Part shown: in pieces, positions 1 through 64,000 of the stretch
Layout: each line of letters begins with the position of its first letter
Position numbering within the stretch: position 1 is the first letter of the stretch
Origin: Candidatus Aenigmatarchaeota archaeon
GTDB taxonomy: Archaea > Aenigmatarchaeota > Aenigmatarchaeia > CG10238-14 > SCSR01
Length of the DNA stretch: 64,000 nucleotides
Assembly (NCBI GenBank): GCA_039000425.1
Contig: JAWBPV010000002.1
Span: 14,303 to 78,302, forward strand
Direction: 5' to 3'
Notes under the pieces: model-generated
Seen by the model: the letters and a program-made list of their open reading frames with translations, nothing else
The model's database searches: none
What the model was told of the DNA's origin: nothing
Translations under genes and position numbers: made by a program

Positions 1-724
1 GCACTTTCAAAGAACGAATAAAATAGTAATAATCAGAACATCTGAGCCAGCCATAATGCTCCCAACGAACTTGCGGTTCTTGACCGCCAAATAAATTCGC
101 AAGCATAAATTCACGAGCAGGTCCCATTGTCACATACTCAATCTTCTTTGAAACAACATTCGGAAGTTCATGCATCACATTTGATATAATTTTTAAATCA
201 CTTACATGTGAACTACCACCCTGCCAGAATATTCGAATCGGCTCGGTTATTGTTGGATGATCTACTGCAAAAGCAGTATCAACCATATTTGGAAGAACCA
301 CATAAGGTTTATCCTGATTAATTGCCGAATTATAAAATTTAATTAGTTCTTCATTTGGAGAGCACAAAATATTTGCATGTTCAAGCACATATAAAAAATT
401 TTGTTGATTTGCCTTCCAAAAATGATAAGGAAGAACATTCTCAGGAAGAATTTCAAGCATATTATCATCGAGATCGTAAACAAAAGGTCGCTGAGATATC
501 AAACGCTTGAACATATCAAGTTGCTCTTTAGTTAGCGGAACATGTCGACTAAAATAGAAAAGATTATGAAACACAACGTCCAACGTTTCTATAACAGGTT
601 TAAGAGTAACGTGAATCAAATCTCGCGCATAAATATGCAAAGCACGCGCTACAAGAAGAACACGATGATAATCGCATCCGTTGGTCTCAAGATCCTCACC
701 ATTAGCAAAAATAAACAATTTCAT
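1..724 (-). CDS. hypothetical protein, 3' end runs off the window; possible GT-B glycosyltransferase-like fold (weak)
   Basis: Minus-strand ORF opens at ATG 724..722 (MKLFIFANGEDLETNGCDYHRV...) and stays open to position 1. A ...IRIFWQGGSSHVSDLKII... segment is only vaguely glycosyltransferase-like. Not in the ORF track because it lacks a stop in the window. Confidence 0.4.
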   Translation of the reverse strand, partial: MKLFIFANGEDLETNGCDYHRVLLVARALHIYARDLIHVTLKPVIETLDVVFHNLFYFSRHVPLTKEQLDMFKRLISQRPFVYDLDDNMLEILPENVLPYHFWKANQQNFLYVLEHANILCSPNEELIKFYNSAINQDKPYVVLPNMVDTAFAVDHPTITEPIRIFWQGGSSHVSDLKIISNVMHELPNVVSKKIEYVTMGPAREFMLANLFGGQEPQVRWEHYGWLRCSDYYYFIRSLKV

Positions 725-756
725 TTGTATGTATTATACAAAACAAAAAATAAAAA

Positions 757-1023
757 TCAAATATCTAAACGCAATCCTTTATGCAATAATGCAAAAATCA
801 TCTGACTTCCCGCAAGAGCCTCTAGCCCCGCAAAAAAGGAATTCTGAACCACCCCGTACACAACCGCAAGAATTACTGCCATAAAAAAATTAAAAATGTC
901 GCTATATTCTTCGTTCACGTATTTAGTTATAATTTTTTTCAAAGGAAACATTAAAAAAAAGACAATGGCTCCTCCAATCACCAGATGGACTTCTTCAAGA
1001 AGCCTATTAAATAATTGCTCCAT
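757..1023 (-). CDS. small two-TM membrane protein (holin-like candidate)
   Basis: 88 aa with two hydrophobic segments (VIGGAIVFFLMF, FMAVILAVVYGVV). Lies directly upstream of the SLT transglycosylase gene. Confidence 0.45.
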   Translation of the reverse strand: MEQLFNRLLEEVHLVIGGAIVFFLMFPLKKIITKYVNEEYSDIFNFFMAVILAVVYGVVQNSFFAGLEALAGSQMIFALLHKGLRLDI

Positions 1024-1050
1024 ACTTAAAGCATATTAGATTTGTTAAAT

Positions 1051-1536
1051 TTAATCAAATCTCTGAAAGTTGGCATGAAACTCTTCATACGCTTTCATAA
1101 CACGTTCAAAATAATCCGGTCGTTTATTATAACGATTCAATGCTTCTTTGAGATTCTTACTTTTTGACAAATACAATTTTAAAATCAAACATCCAAGAGC
1201 AATATTTTGTTCGGGATCTTTCAAATTAAAACCTTCGTTCACAAAAATCCGCTGCCAAAACCTTGAAATTTGCATCAATCCCACATCTCCCGAATTCGAT
1301 TCAATATGAGCACGAAAATCCGACTCAACTCGAATTATTGCGGCAATCAGCAAAGGATCAATATTCAACAATTCACTACATTTAACAATCAAATCTCCAT
1401 ACTTAATTTTTTTCACAATAAGCGAAGAAACATCTTTTGAAATTGTTGTTTCAAAAGATGTAGAATCAACAAAAATTAATATCAATAAAAAACCAATGAA
1501 ATATACAGCAAGCGTTTTAACAAGAGAACACCACAT
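1051..1536 (-). CDS. membrane-anchored lytic transglycosylase (SLT domain)
   Basis: N-terminal TM segment, then the SLT catalytic block ...IRVESDFRAHIESNSGDVGLMQIS... (the ES...S.A.GLMQ signature). Confidence 0.75.
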   Translation of the reverse strand: MWCSLVKTLAVYFIGFLLILIFVDSTSFETTISKDVSSLIVKKIKYGDLIVKCSELLNIDPLLIAAIIRVESDFRAHIESNSGDVGLMQISRFWQRIFVNEGFNLKDPEQNIALGCLILKLYLSKSKNLKEALNRYNKRPDYFERVMKAYEEFHANFQRFD

Positions 1537-1538
1537 TT

Positions 1539-2126
1539 TTATAATCTAAAATTTTTCTTAAACTTTTTCAATAAAATTTTATAATTCTTTTCCAGCCATA
1601 ATGCTAACGGGCAAGGAGAACTCTCAAGCGAACATATTTTTTCATGCAAATACTGACACCGTTGAGACTCAAATTTTTTATGAATAAACCACCGCGTTAA
1701 CAAATCCAAATCTTCTTTACTGATACTAGAATCAACAGTAAAATCACCATCAAGAAAACGAAATGAATTGTGAGTTATTCGATAATATGCAAAATAAACA
1801 CCATTCTTATACCAGTATACACTAATAACAAAACTTAGCTTATTATCAACAAGGTTCTTTAACTCATTATAAATATCTTCATGTGCTTTTCTAAAAGACT
1901 CATTGAGAAATAATCGTTTATTCCTTTCAGAAGAAATCATTCCCATATCATTAAAAAATGTAATTCGTTTCGTATCATATATAATCATAAAAGGATATTT
2001 TATCCGGCAAGCTGCATCAATTCGAGCAGATAAACCTTTCAATTCATAAAATAATCCAAAATAATTGGATGCGCTCTTGGGCACTCTTTGTACAACCATT
2101 TTATATCCTCTTTTTGAACTTATCAA
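1539..2126 (-). CDS. Cys-rich paralog family member 1 (unknown function)
   Basis: 195 aa. Shares the ISVYWYKNG...LDLLTRWFIHKKF...C-x-C-x-CPLALWLEKN...LLKKF blocks with the next two ORFs. Confidence 0.6.
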   Translation of the reverse strand: MISSKRGYKMVVQRVPKSASNYFGLFYELKGLSARIDAACRIKYPFMIIYDTKRITFFNDMGMISSERNKRLFLNESFRKAHEDIYNELKNLVDNKLSFVISVYWYKNGVYFAYYRITHNSFRFLDGDFTVDSSISKEDLDLLTRWFIHKKFESQRCQYLHEKICSLESSPCPLALWLEKNYKILLKKFKKNFRL

Positions 2127-2634
2127 ATGTAAATTTTTTCAAATCCTTCAACAAAATTTCACGATTCTTCTTCAACCATAGCATTAACGGGCAAGGATAA
2201 TTACCAATTGAACGAGAACATCTTCCCTTGCGCAGACAACTGCACCGTTTGGACTTAAATTTTTTATAAATAAACATACGAGTCAACAAATTCAAATCTT
2301 TTCTATTAATATCAGGATAATTTCTAATAAAAGACCGCAACGACTTGGGAGCAATCTGATACCAGGCAAGAAAGGTATCATTTTTGTACCAATAAACGCT
2401 GATACTAAATTTTGGCTCCCTATTAATAAGATTTTTCAATTCATTACAAGTTTTTTTGGTTAAATTCTTATTTATTTCCGTAAAACCATTGAAATTAAAA
2501 AATATATGTTCACGCCTTCTGTATCGATAAATTTCTTTATCCTTAAAATGCGAAATTTGCCTCATATAACGCACAATTTCGCCAAAAGGCTGCGTTATCC
2601 AACAGCACGCATCAATATTCGGGATGTAATTCAT
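2101..2634 (-). CDS. Cys-rich paralog family member 2
   Basis: 177 aa. ISVYWYKND...LNLLTRMFIYKKFKSKRCSCLRKGRCSRSIGNYPCPLMLWLKKN. Overlaps member 1 by 26 nt. Confidence 0.6.
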   Translation of the reverse strand: MNYIPNIDACCWITQPFGEIVRYMRQISHFKDKEIYRYRRREHIFFNFNGFTEINKNLTKKTCNELKNLINREPKFSISVYWYKNDTFLAWYQIAPKSLRSFIRNYPDINRKDLNLLTRMFIYKKFKSKRCSCLRKGRCSRSIGNYPCPLMLWLKKNREILLKDLKKFTFDKFKKRI

Positions 2635-2692
2635 TTAATTCACAAAATAATTCAAAACAATTAATCATTTTTTGTGATATCCTTTCCGCCAT

Positions 2693-3274
2693 TTAAACCT
2701 CCTTTAGCTCTTTATTAAATCTCTTCATTAAAAAGCGTTCATTTTTTTCTAACCATTCCTTCAAAGTACAATCATGCACTAAAGAATACACACATTTACC
2801 ATCTTTTGTAATGCAACGCAATTTTTTTGATCTAAATTTCTTGGCAATATATATACGACTCAAAATGTTCAAATCCTTAAAATCACCTTCTTCAAACTTA
2901 ATCAATTGGCAGCGATCGGGGGACACAAAAAAGTAAGCTATCGTGCCCGATTCATTCCACCATCGGACATTAATATTAAATCTGGGTTTATCTCTAATTA
3001 AACTTCTCAATTCTTTACATGTAGTTTCAGAAAGCTTCCGCTTACCATCGGCAAGATATTTATTCAAATCTATAAATATTGACCGACTTCTATAGCGCTC
3101 ATTACATACACCACAATGAACAATTGGAATCCGCTTAAATCGAAAATACCCATACGGATTTTTCCAAATCCAACATTGCGCTTCAATTTCCATATCAAGA
3201 TTCTTCAATGTATAATACATAATTGCGCAATTAAGAATCTTTTCAAACTCCTCATCTTTCATGCTCTCCTCCAA
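2693..3274 (-). CDS. Cys-rich paralog family member 3
   Basis: 193 aa. NVRWWNESG...LNILSRIYIAKKFRSKKLRCITKDGKCVYSLVHDCTLKEWLEKN, plus an HCGVCNERY motif. Confidence 0.6.
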   Translation of the reverse strand: MEESMKDEEFEKILNCAIMYYTLKNLDMEIEAQCWIWKNPYGYFRFKRIPIVHCGVCNERYRSRSIFIDLNKYLADGKRKLSETTCKELRSLIRDKPRFNINVRWWNESGTIAYFFVSPDRCQLIKFEEGDFKDLNILSRIYIAKKFRSKKLRCITKDGKCVYSLVHDCTLKEWLEKNERFLMKRFNKELKEV

Positions 3275-3299
3275 GAATACAATTCCTTATTCAATTCTC

Positions 3300-3626
3300 T
3301 CATTTTACAACAAATCTCGTTATTGCAATTATATTTCCATGATTATCCCTAATAACTCCTGTTGACGTATCGGGAGCGACAACATCATCACGATCTTTAA
3401 CCGCATTTAGCACTAATGTTGAAACAATATAGATTACTCCATCTTCTGGAGAAGGCAATCCCTCAATGTCTCCATAAATATTCTTTACCAATGGAATGCC
3501 ATCAATCTCGCCAACAATCTGTTGATCCACCTTAACGCGAGCAATTTTTCCTGAAGGCGGAATCACAATTTGAGAACTCCCAATTTTAACTACAATTGGA
3601 TGAGGCGTCAGATTTACTAACTTCAT
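3300..3626 (-). CDS. hypothetical beta-rich protein
   Basis: 108-aa ORF. GAGGTG-like RBS at 3632-3637 ahead of ATG 3626. Confidence 0.5.
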   Translation of the reverse strand: MKLVNLTPHPIVVKIGSSQIVIPPSGKIARVKVDQQIVGEIDGIPLVKNIYGDIEGLPSPEDGVIYIVSTLVLNAVKDRDDVVAPDTSTGVIRDNHGNIIAITRFVVK

Positions 3627-3653
3627 GGGTTCACCTCTCTTCTCTTGAAGGTT

Positions 3654-3674
3654 AAAAAAAAGGGGCTTTGCCCC
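3654..3674 (-). terminator. intrinsic terminator hairpin after gene 3675..3965
   Basis: On the minus strand, GGGGCAAAGCCCC is followed by a 9-nt T run, immediately after the stop codon at 3675. Confidence 0.6.
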
Positions 3675-3965
3675 TCAAACATTATATCGCCGTATCAATT
3701 CCTGACAGGCCTTGCCCAAGGCCCTGTAATCTTTTCCTAATGCAAAAAACACTTTAATCATTTTAATCGGATTTTCAATTAAATCATCGCACAATGCATC
3801 TACAGAATTCAATTCAGGTGTAAATTCTTTCTGCAATTCTTTTTCCAATAAACATAAATTCTCAATAGCAATGTATGATAACAAATACCCAATAAATTCC
3901 AATTTGTTTAAACCCAATTCTTTTTTTCTAAATTCTTCAATCTTCTTAACTATTTCTTTTTCCAC
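3675..3965 (-). CDS. hypothetical protein (GTG start)
   Basis: 96 aa. GTG at 3965..3963 with AGGAGG 9 nt upstream. The full conserved promoter/RBS module sits at 3976-4004. Confidence 0.5.
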   Translation of the reverse strand: MEKEIVKKIEEFRKKELGLNKLEFIGYLLSYIAIENLCLLEKELQKEFTPELNSVDALCDDLIENPIKMIKVFFALGKDYRALGKACQELIRRYNV

Positions 3966-3975
3966 TAAACATCAC

Positions 3976-4004
3976 CTCCTTTTTCTTTCTTATAACCTAA
4001 AAGC
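3976..4004 (-). promoter_or_regulatory. conserved early promoter/RBS module (instance 1)
   Basis: The minus strand reads TTTAGGTTATAAGAAAGAAAAAGGAGGTG. The same module recurs at six or more other minus-strand gene starts. Confidence 0.5.
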
Positions 4005-4033
4005 TTTAGGGGATTTTGAAAAAAGGAAACTCT

Positions 4034-4876
4034 TTAGAGTTTCAACAGATCTGCAATATTCGCAAAAGGTGCATCCGGCACTTTTATTGCTTGCAAAATT
4101 CCAGCTTTTTCAATACGCACAATCAAAGAAACATTACGTGGCGCATCAAAGAAAGTATAACCTGTTGCATCAGTTACATAAACTTTCTTACGACTAACTC
4201 CAAGCTTATCCCCAACACGCTTTGGCACATCATAACCCACTTCAACTTCCACGCCAGATGCTGGCTCCAAATTCAAATCAACAGCAAAAACATGAATCCG
4301 ACACAATTCAGGATCGGGCGATGGAGTATAAACAATCGGCCCTCCGATAATCTCAATGCTTGTATCATCTTGAACTAAAAGAAATGTCGAATCAAATTTA
4401 TATCCAGCGCGATATGCATTAATCACGTAAGAGCCTCCGCTGAGATATACAATTGCCTTTCCATTTCCATTAGTAAGCGTCTTAAGTATGGGAGTGCTAT
4501 CACTGATTATTGACAACATAACATCTGGAATTATCTGATTATCGGTGGTTTTAGCACTAATTTCAACACGGAATATACCAAATCTATCAGATATTGCGGC
4601 ATAGTTCTTAACAAAAATATGCTCAAGCAAAGGCTCAAAGCCAACACTGGTATATTTAATCAAATAATCTCCTTCAATATCAAAAACAGAAGAATCAAAC
4701 CTTCGGTAATAAACGCCTGGGAGAAAAGAGCTTTCAGTTAAACTAAAAGGACCAAGCTCGGTATCGTCGGGCTTTTTGATAAAACATTCAACCAAAGCAC
4801 CTGAAACACGATTTCCTGCCTCATCAACAAGTTCAACTAACGCTAAAACCTGTTCTCCTAAATTATAACGAATCAT
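4034..4876 (-). CDS. beta-sandwich protein with two CarboxypepD_reg-like domains
   Basis: 280 aa. Two segments resemble carboxypeptidase-regulatory (Ig-like) domains (…NGNGKAIVYLSGGSYVINAYRAGYKF…). Stop/start overlaps the 871-aa gene. Confidence 0.5.
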   Translation of the reverse strand: MIRYNLGEQVLALVELVDEAGNRVSGALVECFIKKPDDTELGPFSLTESSFLPGVYYRRFDSSVFDIEGDYLIKYTSVGFEPLLEHIFVKNYAAISDRFGIFRVEISAKTTDNQIIPDVMLSIISDSTPILKTLTNGNGKAIVYLSGGSYVINAYRAGYKFDSTFLLVQDDTSIEIIGGPIVYTPSPDPELCRIHVFAVDLNLEPASGVEVEVGYDVPKRVGDKLGVSRKKVYVTDATGYTFFDAPRNVSLIVRIEKAGILQAIKVPDAPFANIADLLKL

Positions 4877-7488
4877 GGTTTCTTTATCCGTCTCTTTCCA
4901 ACAAGCATACTGGGACTATAATAAATCTTCGAATTCGCCGCTGGTGGTGCCTCAAAGATAAATTGCATTTTATTTCTATCAAATTTGACTTCGTCGGGTA
5001 TACTCCCAGGTGGTGATGAGATTTCTGGAGTGTATTTGTAACCAAAAAACCCGTTGCTTTGGTTTAAAAACACATAACCATTATCATTGCCAATTATATA
5101 TAAACCGATTTCACTGCTAGGTAATTGCTGCAAATCCCAAAACGGTGACCACGTATGTCCATCTTTTGATCGACGAATCATTAACGACATTGTTGCCACA
5201 TTAATTCCGCATGCTAAATACAAATCTTTAACTTTAGTAATAAAATAAACACCATTTAGTTGCGGTTCAAATTCTGTTGTTGATAAATTCAATCGGCCGA
5301 ATACCGCAGTCGACATGTCATTCATACTTGTCAATCTTATACACCACAAAGAGTCGGCGTTGATCATCACGGGAATCCAGTAGTAGTTACCCGATGGTAC
5401 AATCAAAGGTCCAAATGTAGGTTCGTTTGATGATATATCATATGAAAATGGAAGTATTGCATTTGACGCCAATACAGGTGCAAAACCCGAAATAACTGTG
5501 CCATTCGCCTTTATGGGGCAGCCAATTATAAAGTTTCCACCGCCTGGAACATTTGGGACAATAATATCATCGACAGTGTCGATTGTTTGATTCATTAAAT
5601 CGATTTTGACAAAAGACAATCCAATTGAAACTCCGTCATCACGCATTATACAATAGTAAAACGCATCATTGATTTTAACTGTATTTCCGCCAATGAATCG
5701 CAAAGAAGTTGAGTAATTTATTGGCAAAAAAGTAGCATTTTTAAGTTCTTCAAGTGTTGTTCCCGAACGCATATATGCTCGCTCTTCGAGTCGGATTTCA
5801 TAAATCAAATTATTATCATAAATAAAGAGTTCTCCCTGAAACCCCATCGGAGTAAATTCAACGGGTTCGCTTAACGATTCTGGTATTGGTGGTATATATG
5901 GAGTTTTCCAGTCTTCAGAAACGTCTATAACCGATATTTTACGTAGTACGCCATCTCCAACTAAATCCGCCCAAACATCGATTGCTTCGTTTGGAATAGA
6001 CAGTAATTGTGGCACATCAACATTAAATGTCGTTGTAACTCCATCACCTTCCAAAACACCCGCAGGTTTAATATTTGCAATAATTTTTTCTTCTGTTTTC
6101 TCAATTCTCTCATAAAAATAAGGTTGTAAAATTTCCATTGCGTAATTTAACGGTACAGAGTCTTTACAATAGCTCGGGATATCCCCGATCGGATTTTTAT
6201 TTGGTGAAGTATCATATACTATCTCTTCCTCCGAGCCAAAGAAAAACCCTTTTGCATAGTTAAAAATGTATCCATTTTCTCTGAACACACCACGAAACAT
6301 ATCAGGTCCGTCGGCAATAATAATTTTTCTCGGGTCAACTCCGAAACTACGTAACCATTCTTCATTTCTCAAAAAAGACTGATAATAAAGAAATGCAAAA
6401 AGCGATTTAGAAATTGAACTGAATTTCGTGTATACACCCGAACCAATATTTTTTGTTCTTATCAAACATGAGAATGGATAAAACATTGCACAACAATTTA
6501 AAAAAGATATTGAAGATGACATTTGTGAGAAATCATAGAGTACAAATGGAATTGAAGCAGGTGAAAGCCAAATGTAACATCTATCAAAAACAATTGACGG
6601 AAATCCAACCGAAAAAAATCCCTCCGTTAGATCTAAAAATGCCATCGCATTTATAAAACAAGATTTAAACACTAAAGTTGGCAGCATCGCCGACATTGTA
6701 TGAACTGTAAATTGAGGTTCTCCATTGCTTCGTACCTCAAAAACAGGTTCGCCTGCTTTATGTCGTTGGGTTATTTGTGAAGTATCTATTCTAAGACAAT
6801 TTAAATAAATTCTGTCGTTCGTATGCGCATCAAAATCAAGCGCTGGTGAAATGTGAACTTCGGTTCGATCGTTTGCGGGATCGTAATTCATTGAAACGAT
6901 ATCAAAAATATTAAAAATGGGGAAAAATATGGTTTTGAATGCAAATTTTCTTATTGTGTTCCATGGCGGAACATCGATATTTCCTGCAACATAAATTACA
7001 TTACTTCCAAATGGTGCGTCGGCGACGAGATATGTATTGTAATTTTGGGCATTCATTTGTTCAATGTTGGGATAGATTCCTACGTACCCGCCACTCCAGT
7101 CTATCGCACCCCATACCGGTACGTCTCTAATACCCGTATTTGGTTCAATATCTTCAAGAATTACACCTACATTATCAACATTTGCAACATGGCCTATTTC
7201 AAGTCCTTCGAAAAATGCTTTCGCATCATTGACAATTGAAACTTTGCCAAAGATATGACCATTATAACCAACAAAATGAACAGCTTTGTTATTTAACAAT
7301 ATATCTCCGAATGTATTTCCTATTACAACGACAGTGTCGCCGCTTTCAAGAATAGAATCAACACCTTGCCATGTTTGTTTCGCGGTTTGCCGAGTTAGTC
7401 CATCGTTATCATCATTGCCATTCATTTCATCCCAATAAATCCGTTTTCCCGCTTTAAAAAGACTTTCCATGAACTCGCTTAAAATCAT
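4873..7488 (-). CDS. large right-handed parallel beta-helix (pectate-lyase fold) protein, paralog A; candidate tailspike/depolymerase
   Basis: 871 aa. The N-terminus KRIYWDEMNGNDDNDGLTRQTAKQTWQGVDSILESGDTVVVIGNTF matches the classic G-x-D-x-N-D-G...GDT-V/I signature of beta-helix proteins. Its C-terminus (DRNKMQFIFEAPP..KIYY) aligns with 24099..26669. Confidence 0.7.
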   Translation of the reverse strand: MILSEFMESLFKAGKRIYWDEMNGNDDNDGLTRQTAKQTWQGVDSILESGDTVVVIGNTFGDILLNNKAVHFVGYNGHIFGKVSIVNDAKAFFEGLEIGHVANVDNVGVILEDIEPNTGIRDVPVWGAIDWSGGYVGIYPNIEQMNAQNYNTYLVADAPFGSNVIYVAGNIDVPPWNTIRKFAFKTIFFPIFNIFDIVSMNYDPANDRTEVHISPALDFDAHTNDRIYLNCLRIDTSQITQRHKAGEPVFEVRSNGEPQFTVHTMSAMLPTLVFKSCFINAMAFLDLTEGFFSVGFPSIVFDRCYIWLSPASIPFVLYDFSQMSSSISFLNCCAMFYPFSCLIRTKNIGSGVYTKFSSISKSLFAFLYYQSFLRNEEWLRSFGVDPRKIIIADGPDMFRGVFRENGYIFNYAKGFFFGSEEEIVYDTSPNKNPIGDIPSYCKDSVPLNYAMEILQPYFYERIEKTEEKIIANIKPAGVLEGDGVTTTFNVDVPQLLSIPNEAIDVWADLVGDGVLRKISVIDVSEDWKTPYIPPIPESLSEPVEFTPMGFQGELFIYDNNLIYEIRLEERAYMRSGTTLEELKNATFLPINYSTSLRFIGGNTVKINDAFYYCIMRDDGVSIGLSFVKIDLMNQTIDTVDDIIVPNVPGGGNFIIGCPIKANGTVISGFAPVLASNAILPFSYDISSNEPTFGPLIVPSGNYYWIPVMINADSLWCIRLTSMNDMSTAVFGRLNLSTTEFEPQLNGVYFITKVKDLYLACGINVATMSLMIRRSKDGHTWSPFWDLQQLPSSEIGLYIIGNDNGYVFLNQSNGFFGYKYTPEISSPPGSIPDEVKFDRNKMQFIFEAPPAANSKIYYSPSMLVGKRRIKKP

Positions 7489-7673
7489 AAACCCCTCCGA
7501 TTAATCTCAATATTTATCTTTTCAAGTGCTTTGACAATGTCTTCACGATCACCATATAAACTCCTAGCATTTTCAAATTCCCGTTTCAATTGCAATAATC
7601 TCTCATCGGGCATAAGCTTCAGGTTGAACTTATAATAATATGTCCATAATGATGGTAAAAATGGGCTAGCCAT
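7485..7673 (-). CDS. small helical protein preceding beta-helix paralog A
   Basis: 62 aa, ATGA-overlapped with the 871-aa gene. Weakly similar in pattern to the 83-aa ORF preceding paralog B. Confidence 0.45.
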   Translation of the reverse strand: MASPFLPSLWTYYYKFNLKLMPDERLLQLKREFENARSLYGDREDIVKALEKINIEINRRGL

Positions 7674-7862
7674 TTCTTTTAAGCTTATCGATCATTTCAT
7701 CTGCTTTTTTGCCAACGGTAAGTATCGAAACTCCTATAACGCCAAATATCGCTCCAACAAACAATCCTACCAAGAACCCTATAATGAACGCCTGTACACT
7801 TCCCATATTTTTAAGATAACAAAAAAATAAACTCAAATCAAAACAATTTTCAAATAAAAGTC

Positions 7863-8048
7863 TCAGTCAATTATATGTGTCATAAAAAAAAGTAAGAAAC
7901 AAACAACAAAACCAACTACACCCCAAAAATACAGCATTTCAATATTAAAGATTAATCCCACAAGTCCGACAACAAAACAAATCATCGTTCCAATCAGAAA
8001 AAATTTCCTCATAAGAACATTGTAATCCAATTCAATGCTTCTATGCAA
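7863..8048 (-). CDS. small membrane protein
   Basis: 61 aa and almost entirely hydrophobic. Confidence 0.35.
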   Translation of the reverse strand: MHRSIELDYNVLMRKFFLIGTMICFVVGLVGLIFNIEMLYFWGVVGFVVCFLLFFMTHIID

Positions 8049-8493
8049 AAACCTCTATTTTTGCTGACTTTAAAAAGAGAACATATTTACTACTATTTGC
8101 TACCAACGCCAATTCTCTCGCTTGAACTTCATAGGAAATGTTATAATACGCCTTAAAAAATGAACAAAAACGCAATAAATTCTCAATAAATTCCAAAGCA
8201 TATTTACAATAAAATTTCAACTTTCCATCAATCCGTTGCTGGGCAATATGCACGGTTTCATGCTTGAATATCATAACAGAATGAGGATATTCCAACACTA
8301 TATACGGATCTTGTGCAATGCCCGAATATTTAAAAAACTTAAGTCCTATCCATGCAAAAATTGCACGAATTAGTCCTATTTCTTTAAACAAAGCTGAAAA
8401 AGTATCAACAAGTTTTCCATATTTATAAAGTTCACTGGCCGGATGATAAAGCCCGGGAAGACTCACATAAGAAGTAATCCTATAAACTATCAT
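8041..8493 (-). CDS. hypothetical protein with HExxH motif (possible minimal zincin)
   Basis: 150 aa. Contains ...FKHETVHIAQQ... Confidence 0.4.
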   Translation of the reverse strand: MIVYRITSYVSLPGLYHPASELYKYGKLVDTFSALFKEIGLIRAIFAWIGLKFFKYSGIAQDPYIVLEYPHSVMIFKHETVHIAQQRIDGKLKFYCKYALEFIENLLRFCSFFKAYYNISYEVQARELALVANSSKYVLFLKSAKIEVFA

Positions 8494-9017
8494 TCTCCAG
8501 AATTCCCAAAGATGTAAATGTATTTGCCATCCGCGCCCTTTTTCCAGCGTTCAAAACGATTCCCCATATCTACATGAAAAAAATTCTGTGCAGGATAGTA
8601 ACCCAATCCATTAAATCCACACTGCTCGCACAATGCCCATATGTAACGCTCTATGCCATTGGCCTGGAATTTATAAAACTCGGGCAATTTCGTCAACAAC
8701 TTCGTTCGTGCCGTCTGCGATAAAGTAAAATCAACTGCTTGTTTTTTTGTATGAAACGAATTGAATGCCCCCCCAATTGCAGCATTATGCTCGGGACATC
8801 TATATCCAGATGTAATCAAAATTGGAACGCCAAGCATTGAACGAAATCGGTCAAGAGTTAGAACTAAACTCTCATCCATGTCATAAACGGGGATATTTTT
8901 GTGAATAGAACATTTACAAGCGAACTCCTCAGGACGAAAATATTTGACCTTTGACCAATCCATGAAATTATTATAACTCAAAACGAACTCAAACAACAAC
9001 AAATGTTTGAACGCCAC
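8490..9017 (-). CDS. peptidase M15 family (D-Ala-D-Ala carboxypeptidase / endolysin-like) protein
   Basis: LITSGYRCPEHNAAIGGAFNSFHTKKQAVDF matches the M15 zinc-binding signature. The true start may be the internal Met (MDWSKVKY) at 8963. Confidence 0.75.
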   Translation of the reverse strand: MAFKHLLLFEFVLSYNNFMDWSKVKYFRPEEFACKCSIHKNIPVYDMDESLVLTLDRFRSMLGVPILITSGYRCPEHNAAIGGAFNSFHTKKQAVDFTLSQTARTKLLTKLPEFYKFQANGIERYIWALCEQCGFNGLGYYPAQNFFHVDMGNRFERWKKGADGKYIYIFGNSGE

Positions 9018-9369
9018 GCGGTAACTCTATTTTGCGTGGTCGCTTAAAAAGAATTAATTCCTTGATAGGATAAAAATAAAGACCACGCAATGTCTTCCAC
9101 CAACGTAAAGCTTCTTCAGGCGTAACGCGATGCTCGGGGAATAATGACATAAATTCTGCTTTACTTCTAATTTGCTTTGGTGCGCCAAGCACAATTTTGC
9201 CTAAGATGCGATTCCCCTCAATGAGATAAAGAAGTTCATTTTCAATATGATACCTTCTCTTCTTCAGAATTGCACGCTTCAACCCTTCAGCAATCAAACT
9301 GCCATGAGGATAAACTAGATATAAACCACGCTCTTGTGCAACCTTAAAGAGCAAAGGCAAAAACCACAT
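8989..9369 (-). CDS. hypothetical protein (ASCH-like?)
   Basis: 126-aa ORF. No firm motif. Confidence 0.4.
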   Translation of the reverse strand: MWFLPLLFKVAQERGLYLVYPHGSLIAEGLKRAILKKRRYHIENELLYLIEGNRILGKIVLGAPKQIRSKAEFMSLFPEHRVTPEEALRWWKTLRGLYFYPIKELILFKRPRKIELPRGVQTFVVV

Positions 9370-9440
9370 ACAATAATTGTAAAAAAATAACTAATTAAAG
9401 TCTACAAGTTAAAAAAGAAGCTGCTTTAGAACAGCTTCTT

Positions 9441-9653
9441 TCACTTATTCAATAATTCTTCTATAACCGTTGTAATACATCCTCCCCACCACAATATTGA
9501 TAATACAATCGCGAAGATGGAGAAACCTTTGTTTACGGTTTTCTCCACTTCTTCTTCTTTCCAATAATATGTCATAATGCTCGCGATTAAACAATATACC
9601 ATAAATCCCTTAAATATTTCCTCCAATAACGCGAAAATTAAATTGCTAACCAT
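9441..9653 (-). CDS. small two-TM membrane protein
   Basis: 70 aa. Preceded by the conserved promoter/RBS module at 9659-9688. Confidence 0.5.
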   Translation of the reverse strand: MVSNLIFALLEEIFKGFMVYCLIASIMTYYWKEEEVEKTVNKGFSIFAIVLSILWWGGCITTVIEELLNK

Positions 9654-9658
9654 TTTTC

Positions 9659-9688
9659 ACCTCCTTTTTCTTTCCTTATAACTAAAAA
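9659..9688 (-). promoter_or_regulatory. conserved early promoter/RBS module (instance 2)
   Basis: The minus strand reads CGTTTTTAGTTATAAGGAAAGAAAAAGGAGGTG, then 6 nt, then ATG. Confidence 0.5.
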
Positions 9689-9741
9689 CGCTATGTTAAA
9701 ATTTGATGGCAAAAGCTAAAAAAAAAGAAGCTGCTCCTCCC

Positions 9742-9959
9742 TTAGAGCAGCTTCCACATTTCCCAAATGACTGGTAACCATAAAGGCACGACCAGCCACC
9801 CGGCAAGGCTTCCTCCAAACAACACCAAATCTGGCACCAATACCAGCATAGTTGCGAAGAACATCAATACGAACACTCCTACAAGTTCATTCGGCGGATT
9901 TATGAAAATAAAAACAACCAAGATAATCAATCCAATTAACAAATTGACTAAACAAGGCA
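9742..9959 (-). CDS. small membrane protein (start revised to the RBS-supported ATG)
   Basis: The track ORF starts at 10008, but the promoter/RBS module (9966-9998) lies inside that extension. ATG 9959 (MPCLVNLLIGL...) follows GGAGGTG with a 6-nt spacer. Confidence 0.5.
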
Positions 9960-9965
9960 TTTTTT

Positions 9966-9998
9966 CACCTCCTTTCTTTTTTTCCTTATAACTAAAAT
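9966..9998 (-). promoter_or_regulatory. conserved early promoter/RBS module (instance 3)
   Basis: The minus strand reads TTTAGTTATAAGGAAAAAAAGAAAGGAGGTG. Confidence 0.5.
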
Positions 9999-10010
9999 GC
10001 CCCTTCATTT

Positions 10011-10143
10011 TTAGTCTGACTTGTCAATCATTTTATTCAAAAATTTCTTGACATAATCAAATAATTCGTCCAATTTATGAACATATTTAGGATCCTTAAT
10101 GCACGCTTTTATGAAATCGTTGTCACACTCTAAAGTAAAATAT
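10011..10143 (-). pseudogene. 5'-truncated remnant of a seventh member of the 11414-14612 paralog family
   Basis: The minus-strand frame gives YFTLECDNDFIKACIKDPKYVHKLDELFDYVKKFLNKMIDKSD*. This matches the conserved ECDDEFV.KCIE..KYVHKLDELF.YVEKFL core of the family. An in-frame stop follows Y at the 10143 end of the fragment and there is no start codon. It abuts the upstream end of the tnpB element. Confidence 0.55.
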
Positions 10144-11413
10144 CAGAAACTAATCACTAAATATATAGAAATCTATTGATATTGATAGAATTTTATTGTG
10201 CAACTTTAATATGAAAAATCAGCTATGATATTTGGATTGATTTTTAATGTTTTTCATGATAAATTATGACTATGATTCGGTCAGCGAAATATACATTGAA
10301 ATTCGCTACAAATAAAAAGAAAAATTATCTTAATCAATTGTTTGACATTTATGTTAAATATCTACAAAAAACAATTGATTTAATGTGGAACAAACAGATT
10401 CCAATCAAGAAGAAGTTATCATCAAAGAAGATAACATGGATGGACGATTTAGGCGGTCAATATAAAAATTTGATATATCAACATGCGTCTCGGATTGTAA
10501 GATCGTGTCGGTTTAAAAAGGGAAAAAAACCGGTGATAAAAAATCCGACTATAACTTTTGATGCGAGAATGGTGAACATTGAAAAATCTCATAACACGTT
10601 TGATAAATGGATCAGACTGAAACTACCATTTATCAAAGATGGATATAAAAATCGTCGGATTGAAATTTTAATCCCGTTAAAGGAGCATCGGCATAGTCTA
10701 AAGTTTAAAGATTGGGAATTAGTTAAATCAGTTCGAATCAACAGGGATTTTGTCACTTTGATATTTAAAAAAGAAACTCCGAAGCCGAAGGAGAACGGCA
10801 AAATAATCGGAATTGATATTGGCTACAAATATTTGATTGCGACTTCGGAAGGCGAACTAATCGGGTCTGAGATGGAACGAATCTATGAAAAGATAGCAAG
10901 GAAAAGACAAGGTTCGAAAGCATTTAAACGAGCATTGATCGAGCGTGATAATAAGATAAATGAAATCATTAACAAAAATCTTGATTTAAGCAATGTAAAG
11001 ATTTTGAAAGTTGAGGACTTGAAAAATGTGAAAAAGAACAGTCATGGTCGGATTAGAAGAAAATTTAATAATAAACTACAAAGGTGGTCATACCCGAAAG
11101 TTATAGATAAGCTGAAACGTGCATGTGAGGAAGAAGCCGTGCAATTCCTCCGTGTGCGTCCAGCTTATAGTTCAATTACATGCCCGAGGTGTCAATTCCG
11201 ACATAAAAGTAACCGTATTGGTGAAAAATTCAAGTGTCGGAATTGTGGCTACGTTAATCATGCCGACATCGTCGGTGCGATAAATGTAGCCAATTGGGAG
11301 CCTATAGTCCCCAATGCACCAAAAACCTCAGTTCAGGAACAAATTTCTATAAACTGAGGAACTATGACCTCAATGATTCTAATGTTTCAATAGTTATTAT
11401 TCGTTCCATAGCT
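10144..11413 (+). mobile_element. IS200/IS605-family insertion (tnpB-only); ends approximate
   Basis: The only long plus-strand gene in a minus-strand block, with no tnpA. A truncated host-family gene lies on its left flank. Boundaries are inferred from the flanking CDS ends, not from identified LE/RE hairpins. Confidence 0.45.
10266..11357 (+). CDS. tnpB: TnpB / IS605 OrfB-type RuvC-like nuclease
   Basis: 363 aa. RuvC-I IGIDIGYKYL, RuvC-II KVEDLKNV, and a C-terminal Zn finger plus RuvC-III (CPRCQF...CRNCGYVNHADIVGAINVA). Confidence 0.85.
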   Translation: MTMIRSAKYTLKFATNKKKNYLNQLFDIYVKYLQKTIDLMWNKQIPIKKKLSSKKITWMDDLGGQYKNLIYQHASRIVRSCRFKKGKKPVIKNPTITFDARMVNIEKSHNTFDKWIRLKLPFIKDGYKNRRIEILIPLKEHRHSLKFKDWELVKSVRINRDFVTLIFKKETPKPKENGKIIGIDIGYKYLIATSEGELIGSEMERIYEKIARKRQGSKAFKRALIERDNKINEIINKNLDLSNVKILKVEDLKNVKKNSHGRIRRKFNNKLQRWSYPKVIDKLKRACEEEAVQFLRVRPAYSSITCPRCQFRHKSNRIGEKFKCRNCGYVNHADIVGAINVANWEPIVPNAPKTSVQEQISIN

Positions 11414-11962
11414 TCAACCAGCTTCTTTGTTTAATTTGTCAATCATTCTCTTTGATGCAACAACCTTGAATATTCTCGTATTTTTTAATTCCTGCATTAT
11501 TTCATCTTTAATTTGATTTGACCTCTTAATCATTTCACTTAGAAATTTTTCAATATACTCAAACAATTCATCTAACTTATGAACATACTTAGCATCTTCA
11601 ATACACTTCTTCACAAATTCATTATCAAAATTTAAAGGTCTAAAAGATTCACTTTCAAGACTTGATTTAGAGATTTGAATATATAATTCGCCATTTTGGA
11701 AAAAAAAGCCAAAATCAGTATATTTATTTAATATGCGATCTATTTTGTCGGCTTTACATCCCAACCTCTTCAATCCTTGCAAAAATGCAATAGCTGCTTC
11801 GTCTTCTCCAGAAATATTTCCAAACTGATTCTTCAGTATTTTAAGGCGATCCGCAATTAGCTCATTAATTTCCTCGCGTAAATCTCTTAAAGTAGAATTA
11901 TCAACAAATCTTTCCCTAAAAATTTCTTGAATTAACTTTTCGACTGAAGAACTAGACCTCAT
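11414..11962 (-). CDS. tandem paralog family P1 (unknown function)
   Basis: 182 aa. Shared blocks: FGNISG..AIAFLQGLK..., DEFVKKCIEDAKYVHKLDELFEYIEKFL, ...QIKDEIMQELKNTRIFKVVAS. Own promoter/RBS module at 11972-11993. Confidence 0.65.
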   Translation of the reverse strand: MRSSSSVEKLIQEIFRERFVDNSTLRDLREEINELIADRLKILKNQFGNISGEDEAAIAFLQGLKRLGCKADKIDRILNKYTDFGFFFQNGELYIQISKSSLESESFRPLNFDNEFVKKCIEDAKYVHKLDELFEYIEKFLSEMIKRSNQIKDEIMQELKNTRIFKVVASKRMIDKLNKEAG

Positions 11963-11971
11963 ACTGCTTAT

Positions 11972-11993
11972 CCCTCCTTTTTTATAACTAAAT
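11972..11993 (-). promoter_or_regulatory. conserved early promoter/RBS module (instance 4, short variant)
   Basis: The minus strand reads TTTAGTTATAAAAAAGGAGGG, then 9 nt, then ATG 11962. Confidence 0.45.
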
Positions 11994-12045
11994 TTACCGA
12001 TTAACTTCAGCTACATCTAAAATTTATTCTTTTGAATTAATTTTC

Positions 12046-12579
12046 TCATTCAATTTGTCCAACCATTCTTTGCAATGCAACAATTTTAAACGTCTGTGTT
12101 TTTTCCAACTCCTGCTCTATCTCATTCTTAATTTGATTTGCTCTGCTAATGAGTTTATCCAAAAATTTTTCAACATACTCGAACAATTCATCCAACTTGT
12201 GAATATATTCAATGTCTTCAATACATTTCTTTACAAATTCATCATCAAGTTCAAAAGGCTCAAAAGTCAAATACTCCTCAAACTTATTAGACCCATCAAT
12301 ATATAATATGCCATTCCCTAATGAAAATCTGAAATCAGTATATTTGTACAGCATATGATCTATTTCTTCAGTTTTATGTCCCAATGCTTTCAACCCTCGC
12401 AAAAACGCAATTGACATTTCCGTTCCTCCAGAAATATCACCAAAATGCTTATACAATGCCTCAAGCCTGTTAACAATTAATTCATTAATTTCTTTGCATA
12501 AATTTTCTAAAATAGAATTATCAATAAAATTCTCTTCACGAATTTCTGCCAACTTTTTAACCAGGTTACTAGATTCCAC
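12046..12579 (-). CDS. tandem paralog family P2 (GTG start)
   Basis: 177 aa. Carries the ...DDEFVKKCIEDIEYIHKLDELFEYVEKFL... block. Upstream is CAATAAGAGGAGGTGAGAC-GTG, a compressed variant of the module. Confidence 0.65.
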   Translation of the reverse strand: MESSNLVKKLAEIREENFIDNSILENLCKEINELIVNRLEALYKHFGDISGGTEMSIAFLRGLKALGHKTEEIDHMLYKYTDFRFSLGNGILYIDGSNKFEEYLTFEPFELDDEFVKKCIEDIEYIHKLDELFEYVEKFLDKLISRANQIKNEIEQELEKTQTFKIVALQRMVGQIE

Positions 12580-12630
12580 GTCTCACCTCCTCTTATTGAT
12601 TAATTACTCGTTTTAAACTGTTTTTCATTT

Positions 12631-13104
12631 TCAACGTCTGCGTTTTCTTTCCAGTTCTCGTCTCAACTTGTCAACCACCCCATTTAGAAATTCTTCAACG
12701 AAATCAAACACCTTATCCAATTTATGAACATACTTTGGATTCTCAACACATTTTTCCACAAATCCATTATAACAACCCAAAAGCTCGAACGCGTCCCATC
12801 TATCACTATTACTCTCATAGGTAGTTGCTCTAACAAATAATCCAAATTTACTCAAATGGAATCTGAAAATATCATACCGATTTAGTATTTCATCAATCAT
12901 TTCAATTTTATATTTTAATGCCTTTAACCCTTCCAAAAGTGAAGTAGTTGCATCTGATTTTCCAGAAATACCACCGAAACGATCATATAACATTTCAACT
13001 CTGCCCTCAATTAACTTATCAATCTCTCTGCGTAACCTTTCAAGAGTCTGATCATCAATGAATCTTTTTTCTTCTATCAACTTTTTAACTAGATCAGATT
13101 CCAT
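12631..13104 (-). CDS. tandem paralog family P3
   Basis: 157 aa. Divergent middle but retains ...KCVENPKYVHKLDKVFDFVEEFL. Upstream GTTATGAAGGGAGG resembles the module. Confidence 0.6.
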   Translation of the reverse strand: MESDLVKKLIEEKRFIDDQTLERLRREIDKLIEGRVEMLYDRFGGISGKSDATTSLLEGLKALKYKIEMIDEILNRYDIFRFHLSKFGLFVRATTYESNSDRWDAFELLGCYNGFVEKCVENPKYVHKLDKVFDFVEEFLNGVVDKLRRELERKRRR

Positions 13105-13163
13105 ATGTACCTCCCTTCATAACGTTGCTTTAGTAAAATTAAAAATAAAATCAATAGGGAACA

Positions 13164-13694
13164 TTATTTGCTTTCGTCACTTTTAGCCAATCTGTCAAGC
13201 AATTTCTTCGATGCAACAATTCTAAATGTCTGAGTCTTTTTCAGCTCATCCATTATTTCATTTCTAATTTGCTCCGATTTATTAATCGTCTCCTTCAGAA
13301 ATTTTTCAATATAATCAAACACTTCATCCAATTTGTGAACGTATTTAGGATTCTCAATACATTTTCTTACAAACTCATCATTACAACGCAAATCAAATCT
13401 AATACCAGATGTATGAGGCGTATATGAGTACCAAACATACAAATCGGCATCTGTAAAGCCAAAGCGAAAATATTTATGATTAGTCAATATATCATCTATT
13501 TCACCAACTTTATATTCTAAAGTCTTCAATCCTTGCAAAAATGCAACGGCCATACCTGCCTCTCCAGAAATATTACCAAAATGCGAATACAATACCTTAA
13601 GTCTCTCAAAAATCACACGATTAATTTCTTCCTTCAAACTTGCAAAAGTGAGATTGTCAACAAACTTTTCTTCACGCGAGGTTAACTCTCCCAT
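13164..13694 (-). CDS. tandem paralog family P4
   Basis: 176 aa. FGNISGEAGMAVAFLQGLK...CNDEFVRKCIENPKYVHKLDEVFDYIEKFL...QIRNEIMDELKKTQTFRIVAS. Confidence 0.65.
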   Translation of the reverse strand: MGELTSREEKFVDNLTFASLKEEINRVIFERLKVLYSHFGNISGEAGMAVAFLQGLKTLEYKVGEIDDILTNHKYFRFGFTDADLYVWYSYTPHTSGIRFDLRCNDEFVRKCIENPKYVHKLDEVFDYIEKFLKETINKSEQIRNEIMDELKKTQTFRIVASKKLLDRLAKSDESK

Positions 13695-14104
13695 TTGTCT
13701 CCTCCGATGAAATCTCCTTTGATTCTGCTCAGAAAATTCTCAACAAAGGCAAATATCTCATCAATTTTATACACATATTTAGGGTCCTCAATACATTTTC
13801 TTATAAATTCATCATCTGCACCAAATTCAAACGTCTTTTCTTCATCACCATAATGAAACAAAACTTGAAGTCCAAAATGGTCAAGCCAAAGTTCACAATA
13901 ATCATACTCGCTAAATAGAAGCGAATCTATTTCTTTAGTACTATAATCATAAGATTTCAATTTTTCCAAGAATTCAATTGCAATCTCCATTTCGCCAGTA
14001 ATAGTGCCAAAACGTTTATGCAACATATTAATCTTTTTCGAAATAAGATCATCAATTGTCTTTCTCAATTCTACAAGCACATTATTATCAAGGTATTTAT
14101 TCAT
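13682..14104 (-). CDS. tandem paralog family P5 (C-terminally shorter)
   Basis: 140 aa. ...ADDEFIRKCIEDPKYVYKIDEIFAFVENFL. Overlaps P4 and P6 by a few nt, so translationally coupled. Confidence 0.6.
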   Translation of the reverse strand: MNKYLDNNVLVELRKTIDDLISKKINMLHKRFGTITGEMEIAIEFLEKLKSYDYSTKEIDSLLFSEYDYCELWLDHFGLQVLFHYGDEEKTFEFGADDEFIRKCIEDPKYVYKIDEIFAFVENFLSRIKGDFIGGDKWES

Positions 14105-14612
14105 TTTCTCCCTCCGCCAATTTATCTAACAATCTCTGCGAAGCAACCTCTCTAAATACCCGCGTCTTCTTTAATTCATTCATAATCTCGTCTTTAATCC
14201 TCTTTGACGAATTCCTCACTTGAATCAAGAAATTTTCAACAAAATCAAATAGCTCATCCAATTTCCAAACATATTCTGAATTATTGATACATCTTCTTAC
14301 AAATTCATCATCACATTCCAATCGAAATTCTCGCTTGTAATCATTACCATCAATCGCTTGGACAACAAGAGCTCTATCATTCAATTTAAAATCAATCGGT
14401 CTATAGCTCAAAAATAGTTTTGCCGAATCCGTGCGAAATCCTGATAGACTCAATCCTTGCAAAAATGCAATGGCCATATCAGAATCTCCACGAATTAGAC
14501 CAAATCTTTTGTAAAGTAATTCAATCTTCTTTCTAATCAAACTATTCAATTCTTCTTTCAATTCTTCAAATGTTCTACAATCAATTAATTTTGATTTTTG
14601 TTCATTACTCAT
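14097..14612 (-). CDS. tandem paralog family P6 (start revised)
   Basis: The track ORF begins at 14699, but the promoter/RBS module (14617-14641) lies inside that extension. ATG 14612 (MSNEQKSKLIDC...) follows GGGAGC with a 6-nt spacer, giving 171 aa. ...ECDDEFVRRCINNSEYVWKLDELFDFVENFL. Confidence 0.65.
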   Translation of the reverse strand: MSNEQKSKLIDCRTFEELKEELNSLIRKKIELLYKRFGLIRGDSDMAIAFLQGLSLSGFRTDSAKLFLSYRPIDFKLNDRALVVQAIDGNDYKREFRLECDDEFVRRCINNSEYVWKLDELFDFVENFLIQVRNSSKRIKDEIMNELKKTRVFREVASQRLLDKLAEGENE

Positions 14613-14616
14613 GTTA

Positions 14617-14641
14617 GCTCCCTTTTTTTTTCTTATAACAA
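14617..14641 (-). promoter_or_regulatory. conserved early promoter/RBS module (instance 5)
   Basis: The minus strand reads TGTTATAAGAAAAAAAAAGGGAGC. Heads the P6-P5-P4 coupled unit. Confidence 0.45.
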
Positions 14642-14757
14642 GTTTTAATCCGCAAAATAAATTTAGGTAATAATTATTTAAAAACCATGAATTAATCACA
14701 AAAAAACGCTACAAAGCTAAAATAAAGGAAGAGTGAGGCCACTCTCCCTTTTTATTA

Positions 14758-16131
14758 CTAATCCAGATAGATAGTCCAACCGTAAGGCGCAGGCGTCGCC
14801 TTACGATCGGTGCAAATCCACAACACAGGAAATTTAACTTTTTCAATTGGCGGAAACTGATCAATTGCCAAATCAGTAAAGTAGATCAGTGGTCTCAATC
14901 TTGTTGAATTTATATAATCAAATACTTCATTGTAATCAGTCCCTCCTCTTCCATGAATTTTAATTTTTTCACCTTCCAATTTATCTGGGTACTCAATTTT
15001 CGTAATTTTCGCAATTTTTGCATCAGCCTCAATAAGCTCGATAGAATAATCACTAAAGTACTTCAATATGCCATTAATTTCGCTAAATACTTTAACCAAT
15101 TCATCCCGGCTCATTGAACCGGACGTATCTACCGCAATTACAATATCTAACTTTTTATTTCTCAATGTCGGAATGTAAACACCTTCCAACAGCAATTTCT
15201 TATTCGGAAATAACCAATTTATTCTACGTCTCGCAATCTTAGTCAAAAAGTCTCCTAATATTTGTCTCCAATTCAATTTTGGATGCAGAATGTTCTCAAT
15301 TATCTCAACTAATCCTGCGGGAATTTTCCCGCATAACTTCGAATAGGCGAATGCTTCAGCAATCTGCTTTTTCAATTCCTCTTCCAACTTAGCCTTCTCT
15401 CCTTCACTCAATTGCTCCGAGGAATTATGAACATCGGGGTTTTTCCCCGATAAATCGTCTTTTTCAATCTCATATCCTTCAGGAATTCCTTTAATTTTAA
15501 CTTTTCCAATTGTTCCTTCGAAATTTTCCTTTTTAATCGCACCTTCTGAATTTCCCGAAGAAGAATCTGCAGAACTATCCGAAGTTTTCTTAGAATTAGA
15601 AGAATTAGAAAACGAAATTGATTTTTCCAACAACTTATAATATTCCTCCCAGCTCAATCCTTCTGGGAAGCCAAACATAGCTGGTTCAATCCACGAAATC
15701 CCTGGAATGTCTGGAGATTTAAATCCAATACTTTTCAACAAAGAGTTTACTGCTAAATCTTGCGCGATATTCGTCAACGGTGGCTTCGAATAAGCCGCCG
15801 GAATGCGAAAATGCATCAATATCAAATGCAAAATCTCATGCATAATCACATTCATTAAATCTCTTTTGCTTCTCATCAATGAAACAAATATTGGATTTAA
15901 TCTTATAGTTAATGGTTTGAAATCAATTCTCGCTGTTGGAATATCATAATCAAATACTTGAGGAATTGACAATACAAATGACGAAAAGAACGGATAACTT
16001 AATATGATTTCAATCTTAGCCTTTTCCAATCGGTCAATAATTTCAGGCTTAATTCCTTCAATCCTTTCTTTTATTTTCTTCTCAATTTCTTTAAGATCCA
16101 CCTTCATTTTAGTCCCCCATAAATGGATCAT
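14758..16131 (-). CDS. VWA-domain protein with N-terminal HExxH metallopeptidase-like domain (MoxR partner), copy 1
   Basis: 457 aa. HEILHLILMH zinc motif in the N-terminal half. MIDAS motif DIVIAVDTSGSMS in the C-terminal half. Overlaps the start of the downstream AAA+ gene. Confidence 0.75.
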   Translation of the reverse strand: MIHLWGTKMKVDLKEIEKKIKERIEGIKPEIIDRLEKAKIEIILSYPFFSSFVLSIPQVFDYDIPTARIDFKPLTIRLNPIFVSLMRSKRDLMNVIMHEILHLILMHFRIPAAYSKPPLTNIAQDLAVNSLLKSIGFKSPDIPGISWIEPAMFGFPEGLSWEEYYKLLEKSISFSNSSNSKKTSDSSADSSSGNSEGAIKKENFEGTIGKVKIKGIPEGYEIEKDDLSGKNPDVHNSSEQLSEGEKAKLEEELKKQIAEAFAYSKLCGKIPAGLVEIIENILHPKLNWRQILGDFLTKIARRRINWLFPNKKLLLEGVYIPTLRNKKLDIVIAVDTSGSMSRDELVKVFSEINGILKYFSDYSIELIEADAKIAKITKIEYPDKLEGEKIKIHGRGGTDYNEVFDYINSTRLRPLIYFTDLAIDQFPPIEKVKFPVLWICTDRKATPAPYGWTIYLD

Positions 16132-17143
16132 AATAAACTTCTACAATTTTCTCCCAATTCGGAAGTGTTGCAATTTGTTCCTTTATTTTTGCAAAAAGCA
16201 TCCGAATCAAAAACGCGCCGAATTCCTTTTTAGATTCTTTCGCCAAAAATAGAGCATAATCCAGAATTGCCTTATAATGCGCGGGTTTCTCGGCGCGAAT
16301 TACAATAGTAGTGCAAACAGCTGACAATACATCCAATTTATCAATCTCAGGAAATTCTTTTCCATCCAAAATCTTCTCAATATTAGGCAATTCATTGTAA
16401 ACCTTCAAAAATCCTTCAAATTCTGCTGCCGTCGCCGGGCCTACAGAAATCGCCGCGGCTTCATAAGGTGCAATCCCCGCTTTCAACAATTTAGAGCAAA
16501 ATTCCCATGTTCTAGGACATGGGAAGTTAATTGTATTTCGATTTGGAATACTTGTAAATGATGGTTTAAATTTATTGAATGCAAGAATTCTTGGATCAAA
16601 CCCTTTCTCAATTGCGTATTCAACAAATTCATCAAATGAAAATTGTATCTCAAAATGGTTAAATCTGCTGATAATGGCTTCACTCAATTCGGCAACATAC
16701 GGGACATCCTCCCGCCTGTTGCCGGCGGCAAATATATACCAATTATCTCCTAATTTGTGTTCTCCAATTACTCTATCTAACACCAATTGTTGCGATGCTT
16801 TCAATACTTCCTCATTTGCTAAATTAAATTCGTCTAAGAACAAAATACCCTTTCCTGAATCAGGCAAATTGTTGGGCCGATACCATCCGGCCTTTTCTCC
16901 TTTAACGAGAAAAGGTCCTCTCAAATCAATAATGTCGCAACTCGCCAATCTCAAATCAATCCAACTAATTCCCAATTCTTCAGCCAATTGCCTTACGGCC
17001 GAGGTCTTCCCAATCCCCACTGGTCCCCAGAGAAAAATCGCATTTGCCTCTGGGGCCGAAAATGTTTTTAAATAATTCTTCGCAATACTTTTAAATTTCT
17101 TAATTGAACATCGCAATCCGTAAATCCGTTCCGTGACCTTCAC
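16109..17143 (-). CDS. MoxR-like AAA+ ATPase (AAA_5/CbbQ-NorQ type), copy 1 (GTG start)
   Basis: Walker A LWGPVGIGKTS and Walker B ILFLDEFNLANEEVL. The track start 17191 lies upstream of the promoter/RBS module (17156-17180). An in-frame GTG at 17143 follows GGAGG. Confidence 0.8.
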   Translation of the reverse strand: MKVTERIYGLRCSIKKFKSIAKNYLKTFSAPEANAIFLWGPVGIGKTSAVRQLAEELGISWIDLRLASCDIIDLRGPFLVKGEKAGWYRPNNLPDSGKGILFLDEFNLANEEVLKASQQLVLDRVIGEHKLGDNWYIFAAGNRREDVPYVAELSEAIISRFNHFEIQFSFDEFVEYAIEKGFDPRILAFNKFKPSFTSIPNRNTINFPCPRTWEFCSKLLKAGIAPYEAAAISVGPATAAEFEGFLKVYNELPNIEKILDGKEFPEIDKLDVLSAVCTTIVIRAEKPAHYKAILDYALFLAKESKKEFGAFLIRMLFAKIKEQIATLPNWEKIVEVYYDPFMGD

Positions 17144-17155
17144 TATAGTTTTAAC

Positions 17156-17180
17156 CTCCTTTTCTTTTCTTATAACTTTT
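17156..17180 (-). promoter_or_regulatory. conserved early promoter/RBS module (instance 6)
   Basis: The minus strand reads AAAAGTTATAAGAAAAGAAAAGGAGG. Confidence 0.45.
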
Positions 17181-17235
17181 CTAACGCACATTTTTTTGTC
17201 ACGGAAAAACGGCTAGCTAAAAATTAATTAATTTA

Positions 17236-17265
17236 GCCCAGGGAATTCTTTCTTTCCTTCCCTGG
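17236..17265. other. stable hairpin (9-bp stem CCCAGGGAA/TTCCCTGGG, 12-nt loop) in a 356-bp intergenic region
   Basis: Perfect inverted repeat read directly. A T-rich tract follows it on the minus strand. It lies just upstream of the MoxR-1 promoter module. Confidence 0.45.
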
Positions 17266-17435
17266 GCATGGAGGCTGAGATGAAGGGAATAGAAAAATGA
17301 AAACTGCTCAAAACTAAGTTTCCAATTATTATTCAAATTCAAACTCCTATAAATGTCAATATAATATTCCATTTAGTATTTTTGCAACTACTTTCTCATT
17401 CTTAACAGATAATTGCAATTAAGAATATTTAGAAA

Positions 17436-17454
17436 GGCAGGCTTGACGCCTGCC
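17436..17454. other. hairpin GGCAGGC-TTGAC-GCCTGCC (possible terminator of the polA unit)
   Basis: 7-bp GC-rich perfect stem, ~95 nt downstream (minus sense) of the stop of gene 17548..17859. The U-tract is weak. Confidence 0.4.
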
Positions 17455-17547
17455 CCTGTTATGAGGTAGGAAGCGGAAGAGAGAGGGATTAATTTAATTT
17501 TAACAAAAATATTCTAAAAAAGCCAGCAAAATGTGCACTTTTCATTT

Positions 17548-17859
17548 TTACATATAATTTGAATCTTGCTGTTCAGCTACTCTCAGAAGCTCTAGCGCAA
17601 TTGTTGACAAAAAATTGATACAAAATGGAATATCACTTGCAATTTCACGATATTTATTAACGTATTCATCTGAGTATACGTTGATGGAATCGGCTTTTTT
17701 GCACAAATCTTCGGTTTTCAATGCCGTTCGCATAAGAAATGCCGAGGTTAAAAGCGCAAAGGAAATTGCTTCAAAGGAGCTATTCGTATACTTTTTAATA
17801 ACAGAGATAATCTCAGTGATACAATCAATTAAACGCTCATCGTCTATAGGCTTTATCAT
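17548..17859 (-). CDS. hypothetical protein
   Basis: 103-aa ORF immediately downstream of polA on the same strand. Confidence 0.45.
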   Translation of the reverse strand: MIKPIDDERLIDCITEIISVIKKYTNSSFEAISFALLTSAFLMRTALKTEDLCKKADSINVYSDEYVNKYREIASDIPFCINFLSTIALELLRVAEQQDSNYM

Positions 17860-17873
17860 GCTGCCCTCCTTTC

Positions 17874-19793
17874 TTAGATTTTTATTTCCTTATAGTTCTG
17901 CATATAATCCTTACTCCATACCATGCCAATTTTTGTCTCAAGAGTGAATGGTATAGGGATGTTGATTTCGTATTTTAGCAATAATTTTCTGAATTCCTTT
18001 GCCAGTTCATCAAGTCTTGCGAACACTTCATCAAGTGCATCCTGTTTAACTTCAAATAATACCGAATCGTGCACGGAATTGACAATTCTTAATTTGGTTC
18101 CAAGCATCTCCTCGGGGAGATTGAAGAGAACGAAAACTAGGAATGAAAGGAAAAAGTCGGAAAGACTGGACTGCACCGGGAAATTGTATACTTGTTTTGC
18201 AATATCAAAATCTATGTTGATGAACTTTAGGATGCTAAAATTCCTGCGTCGTCCAAACAAGGAATCAATGAAATGATTTTTTTCAACAAATTCACAAATT
18301 CGTCGTTTAAAAACTTCTATAATTGGCAATTGTTTATTATAAGCATCAATAATCTTCTCGGCCGTAGATAGTTGAATCTTTACGCCATGTTTGGTGAGTG
18401 CTTCCATAAGTCCACTTGCGCTTGCCCCATAGAGGATTGCGAATGTTGCGGTTTTTGCAATTTGTCTTTCTTTATCACTAATTTCGGACATCGGCTTACG
18501 AAAAATACGGCTCGCTACCCACCGATGAAAATCGGAACTTTTGAGCACGGAAAGCGTTTCGGCATCCCCGCTCAACACCCCAAACATTAGCGCTTCTGCA
18601 CGCTGCACATCCATTTCCATGAAAACATATCCATCTTCACTGCGAAAAATCCTTCGTAAATCTTCGGGAATGTTCTGAAGATTCGGATTACTGCTGGAAA
18701 GTCTTCCACTTACCGTGCCCGTCTGATGGAAGGTTGAATGTATTCTATCGTGGGGAAATTTTGAATAAGGATTGAGATAGGTAGAGAGTTCTTTCTCAAT
18801 TTGTCGGTATTTGAGGAGCAGTTTCGCTTCTACAGTTTTTGATTTGTTGAGAAATGCGGCATCGGCGGAAAGCTTGTGCTTCAGTGGTTTTTCACGCAGA
18901 ACTTTGAAGAAAAGAATATGAACATCCTGGTTTGAATTTGGATTAAATGGGGGCAATTCGGTGACATTTTTGCCCTTCTTTTTCATCTGCTCAAGCTTGT
19001 ATTCTCGGGCAATCTTCACCGATTTCAAAGAGTTAAATTTCTTGAGAATCCTTTCCTTTTCCCGTTCACGCTGAAGAATCAAATTAAATATTTCCTCTTT
19101 GTCTATTTTAATGCCATTATGTTCAAGCTCTTCAAGGAGGAATGGCAATTTATTTACAAGCTCATTCTCAAGAAAATCAAACGTTCCACGTGGAACACAC
19201 TCACGATAAATCATGTAAAGCTCATAAGTTAAAAAGCAATCAAGGAAATTATAAATTATACTTTTCGCTTGATTAGTGCTAAAACTCTTCGCTACATCAT
19301 TAAAGTCAATCAATGTGGAATAATCGTCTGAAAGCCCAAATATACGTGCAAAGTCCTTAAGCCCATAAGTGCTAGAGTCCTCTATTAAAATGTGCATAAG
19401 TGCCATAGTGTCTTTGAATTTAACTTTCTTTAAAATTCCAAATGGTATTCCCAGAATCCTACGCATAACTTTGATTTCAAATTTGGCATTATGAGCAACT
19501 ATTTCTATATTTGGAACTTGGAAAATTGAAACCAAAACATTCTTTAGTTCTTCAGCGCCAATCAGGTCTCTATACAAAAACACATATAATCCCGGAAGAT
19601 AAATCCCACAACAAACTATATCTTCGAGCAACCGCGGATTATAAGAAGTAGTTTCAAAATCAATAGACACAATGCGTTCCTCCTCGGGTGCCTCTTCCAG
19701 AACTTCCTTCAAAACATCGCCAAATCCGGCATTCATAGGCGCCACACATAACGTGTCATCAATCGCCTTCTTTACATGTTCATGCAACCACAT
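17874..19793 (-). CDS. polA: family A DNA polymerase with 3'-5' exonuclease domain (phage Pol I type)
   Basis: Exo I IVSIDFETTS. Motif A DVQRAEALMFGVLSGD (cf. DYSQIELRxLAHLSGD). Motif B RQIAKTATFAILYG. NFPVQSSLSD. Motif C VHDSVLFEV. Confidence 0.9.
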   Translation of the reverse strand: MWLHEHVKKAIDDTLCVAPMNAGFGDVLKEVLEEAPEEERIVSIDFETTSYNPRLLEDIVCCGIYLPGLYVFLYRDLIGAEELKNVLVSIFQVPNIEIVAHNAKFEIKVMRRILGIPFGILKKVKFKDTMALMHILIEDSSTYGLKDFARIFGLSDDYSTLIDFNDVAKSFSTNQAKSIIYNFLDCFLTYELYMIYRECVPRGTFDFLENELVNKLPFLLEELEHNGIKIDKEEIFNLILQREREKERILKKFNSLKSVKIAREYKLEQMKKKGKNVTELPPFNPNSNQDVHILFFKVLREKPLKHKLSADAAFLNKSKTVEAKLLLKYRQIEKELSTYLNPYSKFPHDRIHSTFHQTGTVSGRLSSSNPNLQNIPEDLRRIFRSEDGYVFMEMDVQRAEALMFGVLSGDAETLSVLKSSDFHRWVASRIFRKPMSEISDKERQIAKTATFAILYGASASGLMEALTKHGVKIQLSTAEKIIDAYNKQLPIIEVFKRRICEFVEKNHFIDSLFGRRRNFSILKFINIDFDIAKQVYNFPVQSSLSDFFLSFLVFVLFNLPEEMLGTKLRIVNSVHDSVLFEVKQDALDEVFARLDELAKEFRKLLLKYEINIPIPFTLETKIGMVWSKDYMQNYKEIKI

Positions 19794-20387
19794 GCCTTTT
19801 CCTCCTCAACTTAATTTTATTAGTCGAGTTTAGCTCTAAAATGACCTCCCTCCGAAAGGAGCTCGTAAGTTCAAAAACCAACGAAGAGCAATCGTCACAA
19901 AAATTCACAAAAAATGAGCCGTCTTCTGAACCGACATTTGGGAATAATATTAGCATTGAATTATACTTTGTCCCTCTATCACTCTGCAGATCTAGATTTG
20001 GCAGGCGCTGCTTAGGGCTTTGTTGCTCTGCTACTCTGCCAATCTGGAATAAGCACCAACTCTGGAATTTGGAAAGACAAAACCAAAAAAATGGGCAATT
20101 TTCAAAATTACCCCTAAAATGCAAAAAATTCATCCGTCTCACCACCACTCCCTCCACAAATCCTTCAGTATTTTCGGGAAAAAAATCACCGAAACTACAA
20201 AAATTAACGCCCTCTCCAATCCTCTCACCAAAATAGAACTAAATAAACAAGTGGGTGAAATCACCCACCAAAAATGCCTAACGCTCTTAGAAGGCTCTGC
20301 ACAAATTATACTTTGGGAATTGCTTTGCAACGCTTCCGCTTTGCTCACTCTGGGCATGGCGCTCTGCCTCCTTAGGGATCTGCACAT

Positions 20388-21365
20388 CTAACAAATTCCC
20401 TCCCAAAATTTTTTTAGTTCTAACGCCAAAATGAGGGTATTTTTCGGCGATTTTTTCTCACTAGAAAAAGCATCGGAATCTCGGCAACTTAGATTTTTTG
20501 CCCTCTTGAGCACCTCATTCTTGAAGTCGCACTCTAGAGTTAAAGAACGCTTAGGGATAGGAATAAGATCTGGGCTTACGTTCGTCTTACACTGATTACT
20601 ATCGTAATATGAGTTCTTTTTTTCTTTTTCTTTTTTGCCTTCTCCGAAGGAAAAAAGAAAAAGGGAATTCTCTTCTTTTTTATTTAGTCCTAACTTGTAA
20701 CTCGTTTTATTTTTGTTATGTTCCGTCTTCGAAGAGAAGAAGGTGGTAACCTTCTTTTTGAAAAATTTATACCAGTTTCTTCGATATGTATCCAGTATCT
20801 CTTCGGAGGATATGTTTTTTGTCAGGATTTTCGAGATTAACTGTAAGAACGTTTCAAATATCAGCGTATTGCAGAAGTTCTTGTTTTCAAGTAGAGCTGC
20901 AGGATTCGGAAATGCAAATGCTGGCGTTTTGCCATAATATCCGTGATGTTCAATGTTGAATGCGAGCTTTGCAATGTCGTTTGACAGTATAACGATCACT
21001 TTTGGTTTGATTAGTTCTAACTCATGGAAAAGAAATTTGTGGATGCAGTTCAGAATTTCTTTTTTATGTGTTGGTGGCGGATAGCATTTGATGGCATTTG
21101 TGAGAAATATTGAGTTTAGATTGTAAGTTTTTAGCATTTTACGTAGTAATGTTCCTGACGGCCCTGTGAATGGTCGTTTCGTGTAGATTTCATCAAGTGC
21201 GGGATGTTTGCCAATGATGAACAAGTCGGGGGAGTGCGAGGTGATGGGCTCAAATGCCACTTTTTCACGTTGTGTGCCAATGCAGTCTTTGCAGGCAATA
21301 ATTTGTGTTTTAAGAGCTTCTAGTTGTGAATTCATTGTCCTACCTCTGATGATGAGGCTTAACAT
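20388..21365 (-). CDS. UDG family 4-like (SPO1 polymerase-related UDG fold) protein with atypical motif and a K-rich C-terminal extension
   Basis: CKDC...IIGKHPALDE...FTGPSGTLL...IFLTNAIKCYPP...AFAFPNPAALL follows the family-4 UDG architecture, but GKHPA replaces GEAPG. About 140 C-terminal residues are low-complexity Lys/Ser-rich. The start may be the internal Met at 21335. Confidence 0.6.
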   Translation of the reverse strand: MLSLIIRGRTMNSQLEALKTQIIACKDCIGTQREKVAFEPITSHSPDLFIIGKHPALDEIYTKRPFTGPSGTLLRKMLKTYNLNSIFLTNAIKCYPPPTHKKEILNCIHKFLFHELELIKPKVIVILSNDIAKLAFNIEHHGYYGKTPAFAFPNPAALLENKNFCNTLIFETFLQLISKILTKNISSEEILDTYRRNWYKFFKKKVTTFFSSKTEHNKNKTSYKLGLNKKEENSLFLFSFGEGKKEKEKKNSYYDSNQCKTNVSPDLIPIPKRSLTLECDFKNEVLKRAKNLSCRDSDAFSSEKKSPKNTLILALELKKFWEGIC

Positions 21366-21388
21366 AGGTAAAATTTTAAGTCAATAGA

Positions 21389-21925
21389 TCATTTTCTAGC
21401 AAAAACAACCGATTGCCAAGGAGCTTCGGCTACGAGATAAGGACAGCGACTTCGGATAGGAGGTTCAATTGAAACTTCTCTGAACGGAAGCGCTTTGACG
21501 CATTCGTATAGACGTTCGGCGGTCCATGCGGTTTTATGGACACCATGCAGCAATTTAACTGCTTCTTTCGTTTTGTCTTTTGACTTGTACCACTCAACAA
21601 ATGGAGTGTTTGGTATCCCTATGCATACTGCTTCGGCAAATGTTGCTCTATCCATCTGAGAGTACATTTTTAATATATCTGGAATTACAATATACGTTAA
21701 ACCTCCGGGCTTTAGCACTCGGTAAATTTCCGATAATAAGTTTAATGCCGATTCATATAATAAATGCTCAATAACATGTCCAGCATATACAACATCAAAT
21801 GAATTATCTTTAAATGGTAGTCCATAATACAAATCTGCAATTACATCAACGTAAGTGCGCGGAATTGCATCTAAATTTATAAAGCCTTTTAATGGAAATT
21901 CGCCACAGCCAATGTTTAACTTCAT
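21389..21925 (-). CDS. class I SAM-dependent methyltransferase
   Basis: LNIGCGEFPLKGFINLD (motif I) ... VVYAGHVIEHL ... LKPGGLTYIVIP. Confidence 0.7.
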   Translation of the reverse strand: MKLNIGCGEFPLKGFINLDAIPRTYVDVIADLYYGLPFKDNSFDVVYAGHVIEHLLYESALNLLSEIYRVLKPGGLTYIVIPDILKMYSQMDRATFAEAVCIGIPNTPFVEWYKSKDKTKEAVKLLHGVHKTAWTAERLYECVKALPFREVSIEPPIRSRCPYLVAEAPWQSVVFARK

Positions 21926-22074
21926 GTTGACCTCCTTTTCTGCATTTTATAAGGCCACGTTTATATCTAAAGCTATTCTTGCGCTCTAATAAAGAGCCTA
22001 TCTCAAATACATTGTACTCTATATTTAGTACGAATGTAAAAAAGAGGGGAAGGGAATTCCCCTCCTGGAAAGAG

Positions 22075-22656
22075 TTATTTGACTTCAATTATTGTGTCGT
22101 TTTCAACGCTTGCGCCAATCCAGCCTGTTGGAGAAGAATCGTCTCTCATTGGATAGGGTGGAAATTTCTTTTCAAAGACTCCATCGTCGACAAAAACGAA
22201 CGCCTTTTGTTTATATCTATCCCCATAGTAAAGAAACAATCCTTCCACGTCCATTGAAAAAATCACATAAACTTTCCAGCCATGGATGTCTCCGTTTATG
22301 AGAAATTGTGGGACTACTTCAATCTTCGCTGCAACCCCTTTCTTTCCTATCAATCCTTTCCACCTGCGAACACGTGGATCTCTAAGCATCTCTGATATCC
22401 TCTCTTCTATGAGGTTCCTGAATTCATCAAGATTGCTTTCGCCATAATGCCGGTCGCAATGGGATTTGAGCTCATCGTATGTCTTAAACAGGAATTCCTT
22501 TCCATAACAATCCTTCTTTCTCGGGTGCAATTCCTCACAGCAAATATTCCCATCGGGGGAGAGGCAATGGAGGGAAATTTCAACTCCTAATTCATCGGAT
22601 ATTTTTGCAAATAGACGAAGTCCCTTTAATGGAGCAAGATTTTCAAACTTTATCAT
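22075..22656 (-). CDS. hypothetical protein with N-terminal Cys/His cluster
   Basis: 193-aa ORF. HCLSPDGNICCEELHPRKKDC...HCDRHY. Confidence 0.5.
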   Translation of the reverse strand: MIKFENLAPLKGLRLFAKISDELGVEISLHCLSPDGNICCEELHPRKKDCYGKEFLFKTYDELKSHCDRHYGESNLDEFRNLIEERISEMLRDPRVRRWKGLIGKKGVAAKIEVVPQFLINGDIHGWKVYVIFSMDVEGLFLYYGDRYKQKAFVFVDDGVFEKKFPPYPMRDDSSPTGWIGASVENDTIIEVK

Positions 22657-22665
22657 GGTCTCCGC

Positions 22666-23103
22666 TTAAAGACAGTTATCGCAGAGAAAATACTTCTTTG
22701 TGTAATGCTCCTCCTCGCAGTCTTCATCATAACATTTCGAGCCATCCTTGTGAACATCAATAATCAGGAAATCACCGTGAGAGGTCCTTGCACCGCATTT
22801 CTTGCATGTTTGAACTGGATCTTTCTTTGCACATCCGGAACAGAAAACTTCACCCTCAATCTCAACCTCTCCAGGTCCACCACATATCTCACACATCCCC
22901 TTTGTTCCACTTACCTCTTTGAGAACCGCAATTGTCTCCTCATCCTTCCAGCCACCAAGATTTGAAAGAACATAGGCAGCCTGAACGCGGAGCGCGTCCT
23001 CATCGGTAAGGAAAAGACCGGCTTTCGCATACGTTCTCGCATAAGGATTTGGACAATTAGAAATTACTTTTTCAAATGCTCTTTTTAGCTTTTCTACTTC
23101 CAT
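22666..23103 (-). CDS. multi zinc-ribbon protein
   Basis: 145 aa with four or more CxxC pairs (CEICGG...CSGC...CKKCG...CDNC). Confidence 0.55.
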   Translation of the reverse strand: MEVEKLKRAFEKVISNCPNPYARTYAKAGLFLTDEDALRVQAAYVLSNLGGWKDEETIAVLKEVSGTKGMCEICGGPGEVEIEGEVFCSGCAKKDPVQTCKKCGARTSHGDFLIIDVHKDGSKCYDEDCEEEHYTKKYFLCDNCL

Positions 23104-23119
23104 CTTAACCTCCTTTCTT

Positions 23120-23410
23120 TTATTTTTTGTTTAGAACTGACTCAATGATTTTCAAAGCTTTGGCTTTAAGTTCGGGAATTTCCTTGAAATCCTCTAAGAG
23201 ATCAACCAATTTTAGCAGTAAATTTGAAGGGTGATAATTCAGGGTAATGCTTTGATTGCATTCTGTGCAATGCCACTTGGTAACCCATGTGTTTTTTGAT
23301 GGTAAAACTTCATCCAATTTGTAAATTGCGTTATTGGTGCATGAACAATAAATTGGGAACATGTGCTTCTCAACGAGTTTTTTCATGTGCTTCAAGTTTT
23401 GTTTGTTCAT
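23120..23410 (-). CDS. small zinc-ribbon protein
   Basis: 96 aa. CSC...CTEC. Confidence 0.5.
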   Translation of the reverse strand: MNKQNLKHMKKLVEKHMFPIYCSCTNNAIYKLDEVLPSKNTWVTKWHCTECNQSITLNYHPSNLLLKLVDLLEDFKEIPELKAKALKIIESVLNKK

Positions 23411-23678
23411 TTTTTCGCCTCCTTTTGATTTTGAATTTTTTTACATGTTTGAGCTCAAATATTGTAATTTCCCCACTGCAATGAATATTTTTGATTACAT
23501 CTTTCATTCTGCACTTTAATTTCTTTGAGTCTACTTTTGACAGAAAACCAATTTCAAATGAGTTTTTGGTGATACGGCAATCGGTGGGTAAATACTGTTT
23601 TTTAGATGTAAACAAATATCTAACGCTCCATTTTATGAAAGCCGGTTTTCGCGATTTAATCCAAATGCATGTTTTCAT
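23370..23678 (-). CDS. hypothetical basic protein (uncertain)
   Basis: 102-aa ORF overlapping the previous gene by 41 nt. Lys/Arg-rich. Confidence 0.3.
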   Translation of the reverse strand: MKTCIWIKSRKPAFIKWSVRYLFTSKKQYLPTDCRITKNSFEIGFLSKVDSKKLKCRMKDVIKNIHCSGEITIFELKHVKKFKIKRRRKNEQTKLEAHEKTR

Positions 23679-23708
23679 TTAATTTAATTTTCTCAAAATT
23701 GTATTGTT

Positions 23709-23753
23709 CTTCAAGCGGGGAAGAATAAAGATTATTCTCTTCCCCGCTTGAAG
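23709..23753. promoter_or_regulatory. long near-perfect inverted repeat (16-bp perfect stem + 4 bp, 3-nt loop) in a divergent intergenic region
   Basis: CTTCAAGCGGGGAAGA...TCTTCCCCGCTTGAAG read directly. Lies between the divergent starts of 23370..23678(-) and 23851..24102(+). Confidence 0.5.
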
Positions 23754-23850
23754 CGGAAAGGAGGTGTCGCAGAGGCAATGAAGATCAAAATATTTTTAAC
23801 ATAATCTCCCTCTTCCAATCAAGCTTCCATTTTCCTTTTAACAAAATAAA

Positions 23851-24102
23851 TTGATTTTTTGCGAAAGGTTTTTTATAATAAGGAACATGAATGATTTAAT
23901 TTCTTTATTGAAAACATCATATTTGCATGCTGACATTTCCACTTTGCCCGATACCGAGCTTCAGAGCTTGTATTCCAAACTTGTCAAGGCGTCTCAGCTT
24001 ACTCCCAATAATGTCTTAGTTTCAAAGATGCTTGATAAAGTAAATATGGAAATTGCAAAAAGGGTGCCTCAAGATAATTCTTCTGAAGGAGGAGTACTTT
24101 GA
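23851..24102 (+). CDS. small helical protein preceding beta-helix paralog B
   Basis: 83 aa. Overlaps the start of the 856-aa gene. Pattern similar to 7485..7673. Confidence 0.5.
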   Translation: MIFCERFFIIRNMNDLISLLKTSYLHADISTLPDTELQSLYSKLVKASQLTPNNVLVSKMLDKVNMEIAKRVPQDNSSEGGVL

Positions 24103-26669
24103 TTGATCTTTTTGAATCATTTTTCACTGAAGGGAAAACGATTTATTGGAGCATTAATGGTGATGACACCAATGATGGATTGAGTAGACAATCTCCCAAG
24201 CAGAGCTGGAGCGGTATTTCGGAAATTCTGGAAAATGGAGATACTGTTGTAATTCTTGATGAAATTTTTGAAGATTTTGAAGTTGCTAACAAGTATGTGA
24301 AATTTAAAGGCGGATCGTCAAAAGCCTCCATTTATGGAAGAATTACTTTGACTGGACAGAGCAAGTGTTTTTTTGAGCATTTAGTTCTAGGTTCGCCCAT
24401 TACCGTTGATAATATAGCTGTGATACTTGAAAATGTATTTGCTGGTGGGGATAAACAGTTAGTAAGCATTTGGGGAATTGCCGATTGGACTTCGGGTTTC
24501 ATTGGCATTGGGCCCGAGCAGGAACCTGTTACCATTGAGAACTATTCCGCTTTCGTTAGTGAAGATGCCTTTCAAGGAAGTTACCGCATTGTAGTTAAAG
24601 GGAACATAAACGAGGATCCTTGGACAAGAATTCGTCGGTTCACGGTAGCTAATTCAATGCCTATGTTTAAGACTTACGAAATTGTTAATTTTGAGACACA
24701 AGCGGAAACTACAATCTTAACTCTTAAAAGCCCCTTAATCTCTCCAATAACTACCGATGAAAAAATATATTTAAATTGCGTGTCCATAGACACGTCTTTA
24801 TTAAACAAAATGCATCTCAAAGGCGAGCCAATCTATGAGTTGGGAATTCATGGAAAACCACAAATTGATATAAATGCAGTATCCTTTTTTGAGCCCATAG
24901 TCGGTTTCAAAAACTGCACAATCTATTCGGATACATTTTTGGGCTTGACCTCGCCCGAATATAATTTGGCAGTTCCAGCAGCTGTGTTCAATCAATGTCG
25001 TATTCTACTTTCACTACCTGCAATTCCGTTGCTGTTAAATGATTTTGATCGCAATGGACTTTCTGCTCTGTTTAGCCAATGCATATTTTTTGTTTTTCCA
25101 TTTTCGTTAATGGGTTTAAGTTATGGTAATAGATATTGCGCATTGACGAAATTAGGTGGAGTTACTCGTTCAACTTTTATCTTTCTAAACTATTCTTCTT
25201 ATTTGAGAAATAAGTCGTGGTTGGAATCTTATGAAATAAGTAACGAGGACATATTTAAAGCTAAAGATGCGGGAAAATTCGCAATGTTCTTTAGGGAAAA
25301 CTTGTACGTTCAAGTAAAGAAATCAGAATTTTTTAAGGACGAATTTGAAATTATAGAGTTTGATACCGTTCCTAACAAGCATCCGCGAGGTGATGTATTT
25401 GAATACGCAAAAGACGAACATCCTCTATCAAGCCCAATGGAAGTTCATTGTTTCATCAGCAAAAAAGAAAAAATTGAATCGCAAACAATGACTCCTGGAG
25501 TCCTTATAGGAGATGGTGAAACAACTGAATTTGAAATTAATGTTCCTACTTTGATTTCTGCTCCTTTGGAATCTATCGAAGTTTGGGCAGATCTGAATGG
25601 TGAAGGCGTTCTCAAAAAATTAAATGTGATTGATGTGACTGAAGATTGGAAAACACCATATTTGGTGGAACAAGCTGAGAATGTTAGTTCCCCTGTTACT
25701 TTGGGAGAAGCGGCTTTTGGCGAAATCTTTATTTTTGATGGCGAGCAAATTCACCAATTCCATCGGAGACCTAATGAGATTTTGTATCGATGTGATTTTT
25801 CATTTTTTAGATTTCCTTTGATTCCATACAGGTCTATTGAATTTCCTTCCGTTGAAACTCTAGCGGGGGGCAATCCAATAAAAGTTGGAGATTATTACTA
25901 TTATTTTCTTTTAAATATGTCTCCAGAAGGAGCAGGTTTATTTAAATACACAATAAATTGCACAACTCCTTCAATTGGCGCTGATTTAATTGCTGGTTTT
26001 GCTGGAAACAAAATGAAGTTTTCGGTTGGGTGTCCTGTTTTTCTTAAGAATGGAAAAGTGATCTCAGGTGCAATACCAAATTTCACCAACCATTCAATCA
26101 TCCTTTTTGCTCATGATGTTGAAACAGGTGATTTATCTTTTGAAGAATTGAAACTGCCAGGAAAATATTTCTGGATACCAGTAATGATTAACGAGAAAGA
26201 ACTTTATTGTGTGAGATTGATATATCCAACTGATATTTTCAGTGCAATTACAGGAAAGTTAGATATCAAAACGCAAACCTTTATACCTTTGCTTCATGGA
26301 CCATATACGATTTCGCAACTGGAAAATCGCTACCTTGCATTAGGATATGATATTGATTTAGACGCAATCGTTTTAAGACGTTCCTTTAATGGAGAATCCT
26401 GGAATAGAAAGTTCATTATTTGGAACAAATCCAGTAGAAATATGTTCTGGATATGCCCGGCGAAGGAAAAAGCATATCTTTTCATATACACCCAAGATGA
26501 TCTTCTCGGATTTGAGTATACAAAAGAACGAATTGCATTCCCTGCCGACGAAGTGAAAGTTGATCGCAATAGAATGAAATTCATTTTTGAAGCTCCTCCA
26601 GTAGAAGGAACAAAAATTTATTACAATATTAAACCAATTTCAGGCAAATTGATAATAGGACTAATCTAG
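24099..26669 (+). CDS. large right-handed parallel beta-helix protein, paralog B (candidate tailspike/depolymerase)
   Basis: 856 aa. N-terminus KTIYWSINGDDTNDGLSRQSPKQSWSGISEILENGDTVVI. C-terminus DRNRMKFIFEAPPVEGTKIYY. Collinear with 4873..7488 but divergent in the middle. Confidence 0.7.
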   Translation: MIDLFESFFTEGKTIYWSINGDDTNDGLSRQSPKQSWSGISEILENGDTVVILDEIFEDFEVANKYVKFKGGSSKASIYGRITLTGQSKCFFEHLVLGSPITVDNIAVILENVFAGGDKQLVSIWGIADWTSGFIGIGPEQEPVTIENYSAFVSEDAFQGSYRIVVKGNINEDPWTRIRRFTVANSMPMFKTYEIVNFETQAETTILTLKSPLISPITTDEKIYLNCVSIDTSLLNKMHLKGEPIYELGIHGKPQIDINAVSFFEPIVGFKNCTIYSDTFLGLTSPEYNLAVPAAVFNQCRILLSLPAIPLLLNDFDRNGLSALFSQCIFFVFPFSLMGLSYGNRYCALTKLGGVTRSTFIFLNYSSYLRNKSWLESYEISNEDIFKAKDAGKFAMFFRENLYVQVKKSEFFKDEFEIIEFDTVPNKHPRGDVFEYAKDEHPLSSPMEVHCFISKKEKIESQTMTPGVLIGDGETTEFEINVPTLISAPLESIEVWADLNGEGVLKKLNVIDVTEDWKTPYLVEQAENVSSPVTLGEAAFGEIFIFDGEQIHQFHRRPNEILYRCDFSFFRFPLIPYRSIEFPSVETLAGGNPIKVGDYYYYFLLNMSPEGAGLFKYTINCTTPSIGADLIAGFAGNKMKFSVGCPVFLKNGKVISGAIPNFTNHSIILFAHDVETGDLSFEELKLPGKYFWIPVMINEKELYCVRLIYPTDIFSAITGKLDIKTQTFIPLLHGPYTISQLENRYLALGYDIDLDAIVLRRSFNGESWNRKFIIWNKSSRNMFWICPAKEKAYLFIYTQDDLLGFEYTKERIAFPADEVKVDRNRMKFIFEAPPVEGTKIYYNIKPISGKLIIGLI

Positions 26670-27388
26670 TCGCTTTCGGCAAAAAGAGCATTGTTTTCGG
26701 AAATTAGTATGTAATAGTCGCCATTCCCTTTTCCTTTGCGTTCTACTGCAAGACTTCCACAATATTCGCCATTTGGCGAAGTCCAAAGATTAACAGAATA
26801 ATCATATCTTCCGTCTTTATAGCTGTTGAATTTTTCCTTTTTATCAATAGCTTGTCTAATTTCTGCGATTTCGTGTTCGGTCCATCCACAGGATGTTAAT
26901 GTTAGAGTTTTATATTCTTCAATGCGGGGAAGTCCAAACTCGGGAGCATGGTACCAACATTCGTGACGCGATTGAAAGTTTTGTCTGCGAAATCTTTCAA
27001 TATTTTCGGGAGTAACTTTTTTCAATTCTTCTCTAATGCTTTGCCAAAGATTTGGATGGGAATATTTCTCAAAATAATTTTTATATCTAATTACATCGTT
27101 TACGTAGCATTCGGCAGGAGAACTGAAAACGTTTTCGTTAATCATGAATGCAACTATTCTTTTGTCTTTGTAAATTAAATTGGTAATTTTATATCCCCAG
27201 CTCCGTTTTCCTTTGACAAAGATAAACAATGTTTTGTCGTCTATTTTCTCAAACCGTGCTTCTTCTACTTCGCCAGTTTCATAAACTATTTTTCCCTTCA
27301 ATCTTTTGTTTAAGGGAAGCTCTGCAAAAGATATTGTTAGCATCGTTCGCCTCCTTTTTAGTTGTTCATTTGAAATCTTCAATGGCAT
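26666..27388 (-). CDS. hypothetical protein
   Basis: 240-aa ORF. Confidence 0.5.
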   Translation of the reverse strand: MPLKISNEQLKRRRTMLTISFAELPLNKRLKGKIVYETGEVEEARFEKIDDKTLFIFVKGKRSWGYKITNLIYKDKRIVAFMINENVFSSPAECYVNDVIRYKNYFEKYSHPNLWQSIREELKKVTPENIERFRRQNFQSRHECWYHAPEFGLPRIEEYKTLTLTSCGWTEHEIAEIRQAIDKKEKFNSYKDGRYDYSVNLWTSPNGEYCGSLAVERKGKGNGDYYILISENNALFAESD

Positions 27389-28085
27389 TTAAATTTTTGA
27401 AAATAGCGCCTTTTGAAATAATAAATCTGCATCTGTACAAGGACAAACCAAGTTCAAGGATATCTTTCCAGTTGGGTTCGGGTTCTTTGAAATTAACTTC
27501 GGCGACAACTGCAAAATTGACTTTATCTTTTTTGTAAGCGCCATAGCAACACTGAATGATCATCTTCTTTGGCGTGATAATATATAGCCATTCTGGATTC
27601 CAATTGTAAGGAGTTTTTCTGAATTGTCTGCTAGTTATTAAGTGCTCTTTGGATGGTGTAATTCCATCTCTTTCGGCAAAATATCCGTGGCAGAAACATT
27701 GAGGTTTTCTTATTGATGCATTGATAGTTTCTTGGTCTTCAAGGCTTTTTTCTACACATGGCGCGGGAAAAATGTGAAACCATCCTGCAGGATGCTCTTC
27801 AATTGCATAGCGACAAAATTTATTAACGCTTTTGAATTCATTAACAATCATGTTCCATATTGTTTTGCCAAGCACGCTTGGATACCCATCCCAATGATGA
27901 TAAACACCAATCCATTCGTCGTTTTTCAGTTTTTTTGCTATTATTGCCCTTGTTGCCACTTCAGCCTCCCGTAAAAAACGGCTCCAAAATGCTTTATTTT
28001 TGCCCAAAATAAGGCTTTTTTTGAAGACCCCGTATTCCATCCTTACCCCCTTTGAGATCGCCTTTCTCCTGGACCTTCTTTTCAT
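27366..28085 (-). CDS. hypothetical protein
   Basis: 239-aa ORF with His/Cys-containing segments (HHWDGYP, CFCHGY). Confidence 0.5.
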   Translation of the reverse strand: MKRRSRRKAISKGVRMEYGVFKKSLILGKNKAFWSRFLREAEVATRAIIAKKLKNDEWIGVYHHWDGYPSVLGKTIWNMIVNEFKSVNKFCRYAIEEHPAGWFHIFPAPCVEKSLEDQETINASIRKPQCFCHGYFAERDGITPSKEHLITSRQFRKTPYNWNPEWLYIITPKKMIIQCCYGAYKKDKVNFAVVAEVNFKEPEPNWKDILELGLSLYRCRFIISKGAIFKNLNAIEDFK

Positions 28086-28188
28086 GAATTTTGGTCCTTT
28101 TTTAATGGAAAATAGTGAGATTAACTAAATTAACTTAATGTTAAACTTCAAGTTTTATGTGCTAACTCAACGTAATGATGTCAAAAAT

Positions 28189-28575
28189 TCACAAAATTTT
28201 GTTTCCGAAATTATCAATTTTTGAGAGGTTGAGATTTTTGCTTTCTTCGGGGAACTTTTGTTGCAGCCAGTTGAGAAGTTCAAGTCTTTTTTTGTTGCTT
28301 CGACGACCGATTTTGCCTCTTTTTAGATTGCGCTGACGTGCAACTTTAGCAACATACCACAGGGAGCCATGATTGTATCGTGTGCGTAACATTTCTACAA
28401 TCCAAAGGATGGGAACTTGATTCTTCAATAATTCTATAACAAATTTTTCCATTTCTTTTTTAAGTTCATAGGGGATCTTTTTGCACTGCGCAATGTGTCC
28501 ACCGAATGCTCCATAAGATTTTGATGAAGGAAGGCAGACAAATCTCTTCTTACAATATGGGCAAATCTTGACCAT
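28189..28575 (-). CDS. zinc-ribbon protein
   Basis: 128 aa. N-terminal CPYC...C...H..C. Confidence 0.5.
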   Translation of the reverse strand: MVKICPYCKKRFVCLPSSKSYGAFGGHIAQCKKIPYELKKEMEKFVIELLKNQVPILWIVEMLRTRYNHGSLWYVAKVARQRNLKRGKIGRRSNKKRLELLNWLQQKFPEESKNLNLSKIDNFGNKIL

Positions 28576-28611
28576 TTGACTTTATTTTAGATTTTATGTA
28601 AATAAGAATCA

Positions 28612-29154
28612 ATGCGCAAGATTTACTACATATATATTCCAGTTTCGCTTCTCGTAATCGTCTATCTTGTATGGTTGCATTTTCAATCAAAACCTTTGCC
28701 ACCAAGTAAACCAATTACCGAATACGTTTATGTTGAAGTACCAAAGGAAATCGTGAAGATCAAAAAAGTTCCTATAAAAGTTGAATATGTAAAGGAAATT
28801 CCGAAGGAAACAATCAAGGAAGTTTTACCATCCTGGCTTCAAGGAGCAACCGATCAGATTATTTTAGCAGCTGGTAATGTTAAGCCTCATTGCGGACAAA
28901 CGAGAATAATGTGCATATTAAATTCATCTTCGGGAGAAGGTTTTTTATTGCAAAAAGCATTAGAATGCAAGCGTGAACCTTTCATACAATTCAAAAAAGA
29001 TTTAATCCTGTCGGGAGGATGGGATTTTATAAATAATAAACCAATCGGAAATTTACAATTTACCTTTTTAAAAGTTTCAAAAATTGATGTATCAATTCAA
29101 GCTGGATTCATTCAGAATCCTTTTGTCGGATTATCCCTCGGACTCAGATTTTAA
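28612..29154 (+). CDS. membrane-anchored/secreted protein
   Basis: 180 aa with an N-terminal TM segment (IYYIYIPVSLLVIVYLVWL). Confidence 0.5.
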   Translation: MRKIYYIYIPVSLLVIVYLVWLHFQSKPLPPSKPITEYVYVEVPKEIVKIKKVPIKVEYVKEIPKETIKEVLPSWLQGATDQIILAAGNVKPHCGQTRIMCILNSSSGEGFLLQKALECKREPFIQFKKDLILSGGWDFINNKPIGNLQFTFLKVSKIDVSIQAGFIQNPFVGLSLGLRF

Positions 29155-29427
29155 CGTGTTATAAACAATCAATTTCTTAATGTTTTTTGCAATTGCAGAG
29201 ATATCTAAATTGAATAAATCTTCCTGTTTCCTCGAAATGGCAATGATTTCGAGTCTCTTTTTGTCTTCATTAAAAGCGAAATCAAGCTCGACTTTGAATT
29301 TTTTTCCAAGCTGGTCCAAATCCTTATTGCTCAATGGAACGTCTTTTGCAATTTTACAAATAAACACGCCAAAAAGTTTGCCTTCTTCATCCTGATACAG
29401 TTCCGCTGCTTTTTTTACTTTTGCCAT
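29131..29427 (-). CDS. hypothetical small protein
   Basis: 98-aa ORF. Confidence 0.4.
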   Translation of the reverse strand: MAKVKKAAELYQDEEGKLFGVFICKIAKDVPLSNKDLDQLGKKFKVELDFAFNEDKKRLEIIAISRKQEDLFNLDISAIAKNIKKLIVYNTLKSESEG

Positions 29428-29437
29428 GTGAACCTCC

Positions 29438-29737
29438 TCATTTTAAAAAGTTTTTCTTTTCAAGTAATTCTGCAAGTTTTTCACAAAATTCCTTTACGAT
29501 TGGCTCAAATTTTTCAACATCCTCATCAACCGATGCAATAATTCGCTCGGATGTCAGTAGATATTTTGGAATTCTAAATGTTCTTATCTGCGTAGCAATG
29601 TAATTTCCTCCCTCTTCATATCCAATCGAAAACTGTCCACTTAGGACTAATTGGTCAACAGCGGGATCCATTTCAATAACAATGTTGTGAAACTTCATTA
29701 AGTCACATTCCAATATTATTTTTTGTTTTAACTTCAT
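29438..29737 (-). CDS. hypothetical small protein
   Basis: 99-aa ORF. ACCTCC RBS-like sequence upstream. Confidence 0.4.
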   Translation of the reverse strand: MKLKQKIILECDLMKFHNIVIEMDPAVDQLVLSGQFSIGYEEGGNYIATQIRTFRIPKYLLTSERIIASVDEDVEKFEPIVKEFCEKLAELLEKKNFLK

Positions 29738-29963
29738 TTTTACCTCCTTTTAGAAATAATTCTTCAAAACATTCTTTACAAATCCAAAACGGAGCATCAC
29801 AAGTATTGAAAATAATGACATTCTTTGTTTTTTCATCTACAACATATTCAAAGTTAAATCTTCTTTTTCTGTATTGTCTAATCTTGCCCTCAAAATAATG
29901 CCCACAATCCAAACCACAAAAAGTGCAATCGTCGCTTGCCATCAGGTCTTTTCTTATCTTCAT
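29703..29963 (-). CDS. small Cys-containing protein
   Basis: 86 aa. CTFCGLDCGH...CDAPFWICKEC. Confidence 0.4.
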   Translation of the reverse strand: MKIRKDLMASDDCTFCGLDCGHYFEGKIRQYRKRRFNFEYVVDEKTKNVIIFNTCDAPFWICKECFEELFLKGGKNEVKTKNNIGM

Positions 29964-30021
29964 TTTGTTCTCTTATAACTGAATCTTTATTTAAATGCAA
30001 CCTAAATGTTAAAATTGAGTT

Positions 30022-30465
30022 ATGATAAGAATAGTTCGTCTGGAAACCTTACCTTCACAGATAAGAGACGAGCTTGCAAAGCAAATTGTGCGACTTGCGG
30101 CATCAGAAGCGAGACTTTTAAACTTAACTTCTCCTAAAATGTGGAGATTGTTTTTGCGTGGTCTGTACAAACAACACACGTTTGTTCTTTTGAAAGATGG
30201 CAAAGTAATTGGTTTTGTGAACTATGGATATAACACCTTAAACTTTCCGGAATTATCATATATACGTGCTATTGCTGTAGTTAAAAATGAGCGAAATAAT
30301 GGTTATGGGAAAAAATTGCTGAGACTTGCAATAGCAAATCTTTCCTCTCCAATATGGATCGTTACACGGCTGGAGAATATAAAAATGCAGAGTCTTTTAA
30401 GAAAATTGGGATTTCAATTCTGGTTTAGGGATAAAGACAATTTAGCGTTTATTCGTTTCGATTGA
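30022..30465 (+). CDS. GNAT family N-acetyltransferase
   Basis: ...RAIAVVKNERNNGYGKKLLRLAI... matches the acetyl-CoA-binding motif A. Confidence 0.65.
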   Translation: MIRIVRLETLPSQIRDELAKQIVRLAASEARLLNLTSPKMWRLFLRGLYKQHTFVLLKDGKVIGFVNYGYNTLNFPELSYIRAIAVVKNERNNGYGKKLLRLAIANLSSPIWIVTRLENIKMQSLLRKLGFQFWFRDKDNLAFIRFD

Positions 30466-30948
30466 TGCACTATATGCTATAGCCAGAGCATCGTAACAAT
30501 GTTCCATTTCTTTGCCAAAATGGGAAAAATCAATTCCTAGTTTTTTATATACAGCAATTGCAACTTCCGATTTTGTAGCGGTTCCCTTGCCAGTAAGAAT
30601 CTTCTTCGCTCTGGATGGTGGAATTGTCATGTATTCACAACCCTTTTCCTCAAAAACTAATTTTAGAATTGACACAACTTCTGCAATCTCCACAAGGTGA
30701 CCGGGAGATTGATACGAATAGCCTTCAATTGCGAATTTACAATCTCTCGAGCGATCCAGGAATTCATTAACTACTTTGCTACATGCAAGGTGAAGGTCTC
30801 TTATCGACGAATAAAAATTTACATTTACTACTTTTTTGAAGAATCTCTTTGAAATTTTTGCATCTTTATGACAAATGAAGACAACTTCAATGTTGGGAAA
30901 TGAAACAAAGGTAATAATATTTTTGCCTGGATCAATGCCAACTATCAT
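30442..30948 (-). CDS. ruvC: RuvC-family Holliday junction resolvase
   Basis: MIVGIDPG (Asp1). AIEGYSY (Glu). KKILTGKGTATKSEV. HCYDALAIAYSA (C-terminal Asp/His), collinear with E. coli RuvC motifs. Confidence 0.75.
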   Translation of the reverse strand: MIVGIDPGKNIITFVSFPNIEVVFICHKDAKISKRFFKKVVNVNFYSSIRDLHLACSKVVNEFLDRSRDCKFAIEGYSYQSPGHLVEIAEVVSILKLVFEEKGCEYMTIPPSRAKKILTGKGTATKSEVAIAVYKKLGIDFSHFGKEMEHCYDALAIAYSASIETNKR

Positions 30949-31303
30949 TGTTTTTTAGTTTGTCTGAAATTACTTTTAAATTGTCTTTAACTACTGTTTC
31001 TTCAACCAGTTTTGCGCCTTTTTTCCCAATCCAAATTAAAACTGGAGCCATTTCCAGCTCCGGAGACGCTCTTGAGCAAAAGACTATAGCTAATTTATTC
31101 TCGCCTGGAATAGACGTAATCCATGCTATATCGGAATAGTTTAAATCTTTTAAAAGAAAATCAATAAGATACAATTTGACACGATATACGCTTTCTGAGC
31201 CATCAAAAGATTTGCAAATAACCGTTCCTTCTGGATTTTCATTTGAATTATACAGTTGAATTGTTGTTTCGATAATATTTCTTATTTCAGTTTCCGTCCA
31301 CAT
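30932..31303 (-). CDS. hypothetical protein
   Basis: 123-aa ORF. Confidence 0.45.
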   Translation of the reverse strand: MWTETEIRNIIETTIQLYNSNENPEGTVICKSFDGSESVYRVKLYLIDFLLKDLNYSDIAWITSIPGENKLAIVFCSRASPELEMAPVLIWIGKKGAKLVEETVVKDNLKVISDKLKNNDSWH

Positions 31304-32573
31304 CCATCACCTCCTCTAGCGGTATTACCGTGCCAAATGGCACGTCTTTTTTGTCTGAGGTTGCAATCCATAATACCGGAATTGTTGGAGCGACTTCGCC
31401 AAAATCCGCTTCGAGGTCGCTTACAAATACCACGGCGTGCGCTTCAGCATGACGTTTCACAATTTCAGGAAGACTCTTGAATACTGTTCCTCCTCGGCCA
31501 CGTATTTTGATATTTCTGAAGTCAGGTTTCTCATTTTCCAGCTTCTCATAAAAGGTTTTTTGTGCGTCCATTTGATAATGATGTACAACAAAATTGGGAA
31601 ATGAATCAAGAATGTCTGCAAGCAAACCGTATGCGAAAGCCAATTCTTTCTCTTCCATACTTCCTGAGGTGTCTACAATGAATATTATATTTAGCTGTTT
31701 ATCCCTGAAGAAATTGTGCAACATACCTGTAAAATTGCTTCTTTTGGTCCATGTCAGCATTGCATTTCTTTGAATAATAAAATCGCAAAATTCTCCTAGA
31801 ATCGCTTCAACGTTAATCCTTGGTCTGAGAATTTCTTTTAGCAGTTCTTCAAGCATACCCGGACAGGTTCCTTGCTGTTTTAAACGTTGCGAAAATTGCA
31901 CAAGTGCAATAAATGTTCCCGAACATGCTTGAGAATTAGAATCGCTTGATAAATTTGGCACTTCTAAATGGTCCTTTGGAGTAAAGATGTTATTTCCATT
32001 TAGGACTAAAAACACTCTTCCCTGCGAATCAACCACTACAAAAGAATTTCCCATTTGTTTCGTTTTATATTTTCTTTTCAACTTTTCATAAACTTCTTCG
32101 ACCGAACAATTATCATAGCTGCGATCATGCACTTCTGGATATAATTCAAAAGGTTCAATTTCCGATTTTCCATCTCTTTGGAATGCTGGCAATTCGGAAA
32201 ATTTCACACAGATTTTGTCTACCACAATGTCCATAGCCATTGCCCATAATGGATCCATAAAAATCTTTTTCAATTTTGAACGAAATCCATGAAATAGTGC
32301 TATGTGAAGCAGTTCATGCAATAAAAGATATGCAACTTTCGCTTTGGCACGCTGTTTTTCAAATTTATTTATATACTCGGGATTGCATTCAACAACCATT
32401 TGTCCATGTTCAAGATGCACGGAAGCAATTGGAGGTGCAAAAGTTCCCGAAATAATTGCATCTAAAGCTAAATCTTCTTTTGAATACAGTTTAATGATCA
32501 TTCCTGCAATATCTCCAGCGAATTCGGGCAAAAGACGAATCAATGAAGTTTTTGCTATACTTATTATCTTCAT
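31287..32573 (-). CDS. VWA-domain protein with HExxH metallopeptidase-like N-domain (MoxR partner), copy 2
   Basis: 428 aa. LLHELLHIALFHGF and MIDAS motif IIFIVDTSGSMEEKE. Same architecture as 14758..16131 but divergent sequence. Confidence 0.75.
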   Translation of the reverse strand: MKIISIAKTSLIRLLPEFAGDIAGMIIKLYSKEDLALDAIISGTFAPPIASVHLEHGQMVVECNPEYINKFEKQRAKAKVAYLLLHELLHIALFHGFRSKLKKIFMDPLWAMAMDIVVDKICVKFSELPAFQRDGKSEIEPFELYPEVHDRSYDNCSVEEVYEKLKRKYKTKQMGNSFVVVDSQGRVFLVLNGNNIFTPKDHLEVPNLSSDSNSQACSGTFIALVQFSQRLKQQGTCPGMLEELLKEILRPRINVEAILGEFCDFIIQRNAMLTWTKRSNFTGMLHNFFRDKQLNIIFIVDTSGSMEEKELAFAYGLLADILDSFPNFVVHHYQMDAQKTFYEKLENEKPDFRNIKIRGRGGTVFKSLPEIVKRHAEAHAVVFVSDLEADFGEVAPTIPVLWIATSDKKDVPFGTVIPLEEVMDVDGN

Positions 32574-33694
32574 GTTTTTATGTCTAACAGTTCAAGCACA
32601 TCTTTCAACTTTTTATTATCAATTATATGCCAGAACTTTTCCATGGGCAGCTTTCTGTAAACGAGAATACTCAGTCCGAACACCATCAGTTCTTTTGGTG
32701 GGATTGTGGTTTTTTCATCCCATTTCGTCCATGCTATTTTATGCATTACATCTACTGCGTTTTTTAAGGCTTTAATGTCATTCAGAGGGGCATTCTGAGC
32801 AATTGCAGATACAGCGATGACTGCTTGTCTGGAATTGGCTATATTTGGCACAATTCCCTTTGTATAAACTGCATTCAAATCCAGCATCATCTTTAGAGCA
32901 TCATTCTGTATGAAAGCTTCAAATTGTGTGCCTGCACTGATCCCCACAGTAGAAGAAAATACGGCAAGACGTACTTCGGGATTTAGTTTCATTGCATGCC
33001 CAAGATCTCTGCTAAGCATTTCCCAAGCACGTGGACATGGAAAAGGCATTTCTGGATTTAATTTTGCATAGTCATAATTTGCAAAGTAAGAAGGATAGAG
33101 CTTCAGGAAGCTGATAATTTCCGATGCTATATTATTTGGAACAGCAAAGTTCTTTACCCAAGTATCGAAATCGGGATGAACATGGATAATTCTGAATCTG
33201 CTTCTCAAAGGTTCGGACAGCTGATGAACAAATGCGAAAGTCTTTTTGGAATTGCCTGCGGCAACAATCATATAGTTTTCGCCTAACTTATGCGGTCCAA
33301 TTGTTCTTGTGTAAACTAGCTGTAATGCTGCATTCAGAACTTCTTTAGTTGCACAATTCAGCTCATCCAGAAAAAGAATGCCTCTTTCAACATTGTTGGT
33401 TGGAAACAAATCTTCGGACGGTTTAAACCATTCAACCTGTTTTTTCTCAAAAATAGGAACTGCAAAACCTCTTAAATCGGAAGGATCTATTATCAAATGG
33501 AGAGGCGCTATTACCAATTTTGCATTAAATTCGTCGGCAAGTTGCTGAACAATTGCAGTTTTACCAACGCCTGGAGGACCATAAATGAAGCAAGCAGCTT
33601 TGCTAATTCCTTTCCAGAAATTAACCATATTGAATCTTAACCATTCCTTTGCTATCGCTATATTTACGCTATATTCCTGGGCTGTTTCAGTCAT
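32570..33694 (-). CDS. MoxR-like AAA+ ATPase, copy 2
   Basis: Walker A IYGPPGVGKTA and Walker B ILFLDELNCATKEVL. Overlaps the VWA gene (ATGA). Confidence 0.8.
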   Translation of the reverse strand: MTETAQEYSVNIAIAKEWLRFNMVNFWKGISKAACFIYGPPGVGKTAIVQQLADEFNAKLVIAPLHLIIDPSDLRGFAVPIFEKKQVEWFKPSEDLFPTNNVERGILFLDELNCATKEVLNAALQLVYTRTIGPHKLGENYMIVAAGNSKKTFAFVHQLSEPLRSRFRIIHVHPDFDTWVKNFAVPNNIASEIISFLKLYPSYFANYDYAKLNPEMPFPCPRAWEMLSRDLGHAMKLNPEVRLAVFSSTVGISAGTQFEAFIQNDALKMMLDLNAVYTKGIVPNIANSRQAVIAVSAIAQNAPLNDIKALKNAVDVMHKIAWTKWDEKTTIPPKELMVFGLSILVYRKLPMEKFWHIIDNKKLKDVLELLDIKT

Positions 33695-34313
33695 TCTTTT
33701 CCTCCTTTAGTAGTTTTAGTTGTAAGTGTTTTTTTCTTTGATAGATTAATCTTTCTCGGTGCCAGAAAGACATTTTCTTTGTTGCTTCATCAAAATGCCT
33801 TCTTGAATAATAGCCTTTGTTTTGTTTCCAATTGTATTCTGGATAAAATGGATGTAATAGTTCCATGAATTTATCTCTAAATATTTTCGCAAGAATTGAT
33901 GCGGCGGAAACTTCACGTATAAATTCATCTGCTTTTGGCATTGCTATGATTTCCAAAGATTTGATCTCATCGTAAATTGCTGAATCATGTTTCTTGAAAT
34001 AATCTTTAGGATTATTTTTTCCGTCAATAATAATTCTTTCATTTGGCTTCACGTTTAACTCTTTTAATGCGAGATATGCACCAAGCATTACCGCATCAAC
34101 CAAACTGCGATGCAGAACAAATTGTGGAAATAAAATGATGATAGAATAATCAATTTGAGCTTCAATTAACTGTTTTCCTATTTCTAAACGTTCTTGAGGT
34201 TTCAATTGTTTTGAATCTTTAACTTCAATCTTTCCAGGAATTGGTCCTCTAGTCGCTCCAATGACAATAGGACCGGCGATTGCGGAAAGTCCTACCTCGT
34301 CTATTCCGACCAT
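33687..34313 (-). CDS. rnhB: ribonuclease HII
   Basis: MVGIDEVGLSAIAGPIVIGA. DSKQLKPQER. IIDG. MPKADEFIREVSAASILAKIFRDKFM. YPEYNWKQNKGY. Confidence 0.85.
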   Translation of the reverse strand: MVGIDEVGLSAIAGPIVIGATRGPIPGKIEVKDSKQLKPQERLEIGKQLIEAQIDYSIIILFPQFVLHRSLVDAVMLGAYLALKELNVKPNERIIIDGKNNPKDYFKKHDSAIYDEIKSLEIIAMPKADEFIREVSAASILAKIFRDKFMELLHPFYPEYNWKQNKGYYSRRHFDEATKKMSFWHRERLIYQRKKHLQLKLLKEEKND

Positions 34314-34547
34314 TGAGTTTTATCCTCCTTTTTCTACTTAAAATTTTTCCGTATTTAATCTGCTGATTGTTTTGAAATGAATTATTTATTTGTTCTGTGC
34401 CAGAATCCGGAAATCTGTGATCAAACCATTCCTTGAGAATGTTCCATGATGATACAAGATCAGCTTTTATTTTTTCTCGATTAAATTCTTTCTCAAGCCA
34501 ATCTATAAAATCATCAAAAAGTTGCACAATTCCATGATAAAAATGCT

Positions 34548-34703
34548 TTATTTTGGTGATGATTTTCTTTTTATCCATCTCAGCACCACATACGCGGTGA
34601 TAGCGCATCCTGCAATAACCATAATAACTCTTACAAATTTAAACGCAATTGCAGATAAAAATAAAATTACTGCAATGATTAACCATTTTGTAGTATCACT
34701 CAT
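34548..34703 (-). CDS. small membrane protein (51 aa)
   Basis: ATG 34703 sits 5 nt after GGAGG within the conserved module 34709-34733 (MSDTTKWLIIAVILFLSAIAFKF...). The alternative track ORF 34249..34608 in another frame is less well supported. Confidence 0.4.
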   Translation of the reverse strand: MSDTTKWLIIAVILFLSAIAFKFVRVIMVIAGCAITAYVVLRWIKRKSSPK

Positions 34704-34708
34704 AGCTA

Positions 34709-34733
34709 ACCTCCTTTTTTCTCTTATAACTAA
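34709..34733 (-). promoter_or_regulatory. conserved early promoter/RBS module (instance 7)
   Basis: The minus strand reads TTTAGTTATAAGAGAAAAAAGGAGG. Confidence 0.45.
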
Positions 34734-34746
34734 AGCATAGGCGATT

Positions 34747-35220
34747 TTAGGATTCCCGAATCGCTCTCCGAAGAATCACCACGTAAGGTACCGTATAAGA
34801 GGCTGCCGATAACAGAAAAGCTGGAATTCCCTTTAGTGGAGAGAATCCCAGCCTTTTCATAATAGGAAACGCTCTTAAAGAAGCCATATATTCCTCGAGC
34901 AAAGTAGGGGTCATAAGTATAGGTAGATATTTTTCATATTCTTCCTTTCCTGTAATTTTTAGGACTGGATAACCGATTATTCCCGCATGAAATAATAGAG
35001 GAAAAGGAATATGTTTTTCAATTGGACGAAGGAAACTTCGAGCATGCCCAAATTCGTGAGCAGCTACAAATGCAGTAAAAGGTCCTCTGATGCGGGGAAT
35101 TTCAATTATATGTCGTGTTGGGTCATAGGCCGCTTCAAGCGGTTCCTTTACATATACTATCTTTGGCCACTTGGCAAGCCTGCGTTCTCTTAGTAATCTT
35201 GCAGCTAAACTTAATCGCAT
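34747..35220 (-). CDS. putative zinc metallopeptidase (HEFGH motif)
   Basis: 157 aa. ...FVAAHEFGHARSF... Confidence 0.5.
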   Translation of the reverse strand: MRLSLAARLLRERRLAKWPKIVYVKEPLEAAYDPTRHIIEIPRIRGPFTAFVAAHEFGHARSFLRPIEKHIPFPLLFHAGIIGYPVLKITGKEEYEKYLPILMTPTLLEEYMASLRAFPIMKRLGFSPLKGIPAFLLSAASYTVPYVVILRRAIRES

Positions 35221-35684
35221 GAGTAAAATACCACTGCACTAAGAACACAAGTGTATAATTTTGAAGAAGTTTTTGTTGTTGCGATTTTATAAAAACGTTG
35301 CTTGGGAAGCTTTCGGTTGTTAATCCTAAATATTTCATTTAGGCAATATTTCAATCGACGAAAGCACTCTTTACTATTCATTGCACCTTCCACTTCCACG
35401 ATATAACCATGTTGTTTTGGACTTTCCGCGAGCATAATTCCCGCTGAGATATAAAAAGGATTTTTGGTGGGTTTTTCAATGTGCTTACTCAATACGCAAA
35501 ATAGAATCTCCCCACCAGGCAAAGCGTTAAGTTCGTCAATATTTCCGCGCTTACAATCAGCAGGCAAAATACTCGAAACGGGAACAAGATTAAATTTATT
35601 TATCTTTGCGTTTTTTAGAGCTAATTCAAATGCAATTAAAGGTTCTTTTGATCTGCCTATTCCCGAAGATAAGATATATTTCAC
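35211..35684 (-). CDS. pdaD: pyruvoyl-dependent arginine decarboxylase proenzyme (PdaD family)
   Basis: 157 aa. PLIAFELALKNAKINKFNLVPVSSILP parallels the M. jannaschii PdaD block [27 protein letters not shown], including the Ser-Ser self-cleavage site. Confidence 0.7.
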   Translation of the reverse strand: MKYILSSGIGRSKEPLIAFELALKNAKINKFNLVPVSSILPADCKRGNIDELNALPGGEILFCVLSKHIEKPTKNPFYISAGIMLAESPKQHGYIVEVEGAMNSKECFRRLKYCLNEIFRINNRKLPKQRFYKIATTKTSSKLYTCVLSAVVFYSCD

Positions 35685-35685
35685 C

Positions 35686-36360
35686 TCAACGTCTTCGTAA
35701 TTTTGTCAATAATTCATTCAATTTTGCCAATGCAGAATATATAGCAGAATATGCATATGGAGAACTTAGAGCTCCTGCAACCGCACCTAGAATCAGAGGG
35801 AGCTTTCTATAACGAAATACTAAAGTTGGAGCCCTTCCAATACCAGCTCGAATAGGAACAACTTGAGGAGACATTAATCCTCGAGCAATCAATGCTCCAA
35901 GTCCCGCTCGCGTGCCAATATGGAACGCAGGATATATATATGCAATTAAAGGCTGTCTAGGAGCTTCATCTTTATCTTTAGCTCTTCCTTCTTTAATAGA
36001 TGATTCCTTTGCATGGGCAGAAGATTTACCTTCAGAAGATTTGTCTTTAGAAGGTTCCTTTTTAAAGAATTCTGCCAAATATTTTCTAACGGATGGTACT
36101 GCTAAAGTTCCTGCAAGTCCTCCAACAATTAACGGCCAATAAGGATAGCGCAATATTGGCTGGGCTCCCCGAAGCATTTGCCAACGTGTTGGCATCAGAA
36201 CTTGTGGACCCACCAATCCCCGCATTGCCAAAGCGCCCGCAACTGGATAAGCATAGGGAAGATATGTATGGAACGTTCTCAGGCCACTTATAATCTTCTG
36301 AAGTACTTCTACCCAATCTGGTGTTTTTTGCGCTTGAGCTATTTTTAATAAGTGAGTCAT
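35686..36360 (-). CDS. glycine-zipper repeat protein (two copies of a ~60-aa GALxxRGLxxP...LRYP.WPL..GG module)
   Basis: 224 aa. The module occurs at residues ~35-95 and ~150-215. Paralogous to the repeat modules in 36376..37437. Confidence 0.55.
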   Translation of the reverse strand: MTHLLKIAQAQKTPDWVEVLQKIISGLRTFHTYLPYAYPVAGALAMRGLVGPQVLMPTRWQMLRGAQPILRYPYWPLIVGGLAGTLAVPSVRKYLAEFFKKEPSKDKSSEGKSSAHAKESSIKEGRAKDKDEAPRQPLIAYIYPAFHIGTRAGLGALIARGLMSPQVVPIRAGIGRAPTLVFRYRKLPLILGAVAGALSSPYAYSAIYSALAKLNELLTKLRRR

Positions 36361-36375
36361 ATCAAACCTCCCTAT

Positions 36376-37437
36376 TTATTTTGGTCTGAACCAAGGATAA
36401 TACAATCCACCAAGAATCAAAGCTGCTTGCACCTCAGGAAGAAGCAAAGCGCCTAAAGTTGCACCTAAGAGCATAGGTAACTTTCTATAACGAAGTCTTA
36501 TAGGCTCAAATCTTCCTCTAGGAATAACTACAGTAGGACGAGTAAATCCTCTTGCAATTAAAGCTCCCATAGTAGGATATGCTATTATGCGAAGCATGTC
36601 CCGAGCTGCTTCGCTGGAGGCAGGCATGCTAGATCCTTTCCAAAGAATTCCTCTTCTTTCTAAAATTTCTCCTAGTCCTCTTACACGCGTGCCCAATCCA
36701 TAGATACCACGGCCAAGAAGTCTCAAAACTTTTTGCTTAAAAGTGGGAGGAGGGGGAGGAGGAGCTGGAGTCATATATCCTTCTACTGGAGTAAAAGGCC
36801 CTCCTGCCAAAAATTCCAACTCTTTAAGTGTTTCTTCAGAGGGTAATGGAGCAGCTCCAGGTGGCAAAGCTATTTCTGCAGGAGGTGGGGGAGGAGGTGG
36901 AGGAGGTTCTACCGCTGCAGGAGGTGGAGGAGGCGCTACAGCCGCAGGAGGAGGCTCTACCACTGCAGGAGGTGGAGGAGGAGGCGCTACAACTGCAGGA
37001 GGCGGAGGAGGCGCTACAGCCGCAGGAGGAGGCTCTACCACTGCAGGAGGTGGAGGCGGAGGCGACGGTGCTGCTTCTGGCGGAGTTGGACGTTCGAAAA
37101 GCCCTTTTACTAATCTTTTAATTCCGGGAACAACTCCAGGAACAAACAAAGTTCCGAGAGCTCCTCCAACTAGAAGAGGCCAGATTGGATATCTCAACGT
37201 GGGGCGCATTCCACGTAGTAATTGCAAACGTGTTGGCATTACTAGCCTGGGACCAACCAAGCCTCTTAGCGCTAAAGCACCTATGGCAGGACTGAAATAT
37301 GGAAGGGCTTGATAAAATTCCCGCAAAAAAGGAGGAGGTGTAGGAGGAATAGGAGGAGGTGGAGGTGGCGGTTTTTTCTTCTTACCAAAAATGAATTCCC
37401 ACACGTTTTCAAGGAATCCTATTTTCGTTACATCCAT
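36376..37437 (-). CDS. proline-rich protein with two glycine-zipper modules and a central (PPPPAVVEPPPAAVA)n repeat
   Basis: 353 aa. N-terminus KKKKPPPPPPPIPPTPPP. Central ~70 aa are almost pure P/A/V/E. The module pair flanks the repeat. Confidence 0.6.
   Translation of the reverse strand: MDVTKIGFLENVWEFIFGKKKKPPPPPPPIPPTPPPFLREFYQALPYFSPAIGALALRGLVGPRLVMPTRLQLLRGMRPTLRYPIWPLLVGGALGTLFVPGVVPGIKRLVKGLFERPTPPEAAPSPPPPPPAVVEPPPAAVAPPPPPAVVAPPPPPPAVVEPPPAAVAPPPPPAAVEPPPPPPPPPAEIALPPGAAPLPSEETLKELEFLAGGPFTPVEGYMTPAPPPPPPTFKQKVLRLLGRGIYGLGTRVRGLGEILERRGILWKGSSMPASSEAARDMLRIIAYPTMGALIARGFTRPTVVIPRGRFEPIRLRYRKLPMLLGATLGALLLPEVQAALILGGLYYPWFRPK
36880..37095. repeat. GC-rich tandem repeat (78-nt higher-order unit duplicated) encoding the poly-Pro/Ala tract
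   Basis: gcgctacagccgcaggaggaggctctaccactgcaggaggtggagg... at 36933 recurs at 37011. About 60% GC within a ~35% GC genome. Confidence 0.6.
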
Positions 37438-37568
37438 CTTGCACCTCCGTTAAATTATCTGTTTAAATATTATCAGAATGTACCATTTTTAATCAATTTT
37501 TAACATTGCTTTATTGATTTCACAAAAATATGTTAAAATAAATAACGACAAAATTGGAGGTTAGAATA

Positions 37569-37856
37569 ATGGTGGAGAAAGCAATCAAATTATTGAAAAA
37601 GATGGCCCTGGAAAAAATGGCACAACGTGAACGTGGAGATTCTACGCCTGAACTGGTAGATCATGTTGCTGCCAGAATTATGAAAGAACATCCTGAATTT
37701 ACCAGAGAGCAAGCTTATGCAATTGCCGTCAGACATCTCCAAAGGCATGGGTATTTAAAGCCTGGAACAATGCAACTCACGGAAAAGGGGCGAAGGCAGT
37801 CTCAAAAACATTATCGACATCCTCGCGCTTTGGAGTGGCGCACTAGAGGATATTAA
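37569..37856 (+). CDS. small basic protein (possible DNA-binding), first gene of the plus-strand block
   Basis: ATG 37569 lies 8 nt after GGAGG (37556-37560). The track start 37554 is a TTG upstream of the RBS. Confidence 0.5.
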   Translation: MVEKAIKLLKKMALEKMAQRERGDSTPELVDHVAARIMKEHPEFTREQAYAIAVRHLQRHGYLKPGTMQLTEKGRRQSQKHYRHPRALEWRTRGY

Positions 37857-37860
37857 AATT

Positions 37861-39276
37861 ATGACATTTTTAGTTCTAGGAAGCGGAGCTGATATACAAT
37901 TGCTGAAACAATTAAGAGATGAAGGAAACAAAGTTTACTATTGGCTTCCTCAGAAATTTTGGTCGGAATGGGATGAATTGTTTAAAGAATGGGAGGTTAA
38001 TTGGATAAAAGAATCCGAATTAAGAATTCCACATGACGTTGATATTGTCGTATACACTTTTGTTGGAGCTAGAGAACTAGCTGATAAAGTTTCCAAAAAT
38101 TATCCTTTCTTTGGAGCGGACAGCCGCATGCAAGAATTAGAGCTAAATCGTGAGCTGGGCAAAAAAGTGATGCAAAAATTAGGAATAAAAATTCCTCGAC
38201 GTTTCTCAAGCAACATAGATGTTGCAATAGAAACAATAAAACGAAACAAAAAGCCTATGGTTGTAAAGCCTTATAATAATCTCCCAGTATACACAACGGC
38301 TGTTCCATTTACCTATGAGGATTCAATTGTTATCTTAGAAAAAATTAAAAAGCATTTTCCAAATGCAACTGTACTTTGTGAAGAAAAAATAAACGGAGTT
38401 GAAGTTGGAATTGAAACATTTTTTGATGGAGAAGATTTTCTCTACCCAATTAACGTCAGTTTCGAGCATAAACCCGCCTATGAGCTGGATCAGGGGCCTT
38501 TGACTGGCGAAACTGGAACTTTAATGTTTTATGAAAACAGTCCATTATTCTATGAAACTCTGAATAGAGCTAAAGAATTGTTCAGGAGACTAAATTATCA
38601 TGGAGATATTTGCATTGGGCTGATTGTAGATATGGAGACGAAGATTCCTTACGGATTGGAATGGACTTGTCGTATGGGATATCCTGAGATTCTGATTCAA
38701 ATCAACGCTCTTAAGATAGAATTGGGACAGCTTATTTATAACACAGTATTTCCACAGCCCCAAAAAGAAATGCCGGTAGATGATATTTTTCTCACAGGCG
38801 TCGCTTTAATGGGGGGAGGTTCTCCCTTTGAAATGACTTATAAGCAATATGGGCGTGGATTTATGATTCATGGATTGGATGAACTTGAGGATGGTATACC
38901 AGTCATTAGTAGAACAATGATAGCTTCTGCTTCTTATAAAAATGGTAAATTCTTCACAGGCGAATATGATGATCGTCCATTGGTTATAATTGGCAAAGGA
39001 TATACTGCTTATGAAAGTATTATAGATGCCTATAGGTTCATGCGTCACGTTAAATGCATGAATGCTTTTTATAGAACCGACATTGGAGTCAAATATGTCA
39101 CACACGATTCAAAGTTCCTCTACGAATGTGCGTACATAAACAGAGATCACTTTGTAAGGAGTTATTTGCCCGAGTTTGATCCAAGATTAACTCTATTGAA
39201 AACAAAAATTATGGAAATAAAAAAAGAAGGAGGCTTGAAAGAATGGTTAATTGGAAATGCTCTATTCCGATCTTAA
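37861..39276 (+). CDS. PurD-like (glycinamide ribonucleotide synthetase-like) ATP-grasp ligase with C-terminal extension
   Basis: LVLGSGADIQL N-terminus. EEKINGVEVGIETFFDG...EHKPAYELDQGPLTGETGTL (cf. the PurD DHKR...GPNTGGMGA block). GLIVDMETKIPYGLEWTCRMGYPE (cf. EFNCRFGDPE). Confidence 0.65.
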   Translation: MTFLVLGSGADIQLLKQLRDEGNKVYYWLPQKFWSEWDELFKEWEVNWIKESELRIPHDVDIVVYTFVGARELADKVSKNYPFFGADSRMQELELNRELGKKVMQKLGIKIPRRFSSNIDVAIETIKRNKKPMVVKPYNNLPVYTTAVPFTYEDSIVILEKIKKHFPNATVLCEEKINGVEVGIETFFDGEDFLYPINVSFEHKPAYELDQGPLTGETGTLMFYENSPLFYETLNRAKELFRRLNYHGDICIGLIVDMETKIPYGLEWTCRMGYPEILIQINALKIELGQLIYNTVFPQPQKEMPVDDIFLTGVALMGGGSPFEMTYKQYGRGFMIHGLDELEDGIPVISRTMIASASYKNGKFFTGEYDDRPLVIIGKGYTAYESIIDAYRFMRHVKCMNAFYRTDIGVKYVTHDSKFLYECAYINRDHFVRSYLPEFDPRLTLLKTKIMEIKKEGGLKEWLIGNALFRS

Positions 39277-39340
39277 ATTTTCTTTGTAAATTCTACCGTT
39301 ATTATATCTGGATAGAGGGATTCAAACGCTGGAATTTACA

Positions 39341-41131
39341 ATGGAAACTCTAATTTATAAAACAACTCCTATCGTGTTTTTCAACGAACATGCGGTCAAA
39401 AATGTAGTAAGTGTAACTGTAACTTATCAGATTAATCGTTTCGCTCGAGCAATTATAGCTTTACCTGCAGTATCCGCACTACTTGATCTACCATTTTTGA
39501 CACATATTCGTGTTGGGGCCAAAATTGAAACAGGAAAAGGTTCCTGGGACATCTGGCTCGTTGATGGATTTCCCGAACAAATTGTCAAACGAGATCCGTA
39601 TGTTTTCATAACAATAGTAGATAAACATTACATTTTAGACACTATTCCTTTAATAGGATTAGAAGATCCTATGCGAGCTGCAGTCATGAGTTCTATTTAT
39701 GGAGATGGAATAATTAACATTGCATTACCTGGTGCTTCTTCCATAAACCAATGGCTTAATTGCTCCGACTGGGTATCTTCACAAGACATGACAGTACAAT
39801 TTAAAGAATTGGTCGAAGAACGCATAACCAACTATCTTTCTGATTTTATTAAAACACATCAAATATATGGCCTTTACCCTTTCATAGATCCAGCAATTGA
39901 TAGAAATTTTTTGGATGCTCAATTATCTCTAAATGTGATAAATAGGCTCAATGTTTTCTCGGGGGATTCAGTCTGGACTCTTATACGACAGGTTATTACA
40001 ACTCTGACGGGTTATCAGTTTATACCTATTCCAATCAAGATGTTAGGAATAGAAGAAAGCGCAAAAGGAATGTCTGCTGTAATTTATTGCTCACTGATAA
40101 CCTTTCCAGTTACCACAGGAGCAACTCCAAAAACGCAAGTTGTCCCTCTTCATTTTTACAACTATTCTTTTTCTGCAGATAAAACTCGTAATGTTACAAG
40201 AATGGTTCTATATAATTTTGTAGGAATGCCTTTACCCTCTACATCGGAAGATATATCATCGGGAACTGAATCATCAGGATGGTTTCTATTAGTGCCTAGA
40301 GAGCTTCACAACGGATTCAAAGGGGAAGTTCAAGCGTCAAGAGAAGAACAAATATGTGTTCCAATTATATACAAAACAATGACATATGAAGAAGTTTGCG
40401 ATGGGATTATCACGGACATATCGTCAATAGATCTCCCACTATACAACGTCTATCAGGTTCACTCCAGTGAAAGTCCTTTGAAAGGACAGGATCTGGAAAA
40501 AACAATGCAATTATGTCTGGACAAGGCCGAGTTAGAGTTTAAACTTAAGAAACTCCAGTTTCGGACATTAACGTTGCGAGGTATTTTTTCTCCTTTTCTG
40601 GTTTGTGGAATGCCTCTAATTGCAGTAGAAAAAAGACAACCTTTAAGTTTCTTTCAGGGAATTCCTTTTCAAATTATTCATGAAATTAGTGATAGAGGTG
40701 CAGTTTCAACAATTGATTGTGGCTATGCTTACTATTGGGAAGAGTTTTCCGAGAAAACTTCACGAGGACTTCCTGGACGGTTTGCGGTTTTCCCTTGGGG
40801 AAATCTGTCAACAGATGAAAAATTGATATTACCACGTACTACAGTGAAAAGCTGGAATGATTTTGTAAAGACTATTTTAGGCACAGATTGCTTGTCAAAA
40901 AATGTAAAGGAAGTAATTGAATATTTAAAAAGCATTTTAAGCATTTCGCTTGAAGGTTTTTTTGGCAGATGCGCAAACTTCGCAAAGACGATAGGAATCG
41001 CAGATAGGCATAAATTTAGCGAATCACAAGTAAAAATTGTTGATGTACCATTAAATGCAAAACCGAGACAAGAGCTGGTCAAAAATATTGTGAACTTATT
41101 GAATGCAGCGGAGATTATAGAACTAAAATGA
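39341..41131 (+). CDS. hypothetical large protein (possible virion component)
   Basis: 596-aa ORF. No recognised motif. Confidence 0.55.
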   Translation: METLIYKTTPIVFFNEHAVKNVVSVTVTYQINRFARAIIALPAVSALLDLPFLTHIRVGAKIETGKGSWDIWLVDGFPEQIVKRDPYVFITIVDKHYILDTIPLIGLEDPMRAAVMSSIYGDGIINIALPGASSINQWLNCSDWVSSQDMTVQFKELVEERITNYLSDFIKTHQIYGLYPFIDPAIDRNFLDAQLSLNVINRLNVFSGDSVWTLIRQVITTLTGYQFIPIPIKMLGIEESAKGMSAVIYCSLITFPVTTGATPKTQVVPLHFYNYSFSADKTRNVTRMVLYNFVGMPLPSTSEDISSGTESSGWFLLVPRELHNGFKGEVQASREEQICVPIIYKTMTYEEVCDGIITDISSIDLPLYNVYQVHSSESPLKGQDLEKTMQLCLDKAELEFKLKKLQFRTLTLRGIFSPFLVCGMPLIAVEKRQPLSFFQGIPFQIIHEISDRGAVSTIDCGYAYYWEEFSEKTSRGLPGRFAVFPWGNLSTDEKLILPRTTVKSWNDFVKTILGTDCLSKNVKEVIEYLKSILSISLEGFFGRCANFAKTIGIADRHKFSESQVKIVDVPLNAKPRQELVKNIVNLLNAAEIIELK

Positions 41132-41904
41132 CATTGCCGAAACAGGAAAAAGAATTATTGCTATGGAAAGAATGGCGTCGTACAGGAGACGAAGAAAAAC
41201 TGGAAGAGTTGATGAACAGCTTACGTCCTCTCATAATGACTGCAGTGAACAAATGGAAAGGAAATCTTCCTCAAGATATTTTAACTTTTCAAGCAGAAAA
41301 TTTAGCACTAAAAGCATTACATACTTACGATCCAAAGAAAAAAGTTGCTCTTTCTACGCATGTTATGAATAATTTGTTGCCATTGTCTCGTTTTGTATAT
41401 ACACATCAGAACATTGGAAGAATTCCTTCAGAAGTGCGTATTGCAAAAATAAATACACTAAAAACGGCAATTGAGGAGTTTCAGGCTAAATATGGTAGAT
41501 ATCCAAATGCCGAAGAACTTTCTGATACCCTAGGCATGTCCCCCAAGCAAATTCAGAAGTTTTTCAAAGAATTGCATCCCGACTTATTGGAATCCTATGC
41601 GATTGCCCCTATTGCTGTAAAAATGGATCCTCAAACTGAGATGATTGTAGATCAATTCTACTCGTCATTGTCGCCAATTGATAAGTTCATTTTTGAGCAT
41701 TCCGTGGGCTATAAAAACAAGAAAAAGTTAACTATACGGGAAATTGCCACTAAATTAAATAAAAGTACCTATGAAGTTCTACAACGAAGAGAGGAAATAG
41801 CTCGCAAACTTTCAGAATTTATAGAACAGTATGAAAAAGCTGGGATTTCATTTGAAAGAAAACGAATATCCGCTTCAATTGAATCGCTACTGGAGGAAGA
41901 ATGA
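41128..41904 (+). CDS. sigma-70 family RNA polymerase sigma factor (phage-encoded)
   Basis: Region 2-like LRPLIMTAVNKWKGNLPQDILTFQAENLALKALHTYDPKKKVALSTH. Region 3-like RYPNAEELSDTLGMSPKQIQKF. Region 4 HTH LTIREIATKLNKSTYEVLQRREEIARKL. Confidence 0.7.
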   Translation: MTLPKQEKELLLWKEWRRTGDEEKLEELMNSLRPLIMTAVNKWKGNLPQDILTFQAENLALKALHTYDPKKKVALSTHVMNNLLPLSRFVYTHQNIGRIPSEVRIAKINTLKTAIEEFQAKYGRYPNAEELSDTLGMSPKQIQKFFKELHPDLLESYAIAPIAVKMDPQTEMIVDQFYSSLSPIDKFIFEHSVGYKNKKKLTIREIATKLNKSTYEVLQRREEIARKLSEFIEQYEKAGISFERKRISASIESLLEEE

Positions 41905-43601
41905 GCCCAATACCGCCAATTTGTGAACAACTACGTTTTCTGAACCTAAAACAACAGCTTGATGCAATGATCAAAACTCTAGCTAAATTTAGCTTAAAAG
42001 GACTATTAACTTTCCCTAAAATTGCGGCATCTTACGCAATACTGTTTTTGAGAACACAAATTGAAAAATTTCTGGCTCCAATAGAACAACTAATGGGAAG
42101 CCTAATGGCAGCTGGAGCTGCTTTTGCTACCGATTATATTGCAATGGCCATGAAACTACTTAAACCTGGATATTCCCCAGCAACGATGTTCGCTTTGATG
42201 ACAGCTTTTACCATAGAAGATCAAAAACTAATAGAGCGTACAGAAATATTTAGAAATAATGTATACAGACTCGCTGCAACTGTTGATAAATTATTAATCT
42301 TCTTTGTACGAATCTTTCCGAGAATAGACCCTTATCGTGAGTTATTCGTATACGAATTATTGCAGCGTGCTGTAGACAATTTACAATTGGCTATCAATGA
42401 GTTCGATAAAGCAAAGACATTAACACAATATCAATTCGGAGTCTCTTACAAAGAAACTGCACGTAGTTATTTATTATTAGCTCTTCAAGAAATCTATAAG
42501 TTTAGTCCTGAATTAATGCAAGAGTTTATGTATTTTCCGGGATATCCTTCTGAAAGTCTAGATAAAAAAGCCAAAGAAATTAGTAATAAACTGAAGAATA
42601 GATATAAATTGTTCATAGAAGAATGTAAAAAAAGAATTAAAAATCTACCAAAATTTTCTGAGGAGGAGATTTCACAAGATTTCGCTAGTGCAATGGATAT
42701 AGCCAGAGAATTGGGTTCCTTACAGGCAAAATCAATCGAATATGGATTTAGAATCTCAGTCAGTCTTGTAACACTTACGGCTCTGTATGACTTATTTGTT
42801 CGAATGGAAGACCGCTGGATGCAAATTCTCGTTAAAAGCACAAGCAAGGTTGAAAAAGCTGAATGTGTAACCGCAAAAAAACTGATAGAATCCGTTCTTC
42901 CCGCTGGAAATATTTTTGCTGGAAAAGTAAAAGAAGCTGGTGTCCTGATGGGAGCTTTGATGTCATCGGGACAATATTTCATTAATAAAGGCGCTGGATT
43001 TGCGGTAATTTCTGCTCTTTTAACGCTGACAGCTTCAGCCGGAATTGCAAATTCTATAGCTTTTGATCAATATGTAATGGAAATTTTTAGCCCTAAATCT
43101 TTTGCCGATTCACTTGATAGAATATCTTCTATGCTTGCGGGAATTGTTAATGGAATTTTGAATGCATTGGCTTCTGTATTTGAATCTACGCCTAAGCCAT
43201 ATCAAATTATACAGGATTTATCTTTGGCTTATACCCAACTGCTTGATGCTGCAAAGGAAATAGATTATTATATAGAGAGGATGTATTTGCTAATAGCCAT
43301 AAAGAATGAATATCTTCGCGACTTTTCAACAATAACAAACTACACTGGTAGATTTACAGATTTAATAAATATAATGAAAGCAGCAGGTATGGCTATGGCT
43401 GCGCTTGCACTGAGTTTTCAAATAGGAAATTGTATATTAAATGCGGAAAAGGAAGCTGAAAGGAGTCGGAAAGCAGATGAAAGGGCTAGAAATCTCCTCC
43501 AGAAATATAAATTTTCACTTTTAAAAGAGAATTCTACTTCCAGACCGGCATATACAGAAATTTTCAATAAGGAGTTGGAAAGCCTTGTTTCGTCCAGATA
43601 A
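41901..43601 (+). CDS. hypothetical alpha-helical protein (566 aa)
   Basis: ORF overlaps both neighbours by 4 and 17 nt. Its position upstream of the baseplate genes suggests a tail component. Confidence 0.55.
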   Translation: MSPIPPICEQLRFLNLKQQLDAMIKTLAKFSLKGLLTFPKIAASYAILFLRTQIEKFLAPIEQLMGSLMAAGAAFATDYIAMAMKLLKPGYSPATMFALMTAFTIEDQKLIERTEIFRNNVYRLAATVDKLLIFFVRIFPRIDPYRELFVYELLQRAVDNLQLAINEFDKAKTLTQYQFGVSYKETARSYLLLALQEIYKFSPELMQEFMYFPGYPSESLDKKAKEISNKLKNRYKLFIEECKKRIKNLPKFSEEEISQDFASAMDIARELGSLQAKSIEYGFRISVSLVTLTALYDLFVRMEDRWMQILVKSTSKVEKAECVTAKKLIESVLPAGNIFAGKVKEAGVLMGALMSSGQYFINKGAGFAVISALLTLTASAGIANSIAFDQYVMEIFSPKSFADSLDRISSMLAGIVNGILNALASVFESTPKPYQIIQDLSLAYTQLLDAAKEIDYYIERMYLLIAIKNEYLRDFSTITNYTGRFTDLINIMKAAGMAMAALALSFQIGNCILNAEKEAERSRKADERARNLLQKYKFSLLKENSTSRPAYTEIFNKELESLVSSR

Positions 43602-43995
43602 AAGCATAGATTTAAGGTTCTTTCGTGTGGATCCGGATGGCAAGGTCACATTGAGTTTAGAAAATAAACTATCTTGGGAAATTGGCAATTGTATAAATGA
43701 TTTTCTATTTTGCCTTCTCACAGAAGTTGGCAGTAACATTTTCATGCCAAATTTTGGAGTAAGATTTTTGACTAACGTTTCCACGAATCCTGCGGAGGTG
43801 TATTCGGAAATTTCAAACATCATTAAAAATGTTGAAACACAAGTAAAATTGAATCAAAAAGAAAATGGTGTTACCGATCCTGCAGAAAGGCTTGAAGCTG
43901 TTAATATCCTCGATATTCAAATTAAGGAAGAATCCGTAGAAGTCACTTTGCAGGTGGTTGCAGAGAGCAAAGCTTCTGTTATAATTAAACTATAA
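43585..43995 (+). CDS. baseplate wedge protein, gp25/GPW family
   Basis: ...LSWEIGNCINDFLFCLLTEVGSNIFMPNFGVRFLTNV... matches the GER.m.P.FG core of T4 gp25 / P2 W (the lysozyme-like fold shared with TssE). Confidence 0.65.
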   Translation: MFRPDKSIDLRFFRVDPDGKVTLSLENKLSWEIGNCINDFLFCLLTEVGSNIFMPNFGVRFLTNVSTNPAEVYSEISNIIKNVETQVKLNQKENGVTDPAERLEAVNILDIQIKEESVEVTLQVVAESKASVIIKL

Positions 43996-45575
43996 TGGCT
44001 ATTACAAAAAGAATAGAAGATTTAGTGCTAGAATTTATCAAAGCCGATCCTAATCTTGCAAATATAAAACTTATTCCTGGAAGTCCTTTATATGAGCTTG
44101 TCGTGCGAACCTTTGCAATTGCCGTATCGGGATTTGAAACCGAGCTAAAGGAAATGGACAAACACGTATCACTTGCTAATCTGGACGCTCTTACTCTTGA
44201 AGATTTAGAGAACATAGCTTCGAATTTTCTAGTTCCTATACAGCGAGGTAGCCGTACAATTGTTACCTTGCGAATTCTATTTGAAAATCCAACTGCTGTA
44301 GTTATTACAAACGAAACTCCATTTTATTATCAGAATTATGTTTTTTATCCGACCATGACATATTCATATTCTTCTTCTGAAATGGCTGCAAATGAATATA
44401 TGGGATACTATTACATAGACATAGATGTAATTTCCAATACGGAAGGAGTATCAGTTCCAGTGAATGTTTCTTTTAGTTCTAATATTCCATATTACATCGA
44501 TATAATTGCCATACACGTTGTATCAGGAACCCCTCCAGATGACGCAAAAACTGCAATAGAAAAAATCCGTATGGCACTCAATACAAGAGAATTGGTAACA
44601 AAAGATTCATTACAACTACATTTTCTGAATCGTGGTTGGCATTGTAAGCGTTTCTTGGCTTTAGGAGCTGCCGACATGGAGGTTGGACGTCAATACGTTT
44701 ACAATAGTCGTACGGGACATGCAGTTGACATTTATTGCGAACTGGAAAGTCCAGCAATTGAAACCATAACAACCAATAGAAAATTTCCGGTCTTGGCTAC
44801 TTCAGATAATGATGATTGGTTTGAAGCATCTAATCTTATTTATTTTTTAGATTTGGGATATTCTGATGATGAAGCTTTATTACTTTATCCCCCTTCAAAA
44901 AATACATATTCCCGGATTGATACTTCCCAAGCTACTATAAGCATTGGCACTACTCAGTTGACTGAAAGTGATTTGGGTTCATACTATGGAGAAGGCTTTT
45001 TCGGAGCAGGTCCTTATGGTGTTGGAACCGACTTCCGAGCATTCTTGCGTGAAGTAGAAGCGAATTTTTCCAACAGTGTAAGACAACATAAACGTTTATA
45101 TATCAATTCAAAACGCATAGTGATTGGCGAAGTTCAAATTTCAAATCTAATTAATAAACTAACATACATCGATATTCAGGAAAATCTGGATAAAAACGAA
45201 GCATTAGCCGCCGATTTTTTAGTGCGAGAATTCTTTATAGGCAAAGTTTATTTAAAATTACGTCTGAAATACACAGGATTTAGATTGGATATACCAGCAA
45301 TAAAAAAAGTGATCATTGATTACATAAACACACGTGAAGGCGTAAACGGAGTAGACATATCGGGCATAGTAAGTGAGATTGAAAAAAGATTTCCAGCTAT
45401 AGCAGTCGAACTTCCTCCAGAAGAATTCTACATGATATACACACTTCCCGACGGAAGAGAAGTTATGATAAAAGATCCATCGTTGCTTCTTCCCAAAAGT
45501 GATCCTGTACTGAGAGTTTCTGCCCGCATTTATCGGTACATTGCTGATGAAAGTAGCATATCAATTGTATACTGA
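43995..45575 (+). CDS. baseplate J-like protein
   Basis: 526 aa directly after the gp25-like gene. The N-terminal region (...GSPLYELVVRTFAIAVSGFETELKEMD...) resembles the Baseplate_J family. Confidence 0.55.
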   Translation: MAITKRIEDLVLEFIKADPNLANIKLIPGSPLYELVVRTFAIAVSGFETELKEMDKHVSLANLDALTLEDLENIASNFLVPIQRGSRTIVTLRILFENPTAVVITNETPFYYQNYVFYPTMTYSYSSSEMAANEYMGYYYIDIDVISNTEGVSVPVNVSFSSNIPYYIDIIAIHVVSGTPPDDAKTAIEKIRMALNTRELVTKDSLQLHFLNRGWHCKRFLALGAADMEVGRQYVYNSRTGHAVDIYCELESPAIETITTNRKFPVLATSDNDDWFEASNLIYFLDLGYSDDEALLLYPPSKNTYSRIDTSQATISIGTTQLTESDLGSYYGEGFFGAGPYGVGTDFRAFLREVEANFSNSVRQHKRLYINSKRIVIGEVQISNLINKLTYIDIQENLDKNEALAADFLVREFFIGKVYLKLRLKYTGFRLDIPAIKKVIIDYINTREGVNGVDISGIVSEIEKRFPAIAVELPPEEFYMIYTLPDGREVMIKDPSLLLPKSDPVLRVSARIYRYIADESSISIVY

Positions 45576-47005
45576 TGCCAAAAGAAATTCATTATAAAAT
45601 TCTTAACTCACTTGGAACCTTTTTTACGAGGCTTGAAAATAAAGATTTAGTGTTACGTCTTATTCAATCAAAAACCGAACTGATAAATGAAGTTTATCAA
45701 AGAATGCTTAATCTTTATTACGGACATTTTATAAACAAAGCCGATTATTTCAGACGATATGGCTTTGCGAAATTAGAACTAAAATATGCAAAAACTGAAG
45801 CGGGATATGCTTACTATAAACTAGCAGAAGATCCTTTAGATGAAGCAAATCAGGTAATTTACATTGCAAATTTATATACCTCAATTGACGTTGCAGAAGC
45901 CAAAGAAATAAAAGATTTCTCTTTGATAGAAGAAGATTCTCTTAAGTATTTGAAAATTAATATTAACGAATTGGAGACTCCTCCACCAGAGACACTTGTG
46001 CTATACACTACTATGCATGGAATGTCGGAAGATTATCTTTATGAATCTTTTGCAAAATTTTTAGGTATATCTAAAGAAAAAGATTCTTTAAGATATTTGG
46101 TGAAATTGCAGTGTTTGTGGAACAGTTTGATTCTTCAAAAAAATTTGAAAATGCTTGAAAGCGTTATTGCTGCATTATGTAACCTTCCTATTGCATTCGA
46201 TAATGGCCAAGTTATTGCAATTTCAAACGATCGGAAAGAATTGACAATTAAATACGATTCATTAGGAACAATAACGCACAAAGCGGAACCAAATGTTCTA
46301 TTTAAGCCTTATTTGCCAAACGATCCTATTAGTAAATTTGAAAATTTAGCATCCAATCTTAAAATTTATGATTTTCGCACTAATTTGGAAGCTTTTGCTC
46401 GCAATATTGAAATAAGAAAAGCGATGTCTCCAGGTTTGCCCGTTAGAACATTTTATATGGTCAAAAAAGATCCAAACGAAATAGAACATTATTATGTGTT
46501 TAATAATTTTGATGCACAAATAGGCAACGATGTAATTATTAATCTTCATACTAGACGAGTTATAAATCTCGTCGATCTTTCTTTTGTTTTTCCAACAGAC
46601 CCGGAAGGCTTCCCCATATTGCGTTCAGGAAATTTTGCCGAATTGAACAATCCTTTGCCACTTTCTAACTTTCAGAAAGTTGATGTATACGTAATTCCTT
46701 CTGAAGAACAATTTGTAAAAATATGTTTACGCGGTGCTATTTTAGTACTAGTTTATTACGTGACTTTAGGCGAATTTATGAAGGACTTATTTGACTTTTT
46801 AACTCGAATAACTCCTTTATATACGAATCTGATCATGTATTTTATATCAGTGGATAAGATAGATAGTATTTTTATCCAAGACGAGAAAAGAAAAGGAACA
46901 CTAATTCTCGATCTCACCGATCGTATGTATTCGCCTTTAAGGATTCGTGAATATGGCGCAGAAACTTTCGTAATTGATGATTGGTTAATTTATAGGCAGG
47001 CATGA
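45575..47005 (+). CDS. baseplate/tail protein (unknown family)
   Basis: 476-aa ORF, start-overlapped with the J-like gene. Order is conserved with gp25-J-I type cassettes. Confidence 0.5.
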   Translation: MPKEIHYKILNSLGTFFTRLENKDLVLRLIQSKTELINEVYQRMLNLYYGHFINKADYFRRYGFAKLELKYAKTEAGYAYYKLAEDPLDEANQVIYIANLYTSIDVAEAKEIKDFSLIEEDSLKYLKININELETPPPETLVLYTTMHGMSEDYLYESFAKFLGISKEKDSLRYLVKLQCLWNSLILQKNLKMLESVIAALCNLPIAFDNGQVIAISNDRKELTIKYDSLGTITHKAEPNVLFKPYLPNDPISKFENLASNLKIYDFRTNLEAFARNIEIRKAMSPGLPVRTFYMVKKDPNEIEHYYVFNNFDAQIGNDVIINLHTRRVINLVDLSFVFPTDPEGFPILRSGNFAELNNPLPLSNFQKVDVYVIPSEEQFVKICLRGAILVLVYYVTLGEFMKDLFDFLTRITPLYTNLIMYFISVDKIDSIFIQDEKRKGTLILDLTDRMYSPLRIREYGAETFVIDDWLIYRQA

Positions 47006-47043
47006 AGTTGATTTCAGTTTATTACTTCGGTATTATATAGGAG

Positions 47044-47490
47044 ATGATTTTACGAATTTTCAAAGATGGAAAACTTATCGCTGAGAATAAGAATACAGTT
47101 GTTCTTCAAGGCGTTGAATTAATTTATTATGCTTTATCTGGTCAAATTTTGAGTTCCATCATATTAAATTACGCTGAACTGAGACTTGGAGATGCTCAAC
47201 CTGAACACGTCGGACTTGTCTATGGCACGGTTACAGGAGTGATCAAGTCTACAACTAATCAAATAACCTATGATTATTTCCAAAACATTCAGGACAAATA
47301 TGGAGAAATAAAAACAACTATAACGTTTGTCGTACAGGGAACCGAAAGTGTCCAATTTAATAAAGTTTTGCTTTGCCATAGAGAAAGTCCTGCAGATATT
47401 CGTTTGTTTGCATACACATTTTTTCCAGAAACACAACAAATAGCCCCTGGAACTTACATTTTTGAATGGACTTTTAGATTCAATCTGTAA
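47044..47490 (+). CDS. hypothetical protein
   Basis: 148-aa ORF. Confidence 0.5.
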   Translation: MILRIFKDGKLIAENKNTVVLQGVELIYYALSGQILSSIILNYAELRLGDAQPEHVGLVYGTVTGVIKSTTNQITYDYFQNIQDKYGEIKTTITFVVQGTESVQFNKVLLCHRESPADIRLFAYTFFPETQQIAPGTYIFEWTFRFNL

Positions 47491-47530
47491 ACTTGATTTA
47501 TACATCTGAATATTTTTATAATCTATAGCG

Positions 47531-48529
47531 ATGGCAAACTATACGCCCAAAGCAGGATTAGCAAAACCTATTCCTCTATCTGCCGAAGACAAGAACAGAT
47601 GGGGAGAACTTTTAAACCAGAATTTTGATATTCTTGACCGGTTCTGTGGAGAAATCATTGAGGGAAGGGGCATAAATGCTGCTTCTTTGAATCAGAGATT
47701 CATGGCTATAGAAAATGCATTGGAAGAGGCTGCTTCTCCATATCCTAGTCTGGATATGCGCCTTGATGCCTTAGAAACTGCATTAATAGGGGATCCAAAC
47801 GACGAGAAAATATTACAAGATTTACAGGGCAAATTGGCAAGTATCGTTGCTTCAAAACTCCCGAAAAATGTTATTTTTTCAAGTTCTCAGATATGGTATT
47901 CATATTCACAAAATCAATTTACGCTTTGTCCTACAGCAGAAACAACATACATAATTTATATCAATGGCAAAGGATATGTAAAAAAATGGAGTTCAACTCT
48001 CGTATTATCTAATCCAGGCATCAATAAAGTAATTTGTTTTGATTACGTTAATGAGCAACTAATTGCCCTAGACCATCAGAATGTTGCTGCAGATGTAAGA
48101 AGCATAAGTGAATACGATCCTATGGCGCATTTGCCACTCGGACGAATAAACAATGTAAATGAATTTATCCCATTTACTTTCAAAGGATACCATAAATATG
48201 TATCCATCAGTGCAATTTCACTTCCAAATTCCGGAAGCATTTTAATTCCTCATAATTTGGGCAGCATTCCGAAATGTTATGGTTATTTAGTTCTTTATGA
48301 TTCTGGAAACAATATCATATGTCATGTACAATTACCATTTGCATACACTTTCGTTTCAGATTCAACAATCAATTTTTATTATTGTCGCTTGACTGCAGTT
48401 ACTTCAATGGATTTAAGAGTTCAATATAATCTTGCAGCGAATAAAGATATTTATGGAATAGATGTAAATCCATCCACTGCAAAAATAATAGTGATATCAG
48501 AAATTAATTCAGCGGAACCTGCACCATAA
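47531..48529 (+). CDS. tail fibre-associated protein (hypothetical)
   Basis: 332 aa, abutting the 1293-aa fibre gene. Confidence 0.5.
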   Translation: MANYTPKAGLAKPIPLSAEDKNRWGELLNQNFDILDRFCGEIIEGRGINAASLNQRFMAIENALEEAASPYPSLDMRLDALETALIGDPNDEKILQDLQGKLASIVASKLPKNVIFSSSQIWYSYSQNQFTLCPTAETTYIIYINGKGYVKKWSSTLVLSNPGINKVICFDYVNEQLIALDHQNVAADVRSISEYDPMAHLPLGRINNVNEFIPFTFKGYHKYVSISAISLPNSGSILIPHNLGSIPKCYGYLVLYDSGNNIICHVQLPFAYTFVSDSTINFYYCRLTAVTSMDLRVQYNLAANKDIYGIDVNPSTAKIIVISEINSAEPAP

Positions 48530-51500
48530 ATGGATTTCAAAAAGTATATAGCTGATAGAGACTTTTACTCAGCTGAAACTGCAAATTATCCACAATATCT
48601 TTTGATTGGAGATGGTCTGCTTTCTATACCATTGATAATTGTAGATAGAAATAATCTCTATGTATATATATCGCCATTTGAATTCATTCAGAATGGTACA
48701 ATCTGCAAGATGCTTAAAATGCAAAAAGTAAAATGCAGTCAATTGGAAACAGGAAAAACTTATTATCTCTGCGTGGACGTGAATACCACTTCAGATAACA
48801 ATCCTCCCAGATTCTATGTTCTAGAGAGAATATTGCCAGGTTTATTACTAATTGCAGAATTGGTAATTTTAGAAACTGATGTTAAAATCAATTATCCACA
48901 GATTGTTCATTATAAAGGATTACGGGAAAGCACAAAGGAAGCATTTGATACGGAAGTTCAAGTTCAAGGATATCTTTACTATGATAAAGATAATAATGTT
49001 ATAATTGGCGAAGATGTAACTTTAAGATATGGAATCGATGTTTTTAAATTCGAAAGAATTCATTTTAAACCAATTCTTTTTCCAGAAATTCCAGCAGATA
49101 TAATTCCAAACCATTTAATTATATGGGACAGGGAATTTTGTCAGATTCCTTGGTCGGCATTTTTAGCAAATAATATAACACAGGAATATAACTACGTTTC
49201 GAGTTTTTGCGACAGCACAACCGTTATCCTTCCAGCCTATAATAGAATACTTCATTTTCACTGCGCGCAAGAGTTATACAATCCTCATTACGCTAGTATC
49301 TCATTATGGTCGGAAACGCTTTCGTATCCACCTCATTCACATGAATTTCAACTATTTGCAGAGACATCTATAAAACTCAAAAGCAGAGATAATATTGTTG
49401 TTGGAGTTTCGACTACTACCGCTGTACATGGAGGATTTATTTTCAGAAGATTTATAGTAGAAAGTCCAACTTCAGTTTCAATTAATTATGATACTTATTA
49501 TTTTGCTGAAGATAGTTCCAATATTAGATATAATTTTGCAATTGACGACACAAAACTTTATTTAATCTTTAGAAGAACTGTAGGATTAACACCATATGTA
49601 GAAATTTTAAAATGGGATTACATGCAATTTGGAGCTAAAACTGTTAAATCTTACCCTGGAATGGAAGCTACAGACGTTTATATTTGGTATGATCAAGAGC
49701 TATTGCATTGCTTTGTTTATAATGAATCTGATCAAACACTCATGCATTTCATTTTATCTGCTTCAAGCCTTGCAGAAATAAAACCACCCTCTGTATTCAT
49801 TCAACCTTGTTATAGACCTTTTCCAATAGTGCACAAAGGAAGATTTATGCTTGCATATCAAACCTCTGCGGATTCACCTTTGTACTTCTTTGACGGATCT
49901 CGTATTCGTACAATAGACGAAACTCCAGGAAATTTTCAATTTGGATTTCAAGAAGGGATATTACTTGTATGTAATCCTTCTACTGGAAAAATTTATAAAG
50001 TCTATTTGGACAAGATAATTGAATTTCCTGCTCCTAGTGGACAAGAGCACTTGTTGAGAATTTCGGCACTAGGAGCTGTATGGGATACTGCCAGAGATAC
50101 TTCGACCACTCCACATAAAACGCGCTTAGTTCTAATTTCTGAAAAAAACTTAGAAATACCAAATTATTTGCCTGTTATTGGAGCAGTTCATGCAAGCCAA
50201 AATAATCCAGCTTTCCTCCCAAATAAACCAATGGGGCATGTTGTCATTGGCGATCCGGCTTTGCTACATGAAGCCGAATTGAATATAGATAAATTATACG
50301 AATATATCACACAAAATGCAGATGGTTCATATACAGAAGTTGAAATTAGAGGTAAATTAAGAGTAAGACCAGGAACTGTTTTTCCTAGACTAAAACTTTC
50401 TGGTGGTGAATTAATAACTGATAGATTGCGTACGACTTCTGTAATCTCAAATACACAATATAGCTCAGATGATCAGAAAACTTTTCAATTGCTAAACACT
50501 ACTTTACAGGCGCATGGTATCTGTCCAGGGACTATAATACAAAGAGAGAATTTCACACAACGAGTAGTAACTATAGATATAACAAATAGAAGATTTACAC
50601 TTGATGCTCCATTAGGAGGGAGTTCTTCTTCGCCTTTGAATGTTCGAAATGATATTGTCTTAGAAAATATGACGATTCGGCATCCGCAATCTACAGGAGT
50701 CGTTACAGGAGATAATTTAAAAATAAAGAATAGTGAATTTTTGAATGATTTAATTGTGTCCGGAGGAATGATATATGCTACAAACAGTAATTTTAAATAT
50801 GTAAGCGCAAGCAACTCTCATGTAGGATTTTATGCCTGTAATTTAGAAAATATACAGCTTTTAGGAACGATTCCTTCATATTACATTATGCAATCTTTTG
50901 TAGGCACTTCATTAACTAATACAATCAGAGGTTCTACAAAAATTGAAAATTTTAACTATCCAAATAATAGATTTGTCTGGCTAGGTGGCGACACACCATT
51001 ACAAATATACACTTCAGGCACAGATAATGTTACATCAATATCCAGCTATACTCACGCGTCTACCACGACCGCTTGCGGCACTTACAGTAAAGTTTATTCT
51101 GAACGCGTAGCAATAGGGAACACACTTGAAATTACCGCTTCTAGAATTCCTCCAAGCACTGCTTACGGAATATATATGAATATTGATGCTCCATATGCAT
51201 ATGGACTTCATCTTTCAAGTAGTCCAAATGATCAAACCACAGGCCTTTTTATTCGAAGCAATACAGGAGCTATAATTTCTGGAATAACTCAAGGCATCTA
51301 TGCATATGGATCTTCCTATGGAGGACGTTTTGTAGCGCCTAATACAGGTCTCTATGTTTCTGGACTAATAGCAATAGAAACGAATGCAACTGGAACTTCT
51401 GCTAAAGGAGTATCAATTTCAGTCACAGGAAATAGTAGCTATGGAATTTATGCCAATGTTAGTGGAGCTGGAACTAGAGGAATCCACGCAAGTGCTATAG

Positions 51501-52411
51501 GAAGCGATGCTTATGGAGCTGTGCTTTATGGACAATATGCCGGAGTTTATGCGAGTGGAAGTTCTTATGGAGGGATTATGGTGGGAAATCCTGGAATTTA
51601 TGCATCAGGATCAGTTGGAATCGCAGCAGTTGCAACTGGAGATTCTGCTAAAGGATTATCAATTTCAGTCACAGGAAATAGTAGCCATGGAGTTTATGTA
51701 AATGTTAGCGGTACTGCAGCTAGAGGAATTCAAACAAGTGCTACGGGATCCACTGCTTATGGAGCTGTACACTATGGACAATATGCCGGAGTTTATGGAA
51801 GTGGAGGTTCTTATGGAATCATAGCAAGAGGGAGTACTGGAATTGAGGTATCAGGATCCATTGGAATATATGGAAGAGGCAGCACTGGAATTTATGCATC
51901 AGGAGCTACTGGAGTTTATGGAACAGGACCTGTAGGAATTTGTGCGACAGGATCTACTGGAGTCTATGCATTAGGATTTCCTGCAATTGCAACTAAAGGG
52001 TCAGTAAAAATCAATGAAGGAAGTTTGGTCGTTGAAGAAGATATCGATTGCCAGCGTCATTTGACCATATGGGGAAGAACACAAATAATACACACTTCTG
52101 CAGAAGTTACTATTCCTTATACATTAGGCAGCGGGGCCGCTAGATTAACTACGCGGCTTACTCGAGGGGTTGAAATTCTTATGACCAATTCAGATGCATC
52201 CACGTCTCACTACACCATTCTTTATACAGATGCTACTGCAGGGGGAATGCACTATGGATTATATTGTGACCATAGTACCATTAGAATATATCCCACTTCG
52301 GAAGCTAGTATTACATCTTGGACTGGAGCAGCAGATGGAACTATATGTATTGATACTGCAGGACACTTATATTATAAATCAAATGGAACATGGTATCGAG
52401 TTAAAACTTAA
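48530..52411 (+). CDS. tail fibre protein with Gly-rich repetitive region
   Basis: 1293 aa. The C-terminal third is built of GxYAxG/GS(T)G.. repeats. Contains the tandem duplication at 51395-51890. Confidence 0.65.
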   Translation: MDFKKYIADRDFYSAETANYPQYLLIGDGLLSIPLIIVDRNNLYVYISPFEFIQNGTICKMLKMQKVKCSQLETGKTYYLCVDVNTTSDNNPPRFYVLERILPGLLLIAELVILETDVKINYPQIVHYKGLRESTKEAFDTEVQVQGYLYYDKDNNVIIGEDVTLRYGIDVFKFERIHFKPILFPEIPADIIPNHLIIWDREFCQIPWSAFLANNITQEYNYVSSFCDSTTVILPAYNRILHFHCAQELYNPHYASISLWSETLSYPPHSHEFQLFAETSIKLKSRDNIVVGVSTTTAVHGGFIFRRFIVESPTSVSINYDTYYFAEDSSNIRYNFAIDDTKLYLIFRRTVGLTPYVEILKWDYMQFGAKTVKSYPGMEATDVYIWYDQELLHCFVYNESDQTLMHFILSASSLAEIKPPSVFIQPCYRPFPIVHKGRFMLAYQTSADSPLYFFDGSRIRTIDETPGNFQFGFQEGILLVCNPSTGKIYKVYLDKIIEFPAPSGQEHLLRISALGAVWDTARDTSTTPHKTRLVLISEKNLEIPNYLPVIGAVHASQNNPAFLPNKPMGHVVIGDPALLHEAELNIDKLYEYITQNADGSYTEVEIRGKLRVRPGTVFPRLKLSGGELITDRLRTTSVISNTQYSSDDQKTFQLLNTTLQAHGICPGTIIQRENFTQRVVTIDITNRRFTLDAPLGGSSSSPLNVRNDIVLENMTIRHPQSTGVVTGDNLKIKNSEFLNDLIVSGGMIYATNSNFKYVSASNSHVGFYACNLENIQLLGTIPSYYIMQSFVGTSLTNTIRGSTKIENFNYPNNRFVWLGGDTPLQIYTSGTDNVTSISSYTHASTTTACGTYSKVYSERVAIGNTLEITASRIPPSTAYGIYMNIDAPYAYGLHLSSSPNDQTTGLFIRSNTGAIISGITQGIYAYGSSYGGRFVAPNTGLYVSGLIAIETNATGTSAKGVSISVTGNSSYGIYANVSGAGTRGIHASAIGSDAYGAVLYGQYAGVYASGSSYGGIMVGNPGIYASGSVGIAAVATGDSAKGLSISVTGNSSHGVYVNVSGTAARGIQTSATGSTAYGAVHYGQYAGVYGSGGSYGIIARGSTGIEVSGSIGIYGRGSTGIYASGATGVYGTGPVGICATGSTGVYALGFPAIATKGSVKINEGSLVVEEDIDCQRHLTIWGRTQIIHTSAEVTIPYTLGSGAARLTTRLTRGVEILMTNSDASTSHYTILYTDATAGGMHYGLYCDHSTIRIYPTSEASITSWTGAADGTICIDTAGHLYYKSNGTWYRVKT
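51395..51890 (+). repeat. ~246-nt (82-aa) tandem duplication inside the tail fibre gene
   Basis: gctaaaggagtatcaatttcagtcacaggaaatagtagc... at 51401 recurs at 51647 with ~88% identity (SAKGVSISVTGNSSYGIYANVSG... / SAKGLSISVTGNSSHGVYVNVSG...). Confidence 0.6.
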
Positions 52412-52468
52412 CAAGTTTGACATTATTTAAAGCTTATGTTAACATTCATAAAAAACGGAGGTAAAACT

Positions 52469-52852
52469 ATGTATTTAGTAATCAACAAAGGAATTCTTCC
52501 AAAAAAGATACGAGACATAGAACTTTTACCGGGCCAAAGTTTACAAATGGAAACGCTTCTACCAGAAATTGAAACTCTTGCAAGATACGATCCTACAATT
52601 GTAATTGTTGATCTTTCCAAAACGATAATCCTATCCGCTCCAAAACCAGAAACAACAATAACAGATACTTTAACAATGAAGCCAGCTCCTGAAGAGTCAA
52701 AGCAGGAAGAATCTTCAGAAAATGTTAAATCTGAAGAGCTCCAAAAAGAAATAGAAGGTGTCGTGGAAAAAGCTGCAAAGGAGCCAGAGGCAGAAAACGT
52801 AATTGACATACCCATAACTACTACTAAACGGGGACGTCGGCCTAAAAGATAA
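52469..52852 (+). CDS. hypothetical acidic protein
   Basis: ATG 52469 lies 7 nt after GGAGG. The track start 52436 is upstream of the RBS. Confidence 0.5.
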   Translation: MYLVINKGILPKKIRDIELLPGQSLQMETLLPEIETLARYDPTIVIVDLSKTIILSAPKPETTITDTLTMKPAPEESKQEESSENVKSEELQKEIEGVVEKAAKEPEAENVIDIPITTTKRGRRPKR

Positions 52853-53271
52853 TGGGATACCCCACTATGGCAGATGCAATCAATGCTGTACGCGCTTTCA
52901 TAATGGATTTTGCCGAAAAAAATGAACTGCTGGACGATCAATTAGAATTTGACGATTCCGCAATAGCCAATGCAATTAACCGCGTAATAGAAGATTTTAA
53001 TCTCACTCCCCCTTTAATTATTAAAGTCAGTCTCCAAGATTTTCCAAACAATCAAGTTTTGCTTGAAGCTACAGTAGGCTTCCTATTACGTGGTAAAGCT
53101 CAATTCTTTGAAAGGAACAGATTGTCCTATACTGATGCAAGAGGCGTTTCCATGCATCGCTTTGATAAGGCACCTTCGTATATGCAACTTGCTGAAGCTT
53201 ACATTGCTGCCTATTCGAACTGGAGAGATCGCTATAAAATAACAAAAAATCTTGAAGATTCTTATATATAA
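52852..53271 (+). CDS. hypothetical protein
   Basis: 139-aa ORF. Confidence 0.5.
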   Translation: MGYPTMADAINAVRAFIMDFAEKNELLDDQLEFDDSAIANAINRVIEDFNLTPPLIIKVSLQDFPNNQVLLEATVGFLLRGKAQFFERNRLSYTDARGVSMHRFDKAPSYMQLAEAYIAAYSNWRDRYKITKNLEDSYI

Positions 53272-53274
53272 ACT

Positions 53275-54030
53275 TTGAAATTTACTGAAGTAAGAGCATT
53301 TCCACGGCCGGACTTAACATATTACCTAACGTGGAAAATTTCAGAAAATCTATCTAATGTAAGTTTTACAATTTATCGGTCGGAAAATCCAAAGATGGAC
53401 GAAGATGTTTATACCGTTGCAACTGTAGTTGATCAGTACTATTATTTGGACGATGAAAGTTATAGATTTCATCGGAACTATAAACTCTATTATCGTATTA
53501 AAGCTATCCTTGGCAACAATGAAGTTTGGAGTGACGTATTTTATAGTGATTATACTATCTCCCCAGAAGTTAAGTTTATTTATAAAGAAGATAGTTTCTT
53601 TTTAAGAAAGTATATTGATGATCCAATCCAAATATTTCTAAAAAAATGGAGCGGTCCTACATGTTCTAACTGCTACGATTTAATTAAAGAACGTCAGATA
53701 AGGCAGTCTTGTTCAAATTGTTACGGCACGGGAATTCAAGGAGGCTATTATGGACCTTTTCATTCCTACTGGCAACGAGGATTGCGTCCGGAAGCAATAT
53801 TGCTTGCTCCAGAAACCAAACTCCGAATAGTCGCAGGAAATGCCGCATGGACTCTTAATTTTCCTCCAATCTCTCCCGATGACATTATATATTGTGTGCG
53901 AGAAGGACTAATATATAAAGCCAATCGTATTACAAAACCTGCATTTAAGGGCTATCCAGTGAGGCAACATCTTGAAGAATTGGTTGCTCTTCCTTTGGAT
54001 AGTCCCGAATATTTGCTTGTTCGAAAGTGA
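53275..54030 (+). CDS. hypothetical protein with zinc-ribbon motif
   Basis: 251 aa. CSNCYDLIKERQIRQSCSNCYGTG. Confidence 0.5.
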   Translation: MKFTEVRAFPRPDLTYYLTWKISENLSNVSFTIYRSENPKMDEDVYTVATVVDQYYYLDDESYRFHRNYKLYYRIKAILGNNEVWSDVFYSDYTISPEVKFIYKEDSFFLRKYIDDPIQIFLKKWSGPTCSNCYDLIKERQIRQSCSNCYGTGIQGGYYGPFHSYWQRGLRPEAILLAPETKLRIVAGNAAWTLNFPPISPDDIIYCVREGLIYKANRITKPAFKGYPVRQHLEELVALPLDSPEYLLVRK

Positions 54031-54621
54031 TTATTCGCAGTTAATTACAAAAAAACTTGCTTCAGGATCAATTCTAGGCATTCTAAAATAGTGAATTGAC
54101 CAATTTTTAGAACTATACTCTTCTACAAGATTCAGAATCACACCAGGATCACAGACATGAACAGATTTATCATCAATTCCCCGTCGTTTGAAGAAGTTAA
54201 CATCCCAAATATCAAAAATGATGTATTTCGCAGGTATACTCAAGAGTTTTTGAATGAACAATCTTTCCTTTTCTTCCATAGATATACCCAAGCGAGAGAA
54301 TTGTAATTCAGCAATCACTCCTAAAGCACATACTAATTTGGCTGGAAGATATGGAGTTAGAAGTGATCTTAAGTTAGGACTAAATAGACTTGCATATATG
54401 GCATTAGGATATTTAGCAAAAAGTTTTGGAAACAGCGTAGGTGAAGGTTCTACTGGCACATAATTCACGCGTTTACCTTGTTGTAAAAGATAATCATTAA
54501 GAGTTCCAACTCCTGCGCCTATATCTATCACAATATCGCCAGTATTTACGTATTTACTGACGATAGCGAATCTCGCATATTGTTGTTTTTGTGAGTCCCA
54601 ACCGACCTGTGCGTATTCCAT
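54031..54621 (-). CDS. class I SAM-dependent methyltransferase
   Basis: ...DIVIDIGAGVGTLNDYLLQQGKRV... (motif I). Lone minus-strand gene in the plus block. Confidence 0.6.
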   Translation of the reverse strand: MEYAQVGWDSQKQQYARFAIVSKYVNTGDIVIDIGAGVGTLNDYLLQQGKRVNYVPVEPSPTLFPKLFAKYPNAIYASLFSPNLRSLLTPYLPAKLVCALGVIAELQFSRLGISMEEKERLFIQKLLSIPAKYIIFDIWDVNFFKRRGIDDKSVHVCDPGVILNLVEEYSSKNWSIHYFRMPRIDPEASFFVINCE

Positions 54622-54661
54622 ATGTATAATATATCATAACTTTGCAATTTAAATCACAAAA

Positions 54662-54997
54662 GTGATAAAATCTATGATGATGGAAGTCTGGACAATGATA
54701 ACTCCAATAGCAATTATTCCTTTTATTGGATTAGCTATTTGGGCAGTGAAGTTGTTGATTGATAGAAGCCTGTCAAAGTTCGCAAAAGATACTGAGAAGA
54801 AAATAGAAAATCTAAGTATTTATATGGATAAACGATTTGAGGAAATTGTGAAGGAAATGACTCAAATATGGGATCGGCTGGAAAAGCATGCAGAAAAACT
54901 TGGAGACTTGAAATCAGACATAAACTCTATAAAAACATTTAATGAAATATTAAAGGAGGCTTTAAATAAAGTTGAAGAGAAATTGTCAAAAAAATAG
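54662..54997 (+). CDS. membrane-anchored coiled-coil protein
   Basis: 111 aa. N-terminal TM, then a heptad-like charged region. Confidence 0.5.
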   Translation: MIKSMMMEVWTMITPIAIIPFIGLAIWAVKLLIDRSLSKFAKDTEKKIENLSIYMDKRFEEIVKEMTQIWDRLEKHAEKLGDLKSDINSIKTFNEILKEALNKVEEKLSKK

Positions 54998-55159
54998 TAA
55001 TAAAAAAATTAAAAGAAACAGCCTCGCCGAGCTTCAAATAGAACTGCAGACTATTCGTTTAGCTCTGGATTTTCAGCAAAAGATAATATCCCATCTTGAG
55101 AAACTATTTGACAAAGAAAAATTGTATGATAAAGTTATATAAAAAATGGAGGTCTGACA

Positions 55160-56506
55160 ATGGATTTCGGAATAATTGACTTTTATGATGATTTAACAAA
55201 CACTTATCTTTCGCCCTTTCTCAAAGTAGCAGATTTGCCTTCAAAAGATAAAAGCAAATTAAAAGACTCTGATTTTGCCCTAATTATCAGAGATAGCCAT
55301 GGCAACGTTCAAAGATACTACCCAATCGCCACTGAAATAGATACTCAGCTTTCATTGGATTATTTTGCAAAAACTGGTCATAAGCTGCCTCCAAGAGCGC
55401 GTCAGGTTGCTGCATATTATCTCAAAAAATATGCTGAAACTTTTGGACTTCCTGTACCTAAGTATATAGAAAATGTTCTTGAAGGAATCACTGTAGTCGC
55501 TTCCAATGTAGTTGATCTCTCCGAAGTTCCCGAAGAAGAAACAGAAGAAGTAGATTATCTTCTTCCCGATGCGAAACTATTTCCTGTAAAAAGTGATAAA
55601 GATTTGCAAAAATATATACAAAGATATAGTGAAATCTTTAAAAATTTAGACGAAGACCAAAAAAAGGAATTTTCCTTCAATCTTGTGCGATTATCTTCTG
55701 TTTATAAAATACCCGATTTGCCAAAAGAGATTTATGAATATGCAAGGAAATATTCAGATAAAAAAATATCAGAACGGCTTTCCGAAATAGAAACAGAAAA
55801 AGAAGCATATTTGAAACAAAGTGCAAAGTCCAAAGAGGTATGGGAAAATCTAACTCCAGAGCAGAGATTTCGTTTAGCTAAAATGCTAAAGGAAGCTCAA
55901 ATGAAAAAACCATTCGTTTCTCCAGCAATTGCCGATGCCTATACTAACTTTGATATCACTCCCTATACTGCACTCAATCTACAAAAGCGTTATGAGATGC
56001 TTAAACATTATCAATTCAATCTGGAGAAATATGCCGAAATGCGAGATGAAATTCAATCAATTGCAGAAGGACTCAGGATTGCGCGTGCCACCAAGCAGAC
56101 TACAACTGAATTACTTCTAAAATTTGCTCATATACTGAAAAAATTTGACGAAAAATATGGACTTGATAAGTATTACGGAAAAGAAATAGACGATTATTAC
56201 ATTACTTTCAGCAAATATCCAATGGTCGTTTCGGTGTTTTCTAAATCAAAAGTAGATATGCTGGATTCGCTTGAAAAAATCGCTGAAGAACGATCCATGG
56301 TTCCAATTCTTGAAATGCCGCAAGTGTTAGCTATGGAAAAACTCAGCAGTCTGCCCATCGGCGTGTATAGAAAATTCTTTAGAGAACCTCTGGCCACACA
56401 ACTTAAAATGGAACCTCTTCTTATGATAAAAATTGCAACCACAATAGATCATCCATATTTTCCTCTGATAAGCAGGTTTTTCAGAATTATAAAATCCATG
56501 CTATAA
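55160..56506 (+). CDS. hypothetical protein
   Basis: 448-aa ORF. No Walker motifs, so not an obvious terminase. Confidence 0.55.
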   Translation: MDFGIIDFYDDLTNTYLSPFLKVADLPSKDKSKLKDSDFALIIRDSHGNVQRYYPIATEIDTQLSLDYFAKTGHKLPPRARQVAAYYLKKYAETFGLPVPKYIENVLEGITVVASNVVDLSEVPEEETEEVDYLLPDAKLFPVKSDKDLQKYIQRYSEIFKNLDEDQKKEFSFNLVRLSSVYKIPDLPKEIYEYARKYSDKKISERLSEIETEKEAYLKQSAKSKEVWENLTPEQRFRLAKMLKEAQMKKPFVSPAIADAYTNFDITPYTALNLQKRYEMLKHYQFNLEKYAEMRDEIQSIAEGLRIARATKQTTTELLLKFAHILKKFDEKYGLDKYYGKEIDDYYITFSKYPMVVSVFSKSKVDMLDSLEKIAEERSMVPILEMPQVLAMEKLSSLPIGVYRKFFREPLATQLKMEPLLMIKIATTIDHPYFPLISRFFRIIKSML

Positions 56507-57136
56507 ATGTCCATTGAAAAATTGCTGGAAAAACCAGATCTTACTCCCATTGCACTCAACGAAATTCTAAATCGTGTTTACAATACCGAATGGATTATAA
56601 CGCCTATTCATCCTTTGATTTTGCATATAGAACGCATATTTAATATTAAACTTCCTCAAGAAAACATAGACAAAATTGGAGCTATAAAGGTATTGCTTAA
56701 CAATGATAGCTTTTGGGATCACTGGCATATATTTGAAAAGGTTGGAGTTGCATTCAACGATCATATAGTCCGCACGGATATAATGCAGCCTCTTCAAGCA
56801 TGCGAAGCAATATATACGTTTAAAACGTCCAGGTATTTCCGAAAAGAAAAATTTTCCGATGAAGTTATAGTTTATGCATATTTCTGTTGCCTTGAAGACA
56901 ATTGTATTCTTCCCGATTTAGAATTCATAGAAATGGTTCCCGAAAAGATGTATGCTCCTTTTAGCAATATTCTTAATGAGCTAAAAAAGCATGTAAAACA
57001 CTTGCAAAAACTGGCGGATGTTAATAAACTACCAGAAGAAATGCGAGCTCAGGCAATTGAATACTTGAAAGTGCAGACCTATTTAGCTCTAAAAGAAAAC
57101 GCTACAAAGGAGCAAATAAATGCCATCAATACCTGA
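56507..57136 (+). CDS. hypothetical protein
   Basis: 209-aa ORF. Confidence 0.5.
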   Translation: MSIEKLLEKPDLTPIALNEILNRVYNTEWIITPIHPLILHIERIFNIKLPQENIDKIGAIKVLLNNDSFWDHWHIFEKVGVAFNDHIVRTDIMQPLQACEAIYTFKTSRYFRKEKFSDEVIVYAYFCCLEDNCILPDLEFIEMVPEKMYAPFSNILNELKKHVKHLQKLADVNKLPEEMRAQAIEYLKVQTYLALKENATKEQINAINT

Positions 57137-59915
57137 AAAAACCTTCTTCAAGTATCCCGACAAATTCTTTGAGCCGCTCAATTTGCAATTGCCTACAATT
57201 CATAACGTTCTAGCTTGGTGCGAATTCTTTACCTTGACGGATAGCTTTGTTAACAGTATTATTACTAAACTTGCAACTTACGTAATAACAAATATCGTCA
57301 CCGAACCGAAAGATACACCTACATCAAGAAAGCTGATAGACCTTTTTGAAAAAATAAATATTTATGAGTTATTGGCACAATTTAATTTCACATTACTTAC
57401 TTATGGGAATGCTTTTGTAAGCATTTTAAAGAGCTTTAATAGACAACTTCAATGCACAAAATGTGGACAAACATATAAGATTAATGCAGTCAAGCAGCTA
57501 TCCATTCAAAATTACCAAATCGTAGGTAGATGTAATAATTGCAATTTACGTCGCACTTTTAAAGTAATTGACACTCCTGTTGATGACGTGGAAGAAGTAA
57601 TCATAAAATTTTGGGAACCCAAAAATATCATAATAGATTCCGACGTTCTCACCAATAAACACAGATATATTTATGTAATCCCAAAGGAAATTAGAGATAA
57701 AATTAAGAAAATTGAACGCACGCCGACAAGATACGTTCCTGAAGTCGCTCACTATGAGGAAGCACAAAAATTTCTTTCAACACTCCCAACAGAATTTTTA
57801 ACTGCATTAAAAGCACAAAAAGCGTTAGTTTTTTCTCCACATGACATTTTCCACGCTAGACGTCCTGGATATTATCCTCTTTGGAATTCTGCTTGGGGAA
57901 TTCCATTGGCATTTCCAGTATTAAGAGATTTATATACTTATTACCTCTTAAGACAAATTCAAGATTACCTTGTGAGAGAACGTGGAATGCCTCTTCGATT
58001 CATATTTCCGCAGCAAGCCCCACAAGTTGCATCTATCATAGATGTGGCAAAATTTAACAAGATGATTGTTGAAGCCTTCCGCGCCTGGGAGGAAACTGGA
58101 GAAGAAAGAATAAGAGGAATTCCCGTTCCAATTGGATATCAGACAGTTGGAGGCGAAGGATTAGGATTCAACCTAGAAGAGCTTCTAAGTATGATGCAAA
58201 GAAGAATTGCTATTGGGATGCAGGTTCCTCTTGAGTTTGTGTTTGGAGGATTAACATGGTGCGTGAATCCTGATACTTATATTTTTACCAATAAAGGAAT
58301 GTTGCAATTGAAGGATCTCAAAGCAGGAGATTTCACAAACATTGCAACACACAATGGACATGCGCCAATAAAATATGTTCACTTTCCTGGAAATAAAGAA
58401 CAACTCAGAATTAAAACTAAACTTGGAATTGACTTACAATGTTCTCCCGACCATCATATTTTTGTCATTAAAAACAATTCTATAGTTGAAAAACGAGCAG
58501 CTGAAATCAAATATGGAGATTATGTTGCAATAAAAGCTGCAGATATCTGGTCGGATACTATTCCTCAAATAAACTTTGCAGATTCAAATGAAAAGGTATC
58601 ATTTCCACGTGAATTAAGTCTGGAATTAGCTCGCCTGCTTGGTTATGTGATTTCTAAGGGAGAAATAATAAAAGGAAAGATTATATGTAAATTTTCAAAA
58701 AGGAAACACGTTAAAGACTTTGTAAAATGTTGCAACAAGATATTCAACTATCATCCTCTCCAAAAAATGTATCAGCTCGAATTAGAACCTCCTATTTCAG
58801 AATTCTTAATTTATCTTTGTGGCAATTTAAATCCAGAAACCAAACAGGTACCTACGGTAATAAAAAGAGCTCCAAAAGAATTCGTTATTGAATTTTTGGA
58901 TGCTTTGCTTGCAGAAAGTAAAAAAAGATCTTCTGTCATTTACAGAACTAAATCCAAAATTCTCGCAAAAGAAATACAATTATTGCTGTTGAACGCAGGA
59001 ATCATTTCATATCTTCATTCGGGTAGAATCTATAAACTCCAAATCAAAAACAAACTCCGTCCTAGAAATAATTCCAAGTTAACAAAAAAATATATCAAAG
59101 CCAAAGTTATTGATGTTTCTAAAGAGCCTTCTGTTGAAATGATGGACTTGACTGTTTTGAGAGATCATACCTATATTGCAAATGGAATTATTACTCACAA
59201 TTCAGGCTCTAACGTATCATTAAGAATGCTAGAAAACAATCTTCGTTTCTTAATCAATGCAGACAATTTATTCCTAAACTATATCAAAAACCGCATAGCT
59301 GATTTGTATGAATTGCCCGATCTAAAAGAAATTAATCTAAGGCTTGCTTCAATTCGGATGGCCGATGATATAGCCAGGCAACGTCTGTTAATTGAACTTC
59401 TTGAAAAAGATCTTGTATCGGAAGTGACCGTACTGCAGGAGCTAGGACTTGACTTTGAAAAAGAATCTGAGAATATAGAAAAAGGTATTAAAAAACGGGG
59501 CCATAGAATGAAATTGAATATGATTGAACAAGCAAAAGCCCAGCGTGAAGCACAAAAAGAACTAGCTAAACTGGAATTAGAAGTACAGCGTATGCAGCAG
59601 GCAATGTTAAAAGCAGTTGGAATCACTTGGCAGGAATTCACTCAATTGCCTCCAGAATATCAGATGCTTGTGCAGCGTTTGATCACACTTCCTCCACCCG
59701 AACGTAATGCAATGATAGATTTTCTAAAACGCAATGCTCCAGTCTTGATGCGTACTCTTGAAAAAATTATTAGAAAACTTGAAACTGCAATGGAATCTCC
59801 TCCTGAGGTGCCTCCACAAGAAGCTCCTTCACCTAGTGTTCCTACGGAAGGCACTCCAGCGGAAGCACCATTACCTGAGAAACTGCCACCAAGAAGGACG
59901 GAGAAACCGGTATGA
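57120..59915 (+). CDS. large virion protein (possibly portal) interrupted by an intein
   Basis: 931 aa in total. The extein would be ~617 aa with a coiled-coil and a Pro/Glu-rich C-terminus. The host-protein identity is not established. Confidence 0.6.
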   Translation: MPSIPEKTFFKYPDKFFEPLNLQLPTIHNVLAWCEFFTLTDSFVNSIITKLATYVITNIVTEPKDTPTSRKLIDLFEKINIYELLAQFNFTLLTYGNAFVSILKSFNRQLQCTKCGQTYKINAVKQLSIQNYQIVGRCNNCNLRRTFKVIDTPVDDVEEVIIKFWEPKNIIIDSDVLTNKHRYIYVIPKEIRDKIKKIERTPTRYVPEVAHYEEAQKFLSTLPTEFLTALKAQKALVFSPHDIFHARRPGYYPLWNSAWGIPLAFPVLRDLYTYYLLRQIQDYLVRERGMPLRFIFPQQAPQVASIIDVAKFNKMIVEAFRAWEETGEERIRGIPVPIGYQTVGGEGLGFNLEELLSMMQRRIAIGMQVPLEFVFGGLTWCVNPDTYIFTNKGMLQLKDLKAGDFTNIATHNGHAPIKYVHFPGNKEQLRIKTKLGIDLQCSPDHHIFVIKNNSIVEKRAAEIKYGDYVAIKAADIWSDTIPQINFADSNEKVSFPRELSLELARLLGYVISKGEIIKGKIICKFSKRKHVKDFVKCCNKIFNYHPLQKMYQLELEPPISEFLIYLCGNLNPETKQVPTVIKRAPKEFVIEFLDALLAESKKRSSVIYRTKSKILAKEIQLLLLNAGIISYLHSGRIYKLQIKNKLRPRNNSKLTKKYIKAKVIDVSKEPSVEMMDLTVLRDHTYIANGIITHNSGSNVSLRMLENNLRFLINADNLFLNYIKNRIADLYELPDLKEINLRLASIRMADDIARQRLLIELLEKDLVSEVTVLQELGLDFEKESENIEKGIKKRGHRMKLNMIEQAKAQREAQKELAKLELEVQRMQQAMLKAVGITWQEFTQLPPEYQMLVQRLITLPPPERNAMIDFLKRNAPVLMRTLEKIIRKLETAMESPPEVPPQEAPSPSVPTEGTPAEAPLPEKLPPRRTEKPV
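58260..59201 (+). mobile_element. intein (314 aa) with a LAGLIDADG-like endonuclease insert
   Basis: Starts at Cys (FVFGGLTW|CVNPDTYIFTNKG, block A). Block B ...CSPDHHIFV. Ends ...DLTVLRDHTYIANGIITHN|S (blocks F/G, terminal HN, +1 Ser). Central LLGYVISKGE and FLDALLAESKK resemble degenerate LAGLIDADG motifs. Confidence 0.7.
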
Positions 59916-60196
59916 AGTCAAAAAACCGTCCAGATATATATAAAGACATATATGTTGATTCCTTATTGAAAAAGCTGGAAACCAAAGAGATCAAAGTCCA
60001 CGTTAGACAATTTAACATGAACAATGAGGAAGACCGAATGGAATATGAAAAATTGCGAGAACAACTTTTAAATCCTGACACCAATATACATTTAAATGAA
60101 AGACAGTTCTTCTATGATAAAAATGGCAATGCGTATATTTTTGTAGAATGGATGGAATTTATTGATAAGGGAGGTAAAGATGGCGCAGATAATTGA
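59912..60196 (+). CDS. hypothetical protein
   Basis: 94-aa ORF overlapping the previous stop. Confidence 0.45.
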   Translation: MKSKNRPDIYKDIYVDSLLKKLETKEIKVHVRQFNMNNEEDRMEYEKLREQLLNPDTNIHLNERQFFYDKNGNAYIFVEWMEFIDKGGKDGADN

Positions 60197-60536
60197 AATA
60201 GAGGTTCCCTTTTTAATCTCAGTCAACAAAATAGTTAAAGAACAACCTACAGCTGACACAAGCGTAACCTACGTATTAACCCCAAAAACGCAGCTGCTGA
60301 ACGCAATAAACATCTATGAGATTGATCTTGTAGCAAGTGGTTCGGTGGACGTTTCTGTCGCTATCCAACATGGCAACACTTTATATCAAATTTACAATTC
60401 TTCTGGTTCACAAACCTCTTTTCGCATTCAATTAAAAGCTCCTCTTTTTCAGGACGAAACAATGAGAATAGCTATAACTGCAGCGACAAGTTTCACTTCT
60501 AAAATAAGAATCATAACAAATTCATTTGTAATATAA
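60180..60536 (+). CDS. hypothetical beta-rich protein
   Basis: ATG 60180 lies ~6 nt after GGGAGG. The track start 60162 is upstream of the RBS. Confidence 0.5.
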   Translation: MAQIIEIEVPFLISVNKIVKEQPTADTSVTYVLTPKTQLLNAINIYEIDLVASGSVDVSVAIQHGNTLYQIYNSSGSQTSFRIQLKAPLFQDETMRIAITAATSFTSKIRIITNSFVI

Positions 60537-60540
60537 GGAG

Positions 60541-60930
60541 GTGAAAATGACTGAAATCAATCTGAAAGACGAAATGAACCTTGACACCTTATTGATCAAA
60601 GGACGAGTTGAAAAAGAATACTGGATAATTCCAGGCAAATATCGTGTGACTTTTCGGTCACTTCTGGTAAATGAAAGTAAAGAACTTAGACAACAAATAC
60701 TGCAGGGAAATCTCAGCGATTTGGACGTTATGGTGTTATATCTAAAAAAACAAATAGTTGAAATCAATGGAATTGCTTGTACCGAAAAAGAAGTAGAGGA
60801 AAAAATAAACAATATGGCCTCTCCACTGTTAGATAAAATTCTTCAAGCGTTCACTAAATTCAATGAAGAAATAAATAACATGTTCGTTGACGAAGATAAA
60901 AAAAAATCTGGGAAGACTACAGCTCAATAG
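60541..60930 (+). CDS. hypothetical protein
   Basis: 129-aa ORF with AAGGAGGTG 5 nt upstream. Confidence 0.55.
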   Translation: MKMTEINLKDEMNLDTLLIKGRVEKEYWIIPGKYRVTFRSLLVNESKELRQQILQGNLSDLDVMVLYLKKQIVEINGIACTEKEVEEKINNMASPLLDKILQAFTKFNEEINNMFVDEDKKKSGKTTAQ

Positions 60931-60980
60931 ATGATTTAATAATTAACTTCTTTTTCCGGATAATTAACAAAGAAGAAGGG

Positions 60981-61199
60981 ATGCTCGATAAAATTGCGCT
61001 CAAAAAAATTATTTTATATCTAAAACTAATCTGGTTTTCTTCTTTAGCGGTGCTTGCAGCAGAAGGCGAATACAAAAGCAAAAATTATACACGTTTGAAG
61101 TATCTATTGTTCCCGCTTGAAAAACCTTATATAGAGAAAATAGAAAAAGAATACTTCTTCTGGGAAAAATTCTTTGGAGAAAGATTTAAAAAGCCGTAA
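60981..61199 (+). CDS. small membrane protein
   Basis: 72 aa with one TM (LIWFSSLAVLAA). Confidence 0.4.
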   Translation: MLDKIALKKIILYLKLIWFSSLAVLAAEGEYKSKNYTRLKYLLFPLEKPYIEKIEKEYFFWEKFFGERFKKP

Positions 61200-61219
61200 G
61201 AATGTGATAGAATTTTCTT

Positions 61220-63892
61220 ATGCCTAATGGAAGATTCAATTTAGGCGAAGGTTTTGGAGAATCCCTCAATGTAAAACTTGATATTGACACTCAAGAAGCT
61301 TTAGCGAAATTAGAACAATTCAAAGAATATGCAAAACAAATACTGAGTCAAGCGCAAGTTCCTTCAAGATTAGTTCCTACTCCTTTTCCTGAAGCTATTC
61401 CATCTGCAATTCCTAGAATCACTACATATCCTGAACTTCAAGGACTTATACCAACGGAAAGAGCTTATCCTAATCTTGTTGGTTTGCAAAAAGAAAGACA
61501 ACCAATAGATATTAATCTTTTAGCGGCATATCAGCAACAAATGATGACAATGCAATTTCAACAAAGAATGGCAACTTTTTATTATCAATATACACAAGCT
61601 ATGCCAAGTCCGATAGCAGCTCCGGTATTATATCAGCCAATGATGCCTTCTCCTTATATGCCTCAAATACTAACACCTGCTTTTCCTGCACAATATCAAG
61701 TTGCAAGAAGAGCAATGGAATGGATCCAACCACAAACTGCTGCCGAGCTTGAACGAGTTGCTCGTTTAACTACAGAAATATTCCAAAGAGCCTATACAGC
61801 CGCAGGCTTAACCCGAGGCGATATAGCTCGTCTGCGAAGAGAGGCCGATATAATACATCAAACCCTTCTAGAAGTTTATGGATGGCAACAAGCATCTCGG
61901 ATAGCATACGAGACGGGTTATCAAGCAGCTCTATTTGTAACCGGTGGTGGTTTAGTAGCAAGGGCAATAGGAGGAACAGCATTTGGAGTAATGGGAGCTG
62001 AAATGGCAGGAATAGATGTGTATGAAAGATTACTTCATTATACAGGAGGAACTTTTGCTGAGAGAGCTGCTCGTGGAGTCATTCCGGGAGATACAGCCGC
62101 AGATCGAAGACGCCGAGAACGTTTGGTAAAAGCGGTAGAATTTGAACGATTTATGGCCGAGCAACTTAGACAAGTGGCACCTACAGTTGTGCAGCCTTTT
62201 GCAGGCATATATAGACCTCTTTTTGGATTTGGATTAACTCCCGAAGAAATGGCAGGATGGATGGAACTTTATACTATACTTACAAGAGAAAAAACATTGA
62301 AAAAACTTTCCCAAGTTACAGGAAGACCAGTTGCAGAAATTAGAAGTGCATATGGTTTGACTCCGCCAGGAGTTATTGAACAATATTTAGTGTCAAAAGA
62401 ACAAAAGTTTAAAGCCCCATGGTCAAAAAGTACACGAGAAGAACATGAAGAATTTATCTTTGACAAAATAGCTTCAGCAGCAGCCACTCTAGGACAATTA
62501 GGAATGTTACAGAGTTTTGATAGAGATGTATATCTAACTTTAAGAGCATCTTATAATGCCGAATTTGCAAGATATATGATGCAATTTCGTGAATTAGGTG
62601 CGAATTTAGAAGACAGTTATAGGCTAGCTAAAGAAGAAATAATGAACCAACATGATTTCACTTTGCGTGCTCTTACGCTTATGCCTACACGTGTGGGAAT
62701 TCGTCCTTTAGAACAAGTCGTACAGTATCCAATGGAAGCATATCGGATGTTGAGACAAATGGAAGCAAGACGACAATTGGCTCCAATGGCTCTAGCTCCT
62801 GCATATGAAGCATTACTTCCTTATGTAGCAGTACCATGGGTATCTGGACCGGAAGTCTATTTAAGTGCAGCAAAGCTTATGCAAAGTTATTTAAACACCT
62901 TTGATTTAATTCGGATGATGCGTCCTGGCGTTATAGAAGCATTTGGAGGAGCCGCTAACGCAATGATGGCTTTGCTCCAAACACAATCGCAGTATCTTCA
63001 GCATCCATTTGGGCAGCTGACCTCTTTAGCTTTCGCTGCCGGATTGCGTGCCGGGCCAACTCAACAGATAACAATGCCACAAGTATTTCACTATGCCGCT
63101 CGTGCAATTGCCACTCCACAAGATTATCTACGATACATTGCAAGAACACCTGAAATTAGAGCTAATTTATTTAGAGATGAACAGTTACTATCCTTTATGA
63201 AACCACAAATGCAGTTCATGGCCAGAGCGTTAGGCATATCCACTACTGACGAGGAAGCAATGAAAGGAATGATGATGCACTTTTTTGGATTTACCTCGCA
63301 GCAATCGGAATTAATGTATTCATATTTATTCAAGTATGGTATAGGTTCGGATTCAAGAGAATCACTTGCATTATTGCAGCAAGGAAATGTGCTTAAGAAG
63401 CTAAAAGCATTAACAGGAACTACGGATCTTTTCATCAATCGTGAAACTTTCGCAAAAAACTGGGAATTAATTCAAAAATTAAGCAGAGCACAAAGTTATG
63501 ATTTGACCTCCTATGGCATTTATACCGAAGAATTATTGAGAAGACGAATTGCCGCAATTGCGGGAAGAGAAGTTCCTGAATTGCCAGAGATATTGATAAA
63601 AATTCTAAAAAGATATCCTGGTGAAGAAAGATTTGAAGCAATAAAAACCGAACTTGAAAAATATCAGAATTTAATATCAGCCGAAAAACGTGAAGAACTA
63701 CTCAAGCTATTGGTTCCACTTGTTCGTCCGGGAGAAGCTCCTCGTCTATCAGACTTTCAAGACAAACAGCTAAAAGAAGCAAAAGAAAAAACTAAAATGA
63801 CTACGGAAGATTGGCTTGAAAAAATCTATGGAGTATTGGAAGATTTGGTCAATAGTATAAAAGGAGGACAGACAAGATGGCAACCAATGTAA
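61220..63892 (+). CDS. large Gln/Met/Ala/Tyr-rich protein (virion internal/scaffold-like candidate)
   Basis: 890 aa. Low-complexity YQQQMMTMQFQQRMATFYYQYTQAMP region, then helical. Function unknown. Confidence 0.55.
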   Translation: MPNGRFNLGEGFGESLNVKLDIDTQEALAKLEQFKEYAKQILSQAQVPSRLVPTPFPEAIPSAIPRITTYPELQGLIPTERAYPNLVGLQKERQPIDINLLAAYQQQMMTMQFQQRMATFYYQYTQAMPSPIAAPVLYQPMMPSPYMPQILTPAFPAQYQVARRAMEWIQPQTAAELERVARLTTEIFQRAYTAAGLTRGDIARLRREADIIHQTLLEVYGWQQASRIAYETGYQAALFVTGGGLVARAIGGTAFGVMGAEMAGIDVYERLLHYTGGTFAERAARGVIPGDTAADRRRRERLVKAVEFERFMAEQLRQVAPTVVQPFAGIYRPLFGFGLTPEEMAGWMELYTILTREKTLKKLSQVTGRPVAEIRSAYGLTPPGVIEQYLVSKEQKFKAPWSKSTREEHEEFIFDKIASAAATLGQLGMLQSFDRDVYLTLRASYNAEFARYMMQFRELGANLEDSYRLAKEEIMNQHDFTLRALTLMPTRVGIRPLEQVVQYPMEAYRMLRQMEARRQLAPMALAPAYEALLPYVAVPWVSGPEVYLSAAKLMQSYLNTFDLIRMMRPGVIEAFGGAANAMMALLQTQSQYLQHPFGQLTSLAFAAGLRAGPTQQITMPQVFHYAARAIATPQDYLRYIARTPEIRANLFRDEQLLSFMKPQMQFMARALGISTTDEEAMKGMMMHFFGFTSQQSELMYSYLFKYGIGSDSRESLALLQQGNVLKKLKALTGTTDLFINRETFAKNWELIQKLSRAQSYDLTSYGIYTEELLRRRIAAIAGREVPELPEILIKILKRYPGEERFEAIKTELEKYQNLISAEKREELLKLLVPLVRPGEAPRLSDFQDKQLKEAKEKTKMTTEDWLEKIYGVLEDLVNSIKGGQTRWQPM

Positions 63893-64000
63893 CGAATTAT
63901 ACTAACTCTCCCACACCTCCTCCCCCGGCTTTTCCAGAATCTCCTCCTTCACAAGTTTCTCCAATAGAAGTATCCGAACAACCTACTTCTATAGATATAT
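63877..64000 (+). CDS. hypothetical protein, 5' fragment (runs off the window)
   Basis: ATG 63877 (MATNVTNYTNSPTPPPPAFPESPPSQVSP...) is open to the window end. Confidence 0.35.
   Translation, partial: MATNVTNYTNSPTPPPPAFPESPPSQVSPIEVSEQPTSIDI

Follow-up and report, generated by a model that had tools for sequence, protein, structure and literature searches.

The tandem genes Q3, Q2, and Q1 are best explained as ancient duplicates within a novel tailed bacteriophage, belonging to an orphan family restricted to that lineage; their contig is labeled Aenigmatarchaeota and is most likely that of a bacteriophage. As the evidence stands, the trio is a well-delimited family, present in exactly three copies in the window (the whole stretch of 64,000 nucleotides that was analyzed), and no Q fragments were found elsewhere in the window. 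More tentatively, with a probability of roughly 0.3, the encoded proteins are metal-stabilized accessory proteins that bind nucleic acid or another polyanion and belong to an early host-takeover or anti-defense operon. The analysis also corrects the gene models (ATG starts, and a Q2 that is frameshifted in the deposited MAG contig) and recognizes a viral Crn4b candidate anti-CRISPR beside the trio.

Gene models and strain variants

A first-pass annotation, which followed the longest minus-strand open reading frames (ORFs) at 1539–2126, 2101–2634, and 2693–3274, had assigned lengths of 195, 177, and 193 aa to the three proteins and a 26-nt overlap to Q1 and Q2. These ORFs are present, but the real products have 186 (Q1), 196 (Q2), and 189 (Q3) residues (Table 1). 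The longest ORF of Q3 reaches a TTG at 3274, whereas the ATG starts of Q3 and Q1 are preceded by Shine-Dalgarno-like sequences and agree with the NCBI and Logan gene calls. Because the true start of Q1 is the ATG at 2099, located 1 nt past the stop of Q2, the overlap vanishes as an artifact. The ATG of Q2 in turn abuts the stop of Q3 (TAAATG).

In the window, translation from the Q2 ATG yields a 26-codon stub, and the remainder of the gene is the 177-aa ORF (NCBI MEM5852919.1). Each of the four related assemblies with coverage of the frameshift site has CC at this position and encodes an intact 196-aa Q2, and one assembly lacking the extra C is 99.93% identical to the window over 3 kb. Programmed frameshifting was therefore ruled out, and the extra C probably stems from an error in assembly or consensus calling, or else is a rare variant. 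In the four related assemblies from which the locus was recovered, synteny of the Q genes is identical, and the trio is intact and its order unchanged in every strain variant found. Comparison with one of these strains (L001, 95% identical) gave dN/dS values of 0.14, 0.06, and 0.06 across the three genes; the Q genes are real genes under purifying selection. The four conserved Cys residues described below are retained in all strain variants, and a non-conserved Cys varies (C152Y).

Table 1. Features of the Q locus, listed in the direction of transcription
Feature	Coordinates	Strand	Description
Terminator-like hairpin	3660..3676	-	GAGGGGCAAAGCCCCTT followed by a T run, a short distance 5′ of the Crn4b-like gene
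Crn4b-like ring nuclease	3300..3626	-	108 aa; predicted by homology; first gene of the tight string
Q3	2693..3262	-	189 aa; NCBI MEM5852920.1 / P0001; ATG at 3262, preceded by GGAGGAG
Q2	2101..2692	-	196 aa in the intact form (P0002, P0006); ATG at 2692
Frameshift site of Q2	2621..2623	-	CCC (GGG on the + strand), one C more than in L001, L002, L003, and L004
Q1	1539..2099	-	186 aa; NCBI MEM5852918.1 / P0003; ATG at 2099
SLT lytic transglycosylase	1051..1536	-	161 aa; Pfam PF01464, E 2e-14; N-terminal hydrophobic anchor
88-aa protein	757..1023	-	Two hydrophobic segments; resembles a holin in shape only; no family match

Sequence features and predicted fold of the Q proteins

The proposal that the three genes are true paralogs was borne out by BLASTP for all pairs (E values of about 1e-33 to 1e-15), with 41% identity between Q1 and Q2 (E 9e-33), 35% between Q2 and Q3 (E 2e-21), and 30% between Q1 and Q3 (E 1e-15). 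The motif blocks noticed earlier, namely ISVYWYKN / NVRWWNES, DLxLL(T/S)RxFIxKKF, the C-terminal Cys residues, and WL(E/K)KN...L.K, are all present, as is the enrichment in Cys (2.2–4.8% compared to 1.3% in the long ORFs of the window). A second paralogous set, the P family, is real and has six copies at 11414–14699. Membership of Q in this P1–P6 family was rejected, as no profile-profile similarity was found (hhalign probability 0.4%, E 0.15), and the Q trio represents an independent expansion, as had been suggested.

The C-terminal motif of three Cys residues was only partly as first described. The three residues are present, but the conserved Cys residues number four (C30, C150, C158, and C167 in Q2 numbering), and the Pro of the proposed "CP" is not conserved. 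C150 has moved to aligned position 152 in Q3, and Q1 contains the four conserved Cys residues only (C31, C148, C156, and C163). The conserved residues are single Cys about 5–8 apart (C-x6-7-C-x6-8-C), together with a further one some 120 residues closer to the N-terminus; no CxxC is conserved, and a C50-x2-C53 pair is private to Q3. A classical zinc finger, ribbon, or treble cleft requires two CxxC/CxxH knuckle pairs, which the Q proteins lack. The small zinc-binding domain proposed earlier is thus a putative one, and the Cys spacing would suit an Fe-S cluster as well as Zn.

With pI values of 9.3–9.9, net charges of +11 to +24, and K+R contents of 17–21%, the Q products are strongly basic, cytoplasmic proteins of about 190 aa; no transmembrane (TM) segment, signal peptide, or lipobox was detected. 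They are also rich in aromatic residues (F+W+Y 14–17%). The only invariant acidic residues are E84 and D132 (Q2 numbering), both in predicted helices rather than on adjacent strands. Structure prediction suggests a single alpha/beta fold in which a four-stranded antiparallel sheet is packed by helices, at a confidence that is low to moderate. In the Q1 model, the core (residues 88–145, pLDDT 73–82) is a beta-beta-beta-alpha unit, extended by a strand on the N-terminal side and a helix on the C-terminal side, and residues 147–160, which include the first two of the C-terminal Cys, have a pLDDT below 50. As far as the models go, the Cys residues would belong to one alpha/beta protein of about 190 aa with no separable C-terminal domain.

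Search for relatives

The earlier statement that the Q proteins could be placed in no known family was upheld. Searches of Pfam, PHROGs, NCBIfam, and PADLOC with all three proteins gave no annotated match at E ≤ 1, a profile search of PDB sequences gave none at E ≤ 10, and structure searches returned no match among PDB folds or in BFVD. It had been stated in advance that a clear match to a family such as HNH, PD-(D/E)xK, or an Acr-like family would turn the finding into an annotation; no such match was found in the sequence and structure databases. No relatives were detected by tblastn against 50,697 phage records, and blastn of positions 1–8000 of the window against phages found nothing. A profile search of 5.8 billion proteins, an exhaustive hmmsearch of 1.84 billion representatives, and pattern and tblastn scans of IMG/VR, GTDB genomes, and JGI metagenomes recovered only the trio and its strain variants.

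This isolation extends beyond the trio. At E ≤ 1e-10, the only relative of the SLT protein in a large protein collection is its own strain variant, and the DnaB, SLT, and 871-aa proteins have no relatives in IMG/VR. Because the phage lineage as a whole stands apart in sequence space, the orphan status of Q is expected rather than surprising.

Individual families were also considered and rejected. The Q proteins have no match to HNH or His-Me finger families in Pfam, PHROGs, or NCBIfam at E ≤ 1 and no His that is invariant among the paralogs. Neither the catalytic triad on adjacent strands nor the C-xn-C-x2-C-x5-C spacing of PD-(D/E)xK / Cas4-like nucleases is present. Likeness to GIY-YIG is loose and confined to the pattern VYW-x7-9-(A)YY-x8-R, with no match to PF01541 at E ≤ 1 and no conserved Glu/Asn downstream. 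A GNAT acetyltransferase requires a complete GNAT fold together with a (Q/R)xxGx(G/A) pyrophosphate-binding loop, a combination that the Q proteins do not display. For known anti-CRISPR, anti-defense, and defense families there was no annotated PHROG or PADLOC match at E ≤ 1. A lambda-type Q antiterminator was rejected on the basis of the lack of a Pfam match and the gap of 2 nt from the end of Q1 to the start of SLT.

Genomic context of the Q genes

The Q genes are embedded in a tight string running from the Crn4b-like gene through Q3, Q2, Q1, and SLT to the 88-aa gene, with successive spacers of 37, 0, 1, 2, and 27 nt and with Shine-Dalgarno sequences present. The hairpin listed in Table 1 likely marks the 5′ boundary of the Crn4b-like/Q unit; no terminator-like hairpins lie inside the string, and the next such site downstream is at 658–679, all promoter and terminator calls being consensus matches only.

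The Crn4b-like gene, located immediately upstream of Q3 and absent from the first-pass annotation, is the most informative neighbor. Its product matches PADLOC PDLC01138 (E 3.6e-25) and the PDB entries 9r7b (Crn4b, E 2e-7) and 9sma (Crn4a, E 2e-5), and its residues T7, H9 (in NLTPH), and R93 (in IRD) align with the catalytic residues T13, H15, and R112 of Crn4a. Based on this homology and the conserved T, H, and R, the 108-aa protein can be categorized as a putative Crn4 ring nuclease. Phage Crn4b has been proposed to be an anti-CRISPR (PMC12830947). Among 23 other viral contigs in IMG/VR that carry a Crn4b homolog, none has a Q-like gene nearby (best E 0.07), and no other gene is shared between these contigs and the window. 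The link between Q and Crn4b therefore stands on one genome lineage alone.

The Q genes had been described as lying upstream of SLT and holin-like genes. The SLT assignment is confirmed by its match to PF01464, and its start lies 2 nt past the Q1 stop; "holin-like" is only a hydrophobicity call. A better lysis cassette, consisting of a Peptidase_M15 endolysin with small TM proteins, is found at 7666–9017. Downstream of the string is a glycosyltransferase whose PHROG category is "moron, auxiliary metabolic gene and host takeover". It is plausible that the Q locus belongs to the early region, since the genes for DnaB, DnaG, PolA, and UDG occupy the same strand and block.

Possible functions of the Q proteins

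We favor the following mechanism. The four Cys residues would form one structural metal site, either Zn or an Fe-S cluster, tying the N-terminal strand to the C-terminal helices, and the basic, aromatic surface would bind nucleic acid or another polyanion. The Q genes would be translated as a coupled string, given spacers of 0–2 nt, and one transcript may comprise the upstream viral Crn4b-type ring nuclease, the Q genes, the membrane-anchored SLT, the small TM protein, and the glycosyltransferase. This company suggests that the Q proteins serve as accessory host-takeover or anti-defense factors, and not in virion structure, replication, or lysis; the host-takeover category of the glycosyltransferase and the location of the main lysis cassette elsewhere favor this view. 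Its three paralogs might address separate targets or assemble into a hetero-oligomer. The Cys spacing, which fits no classical zinc motif, counts against the putative metal site, as does the pLDDT below 50 around two of the four residues, and the lack of Q-like genes near the 23 other viral Crn4b homologs weighs against the link to Crn4b. Known anti-defense proteins are mostly small and acidic; the Q proteins are by contrast large and very basic, and the low dN/dS that separates the strains is not what an arms-race gene would be expected to show.

A narrower role as dedicated anti-defense inhibitors or sponges is unlikely. The Q proteins would join the Crn4b-like ring nuclease in countering cyclic-oligoadenylate signaling (type III CRISPR, CBASS) or another host system, with the paralogs covering different targets. 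Anti-defense genes tend to cluster, and the Q genes, an orphan and tandemly expanded set in an accessory block, lie directly downstream of a viral Crn4b homolog with conserved catalytic residues and are apparently co-transcribed with it. This role is harder to reconcile with the lack of a nearby Q homolog at all 23 other viral Crn4b genes, with the lack of Acr-type matches in PADLOC and PHROGs, and with strongly basic proteins of about 190 aa under purifying selection, unlike most known Acrs and sponges.

Slightly less probable is that the Q proteins are DNA-binding transcription regulators: they could autoregulate the Crn4b operon in the manner of Aca proteins, or could work on the SLT and membrane-protein genes like an activator or antiterminator. 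The precedent is lambda Q, which is encoded ahead of the lysis genes and is a basic, zinc-binding protein about 200 aa long; the basic, approximately 190-aa Q proteins with conserved Cys residues and, in the model, a helical C-terminal third are likewise encoded directly before a peptidoglycan hydrolase gene and directly after an Acr-type gene. There is, however, no match at E ≤ 1 to HTH, Phage_antitermQ, or other DNA-binding families, the 2 nt between Q1 and SLT are too few for a promoter, a qut site, or a terminator, and an autoregulator is not expected in three paralogs.

The most far-reaching version of the anti-defense idea, which we consider a long shot, is that the Q proteins represent an unseen fold and family of metal-dependent anti-defense proteins working with Crn4b in a thermophile-type phage. 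Their ligands might be oligoadenylates, either cyclic or linear, or else crRNA or the nucleic-acid substrates of effectors, with the paralogs tuned to different signals or effectors. Should the trio turn out to be a metal-dependent module that binds nucleic acids or signals and works with the viral ring nuclease, phage counter-defense would gain a new family and perhaps also a new fold, a rare one in coming from a phage of the thermophile type.

Two further roles appear equally improbable, and more so than the above. Degenerate or novel nucleases, or selfish genes resembling homing endonucleases, with a Cas4/AddB-like Fe-S fold or a GIY-YIG-like core, are brought to mind by one N-terminal and three C-terminal Cys residues in about 190 aa and an alpha-beta-beta-beta-alpha core that recall Cas4-type PD-(D/E)xK, by a VYW...AYY...R spacing loosely like GIY-x10-YIG-x8-10-R, and by the typical occurrence of homing endonucleases as multi-copy free-standing genes. 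They are at odds with the lack of Cas_Cas4, PDDEXK, GIY-YIG, and HNH matches in Pfam and PHROGs at E ≤ 1, a Cys spacing unlike C-xn-C-x2-C-x5-C, the missing invariant His, the location of the invariant E84 and D132 in predicted helices, and a tight, translationally coupled tandem layout unlike that of mobile endonuclease genes. Alternatively, the Q proteins could be virion-internal, ejected, or DNA-condensing proteins that act with the membrane-anchored SLT at genome entry. Their high positive charge would suit this role, SLT domains are found in internal virion and ejection proteins, the SLT gene matches phrog_342 ("internal virion protein with endolysin domain") and tail-lysin PHROGs, and large beta-helix-like genes (871 aa and 280 aa) lie upstream. 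The Q genes nevertheless share the strand and block of the replication genes, whereas the terminase and large structural-looking genes are on the + strand; the SLT is small and stand-alone, and the Q proteins have no structural PHROG matches.

Least probable is a part in lysis, with the Q proteins assisting the SLT/TM-protein pair as antiholin, spanin, or regulators of the endolysin, a role suggested by adjacency to, and probable translational coupling with, the SLT and two-TM protein genes, but disfavored by the absence of a TM segment, signal peptide, or lipobox in Q and by the more canonical cassette at 7666–9017.

Comparison with known systems

With the viral ring nucleases and sponges (AcrIII-1/Crn2, Crn4b, Acb2, and Tad1/2), the Q proteins have only genomic company in common, in the form of the Crn4b-like gene of the same operon; they are larger, very basic, and without sequence or fold similarity to these proteins, and other viral Crn4b loci, unlike the window, are without Q genes. 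GNAT-fold acyltransferases, a group that includes the anti-CRISPR AcrVA5, are also among the closest known systems. Rrf2-type Fe-S regulators (IscR/NsrR) are basic, have about 160–190 aa, and contain three single C-terminal Cys residues 5–8 apart, with the fourth ligand coming from elsewhere. The likeness of Q to these regulators lies in this Cys pattern only, with no detectable winged HTH and no sequence similarity in Q. The zinc-binding antiterminators of the lambda Q type are, like the Q proteins, basic and Cys-containing, have about 200 aa, and are encoded ahead of peptidoglycan-hydrolase and membrane-protein genes; the Q proteins differ in having no homology to them and no CxxC pairs, in being encoded 2 nt from SLT, and in occurring in three copies. 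The Cas4 and AddB-type Fe-S PD-(D/E)xK nucleases, which are frequent in phage genomes, resemble the Q proteins in their length of about 190 aa, in having one N-terminal and three C-terminal Cys residues, and in the predicted alpha/beta core.

Paralogy and gene models of the Q trio

All-against-all BLASTP of the window ORFs 50 aa or longer supported the proposal of the first-pass annotation that three minus-strand genes, Q1, Q2 and Q3, are paralogs (Q1/Q2, 41% identity, E 9e-33; Q2/Q3, 35%, E 2e-21; Q1/Q3, 30%, E 1e-15). A family HMM and tblastn found exactly three copies and no fragments elsewhere in the window. No relatedness to P1-P6, a separate tandem family without a Pfam match, was seen with hhalign, in line with the independence originally claimed. 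The motif blocks listed for the trio were all visible in the alignment: F-x-I-(S/N)-V-(Y/R)-W-(Y/W) followed by A-(Y/W)-(Y/F), then KDL-x-(L/I)-L-(T/S)-R-x-(F/Y)-I-x-KKF-x-S, and C-terminal blocks consisting of the cysteines and L-x-x-WL-(E/K)-KN-x-x-x-L-x-K. Pairwise identity is 33–49% over the C-terminal 110 residues versus 25–34% over the N-terminal 75.

The 26-nt overlap reported between Q1 and Q2 arises only if an upstream TTG is taken as the start codon; gene calls from NCBI and Logan assemblies use ATG 2099 for Q1 (186 aa) and ATG 3262 for Q3 (189 aa), and Shine-Dalgarno-like sequences precede both. At 2621-2623 on the minus strand the window reads CCC versus CC in all four related contigs that other sequencing runs yielded (L001-L004; 95%, 97%, 99.8% and 99.93% identical to the window, respectively). 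In those contigs Q2 is 196 aa long, its ATG (window position 2692) abuts the Q3 stop (TAAATG), and its residues 1-24 line up with the Q1 and Q3 N-termini. Because removal of the extra C restores exactly P0006, the intact Q2 protein known from independent assemblies, and all four contigs carry CC, the 177-aa Q2 of the first-pass annotation, which NCBI also annotates, is a frameshift truncation. Programmed frameshifting was set aside on the same evidence. The extra C is peculiar to the window contig. It most probably reflects an error of assembly or consensus, or else a rare variant; an error in assembling the deposited MAG is likely. After correction, the trio is a real feature.

The order Q3-Q2-Q1-SLT (SLT, lytic transglycosylase) and the copy number are identical in the related contigs that span these genes. 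Judged from dN/dS against L001 (Q3 0.14, Q2 0.06, Q1 0.06, on few differences: 30, 9 and 5), the Q genes are shown to be under purifying selection. Divergence from L001 is mosaic: nucleotide identity falls to about 87% in the upstream Crn4b-like gene and codons 1-80 of Q3 and stands at 97–100% over the remaining trio and most of SLT. A second dip, to 90%, lies at 1301-1500. This pattern (region 2900-3500 and the dip) suggests recombination junctions inside Q3 and SLT.

Relatives and probable phage context

Pfam, PHROGs, NCBIfam and PADLOC assigned the Q proteins to no family at E <= 1, giving only isolated sub-threshold matches (best E 0.018) that were inconsistent in kind. There was no match to PDB sequence profiles at E <= 10 or, by tblastn, to 50,697 phage records. 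When 5.8 billion clustered proteins were searched with a profile, and 1.84 billion representatives exhaustively with hmmsearch, only the three Q proteins came back; no relative turned up in scans of IMG/VR, GTDB species genomes or JGI metagenome contigs. The first-pass annotation could not place the putative domain, and these searches likewise assigned the proteins to no known family; in these collections the family is restricted to a single phage lineage of species level, recovered from only a few runs.

The window lies in a 113,831-bp contig deposited in the MAG Candidatus Aenigmatarchaeota archaeon. A family-A DNA polymerase (PolA), UDG, an intein-bearing terminase-like protein, a Peptidase_M15 endolysin and SLT, DnaB and a DnaG-type primase directly past the left edge, and Shine-Dalgarno sites and hairpin-plus-T-run terminators in the window together point to a large, bacteria-infecting tailed phage that was probably binned by mistake into the archaeal MAG. 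Its DNA polymerase is at most 27% identical to those of cultured phages (about 26% for the nearest; top-ranked match, an Oceanotoga phage). No relatives of DnaB, SLT or the 871-aa protein occur in IMG/VR, and at E <= 1e-10 among 5.8 billion proteins SLT matched only a strain variant. In a lineage this isolated, orphan genes are the norm, and since the phage as a whole lies far from known sequences, an orphan triplet is in itself unsurprising.

Features of the window
Feature	Position	Strand	Remarks
871-aa and 280-aa proteins, then terminator-like hairpin	hairpin 4043-4026	-	head of minus-strand order
96-aa ORF, then strong terminator-like hairpin	hairpin 3676-3660	-	
Crn4b-like gene	3626-3300	-	108 aa; then Q3, Q2, Q1
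Q3 longest ORF	2693-3274	-	193 aa
Q2 ORF as in window	2101-2634	-	177 aa; NCBI MEM5852919.1
Q1 longest ORF	1539-2126	-	195 aa
SLT with N-terminal anchor	1536-1051	-	after Q1
Two-TM protein	1023-757	-	88 aa; after SLT
Glycosyltransferase	after 88-aa protein	-	355 aa; phrog_7162, category "moron, auxiliary metabolic gene and host takeover"
Small ORFs, then DnaB and DnaG		-	end of minus-strand order
Inverted duplicate module, 871-aa protein	4873-7673	-	
Inverted duplicate module, 856-aa protein	23851-26669	+	
Peptidase_M15 endolysin, 150-aa protease-like ORF, two small single-TM proteins	7666-9017	-	phrog_894, E 1e-29 (endolysin)
TnpB/Cas12f1-like protein	10266-11357	+	363 aa; PF07282 TNB domain, E 3e-16
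P1-P6	11414-14699	-	six tandem paralogs, 36-56% identical
AAA ATPase (MoxR-like) + DUF2201 metallopeptidase/VWA-like pair	14758-17191	-	
Paralogous pair of the same kind	31287-33694	-	
GARS-like ATP-grasp protein, phage-encoded	37861-39276	+	PF01071, E 2e-11
Terminase-large-subunit-like protein	57120-59915	+	931 aa; split by intein with LAGLIDADG-like domain (PF14890, E 8e-16)

Elsewhere in the window, the 871-aa and 856-aa proteins share 37% identity over 866 aa, each is preceded by a related small ORF of ~60–80 aa, and neither matches Pfam, PHROG or PDB sequences. The TnpB/Cas12f1-like gene, on the opposite strand within a minus-strand block, is probably an inserted IS200/IS605-type element. 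The 36–38 kb segment around the GARS-like gene has a GC content of 0.44 versus about 0.35.

Protein properties and predicted structure

The Q proteins are basic, Cys-bearing cytoplasmic proteins forming a three-member orphan family: pI is 9.3–9.9, net charge +11, +24 and +13, K+R 17–21%, F+W+Y 14–17%, and Cys 2.2–4.8% versus 1.3% in long ORFs of the window, and none has a hydrophobic stretch that could serve as a TM helix or signal peptide. The C-terminal three-Cys motif described initially is present in all three, and that description missed an N-terminal Cys (Q2 position 30). The Cys at Q2 positions 30, 158 and 167 are invariant across the alignment, and a fourth occurs in all copies, offset by two columns in Q3 (150 vs 152). 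The conserved set is thus one Cys within I-(D/E)-A-x-C-(W/R)-I plus C-x6-7-C-x6-8-C, and Q1 contains no further Cys. At positions 12 and 82, Q2 and Q3 both have Cys where Q1 has Tyr; this paired substitution suggests contact between the two positions. The alignment contains neither a conserved CxxC pair nor an invariant His, and the arrangement is not that of a classical zinc finger or ribbon. The pattern would fit a Zn and an Fe-S site equally, and the zinc-binding domain first proposed is plausible as a putative domain with an atypical motif.

AlphaFold2, given the three-sequence alignment, modelled Q2 at pLDDT 44 and Q1 at pLDDT 58 (pTM 0.58). The Q1 core (88-145) reached 73–82 and the C-terminal helix ~70–77; the long loop 32-70 and the stretch 147-160, which bears Cys, scored under 50. 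The chain is predicted to run alpha1, beta1, long loop, alpha2, beta2-beta3-beta4, alpha3, alpha4, alpha5. Foldseek against BFVD found nothing at E <= 1e-3. The fold is not placed by these results, nor is it provably new, given such weak models.

Genomic neighborhood and possible function

The trio is closely packed with the Crn4b-like gene and SLT. Spacers within the gene string are 37, 0, 1, 2 and 27 nt, and no terminator-like site occurs between 3660 and 679. The 108-aa protein matches PADLOC "Unk_01, sometimes fused to CARF" (E 3.6e-25), Crn4b (PDB 9r7b, E 2e-7) and Crn4a (PDB 9sma, E 2e-5); Pfam has no model for it. By homology it is a Crn4b-type ring nuclease homologue, its T7, H9 and R93 aligning with catalytic T13, H15 and R112, and it is a candidate enzyme against type III CRISPR or CBASS. 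The Q trio is probably co-expressed with this candidate anti-defence enzyme in an accessory block.

Our leading, tentative reading (probability about 0.3) is that the four cysteines of each Q protein would form one structural metal site, that the basic, aromatic surface may bind nucleic acid or another polyanion, and that the proteins might act as accessory host-takeover or anti-defence factors. The alternatives partly overlap with it. Dedicated anti-defence proteins, to which the Crn4b-like neighbor is relevant, are a doubtful but leading alternative, and Aca-like or Q-like transcription regulators are slightly less probable. Novel or degenerate nucleases and virion-internal proteins are both improbable, to the same degree. 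A lysis accessory role is the least probable. The Peptidase_M15 endolysin group is probably the main lysis cassette, which makes SLT, next to Q1, a second wall hydrolase. Functions beyond these hold the remaining probability.

The 23 other viral contigs with Crn4b homologues encode no Q-like gene and no other gene in common with this phage, so the Q/Crn4b association is specific to one lineage. Crn4b orthologues are rare in phages and plasmids and have been proposed to act as anti-CRISPRs (PMC12830947), and it is this neighbor that makes the Q trio of some interest for experimental anti-defence screening.

What the first reader, a model, noticed from the sequence alone, without database searches (positions are those of the whole stretch)
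3976..34733. A ~28-nt conserved promoter-plus-RBS module precedes at least seven minus-strand early genes and is absent from the plus-strand virion block
The intact module occurs upstream of genes starting at 3965, 9653, 9959, 11962, 14612, 17143 and 34703. Read on the sense strand it is TTTAGTTATAAG(A/G)AA(A/G)nAAAAGGAGG, then 6-12 nt, then ATG or GTG. Degenerate versions precede 12579 and 13104. The TATAAG/TTATAAG core sits only ~10 nt upstream of the Shine-Dalgarno sequence, so these transcripts have very short leaders. None of the plus-strand late genes (37569 onward) has it. They use plain GGAGG RBSs. That fits temporal-class-specific promoters, possibly read by host sigma early, with the phage sigma factor (41128-41904) serving the late genes. 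In four cases the automated ORF start lay upstream of the module, and the module locates the true start.
Basis: seen in the sequence. Interest (0 to 1): 0.55.

Follow-up and report, generated by a model that had tools for sequence, protein, structure and literature searches.

The report
Phage-specific promoter fused to ribosome site
A short DNA signal (GTTATAAG, followed a few bases later by a ribosome-binding site) switches on the non-structural genes of this uncultured phage. Nearly the same signal occurs 31 times in the distantly related Salmonella phage Arash, so it is probably read by the phages' own sigma factor rather than the host's.

Summary
GTTATAAG occurs 7 times in the window, all on the minus strand and all 8-25 nt before a start codon. 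Two more copies lie just outside the window.

It is best read as a -35-less, extended -10-like promoter (G-14, T-13, TATAAG) placed 8-12 nt before a strong Shine-Dalgarno sequence. Six of the ten copies sit where a new transcript must begin, after a terminator or a strand switch. No RNA structure is present.

- Structural genes (portal, baseplate) carry host-type TGnTAnAAT boxes, often 6-9 nt before an ATG with no RBS, which looks leaderless.
- The module has an invariant G where host sigma needs T at -7.
- The phage's sigma-like protein (41128-41904) belongs to a phage family that places this gene inside the virion module.
- In its only cultured member, Salmonella phage Arash (53% GC), GGTATAAG is the top intergenic motif. 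It has 31 copies against 4.6 expected, 30 of them before leftward non-structural genes.
- Arash's sigma was detected in virion preparations.

This is a new, unreported member of a known kind: a phage-sigma single-element promoter. No transcript data exist.

The parts
3963..4000 (-). Module copy: TTAG-GTTATAAG (3989-3996), 9-nt purine tract, GGAGG, GTG start at 3965. It drives a single 96-aa gene flanked by terminators.
   Evidence: A terminator lies at 4043-4026 just upstream and another at 3676-3660 after the gene. The 26 nt from GTTATAAG to GGAGGTGAT are invariant in strain variant L008, while the flanks diverge.
9651..9686 (-). Module copy: TTTA-GTTATAAG (9675-9682), 10 nt, GGAGG, ATG at 9653. 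It drives a 70-aa membrane protein.
   Evidence: A terminator at 9755-9726 lies upstream. The copy is conserved in L008.
9958..9996 (-). Module copy: TTTA-GTTATAAG (9985-9992), 12 nt, GGAGG, ATG at 9960. It drives a 72-aa membrane protein. This is the first minus-strand gene after the opposite-strand TnpB gene.
   Evidence: Database gene calls start at 9960. The copy is conserved in L008.
11960..11992 (-). Variant copy: TTTA-GTTATAAA (11981-11988), only 3 nt before GGAGG, ATG at 11962. It precedes the last gene of the six-paralog array.
   Evidence: This is the only copy without G at the last position and with a collapsed spacer.
14610..14643 (-). Module copy: CTT-GTTATAAG (14632-14639, that is, TGTTATAAG), 9 nt, GGGAG, ATG at 14612. 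It precedes the first gene of the six-paralog array.
   Evidence: A terminator at 14751-14724 lies upstream.
17141..17180 (-). Module copy: AAAA-GTTATAAG (17169-17176), 9 nt, GGAGG, GTG at 17143. It drives the MoxR-type AAA ATPase and DUF2201/VWA gene pair.
   Evidence: It is preceded by a 400-nt non-coding region with hairpins.
29961..29983 (-). It has the same geometry as the leaderless genes and sits back to back with a TGTTAAAAT box (30007-30015, plus strand) for the divergent gene 30022-30465.
34701..34734 (-). Module copy: TTTA-GTTATAAG (34723-34730), 8 nt, GGAGG, ATG at 34703. It drives a 51-aa membrane protein and then the second MoxR and DUF2201 pair.
41128..41904 (+). Gene for a divergent three-domain sigma-70-family protein (258 aa). 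It is the candidate reader of the module and lies inside the virion-gene block.
   Evidence: Pfam Sigma70_r3 and phrog_351. A family profile matches SigA and RpoS across regions 2-4 with E about 1e-10. The AlphaFold model (pLDDT 79.6) matches full-length sigma factors in PDB at probability 1.00. It is homologous to Arash gp10 at 30% identity.
43977..43997 (+). Example of the second, host-type promoter class: TGTTATAAT, 9 nt, then the ATG of the baseplate-J-like gene, with no SD. Further members: TGTTAAAAT at 9694, 30007 and 37531 (plus strand) and 17505 (minus strand); TGATAGAAT at 61205; TATAAT 8 nt before 47531.
   Evidence: The ortholog in L012 has the same geometry.
57120..59915 (+). Portal protein gene interrupted by an intein. 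It anchors the plus block as virion genes and ties the phage to the Arash group.
   Evidence: Intein_splicing domain. tblastn to Arash gp204 portal gives E 4e-27.

Best explanation
The element is a phage-specific, single-element promoter. It is an extended -10-like box, (T/A)G(T/G)TATAAG, with no -35 partner.

In this phage the box sits 8-12 nt upstream of a strong Shine-Dalgarno sequence. Transcripts are predicted to start in the purine tract about 7 nt after the box and to carry the ribosome-binding site almost at their 5' end. At one copy (29979) the start codon sits there instead, giving a leaderless mRNA.

The box launches the non-structural genes: small ORFan and membrane proteins, two MoxR/VWA pairs, a paralog array and, just outside the window, operons containing DnaB, primase and a nuclease. 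It is kept away from virion genes.

I infer that it is recognised by RNA polymerase carrying the phage's own sigma-70-family protein (41128-41904). This sigma is probably made from a host-type promoter and may be delivered with the virion. The host primary sigma would then read the separate TGnTAnAAT class that serves the virion genes and several leaderless genes.

Shown: the motif, its placement, its class restriction, and its conservation across the phage family. Inferred: that it is a promoter, where transcription starts, and which sigma reads it.
For: 1. Discrete class.
- Eight window sites score at least 20.5 bits against 15.1 or less for everything else.
- All 7 exact 8-mers lie 8-40 nt before same-strand starts, with a chance probability of about 2e-12.
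- Two further copies lie in the flanks, at L037 16221 and L041 3367.

2. Promoter-like placement.
- Three copies directly follow strong intrinsic terminators.
- Two follow a strand switch, at 9992 and 29979.
- One follows a 400-nt non-coding region.
- The SD-less copy has the same 6-9 nt box-to-ATG spacing as the genes with TATAAT-type boxes.

3. No RNA structure. Folds of all eight regions are at or below shuffle expectation.

4. Selection. In a strain variant of 96% identity, the 26 nt from GTTATAAG to the SD are invariant within a diverging spacer.

5. Not host-consensus.
- G replaces the near-universal T at -7 in 9 of 10 copies.
- No -35 element is found in any fixed register.
- The same genome holds a separate, canonical TGTTAWAAT class.

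6. Family conservation that follows the sigma.
- In Salmonella phage Arash (53% GC; sigma gp10 is 30% identical and in the same virion-module position), unbiased k-mer enrichment of leftward intergenic regions gives GGTATAAG as the top motif.
- Arash has 31 exact copies against 4.6 expected. Thirty are on the strand of the non-structural genes, each before an SD and an ATG. One lies just before gp9-gp10.
- An invariant TGGTATAAGAA block is the strongest footprint in the divergent spacer of four IMG/VR phages with the same sigma. It is also present in L031/L019.
- Vibrio phage D69 has two intergenic TGTTATAAG sites.

7. The sigma is a real three-domain sigma. Arash gp10 was detected in purified virions at 100% coverage with 467 spectra (PMC10585845).

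8. Precedent. The phiEco32 gp36 sigma reads a single element, tAATGTAtA, with starts 6-8 bp downstream (PMC8948821).
Against: - No transcript 5' ends or expression timing exist for this phage or for Arash. Promoter function and the start site are inferred.
- The link between sigma and motif is co-occurrence only.
- No homolog of gp206 or gp216 and no DxDGD motif was found in the 83 kb seen here. About 30 kb or more of the genome is unseen.
- The sigma has a region-4-like domain, which would usually imply a -35 element. None is seen.
- The closest relative by sigma (L012, 53% identity) shows no module copies in the 20 kb held.
- Ten further kb of the L035 phage hold no extra copies, and D69 shows no overall enrichment. 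Multi-copy use is therefore documented only in this phage and in Arash.
- At 11988 the box is 3 nt from the SD, so a start 7 nt downstream would cut into the SD.
- The Arash virion proteome lists 116 proteins, including metabolic enzymes, so virion association of the sigma may be carry-over.
Confidence: 0.55

Rival explanations
1. The module is an early promoter read by the host primary sigma as an extended -10-type promoter, and the phage sigma serves the late virion genes.
For: - The core matches TATAAT at 5 of 6 positions. G at -14 is invariant, and T at -15 is present in 2 of 10 copies here and about 18 of 31 in Arash.
- A strong promoter plus a strong SD plus a terminator around small ORFan genes is typical of host-read early 'takeover' genes, for example in SPO1 (my knowledge).
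- The family profile of the sigma is most similar to SigA and RpoS.
Against: - T at -7 is one of the two most critical bases for primary sigma (established knowledge: Feklistov and Darst 2011). It is G in 9 of 10 copies here and in 31 of 31 in Arash. Such invariance argues for selection for G, not tolerance of it.
- The same odd box is kept in phages of hosts as different as Salmonella and an unknown host of a phage with about 35% GC.
- The virion genes carry canonical TGnTAnAAT boxes.
- No third motif that could serve a 'late' sigma was found in 83 kb.
Confidence: 0.2
2. The box is the promoter of a phage-encoded RNA polymerase (the Arash gp206/gp216 type, encoded outside the window) or of another phage factor. 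The sigma-like protein is not the specificity subunit.
For: - Arash encodes RNAP-like gp206 (with a DYDGD motif) and gp216, and both are abundant in virion preparations.
- Arash sites have a conserved TGTA 5 nt after the box, like the initiation regions of phage polymerases.
Against: - No homolog and no catalytic DxDGD motif was found in the 83 kb examined here.
- The box has the anatomy of a bacterial -10 region.
- The sigma is the protein that demonstrably co-occurs with the motif in all the lineages checked.
Confidence: 0.15
3. The conserved sequence acts at the RNA level, as a translational enhancer, a binding site for a RegA-like repressor or a nuclease processing site in polycistronic mRNA. 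Alternatively it is an operator for a DNA-binding regulator rather than a promoter.
For: - It is always on the sense strand, close to the SD.
- The leader is A-rich and unstructured, which favours translation.
- The TTATAA core is palindromic.
Against: - Three copies directly follow terminators and two follow strand switches, where a promoter is needed and no other -10-like box is present.
- The distance to the SD varies from 3 to 12 nt, and one copy has no SD.
- There is no conserved fold.
- In Arash the distance to the SD is different, about 15 nt, while the box is constant.
- The flanking G...G breaks the palindrome.
Confidence: 0.07

Closest known systems
[quoted passage not shown]
   Same: Both are a single conserved element of about 9 bp in the -10 position with no -35. 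Both occur in a phage that encodes a sigma-family protein, and several copies sit before one gene class. In phiEco32 the starts lie 6-8 bp downstream (PMC8948821).
   Different: The sequence is different. gp36 lacks region 4, whereas this sigma has a region-4-like domain. Here the motif precedes non-structural genes, not late genes. Nothing has been tested experimentally.
T4 late promoters (TATAAATA, read by the gp55 sigma)
   Same: Both are an 8-bp, -35-less, TATAA-containing box followed by a short leader and an SD (my knowledge).
   Different: T4 late promoters serve virion genes and need gp33 and the sliding clamp. gp55 is a region-2-only sigma. The box here ends in G and begins with G at -14.
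Extended -10 (TGnTATAAT) promoters of bacteria and phages, for example the middle and late promoters of Thermus phage P23-45
   Same: Both have G at -14 and a -10 hexamer and are independent of a -35 element. This genome also has true examples (TGTTAWAAT).
   Different: The module has G instead of T at -7 in every strong copy and usually A instead of T at -15. P23-45 redirects the host sigma with small proteins rather than with its own sigma (my knowledge).
GGTATAAG sites of Salmonella phage Arash
   Same: The core is the same, G(G/T)TATAAG. Both show the same restriction to leftward non-structural genes, a short distance to the SD, and a homologous sigma in the same virion-module position.
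   Different: The second base is G rather than T. Arash sites carry a conserved TGTA 5 nt downstream and a longer distance to the SD (about 15 nt against 8-12). The genome is 53% GC and the host is Salmonella. Arash also has RNAP-like genes that were not found here.
PeSL-type cassettes of T4-like phages (early promoter plus stem-loop around ORFan genes)
   Same: Three or four copies form terminator, promoter, small gene, terminator units (3996, 9682, 9992).
   Different: Most copies head multi-gene operons. Similarity does not extend beyond about 31 nt. There is no evidence of cassette mobility.

Membership tests
Primary-sigma (sigma-70/sigma-A) promoter, extended -10 class | A -10 hexamer with A at -11 and T at -7 | tested here: not met
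   TATAAG has A at position 2, but G replaces T at the last position in 7 of 8 window copies, in both flank copies and in 31 of 31 Arash copies.
Primary-sigma (sigma-70/sigma-A) promoter, extended -10 class | TG at -15/-14 | tested here: inconclusive
   G at -14 is invariant. T at -15 is present in 2 of 10 copies here, where A dominates, and in about 18 of 31 in Arash.
Primary-sigma (sigma-70/sigma-A) promoter, -35/-10 class | A TTGACA-like element 16-18 nt upstream | tested here: not met
   A column-by-column alignment of 10 sites shows no conserved block upstream of -18. The consensus scan does not call these sites.
Phage-sigma single-element promoters (phiEco32 gp36 or T4 gp55 type) | One conserved box of 8-9 bp, no -35, several copies before one gene class | tested here: met
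   for this phage; for Arash.
Phage-sigma single-element promoters (phiEco32 gp36 or T4 gp55 type) | The phage encodes a sigma-family protein | tested here: met
   Pfam r3 and phrog_351. A profile hit to SigA and RpoS over regions 2-4. The model matches sigma structures.
Phage-sigma single-element promoters (phiEco32 gp36 or T4 gp55 type) | The motif co-varies with the phage sigma rather than with the host | tested here: met
   The same box is present in Arash (Salmonella host), four or five IMG/VR lineages and Vibrio phage D69, all of which carry the sigma homolog. Multi-copy use is seen only here and in Arash.
Phage-sigma single-element promoters (phiEco32 gp36 or T4 gp55 type) | Transcription starts 6-9 bp downstream and depends on the phage sigma | not testable with these tools
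   This needs 5'-end mapping and in vitro transcription.
Arash-like phage group (membership of this phage) | Shared virion genes and a sigma gene embedded in the virion module | tested here: met
   The sigma, the portal, homologs of gp233, gp234, gp2, gp236 and the major capsid protein, and part of gp8 upstream of the sigma all match, at 22-39% identity.
Structured cis-regulatory RNA or riboswitch | A conserved fold or an Rfam match | tested here: not met
   There are no Rfam hits. Folding energies are no better than shuffles in 7 of 8 regions.

The most novel reading that the evidence does not exclude
The sigma-70-family protein encoded among the virion genes is packaged in the particle and injected, as its Arash homolog gp10 may be. 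G(G/T)TATAAG sites would then be immediate-early promoters read by host core polymerase (or a co-injected phage polymerase) carrying a virion-delivered sigma. Virion genes would be left to the host's own sigma. This would be an N4-like inversion of the usual 'host early, phage sigma late' order, achieved with a sigma factor. It would be coupled here to two translation modes: SD-led for phage-sigma transcripts and leaderless for many host-sigma transcripts.
Probability: 0.2. Interest if true: 0.7.

Novelty: new member of a known kind. Interest (0 to 1): 0.45.

Why it matters
The result gives a concrete, testable promoter consensus, G(G/T)TATAAG, for a barely studied group of large phages: Arash, Vibrio phage D69-like phages and many uncultured relatives. 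All of them place a divergent sigma gene inside the virion module.

Arash is culturable on Salmonella. The prediction can therefore be tested directly by asking whether gp10 sigma plus core polymerase reads GGTATAAG, whether G at -7 is required, and where transcripts start.

If the prediction holds, it explains how these phages separate non-structural from virion transcription. It corrects gene starts in annotation. It would also add a sigma with an unusual -10 preference, and possibly a virion-delivered one, to the known repertoire.

If the host sigma reads the sites after all, the finding is an ordinary phage promoter.

Tried and rejected
- Close relatives. Megablast of 20 kb against GenBank phages found nothing. 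The best DNA polymerase A relatives are only 30% identical and lie in unrelated phages. The 871-aa protein has no relatives except a 97% strain variant. Exact-protein look-ups returned only near-identical contigs, one of them labelled Candidatus Aenigmatarchaeota. Given the sigma and the bacterial-type promoters and RBSs, I take that label to be a binning error.
- Archaeal TATA-box reading (box about 26 nt before a leaderless start). The spacing fits several copies, but I rejected it because of the strong SDs, the copy 8 nt from its ATG, the sigma gene and the Salmonella relative.
- Motif scans of IMG/VR and of GTDB genomes. Both gave only single, chance-level hits, so there is no host clue.
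- A -35 element or bipartite motif. None was found.
- A third motif class. K-mer enrichment found only AT-rich noise beyond the two classes.
- RNA structure. None was found. There are no tRNAs.
- A phage RNA polymerase in the window. No DxDGD motif, no hits to Arash gp206 or gp216, and no PDB, Pfam or PHROG hits for the large unknown proteins.
- Long duplications as the source of the similarity. Repeats end at about 31 nt.
- Extending the L035 phage by 10 kb gave no further copies. D69 showed no enrichment.
- Literature. No paper mentions the motif as a promoter.

Full report
OBSERVATION

The element is present as described. GTTATAAG occurs exactly seven times in the 64-kb window against 1.99 expected, and none of 100 shuffles reach seven. 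All seven are on the minus strand and all lie in the short gap before a start codon.
- The sites, given by the plus-strand coordinate of the first G, are 3996, 9682, 9992, 14639, 17176, 29979 and 34730.
- A GTTATAAA variant lies at 11988.
- A position matrix built on the eight sites scores them 20.5-25.9 bits, while nothing else in either strand exceeds 15.1.
- The chance that all seven exact copies fall 8-40 nt upstream of a same-strand start is about 2e-12.
- Unsupervised k-mer enrichment in intergenic DNA and the generic repeat finder both recover the element.
- Two more copies lie just outside the window on overlapping contigs: L037 position 16221 and L041 position 3367.

- The start is at 9960, not 9959.
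- Three over-long ORF calls are corrected by the module, not four.
- Only the 8-mer is invariant.

ANATOMY

The '28-nt module' is two adjacent elements.
- The box is (TTTA)GTTATAAG.
- A purine run follows, then GGAGG 8-12 nt after the box at six sites and 3 nt after it at 11988.
- The start codon follows 5-11 nt later.
- At 29979 there is no SD, and the ATG lies 8 nt after the box.
- No conserved block exists upstream in any fixed register, so there is no -35 element.
- As RNA the regions are unstructured, with folding energies at or worse than shuffles in seven of eight. There is no Rfam match.

Placement fits a promoter.
- Three copies lie directly downstream of strong intrinsic terminators at 4043-4026, 9755-9726 and 14751-14724.
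- Two lie where the upstream gene is on the other strand (9992 and 29979).
- One follows a 400-nt non-coding stretch.
- In these gaps the box is the only -10-like sequence.
- In a strain variant of 96.4% identity (L008), the 26 nt from GTTATAAG to the SD are identical while the surrounding spacer, the terminator and even the start codon differ.

A SECOND PROMOTER CLASS AND THE NATURE OF THE PLUS BLOCK

The same genome contains canonical extended -10 boxes in intergenic positions:
- TGTTAAAAT at 9694, 30007 and 37531 on the plus strand and 17505 on the minus strand.
- TGTTATAAT at 43977.
- TGATAGAAT at 61205 and 10183.

It also contains -35/-10 pairs at 22040-22011, 37496-37469 and 28612-28584, and one before 9369.

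Many of these boxes lie 6-9 nt before an ATG that has no SD. This is the geometry of leaderless mRNAs. The genes concerned start at 9369, 23678, 28575, 28612, 30022, 43995, 47044, 47531, 54621 and 61220. The ortholog of the 43995 gene in the relative L012 has the same arrangement. The statement that plus-strand genes use plain GGAGG sites is therefore only partly right.

The plus block is virion-related.
- The 526-aa protein (43995-45575) is a remote Baseplate_J relative.
- The intein-bearing 931-aa protein is a portal (E 4e-27 to Arash gp204).
- Several neighbours match Arash structural proteins.
- Capsid-type genes also lie on the minus strand just right of the window. There the module copy at L037 16221 sits at the boundary between structural and non-structural genes.

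The motif therefore follows gene class, not strand.

THE SIGMA

The protein encoded at 41128-41904 is a genuine but divergent sigma-70-family protein.
- It has Pfam region 3 and phrog_351 matches.
- A profile of it and three homologs matches SigA and RpoS over regions 2 to 4 at E about 1e-10.
- An AlphaFold model (pLDDT 79.6) matches full-length sigma structures.
- Read against the HMMER alignment, the Trp-Trp dyad of region 2.3 is Asn-Asn in most family members.
- In that alignment, the residues that align with E. coli H455 and E458, which read TG, are Val and Ala. The numbering is from my own knowledge and the alignment is uncertain.
- The gene follows a host-type TGTTAAAAT promoter at 37531, with three genes in between.

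COMPARATIVE EVIDENCE

The phage is an orphan by DNA and by most proteins. The sigma, however, has relatives in a family of large phages, always embedded in the virion module. One cultured member exists, Salmonella phage Arash (gp10, 30% identity).

In Arash (53% GC):
- Unbiased k-mer enrichment of leftward intergenic regions returns GGTATAAG as the best 8-mer.
- The 174 kb held carries 31 exact copies against 4.6 expected.
- Thirty are on the strand of the non-structural genes, each followed by an SD about 15 nt later and a start about 27 nt later.
- The single plus-strand copy lies just before gp9-gp10.
- The consensus is ctGGTATAAGtAAagTGTAaac.

In other relatives:
- In four IMG/VR relatives, the divergent spacer at the head of the leftward block is only 61% identical overall. 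It contains an invariant TGGTATAAGAA block. L031/L019 have it too.
- Vibrio phage D69 has TGTTATAAG plus a downstream TGTA or TAGA at two leftward intergenic sites.

Limits of this evidence:
- D69 shows no overall enrichment.
- Ten more kb of the L035 phage add no copies.
- The 20 kb held of the closest relative, L012, show none.

The Arash paper does not mention promoters. It does report gp10 in the virion proteome (100% coverage, 467 spectra) together with RNAP-like gp206 and gp216. It cautions that abundant infected-cell proteins may contaminate the preparation (PMC10585845). No paper in the library describes the motif.

MECHANISM

The best-supported reading is a -35-less, extended -10-like promoter with positions G-14, N-13 and T-12 A-11 T-10 A-9 A-8 G-7. 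Its last base departs from the T that primary sigma factors bind in a dedicated pocket (established knowledge).
- G at that position is kept in 9 of 10 copies here and in all 31 in a phage of a very different host. This argues for a reader that travels with the phage, and the shared sigma is the obvious candidate.
- Transcription should begin about 7 nt downstream, in the purine tract, so that the SD lies within a few bases of the 5' end. At 29979 the ATG takes that place.
- The TGnTAnAAT class, which serves the virion genes, the sigma operon and several leaderless genes, fits the host primary sigma.
- Whether the module genes are early is untested. Possible virion delivery of the sigma would make them immediate-early.

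Steps shown: the motif, its placement, its class restriction, its conservation in the family, and the nature of the sigma.

RIVALS

- Host primary sigma reads the box (0.2).
- A phage RNA polymerase or another phage factor reads it (0.15). Arash has gp206, gp216 and a second sigma, gp196. No RNAP-like gene or DxDGD motif was found in the 83 kb seen here.
- An RNA-level element or an operator (0.07).

COMPARISON AND NOVELTY

Functionally the element resembles the single-element promoters of phiEco32 gp36 (tAATGTAtA, starts 6-8 bp downstream; PMC8948821) and the T4 late promoters. By sequence it is a variant of the extended -10 class that fails the T-7 criterion.

It is a new, apparently unreported member of a known kind. 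Its main value is that the family consensus can now be tested in a culturable phage.

Noticed in passing
window 9369, 23678, 28575, 54621 (minus strand); 28612, 30022, 43995, 47044, 47531, 61220 (plus strand): About ten genes have no Shine-Dalgarno sequence and a TATAAT-like box, often with TGn, ending 6-9 nt before the ATG. This suggests leaderless mRNAs. The same geometry is kept in the L012 ortholog of the 43995 gene. Enrichment over all ATGs is modest (22 of 82 starts against 16% background, p 0.01).
   Followed up: partly
window 10266-11357 (plus strand) and 10010-10139: A TnpB gene (Cas12f1-like_TNB; transposase phrog_506) sits on the opposite strand inside the minus block. Next to it is a 130-nt remnant of a seventh copy of the paralog family (71% identity to the 3' parts of the six intact copies), as if the insertion had destroyed a paralog.
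   Followed up: partly
window 11414-14612 (minus strand): There are six tandem paralogous genes of 140-182 aa with no database matches. The first and last carry the promoter box, and the internal ones carry decayed versions.
   Followed up: partly
window 17430-17505 (minus strand): A TGTTAAAAT box is followed by about 60 nt rich in C and U (CCCUCUCUCUUCC, CCUACCUC), then a GGCAGGC...GCCUGCC hairpin and a short T run. There is no ORF. This is a candidate small RNA with anti-Shine-Dalgarno-like stretches.
   Followed up: no
window 57120-59915 (plus strand): The portal gene is interrupted by an intein with a LAGLIDADG-type domain at about residues 418-694. In the relative L012, the GARS-like ATP-grasp gene carries an intein instead.
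   Followed up: partly
window 9694-9702 (plus strand): A TGTTAAAAT box points antisense into the terminator and the 3' end of the 9742-9960 gene, back to back with the module at 9682. It may drive an antisense transcript or a very small ORF.
   Followed up: no
window 14758-17143 and 31287-33694 (minus strand): There are two separate pairs of a MoxR-type AAA ATPase with a DUF2201 metallopeptidase/VWA protein. Each pair lies downstream of a module copy.
   Followed up: no
window 36733-37368 (minus-strand gene 36376-37437): Dense GGAGG/GGTGG repeats raise the GC content to 44%. They encode a low-complexity stretch of a 353-aa protein of unknown function, and they inflate the GGAGG k-mer counts on the plus strand.
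   Followed up: no
NCBI contigs JAWBVK010000013.1, JAWBVK010000015.1 and JAWBVK010000139.1 (loci L039, L001, L018): Pieces of this phage are deposited in a MAG labelled Candidatus Aenigmatarchaeota archaeon (GCA_038999945.1). The sigma gene, the SD usage and the bacterial-type promoters suggest a bacterial virus binned by mistake.
   Followed up: partly
Arash OQ632216.1 11588-11595 (plus strand); loci L024, L032, L034, L035 near 1780-1890: In Arash, the only plus-strand GGTATAAG lies just before gp9 and the sigma gene gp10. In four IMG/VR relatives, an invariant TGGTATAAGAA lies in the divergent spacer about 8 kb upstream of the sigma, next to a second conserved TATAAT-type block.
   Followed up: partly
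window 8490-9017 and 1051-1536 (minus strand): A Peptidase_M15_3 protein lies downstream of the two small membrane proteins that carry module copies, which may form a lysis cassette. An SLT-domain protein is also present. These are lysis-type functions on the supposedly 'early' strand.
   Followed up: no
window 51341-51985 (plus strand): Internal tandem repeats (231-nt units at 80% identity and 24-nt units) lie within the 1293-aa protein. They are typical of fibre-like proteins.
   Followed up: no

Follow-up and report, generated by a model that had tools for sequence, protein, structure and literature searches.

Single-gene IS1341 elements, which consist of tnpB, and viral TnpBs have been described (PMC10691335), and the IS1341-type TnpB-only architecture was also described in a second publication (PMC4615843). 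Processing of the omegaRNA out of the tnpB mRNA is reported in PMC10278001. The concept of the free-standing homing endonuclease gene has been reviewed, and non-restorative homing into co-infecting phages has been discussed (PMC13565253).

The stretch of 64 kb of DNA analyzed here (the window) contains a tnpB gene next to an array of phage paralogs, P1 to P6. An initial annotation, made from the sequence, described an IS200/IS605-type tnpB inserted into this array. In our analysis the locus is best explained, with good probability, as an IS1341-type (TnpB-only) IS200/IS605 element of a phage-associated lineage which is located within what is left of a seventh paralog, P0, whose middle has been lost. 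The element is a fairly ordinary one among the selfish RNA-guided nuclease elements, a kind already known. Its features are compiled in Table 1.

Table 1. Positions of the features of the tnpB locus in the window.
Feature	Position	Strand	Remarks
P0 tail	10011..10142	-	43 codons plus stop; translation, nhmmer
AT-rich 5' region of tnpB	10144..10265	+	candidate left end and promoter
tnpB	10266..11357	+	363 aa; start probably ATG 10272
Predicted omegaRNA scaffold	11190..11365	+	embedded in tnpB 3' end; folding, covariation
Scaffold SL1	11193-11204/11234-11245	+	predicted fold
Scaffold SL2	11246-11292	+	predicted fold
Scaffold SL3	11293-11315	+	predicted fold
Scaffold SL4	11326-11359	+	predicted fold; followed by single-stranded AACUAU (11360-11365)
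Right-end terminal motif AACTAT	11360..11365	+	ends of related copies
Predicted guide portion GACCTCAATGATTCTAATGT	11366..11385	+	position deduced from right-end boundary
Probable P0 head MERIITIETLESLR	11366..11409	-	peptide match to family N-terminal motif
Six intact paralogs P1-P6 (140-200 aa), then DUF2201, MoxR-like AAA protein, PolA	11414..14699	-

The tnpB Gene and Its Product

Among the plus-strand ORFs of 100 aa or more between positions 1051 and 23678, tnpB alone is not overlapped, which agrees with its initial description as the only plus-strand gene in a minus-strand block. Its GC content is in keeping with that of the phage. Within the locus, GC falls to its minimum (0.25-0.29) in the 400-nt windows spanning 10144-10265.

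The deduced protein was compared with family models and known structures. It matched Pfam Cas12f1-like_TNB (E 3e-16) and, along its full length, PHROG 506 "transposase" (3e-26). The NCBIfam model guided_TnpB was passed narrowly, with 101.3 bits at a cutoff of 100 (residues 13-344). The profile match to ISDra2 TnpB (E 3e-8) covered the C-terminal half only. An AF2 model with a pLDDT of 86.9 was used for Foldseek searches. The predicted structure matched AsCas12f (E 1e-15, TMq 0.62-0.66) and ISFba1 TnpB 8iaz (E 3e-12) at full length, and Fanzor2 was also among the full-length matches. In an alignment of 32 members of the clade the RuvC triad D184/E250/D334 and the four cysteines of the CxxC...CxxC zinc finger, located between RuvC-II and RuvC-III (C306, C309, C324, C327), were invariant. 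Thus, the RuvC motifs and zinc finger noticed initially were confirmed, and the catalytic residues, on which the insertion reading had been made to depend, are all present. The protein is full length and carries no C-terminal truncation. Both the alignment and the model support the assignment of 10266-11357 as the gene of a catalytically intact TnpB with a predicted TnpB/Cas12f fold (WED, REC, RuvC, TNB).

Two other classes of protein were considered. The best single-sequence match in the PDB was Cas-phi-3 (8.6e-11) and the best fold matches were to Cas12f, as would be expected if the phage encoded a small type V CRISPR effector resembling Cas12f or Cas-phi. Against this stand the lack of any CRISPR-like repeat array in the 64-kb window, a score of 40.7 bits with the NCBIfam Cas12f2 model (cutoff 450) while guided_TnpB scored above its cutoff, and a conserved RNA which is continuous with the ORF in the manner of omegaRNAs. 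Such an effector is consequently very improbable. Still less probable is a nuclease-dead TnpB-like repressor of the TldR type that regulates the neighboring phage genes. The convergent orientation of tnpB and the P array and the position of the predicted guide within a paralog head would suit a repressor, but the invariant D-E-D triad and zinc-finger cysteines as well as the complete C-terminus argue against it.

No tnpA was present among the called neighbor genes, either here or in the annotated relatives. Likewise, no Y1 or serine transposase gene adjoins tnpB in this locus or in any annotated relative, and a scan of all loci and the window for the Y1 motif, a motif heuristic only, was negative. 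These results are in line with the TnpB-only element proposed at the outset.

Ends of the Element

The right end was placed by comparison with about 115 related loci. It was found at 11365 (...GGAACTAT), with the boundary between 11365 and 11366, and not at about 11400 as assumed initially. In three related copies (L016/L020/L022) a nucleotide identity of 95% halts directly after ...GAACTAT and the flanks are unrelated. Further copies end in ...ACTAT (L102/L105) and similarly in ...GACTATT (L098/L101), and the loci L011, L015 and L009 diverge directly after GCAACTAT. As in the right ends of IS200/IS605 elements, a subterminal hairpin (SL4) is followed by a short motif, here AACTAT.

The left boundary was placed between 10144 and approximately 10257; paralog homology on this side halts at approximately 10142. 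No left-end hairpin was detected: single-stranded DNA folding of 10136-10270 gave z=+1.03, no better than shuffles, and on reading the sequence no copy of the SL4 stem was seen in the 5' region. Of the subterminal hairpins looked for at both ends, only that of the right end was thus recovered. The 5' region of tnpB was not alignable to the upstream regions of the relatives, blastn-short against all loci and the window was uninformative, and a promoter scan of the region gave no excess over shuffles. The left ends of the relatives range from about 9 nt to 124 nt. The candidate left flank, ...AAAATAT (10137-10143), is also present in L102. Other relatives carry the left flanks TCTAG, TTTAG and AGATAA, which differ between subclades and yield no consistent TAM. 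A flanking direct repeat around the element was not found. The TTAC-like target proposed in the initial annotation was not borne out, since the sole TTAC near 10135 lies on the wrong strand (GTAA on the plus strand) and none occurs at the right end.

Predicted omegaRNA and Guide

Folding of the 3' end of the element revealed a strongly structured RNA with four stem-loops. The minimum free energy of the scaffold was -64.6 kcal/mol in comparison to -34.2 kcal/mol for shuffled sequences (z=-8.55). The omegaRNA expected at this end is supported as a prediction, but its span was revised from about 11250-11413 to the scaffold given in Table 1. When the pairing was tested on 42 homologues, 75.9% of the cells were paired versus 36-50% with slid partners. 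Compensatory changes were observed in 8 of 12 pairs of SL1 and 5 of 8 pairs of SL3, and none of 500 shuffles reached the observed covariation values. SL1 and SL3 were recovered independently by RNAalifold. In L011, L015 and L009 the stem sequences of SL4 differ and the stem is retained by compensatory change. Because many of the pairs are G-U pairs, the scaffold is specific for the sense strand. No Rfam family matched at E <= 1.

From the position of the right end, the predicted guide would begin at 11366 and would be read from the flanking phage DNA. A guide length of about 16-20 nt was assumed from characterized TnpBs. The 20-nt sequence GACCTCAATGATTCTAATGT is unique in the window when up to 3 mismatches are allowed, and the next best site carries 5 mismatches. 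Self-targeting of the other paralogs was rejected, since the equivalent sites of P1-P6 carry 7-11 mismatches. Production of the omegaRNA and DNA cleavage by TnpB are predicted by analogy to the characterized systems.

The Split Paralog P0

The minus-strand fragment to the left of the element reads YFTLECDNDFIKACIKDPKYVHKLDELFDYVKKFLNKMIDKSD up to its stop codon. It has no start codon, and a TGA directly precedes it at 10145-10143. A DNA profile of P1-P6 matched this fragment (nhmmer E=6.7e-20, profile positions 281-435 of 528) and nothing else in the window. Its identity to P1 (11512-11637) is 71% at the nucleotide level. The core is 68-75% identical to P1-P6, the same range as found among the copies themselves, and 8 of the 9 family-invariant residues are retained. 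Obviously, the fragment is the C-terminal core of the P1-P6 family, as it had been identified initially.

On the other side of the element, 48 nt encode MERIITIETLESLR on the minus strand. The 14 codons of this putative head (11409..11368) start with an ATG at 11409-11407, 4 nt past the P1 stop, and shortly after crossing the right end into the element the frame is closed by a TAG. Aligned without gaps to the family profile, the peptide scores best at the N-terminal motif (columns 15-28, for example EKRFIDDQTLERLR in P3), and the distance of the motif from the methionine is the same as in P5 (MNKYLDNNVLVELR). The score was equalled by 0.6% of random 14-mers of the window and by 0.9% of shuffles (p ~0.006). 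At the DNA level the similarity of the 48-nt flank to the paralogs was not significant, also with nhmmer. Head and tail can be read as joining in frame if the element comprises 10144-11365. Judged from these matches, P0 is probably split, with its head to the right and its tail to the left of the element and approximately 85 middle codons missing. The initial picture of a decapitated paralog was correct in the truncation but not in the simple loss of the head, as a 14-codon head with its ATG probably remains to the right of the element.

Since about 85 codons are absent, the insertion must have been accompanied by a deletion or recombination. Insertion of an IS into a phage gene, which the initial annotation offered alongside recombination at the IS, consequently fits the location in the paralog array but does not suffice alone. 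Alternatively, P0 may have been truncated independently of tnpB, by internal deletion or unequal recombination between paralogs, and tnpB may have landed later in or beside a dead gene. Insertion alone could not remove the codons, arrays of paralogs that are 64-80% identical to one another, as these are, are prone to recombination, and the 122 nt at 10144-10265 are not demonstrably element DNA. However, head and tail of P0 abut the element, and on each side the paralog homology halts at most a few bases from the predicted ends. Because the two remnants coincide with both ends, we consider an independent truncation unlikely. In the explanation preferred here, that of an element inside P0, the loss of the middle would go back to an event at the left end, either an adjacent deletion or a recombination involving two copies of the element or the paralogs. 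A second tnpB copy or fragment, which bears on the two-copy model, was not found in the 64-kb window.

The P1-P6 family had no match in Pfam, NCBIfam or PHROG and no fold match in the PDB from which a function could be read. A search of 5.8 billion proteins with the paralog profile returned only the six copies of the same genome, and a lookup of P1 gave the same genomic context only. Neither a sister genome nor an empty site was found by INPHARED blastn, by a protein-pattern scan of IMG/VR or by exact scans for the guide and the core of the P0 fragment. No family member was detected by tblastn near other tnpB loci. Neighboring genes in L005 and L008 were examined as possible family members and rejected (hhalign probability <1%).

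On this basis the annotation of the window is settled as one selfish RNA-guided nuclease element with a defined omegaRNA, right end and predicted guide, and one pseudogene from an ORFan paralog family, probably split and with part of it deleted.

By analogy to described systems the element may act as follows. The tnpB transcript would be processed into an omegaRNA consisting of the scaffold and approximately 16-20 nt of flank. The TnpB-omegaRNA complex would cut DNA that carries the flank sequence beside the TAM of the element. The target would be a P0 allele without the element, as left by excision or carried by a sibling phage in the same cell. Repair of the cut by recombination with an element-bearing copy would then restore or spread the element. 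The resident copy would be immune because the element separates TAM and target.

Relatives and Mobility

The closest TnpBs share 61-65% amino acid identity with the protein of the window and are located in phage-like contigs. Three of their loci (L005/L056, L011, L013) carry homologues of genes of the phage in the window, namely MoxR, DUF2201, g126 and g150 (40-47% amino acid identity). Due to this company, tnpB looks resident in the phage lineage and not freshly acquired from a host IS. Relatives with at least 50% identity were found only in phage-like metagenome contigs; from these sequences the TnpB lineage appears to occur almost only there. A 366-aa ORF that splits the methyltransferase of L005 was rejected as another TnpB, and no tRNA adjoins tnpB in L013.

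Several copies permitted a view of the mobile unit. L016, L020 and L022 contain the same 1,077-bp unit in three unrelated contexts. In such compact units the ATG is preceded by about 9-12 nt and the stop codon is followed by 12 nt. Across the clade, nucleotide homology extends only about 10-130 nt beyond the ORF on either side. Sequence comparison of these copies has shown that close relatives were recently mobile as ORF-sized units. The element of the window was found in one copy and one context only. Between L034 and L039 homology breaks exactly at the right end of the element.

It is possible, though doubtful, that tnpB is a domesticated and fixed phage nuclease, no longer transposing, which the phage uses against related phages in the same cell, either as an RNA-guided weapon or as a free-standing homing gene, with the P0 remnants as an old scar. 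The phage genes shared with the closest TnpBs suggest long residence in one phage family and in the same replication-to-lysis region. The missing tnpA and left-end hairpin, the phage-like GC content and the break in L034/L039, as expected if recombination is triggered there, point in the same direction, and non-restorative homing has been discussed as a concept (PMC13565253). On the other hand, orientation and exact neighbors of tnpB vary between the related phages, other clade members with sharp ends were clearly mobile recently, and conservation of the P0 tail equals that of the intact paralogs, which speaks against an ancient scar. The nuclease mechanism would be the same as for the TnpB-only element; only the mobility status differs.

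The lineage can be described as phage-associated TnpBs of 350-375 aa with a guide RNA scaffold almost wholly within the coding sequence. Its mobile unit can measure as little as 1.08 kb and includes no transposase. Tentatively, and with less than even probability, the clade may consist of phage-restricted, transposase-free, ORF-sized TnpB/omegaRNA units that act as RNA-guided, free-standing homing genes between co-infecting phages and are re-targeted by recombination at the right end; in the present case a multi-copy gene would have been struck and its middle deleted. If homing between phages is true, this would be a natural case of non-restorative homing, which so far is mainly theory. If the homing is RNA-guided, very compact and self-contained editors would also be obtainable from these units.

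Comparison with Known Systems

The element most resembles the IS1341-type elements. Common to both are a single tnpB ORF without tnpA, a structured sense RNA, predicted in the present case, that starts within the 3' part of the gene and extends to the right end, a guide taken from the flank, and a terminal hairpin with a short conserved end motif. Moreover, relatives of the element occur as sharp-ended copies at different sites. It differs in having no recognizable left-end hairpin, in its compact relatives, which hold little more than the ORF (about 9-12 nt ahead of it and 12 nt behind it), and in being a single copy associated with a deletion in the target gene. The TnpBs of ISDra2 and ISFba1 share the domain order, fold, RuvC triad and zinc finger as well as an omegaRNA beside the right end. 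Their sequences are distant, and the TnpB of the window is smaller (363 aa) with the end motif AACTAT. For the RuvC/TNB half, the closest sequences and solved structures are those of Cas12f (AsCas12f) and Cas12j/Cas-phi. Cas-phi is also phage-borne, but the TnpB of the window is much smaller, and in contrast to both Cas proteins it has no CRISPR array and a guide RNA fused to its own gene.

The Seg and Mob homing genes of T-even phages are comparable by functional analogy only; recognition would be RNA-guided here instead of protein-based. Nevertheless, in both cases a selfish nuclease gene lies between or inside phage genes and should cleave related genomes in which it is missing, and the breakpoint in L034/L039, exactly at the end of the element, resembles their mosaic breakpoints.

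The tnpB Gene and Its Product

The tnpB gene is the only long non-overlapped plus-strand ORF from 1051 to 23678, which agrees with its initial annotation as the lone plus-strand gene of a minus-strand block, and it occurs once in the window. The product matched the Pfam family Cas12f1-like_TNB (3e-16), narrowly exceeded the NCBIfam guided_TnpB cutoff (101.3 versus 100 bits, residues 13-344) and, along its entire length, matched PHROG 506 'transposase' (3e-26). A database search yielded 468 homologues. In an alignment of 32 homologues D184, E250, D334 and four zinc-finger cysteines were invariant, as expected from the RuvC motifs and zinc finger noted initially. An AlphaFold model based on this alignment (pLDDT 86.9) was superposed by Foldseek full-length on AsCas12f (1e-15, TMq 0.62-0.66) and also on ISFba1 TnpB and Fanzor2. 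The nearest solved proteins by sequence are Cas12f, Cas-phi-3 and TnpBs, matching in the C-terminal RuvC/TNB half only. Because of the family matches, the invariant residues and the predicted fold, we regard the protein as a catalytically intact TnpB. Its homologues start with M-[I/K]-R-S and, therefore, the second ATG at 10272 is probably the real start.

Two other readings are contradicted. A CRISPR effector is at odds with the lack of any CRISPR-like array in the 64-kb window and with the passed guided_TnpB cutoff, and a nuclease-dead regulator with the invariant RuvC residues and zinc-finger cysteines.

Features of the tnpB locus and of compact related units
Feature	Position	Strand	Remarks
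tnpB ORF	10266-11357	+	363 aa
omegaRNA scaffold, predicted	11190-11365	+	four stem-loops
SL1	11193-11204 / 11234-11245	+	codons of both zinc-finger CxxC halves paired
SL2	11246-11292	+	
SL3	11293-11315	+	GGGAG...CCCC hairpin conserved clade-wide
SL4	11326-11359	+	followed by single-stranded AACUAU
guide, predicted	11366 to about 11385	+	GACCTCAATGATTCTAATGT; from the flank
P0 tail fragment	10142..10011	-	reads YFTLECDNDFIKACIKDPKYVHKLDELFDYVKKFLNKMIDKSD, then stop; TGA directly upstream
putative P0 head	ATG 11409-11407	-	4 nt past P1 stop; then MERIITIETLESLR
compact tnpB unit, locus L016	3992-5068		about 9-12 nt before ATG, 12 nt after stop
compact tnpB unit, locus L020	3991-5068		about 9-12 nt before ATG, 12 nt after stop
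compact tnpB unit, locus L022	2287-3363		about 9-12 nt before ATG, 12 nt after stop

A Predicted OmegaRNA at the 3' End

An RNA at the 3' end of tnpB had been proposed for about 11250-11413. This expectation was borne out, with the predicted scaffold relocated to 11190-11365. Folded as RNA, this stretch gave an MFE of -64.6 kcal/mol versus -34.2 in dinucleotide shuffles (z=-8.55). Covariation of the SL1-SL3 region was tested on a 42-sequence alignment. In total 75.9% of the cells were paired versus 36-50% when the partners were shifted by 1-3 columns. Covariation scored 0.373 versus about 0.1 for shifted partners, and none of 500 column shuffles attained any observed measure. Both sides had changed in 8 of 12 SL1 pairs and 5 of 8 SL3 pairs. 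RNAalifold recovered SL1 and SL3 with no structure supplied; SL2 is lineage-specific (62.7% paired). Owing to many G-U pairs the predicted structure is specific to the sense strand. SL1 covaries across the clade and, since it pairs zinc-finger codons, this stretch is constrained at the protein level as well as in the RNA. The SL4 stems vary in the related tnpB loci L011, L015 and L009 (CCUCAGUU/AACUGAGG, GCAAAU.../...AUUUGC and GCAAG/CUUGC), although in each case the boundary follows 6 nt later; SL4 is missing from the compact relatives. The 3' RNA had no match in Rfam.

The predicted guide is unique in the window. It differs from the equivalent sites of the six intact phage paralogs P1-P6 at 7-11 positions, so these paralogs should not be guide targets.

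Ends of the Element

The element was found on four contigs, all with identical context, and no second copy of the exact element was detected. Because it is known in this single context only, about 115 related loci were gathered to define its right end. L016, L020 and L022 share a 1,077-bp block of 95% nucleotide identity in otherwise unrelated 4-kb flanks, spanning about 9 nt 5' of the ATG to 12 nt past the stop and ending in ...GCAAAGAACTAT. These compact units are essentially without a left end outside the ORF. The ...ACTAT end recurs in more distant pairs from bacterial MAGs (L098/L101, L102/L105), and the nearer relatives L011, L015 and L009 diverge directly past GCAACTAT. The corresponding motif of the window is ...TAAACTGAGGAACTAT/GACCTC (slash, boundary), and from this shared terminus we place the right end at 11365/11366. 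In L034 and L039 (tnpB at 4001-5071 in both) 98% identity covers 2.3 kb of left flank and tnpB and ends 19 nt past the stop. This coincides with the inferred right end, and the right flanks, hence the guides, are unrelated; recombination has thus had its breakpoint precisely where the element ends. In L013 the tnpB ORF continues into a GC-rich, tRNA T-arm-like stretch (GGACTCGAACCCC, about 5060-5190), in which ARAGORN detected no tRNA. The right end of this locus looks as if it had been replaced or truncated.

The left ends of relatives measure about 9 nt (compact trio), about 60 nt (L005/L013) and 66-124 nt (bacterial copies), and their left flanks showed no single TAM. Here, the 122 nt 5' of tnpB (10144-10265) lie where the AT content of the locus peaks and resemble neither the relatives' upstream regions nor any other part of the window. 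A subterminal hairpin suggested for this end was not borne out, as the region has no ssDNA structure (z=+1.03). The same applies to the suggested TTAC tetranucleotides: at 10135-10138 the plus strand reads GTAA, which puts the TTAC on the wrong strand for an element of plus orientation, and no TTAC is present at the right end.

Remnants of a Seventh Paralog

A DNA profile of P1-P6 recovered the 43-codon fragment left of tnpB (E=6.7e-20, covering positions 281-435 of the 528 in the profile), as its initial assignment to this family had implied, and nothing further in 64 kb. Over an 81-nt core it shares 68-75% identity with P1-P6, within the range that these six show among themselves (64-80%), and the stretch retains 8 of 9 family-invariant residues. 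By sequence, P0 is therefore a distinct seventh paralog without visible decay and no recent copy of a neighbour.

Only 48 nt lie between the right end and the P1 stop codon, and these probably carry the P0 head. The peptide MERIITIETLESLR aligns best (ungapped, P1-P6 profile) to the N-terminal motif of the family (EKRFIDDQTLERLR in P3, RERFVDNSTLRDLR in P1), at the same distance from the Met as in P5 (MNKYLDNNVLVELR). Equal scores were reached by 0.6% of random window 14-mers and 0.9% of peptide shuffles. We grade the head as no more than probable, because its similarity to P1-P6 is undetectable at the DNA level. If the head holds, P0 is split, its head right and its tail left of the element, with roughly profile columns 29-112 (about 85 codons) missing. 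The initial description as decapitated is thus right for the truncated tail and probably wrong for simple decapitation, given the 14-residue match right of the element. With the element taken as 10144-11365, head and tail would be in frame (MERIITIETLESLR-S-YFTLECD...), the left flank ending ...AAAATAT and the right end ...AACTAT. This join is suggestive, although it was itself one of the grounds for setting the boundary there.

The P1-P6 family is an ORFan restricted to this genome: when 5.8 billion proteins were searched with its profile, only the six copies came up. No sister genome for the comparison suggested initially turned up either. The AF2 model of the family is confident (pLDDT 84.4), with helices, a small beta-sheet and a long helix at the C-terminus. 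No fold in the PDB matched it at E of 0.001 or less, and Pfam, NCBIfam and PHROG gave no match. Left of the P0 tail lies an 88-aa ORF (9742-10008, minus strand), probably 72 aa long: its internal Met at 9960, preceded by AAAGGAGGTG, is the start in the NCBI annotation. This same block, a ribosome-binding site, is repeated at 9653-9673 (repeats D5/D6).

Lineage and Phage Context

The TnpBs found at 50% identity or more all came from metagenome contigs whose gene content is phage-like and lacks tnpA. Genome bins (CPR, DPANN, Magnetobacterium, Desulfobacterales and others) held copies at 52% best-segment identity or less only, and the nearest of these were short partial matches. A heuristic motif search for Y1 transposases gave no hit in any of the loci or in the window, consistent with the initial statement that tnpA is missing. 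Since the three closest loci share genes with the window phage (L005 MoxR 45% and DUF2201 44%, L011 g126 47%, L013 g150 40%), the tnpB lineage appears to reside in a family of related phages, between replication and lysis modules. Orientation and neighbours of tnpB differ among these phages.

The contig was deposited in the Candidatus Aenigmatarchaeota (DPANN archaeon) MAG GCA_038999945.1, and a 113.8-kb version exists. Its genes are tailed-virus-like (family A DNA polymerase, M15 peptidase, 871-aa tail-like protein, MoxR/DUF2201). In-frame tandem repeats occur at 36890-37064 (78-nt GGAGG-rich, Gly/Ala-coding unit; ORF 36376-37437, minus strand) and at 51385-51968 (246-nt unit with 24/48-nt sub-repeats) in a 1,293-aa ORF (48530-52411, plus strand), probably a fibre or adhesin-like protein. 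At 6137-8678 of L005 a D12-class DNA methyltransferase is apparently interrupted by a 366-aa ORF, which leaves pieces of 179 and 279 aa on its two sides. The 366-aa ORF had no Pfam match, was rejected as TnpB-like (hhalign probability 0.4%) and may be another inserted selfish gene.

Mechanism and Comparison with Known Systems

At this locus an intact TnpB is combined with a conserved scaffold of the 3' RNA, extending to a defined boundary, and a flank-derived guide position; relatives of the element have been mobile recently and precisely. By analogy with characterised TnpBs (PMC8612924, PMC10278001, PMC10690162), the mRNA 3' end would be processed into omegaRNA. The ribonucleoprotein would cut P0 alleles free of the element, in which the guide-matching flank lies beside a TAM, and repair by recombination would restore or spread the element. 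An occupied copy would be protected, the element separating TAM from target. Insertion into a phage gene, as first proposed, fits the position between the P0 remnants and by itself leaves the lost P0 middle unexplained. This loss could be accounted for most simply by a deletion next to the left end, by two copies of the element recombining, or by recombination among the paralogs, which are 64-80% identical. The main rival explanation departs from this model in mobility status alone. It takes the unit to be fixed in the phage lineage, where it would serve as a free-standing gene for RNA-guided homing or competition; such a scenario is discussed in a review (PMC13565253).

Less ordinary at the clade level are the 350-375-aa proteins with a scaffold almost entirely inside the ORF and mobile units that can be as small as 1,077 bp and have almost nothing to their left end; less ordinary, too, is the L034/L039 identity stopping exactly at the right end. 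Because of the ORF-internal scaffold, the compact units and this breakpoint we keep open the rather doubtful reading that clade members are transposase-free RNA-guided homing genes of phages.

TnpB-only (IS1341) architecture, viral TnpBs and 3'-overlapping sense RNAs have all been described (PMC10691335, PMC4615843), and phage-borne tnpB genes have been reported anecdotally (PMC11437467, bioRxiv 10.64898/2026.02.14.705889). With tnpB alone and a predicted 3'-overlapping sense RNA the window locus is of this IS1341 type. The finding is real and well resolved, mostly confirms known biology, and places the locus among the known TnpB-only elements.
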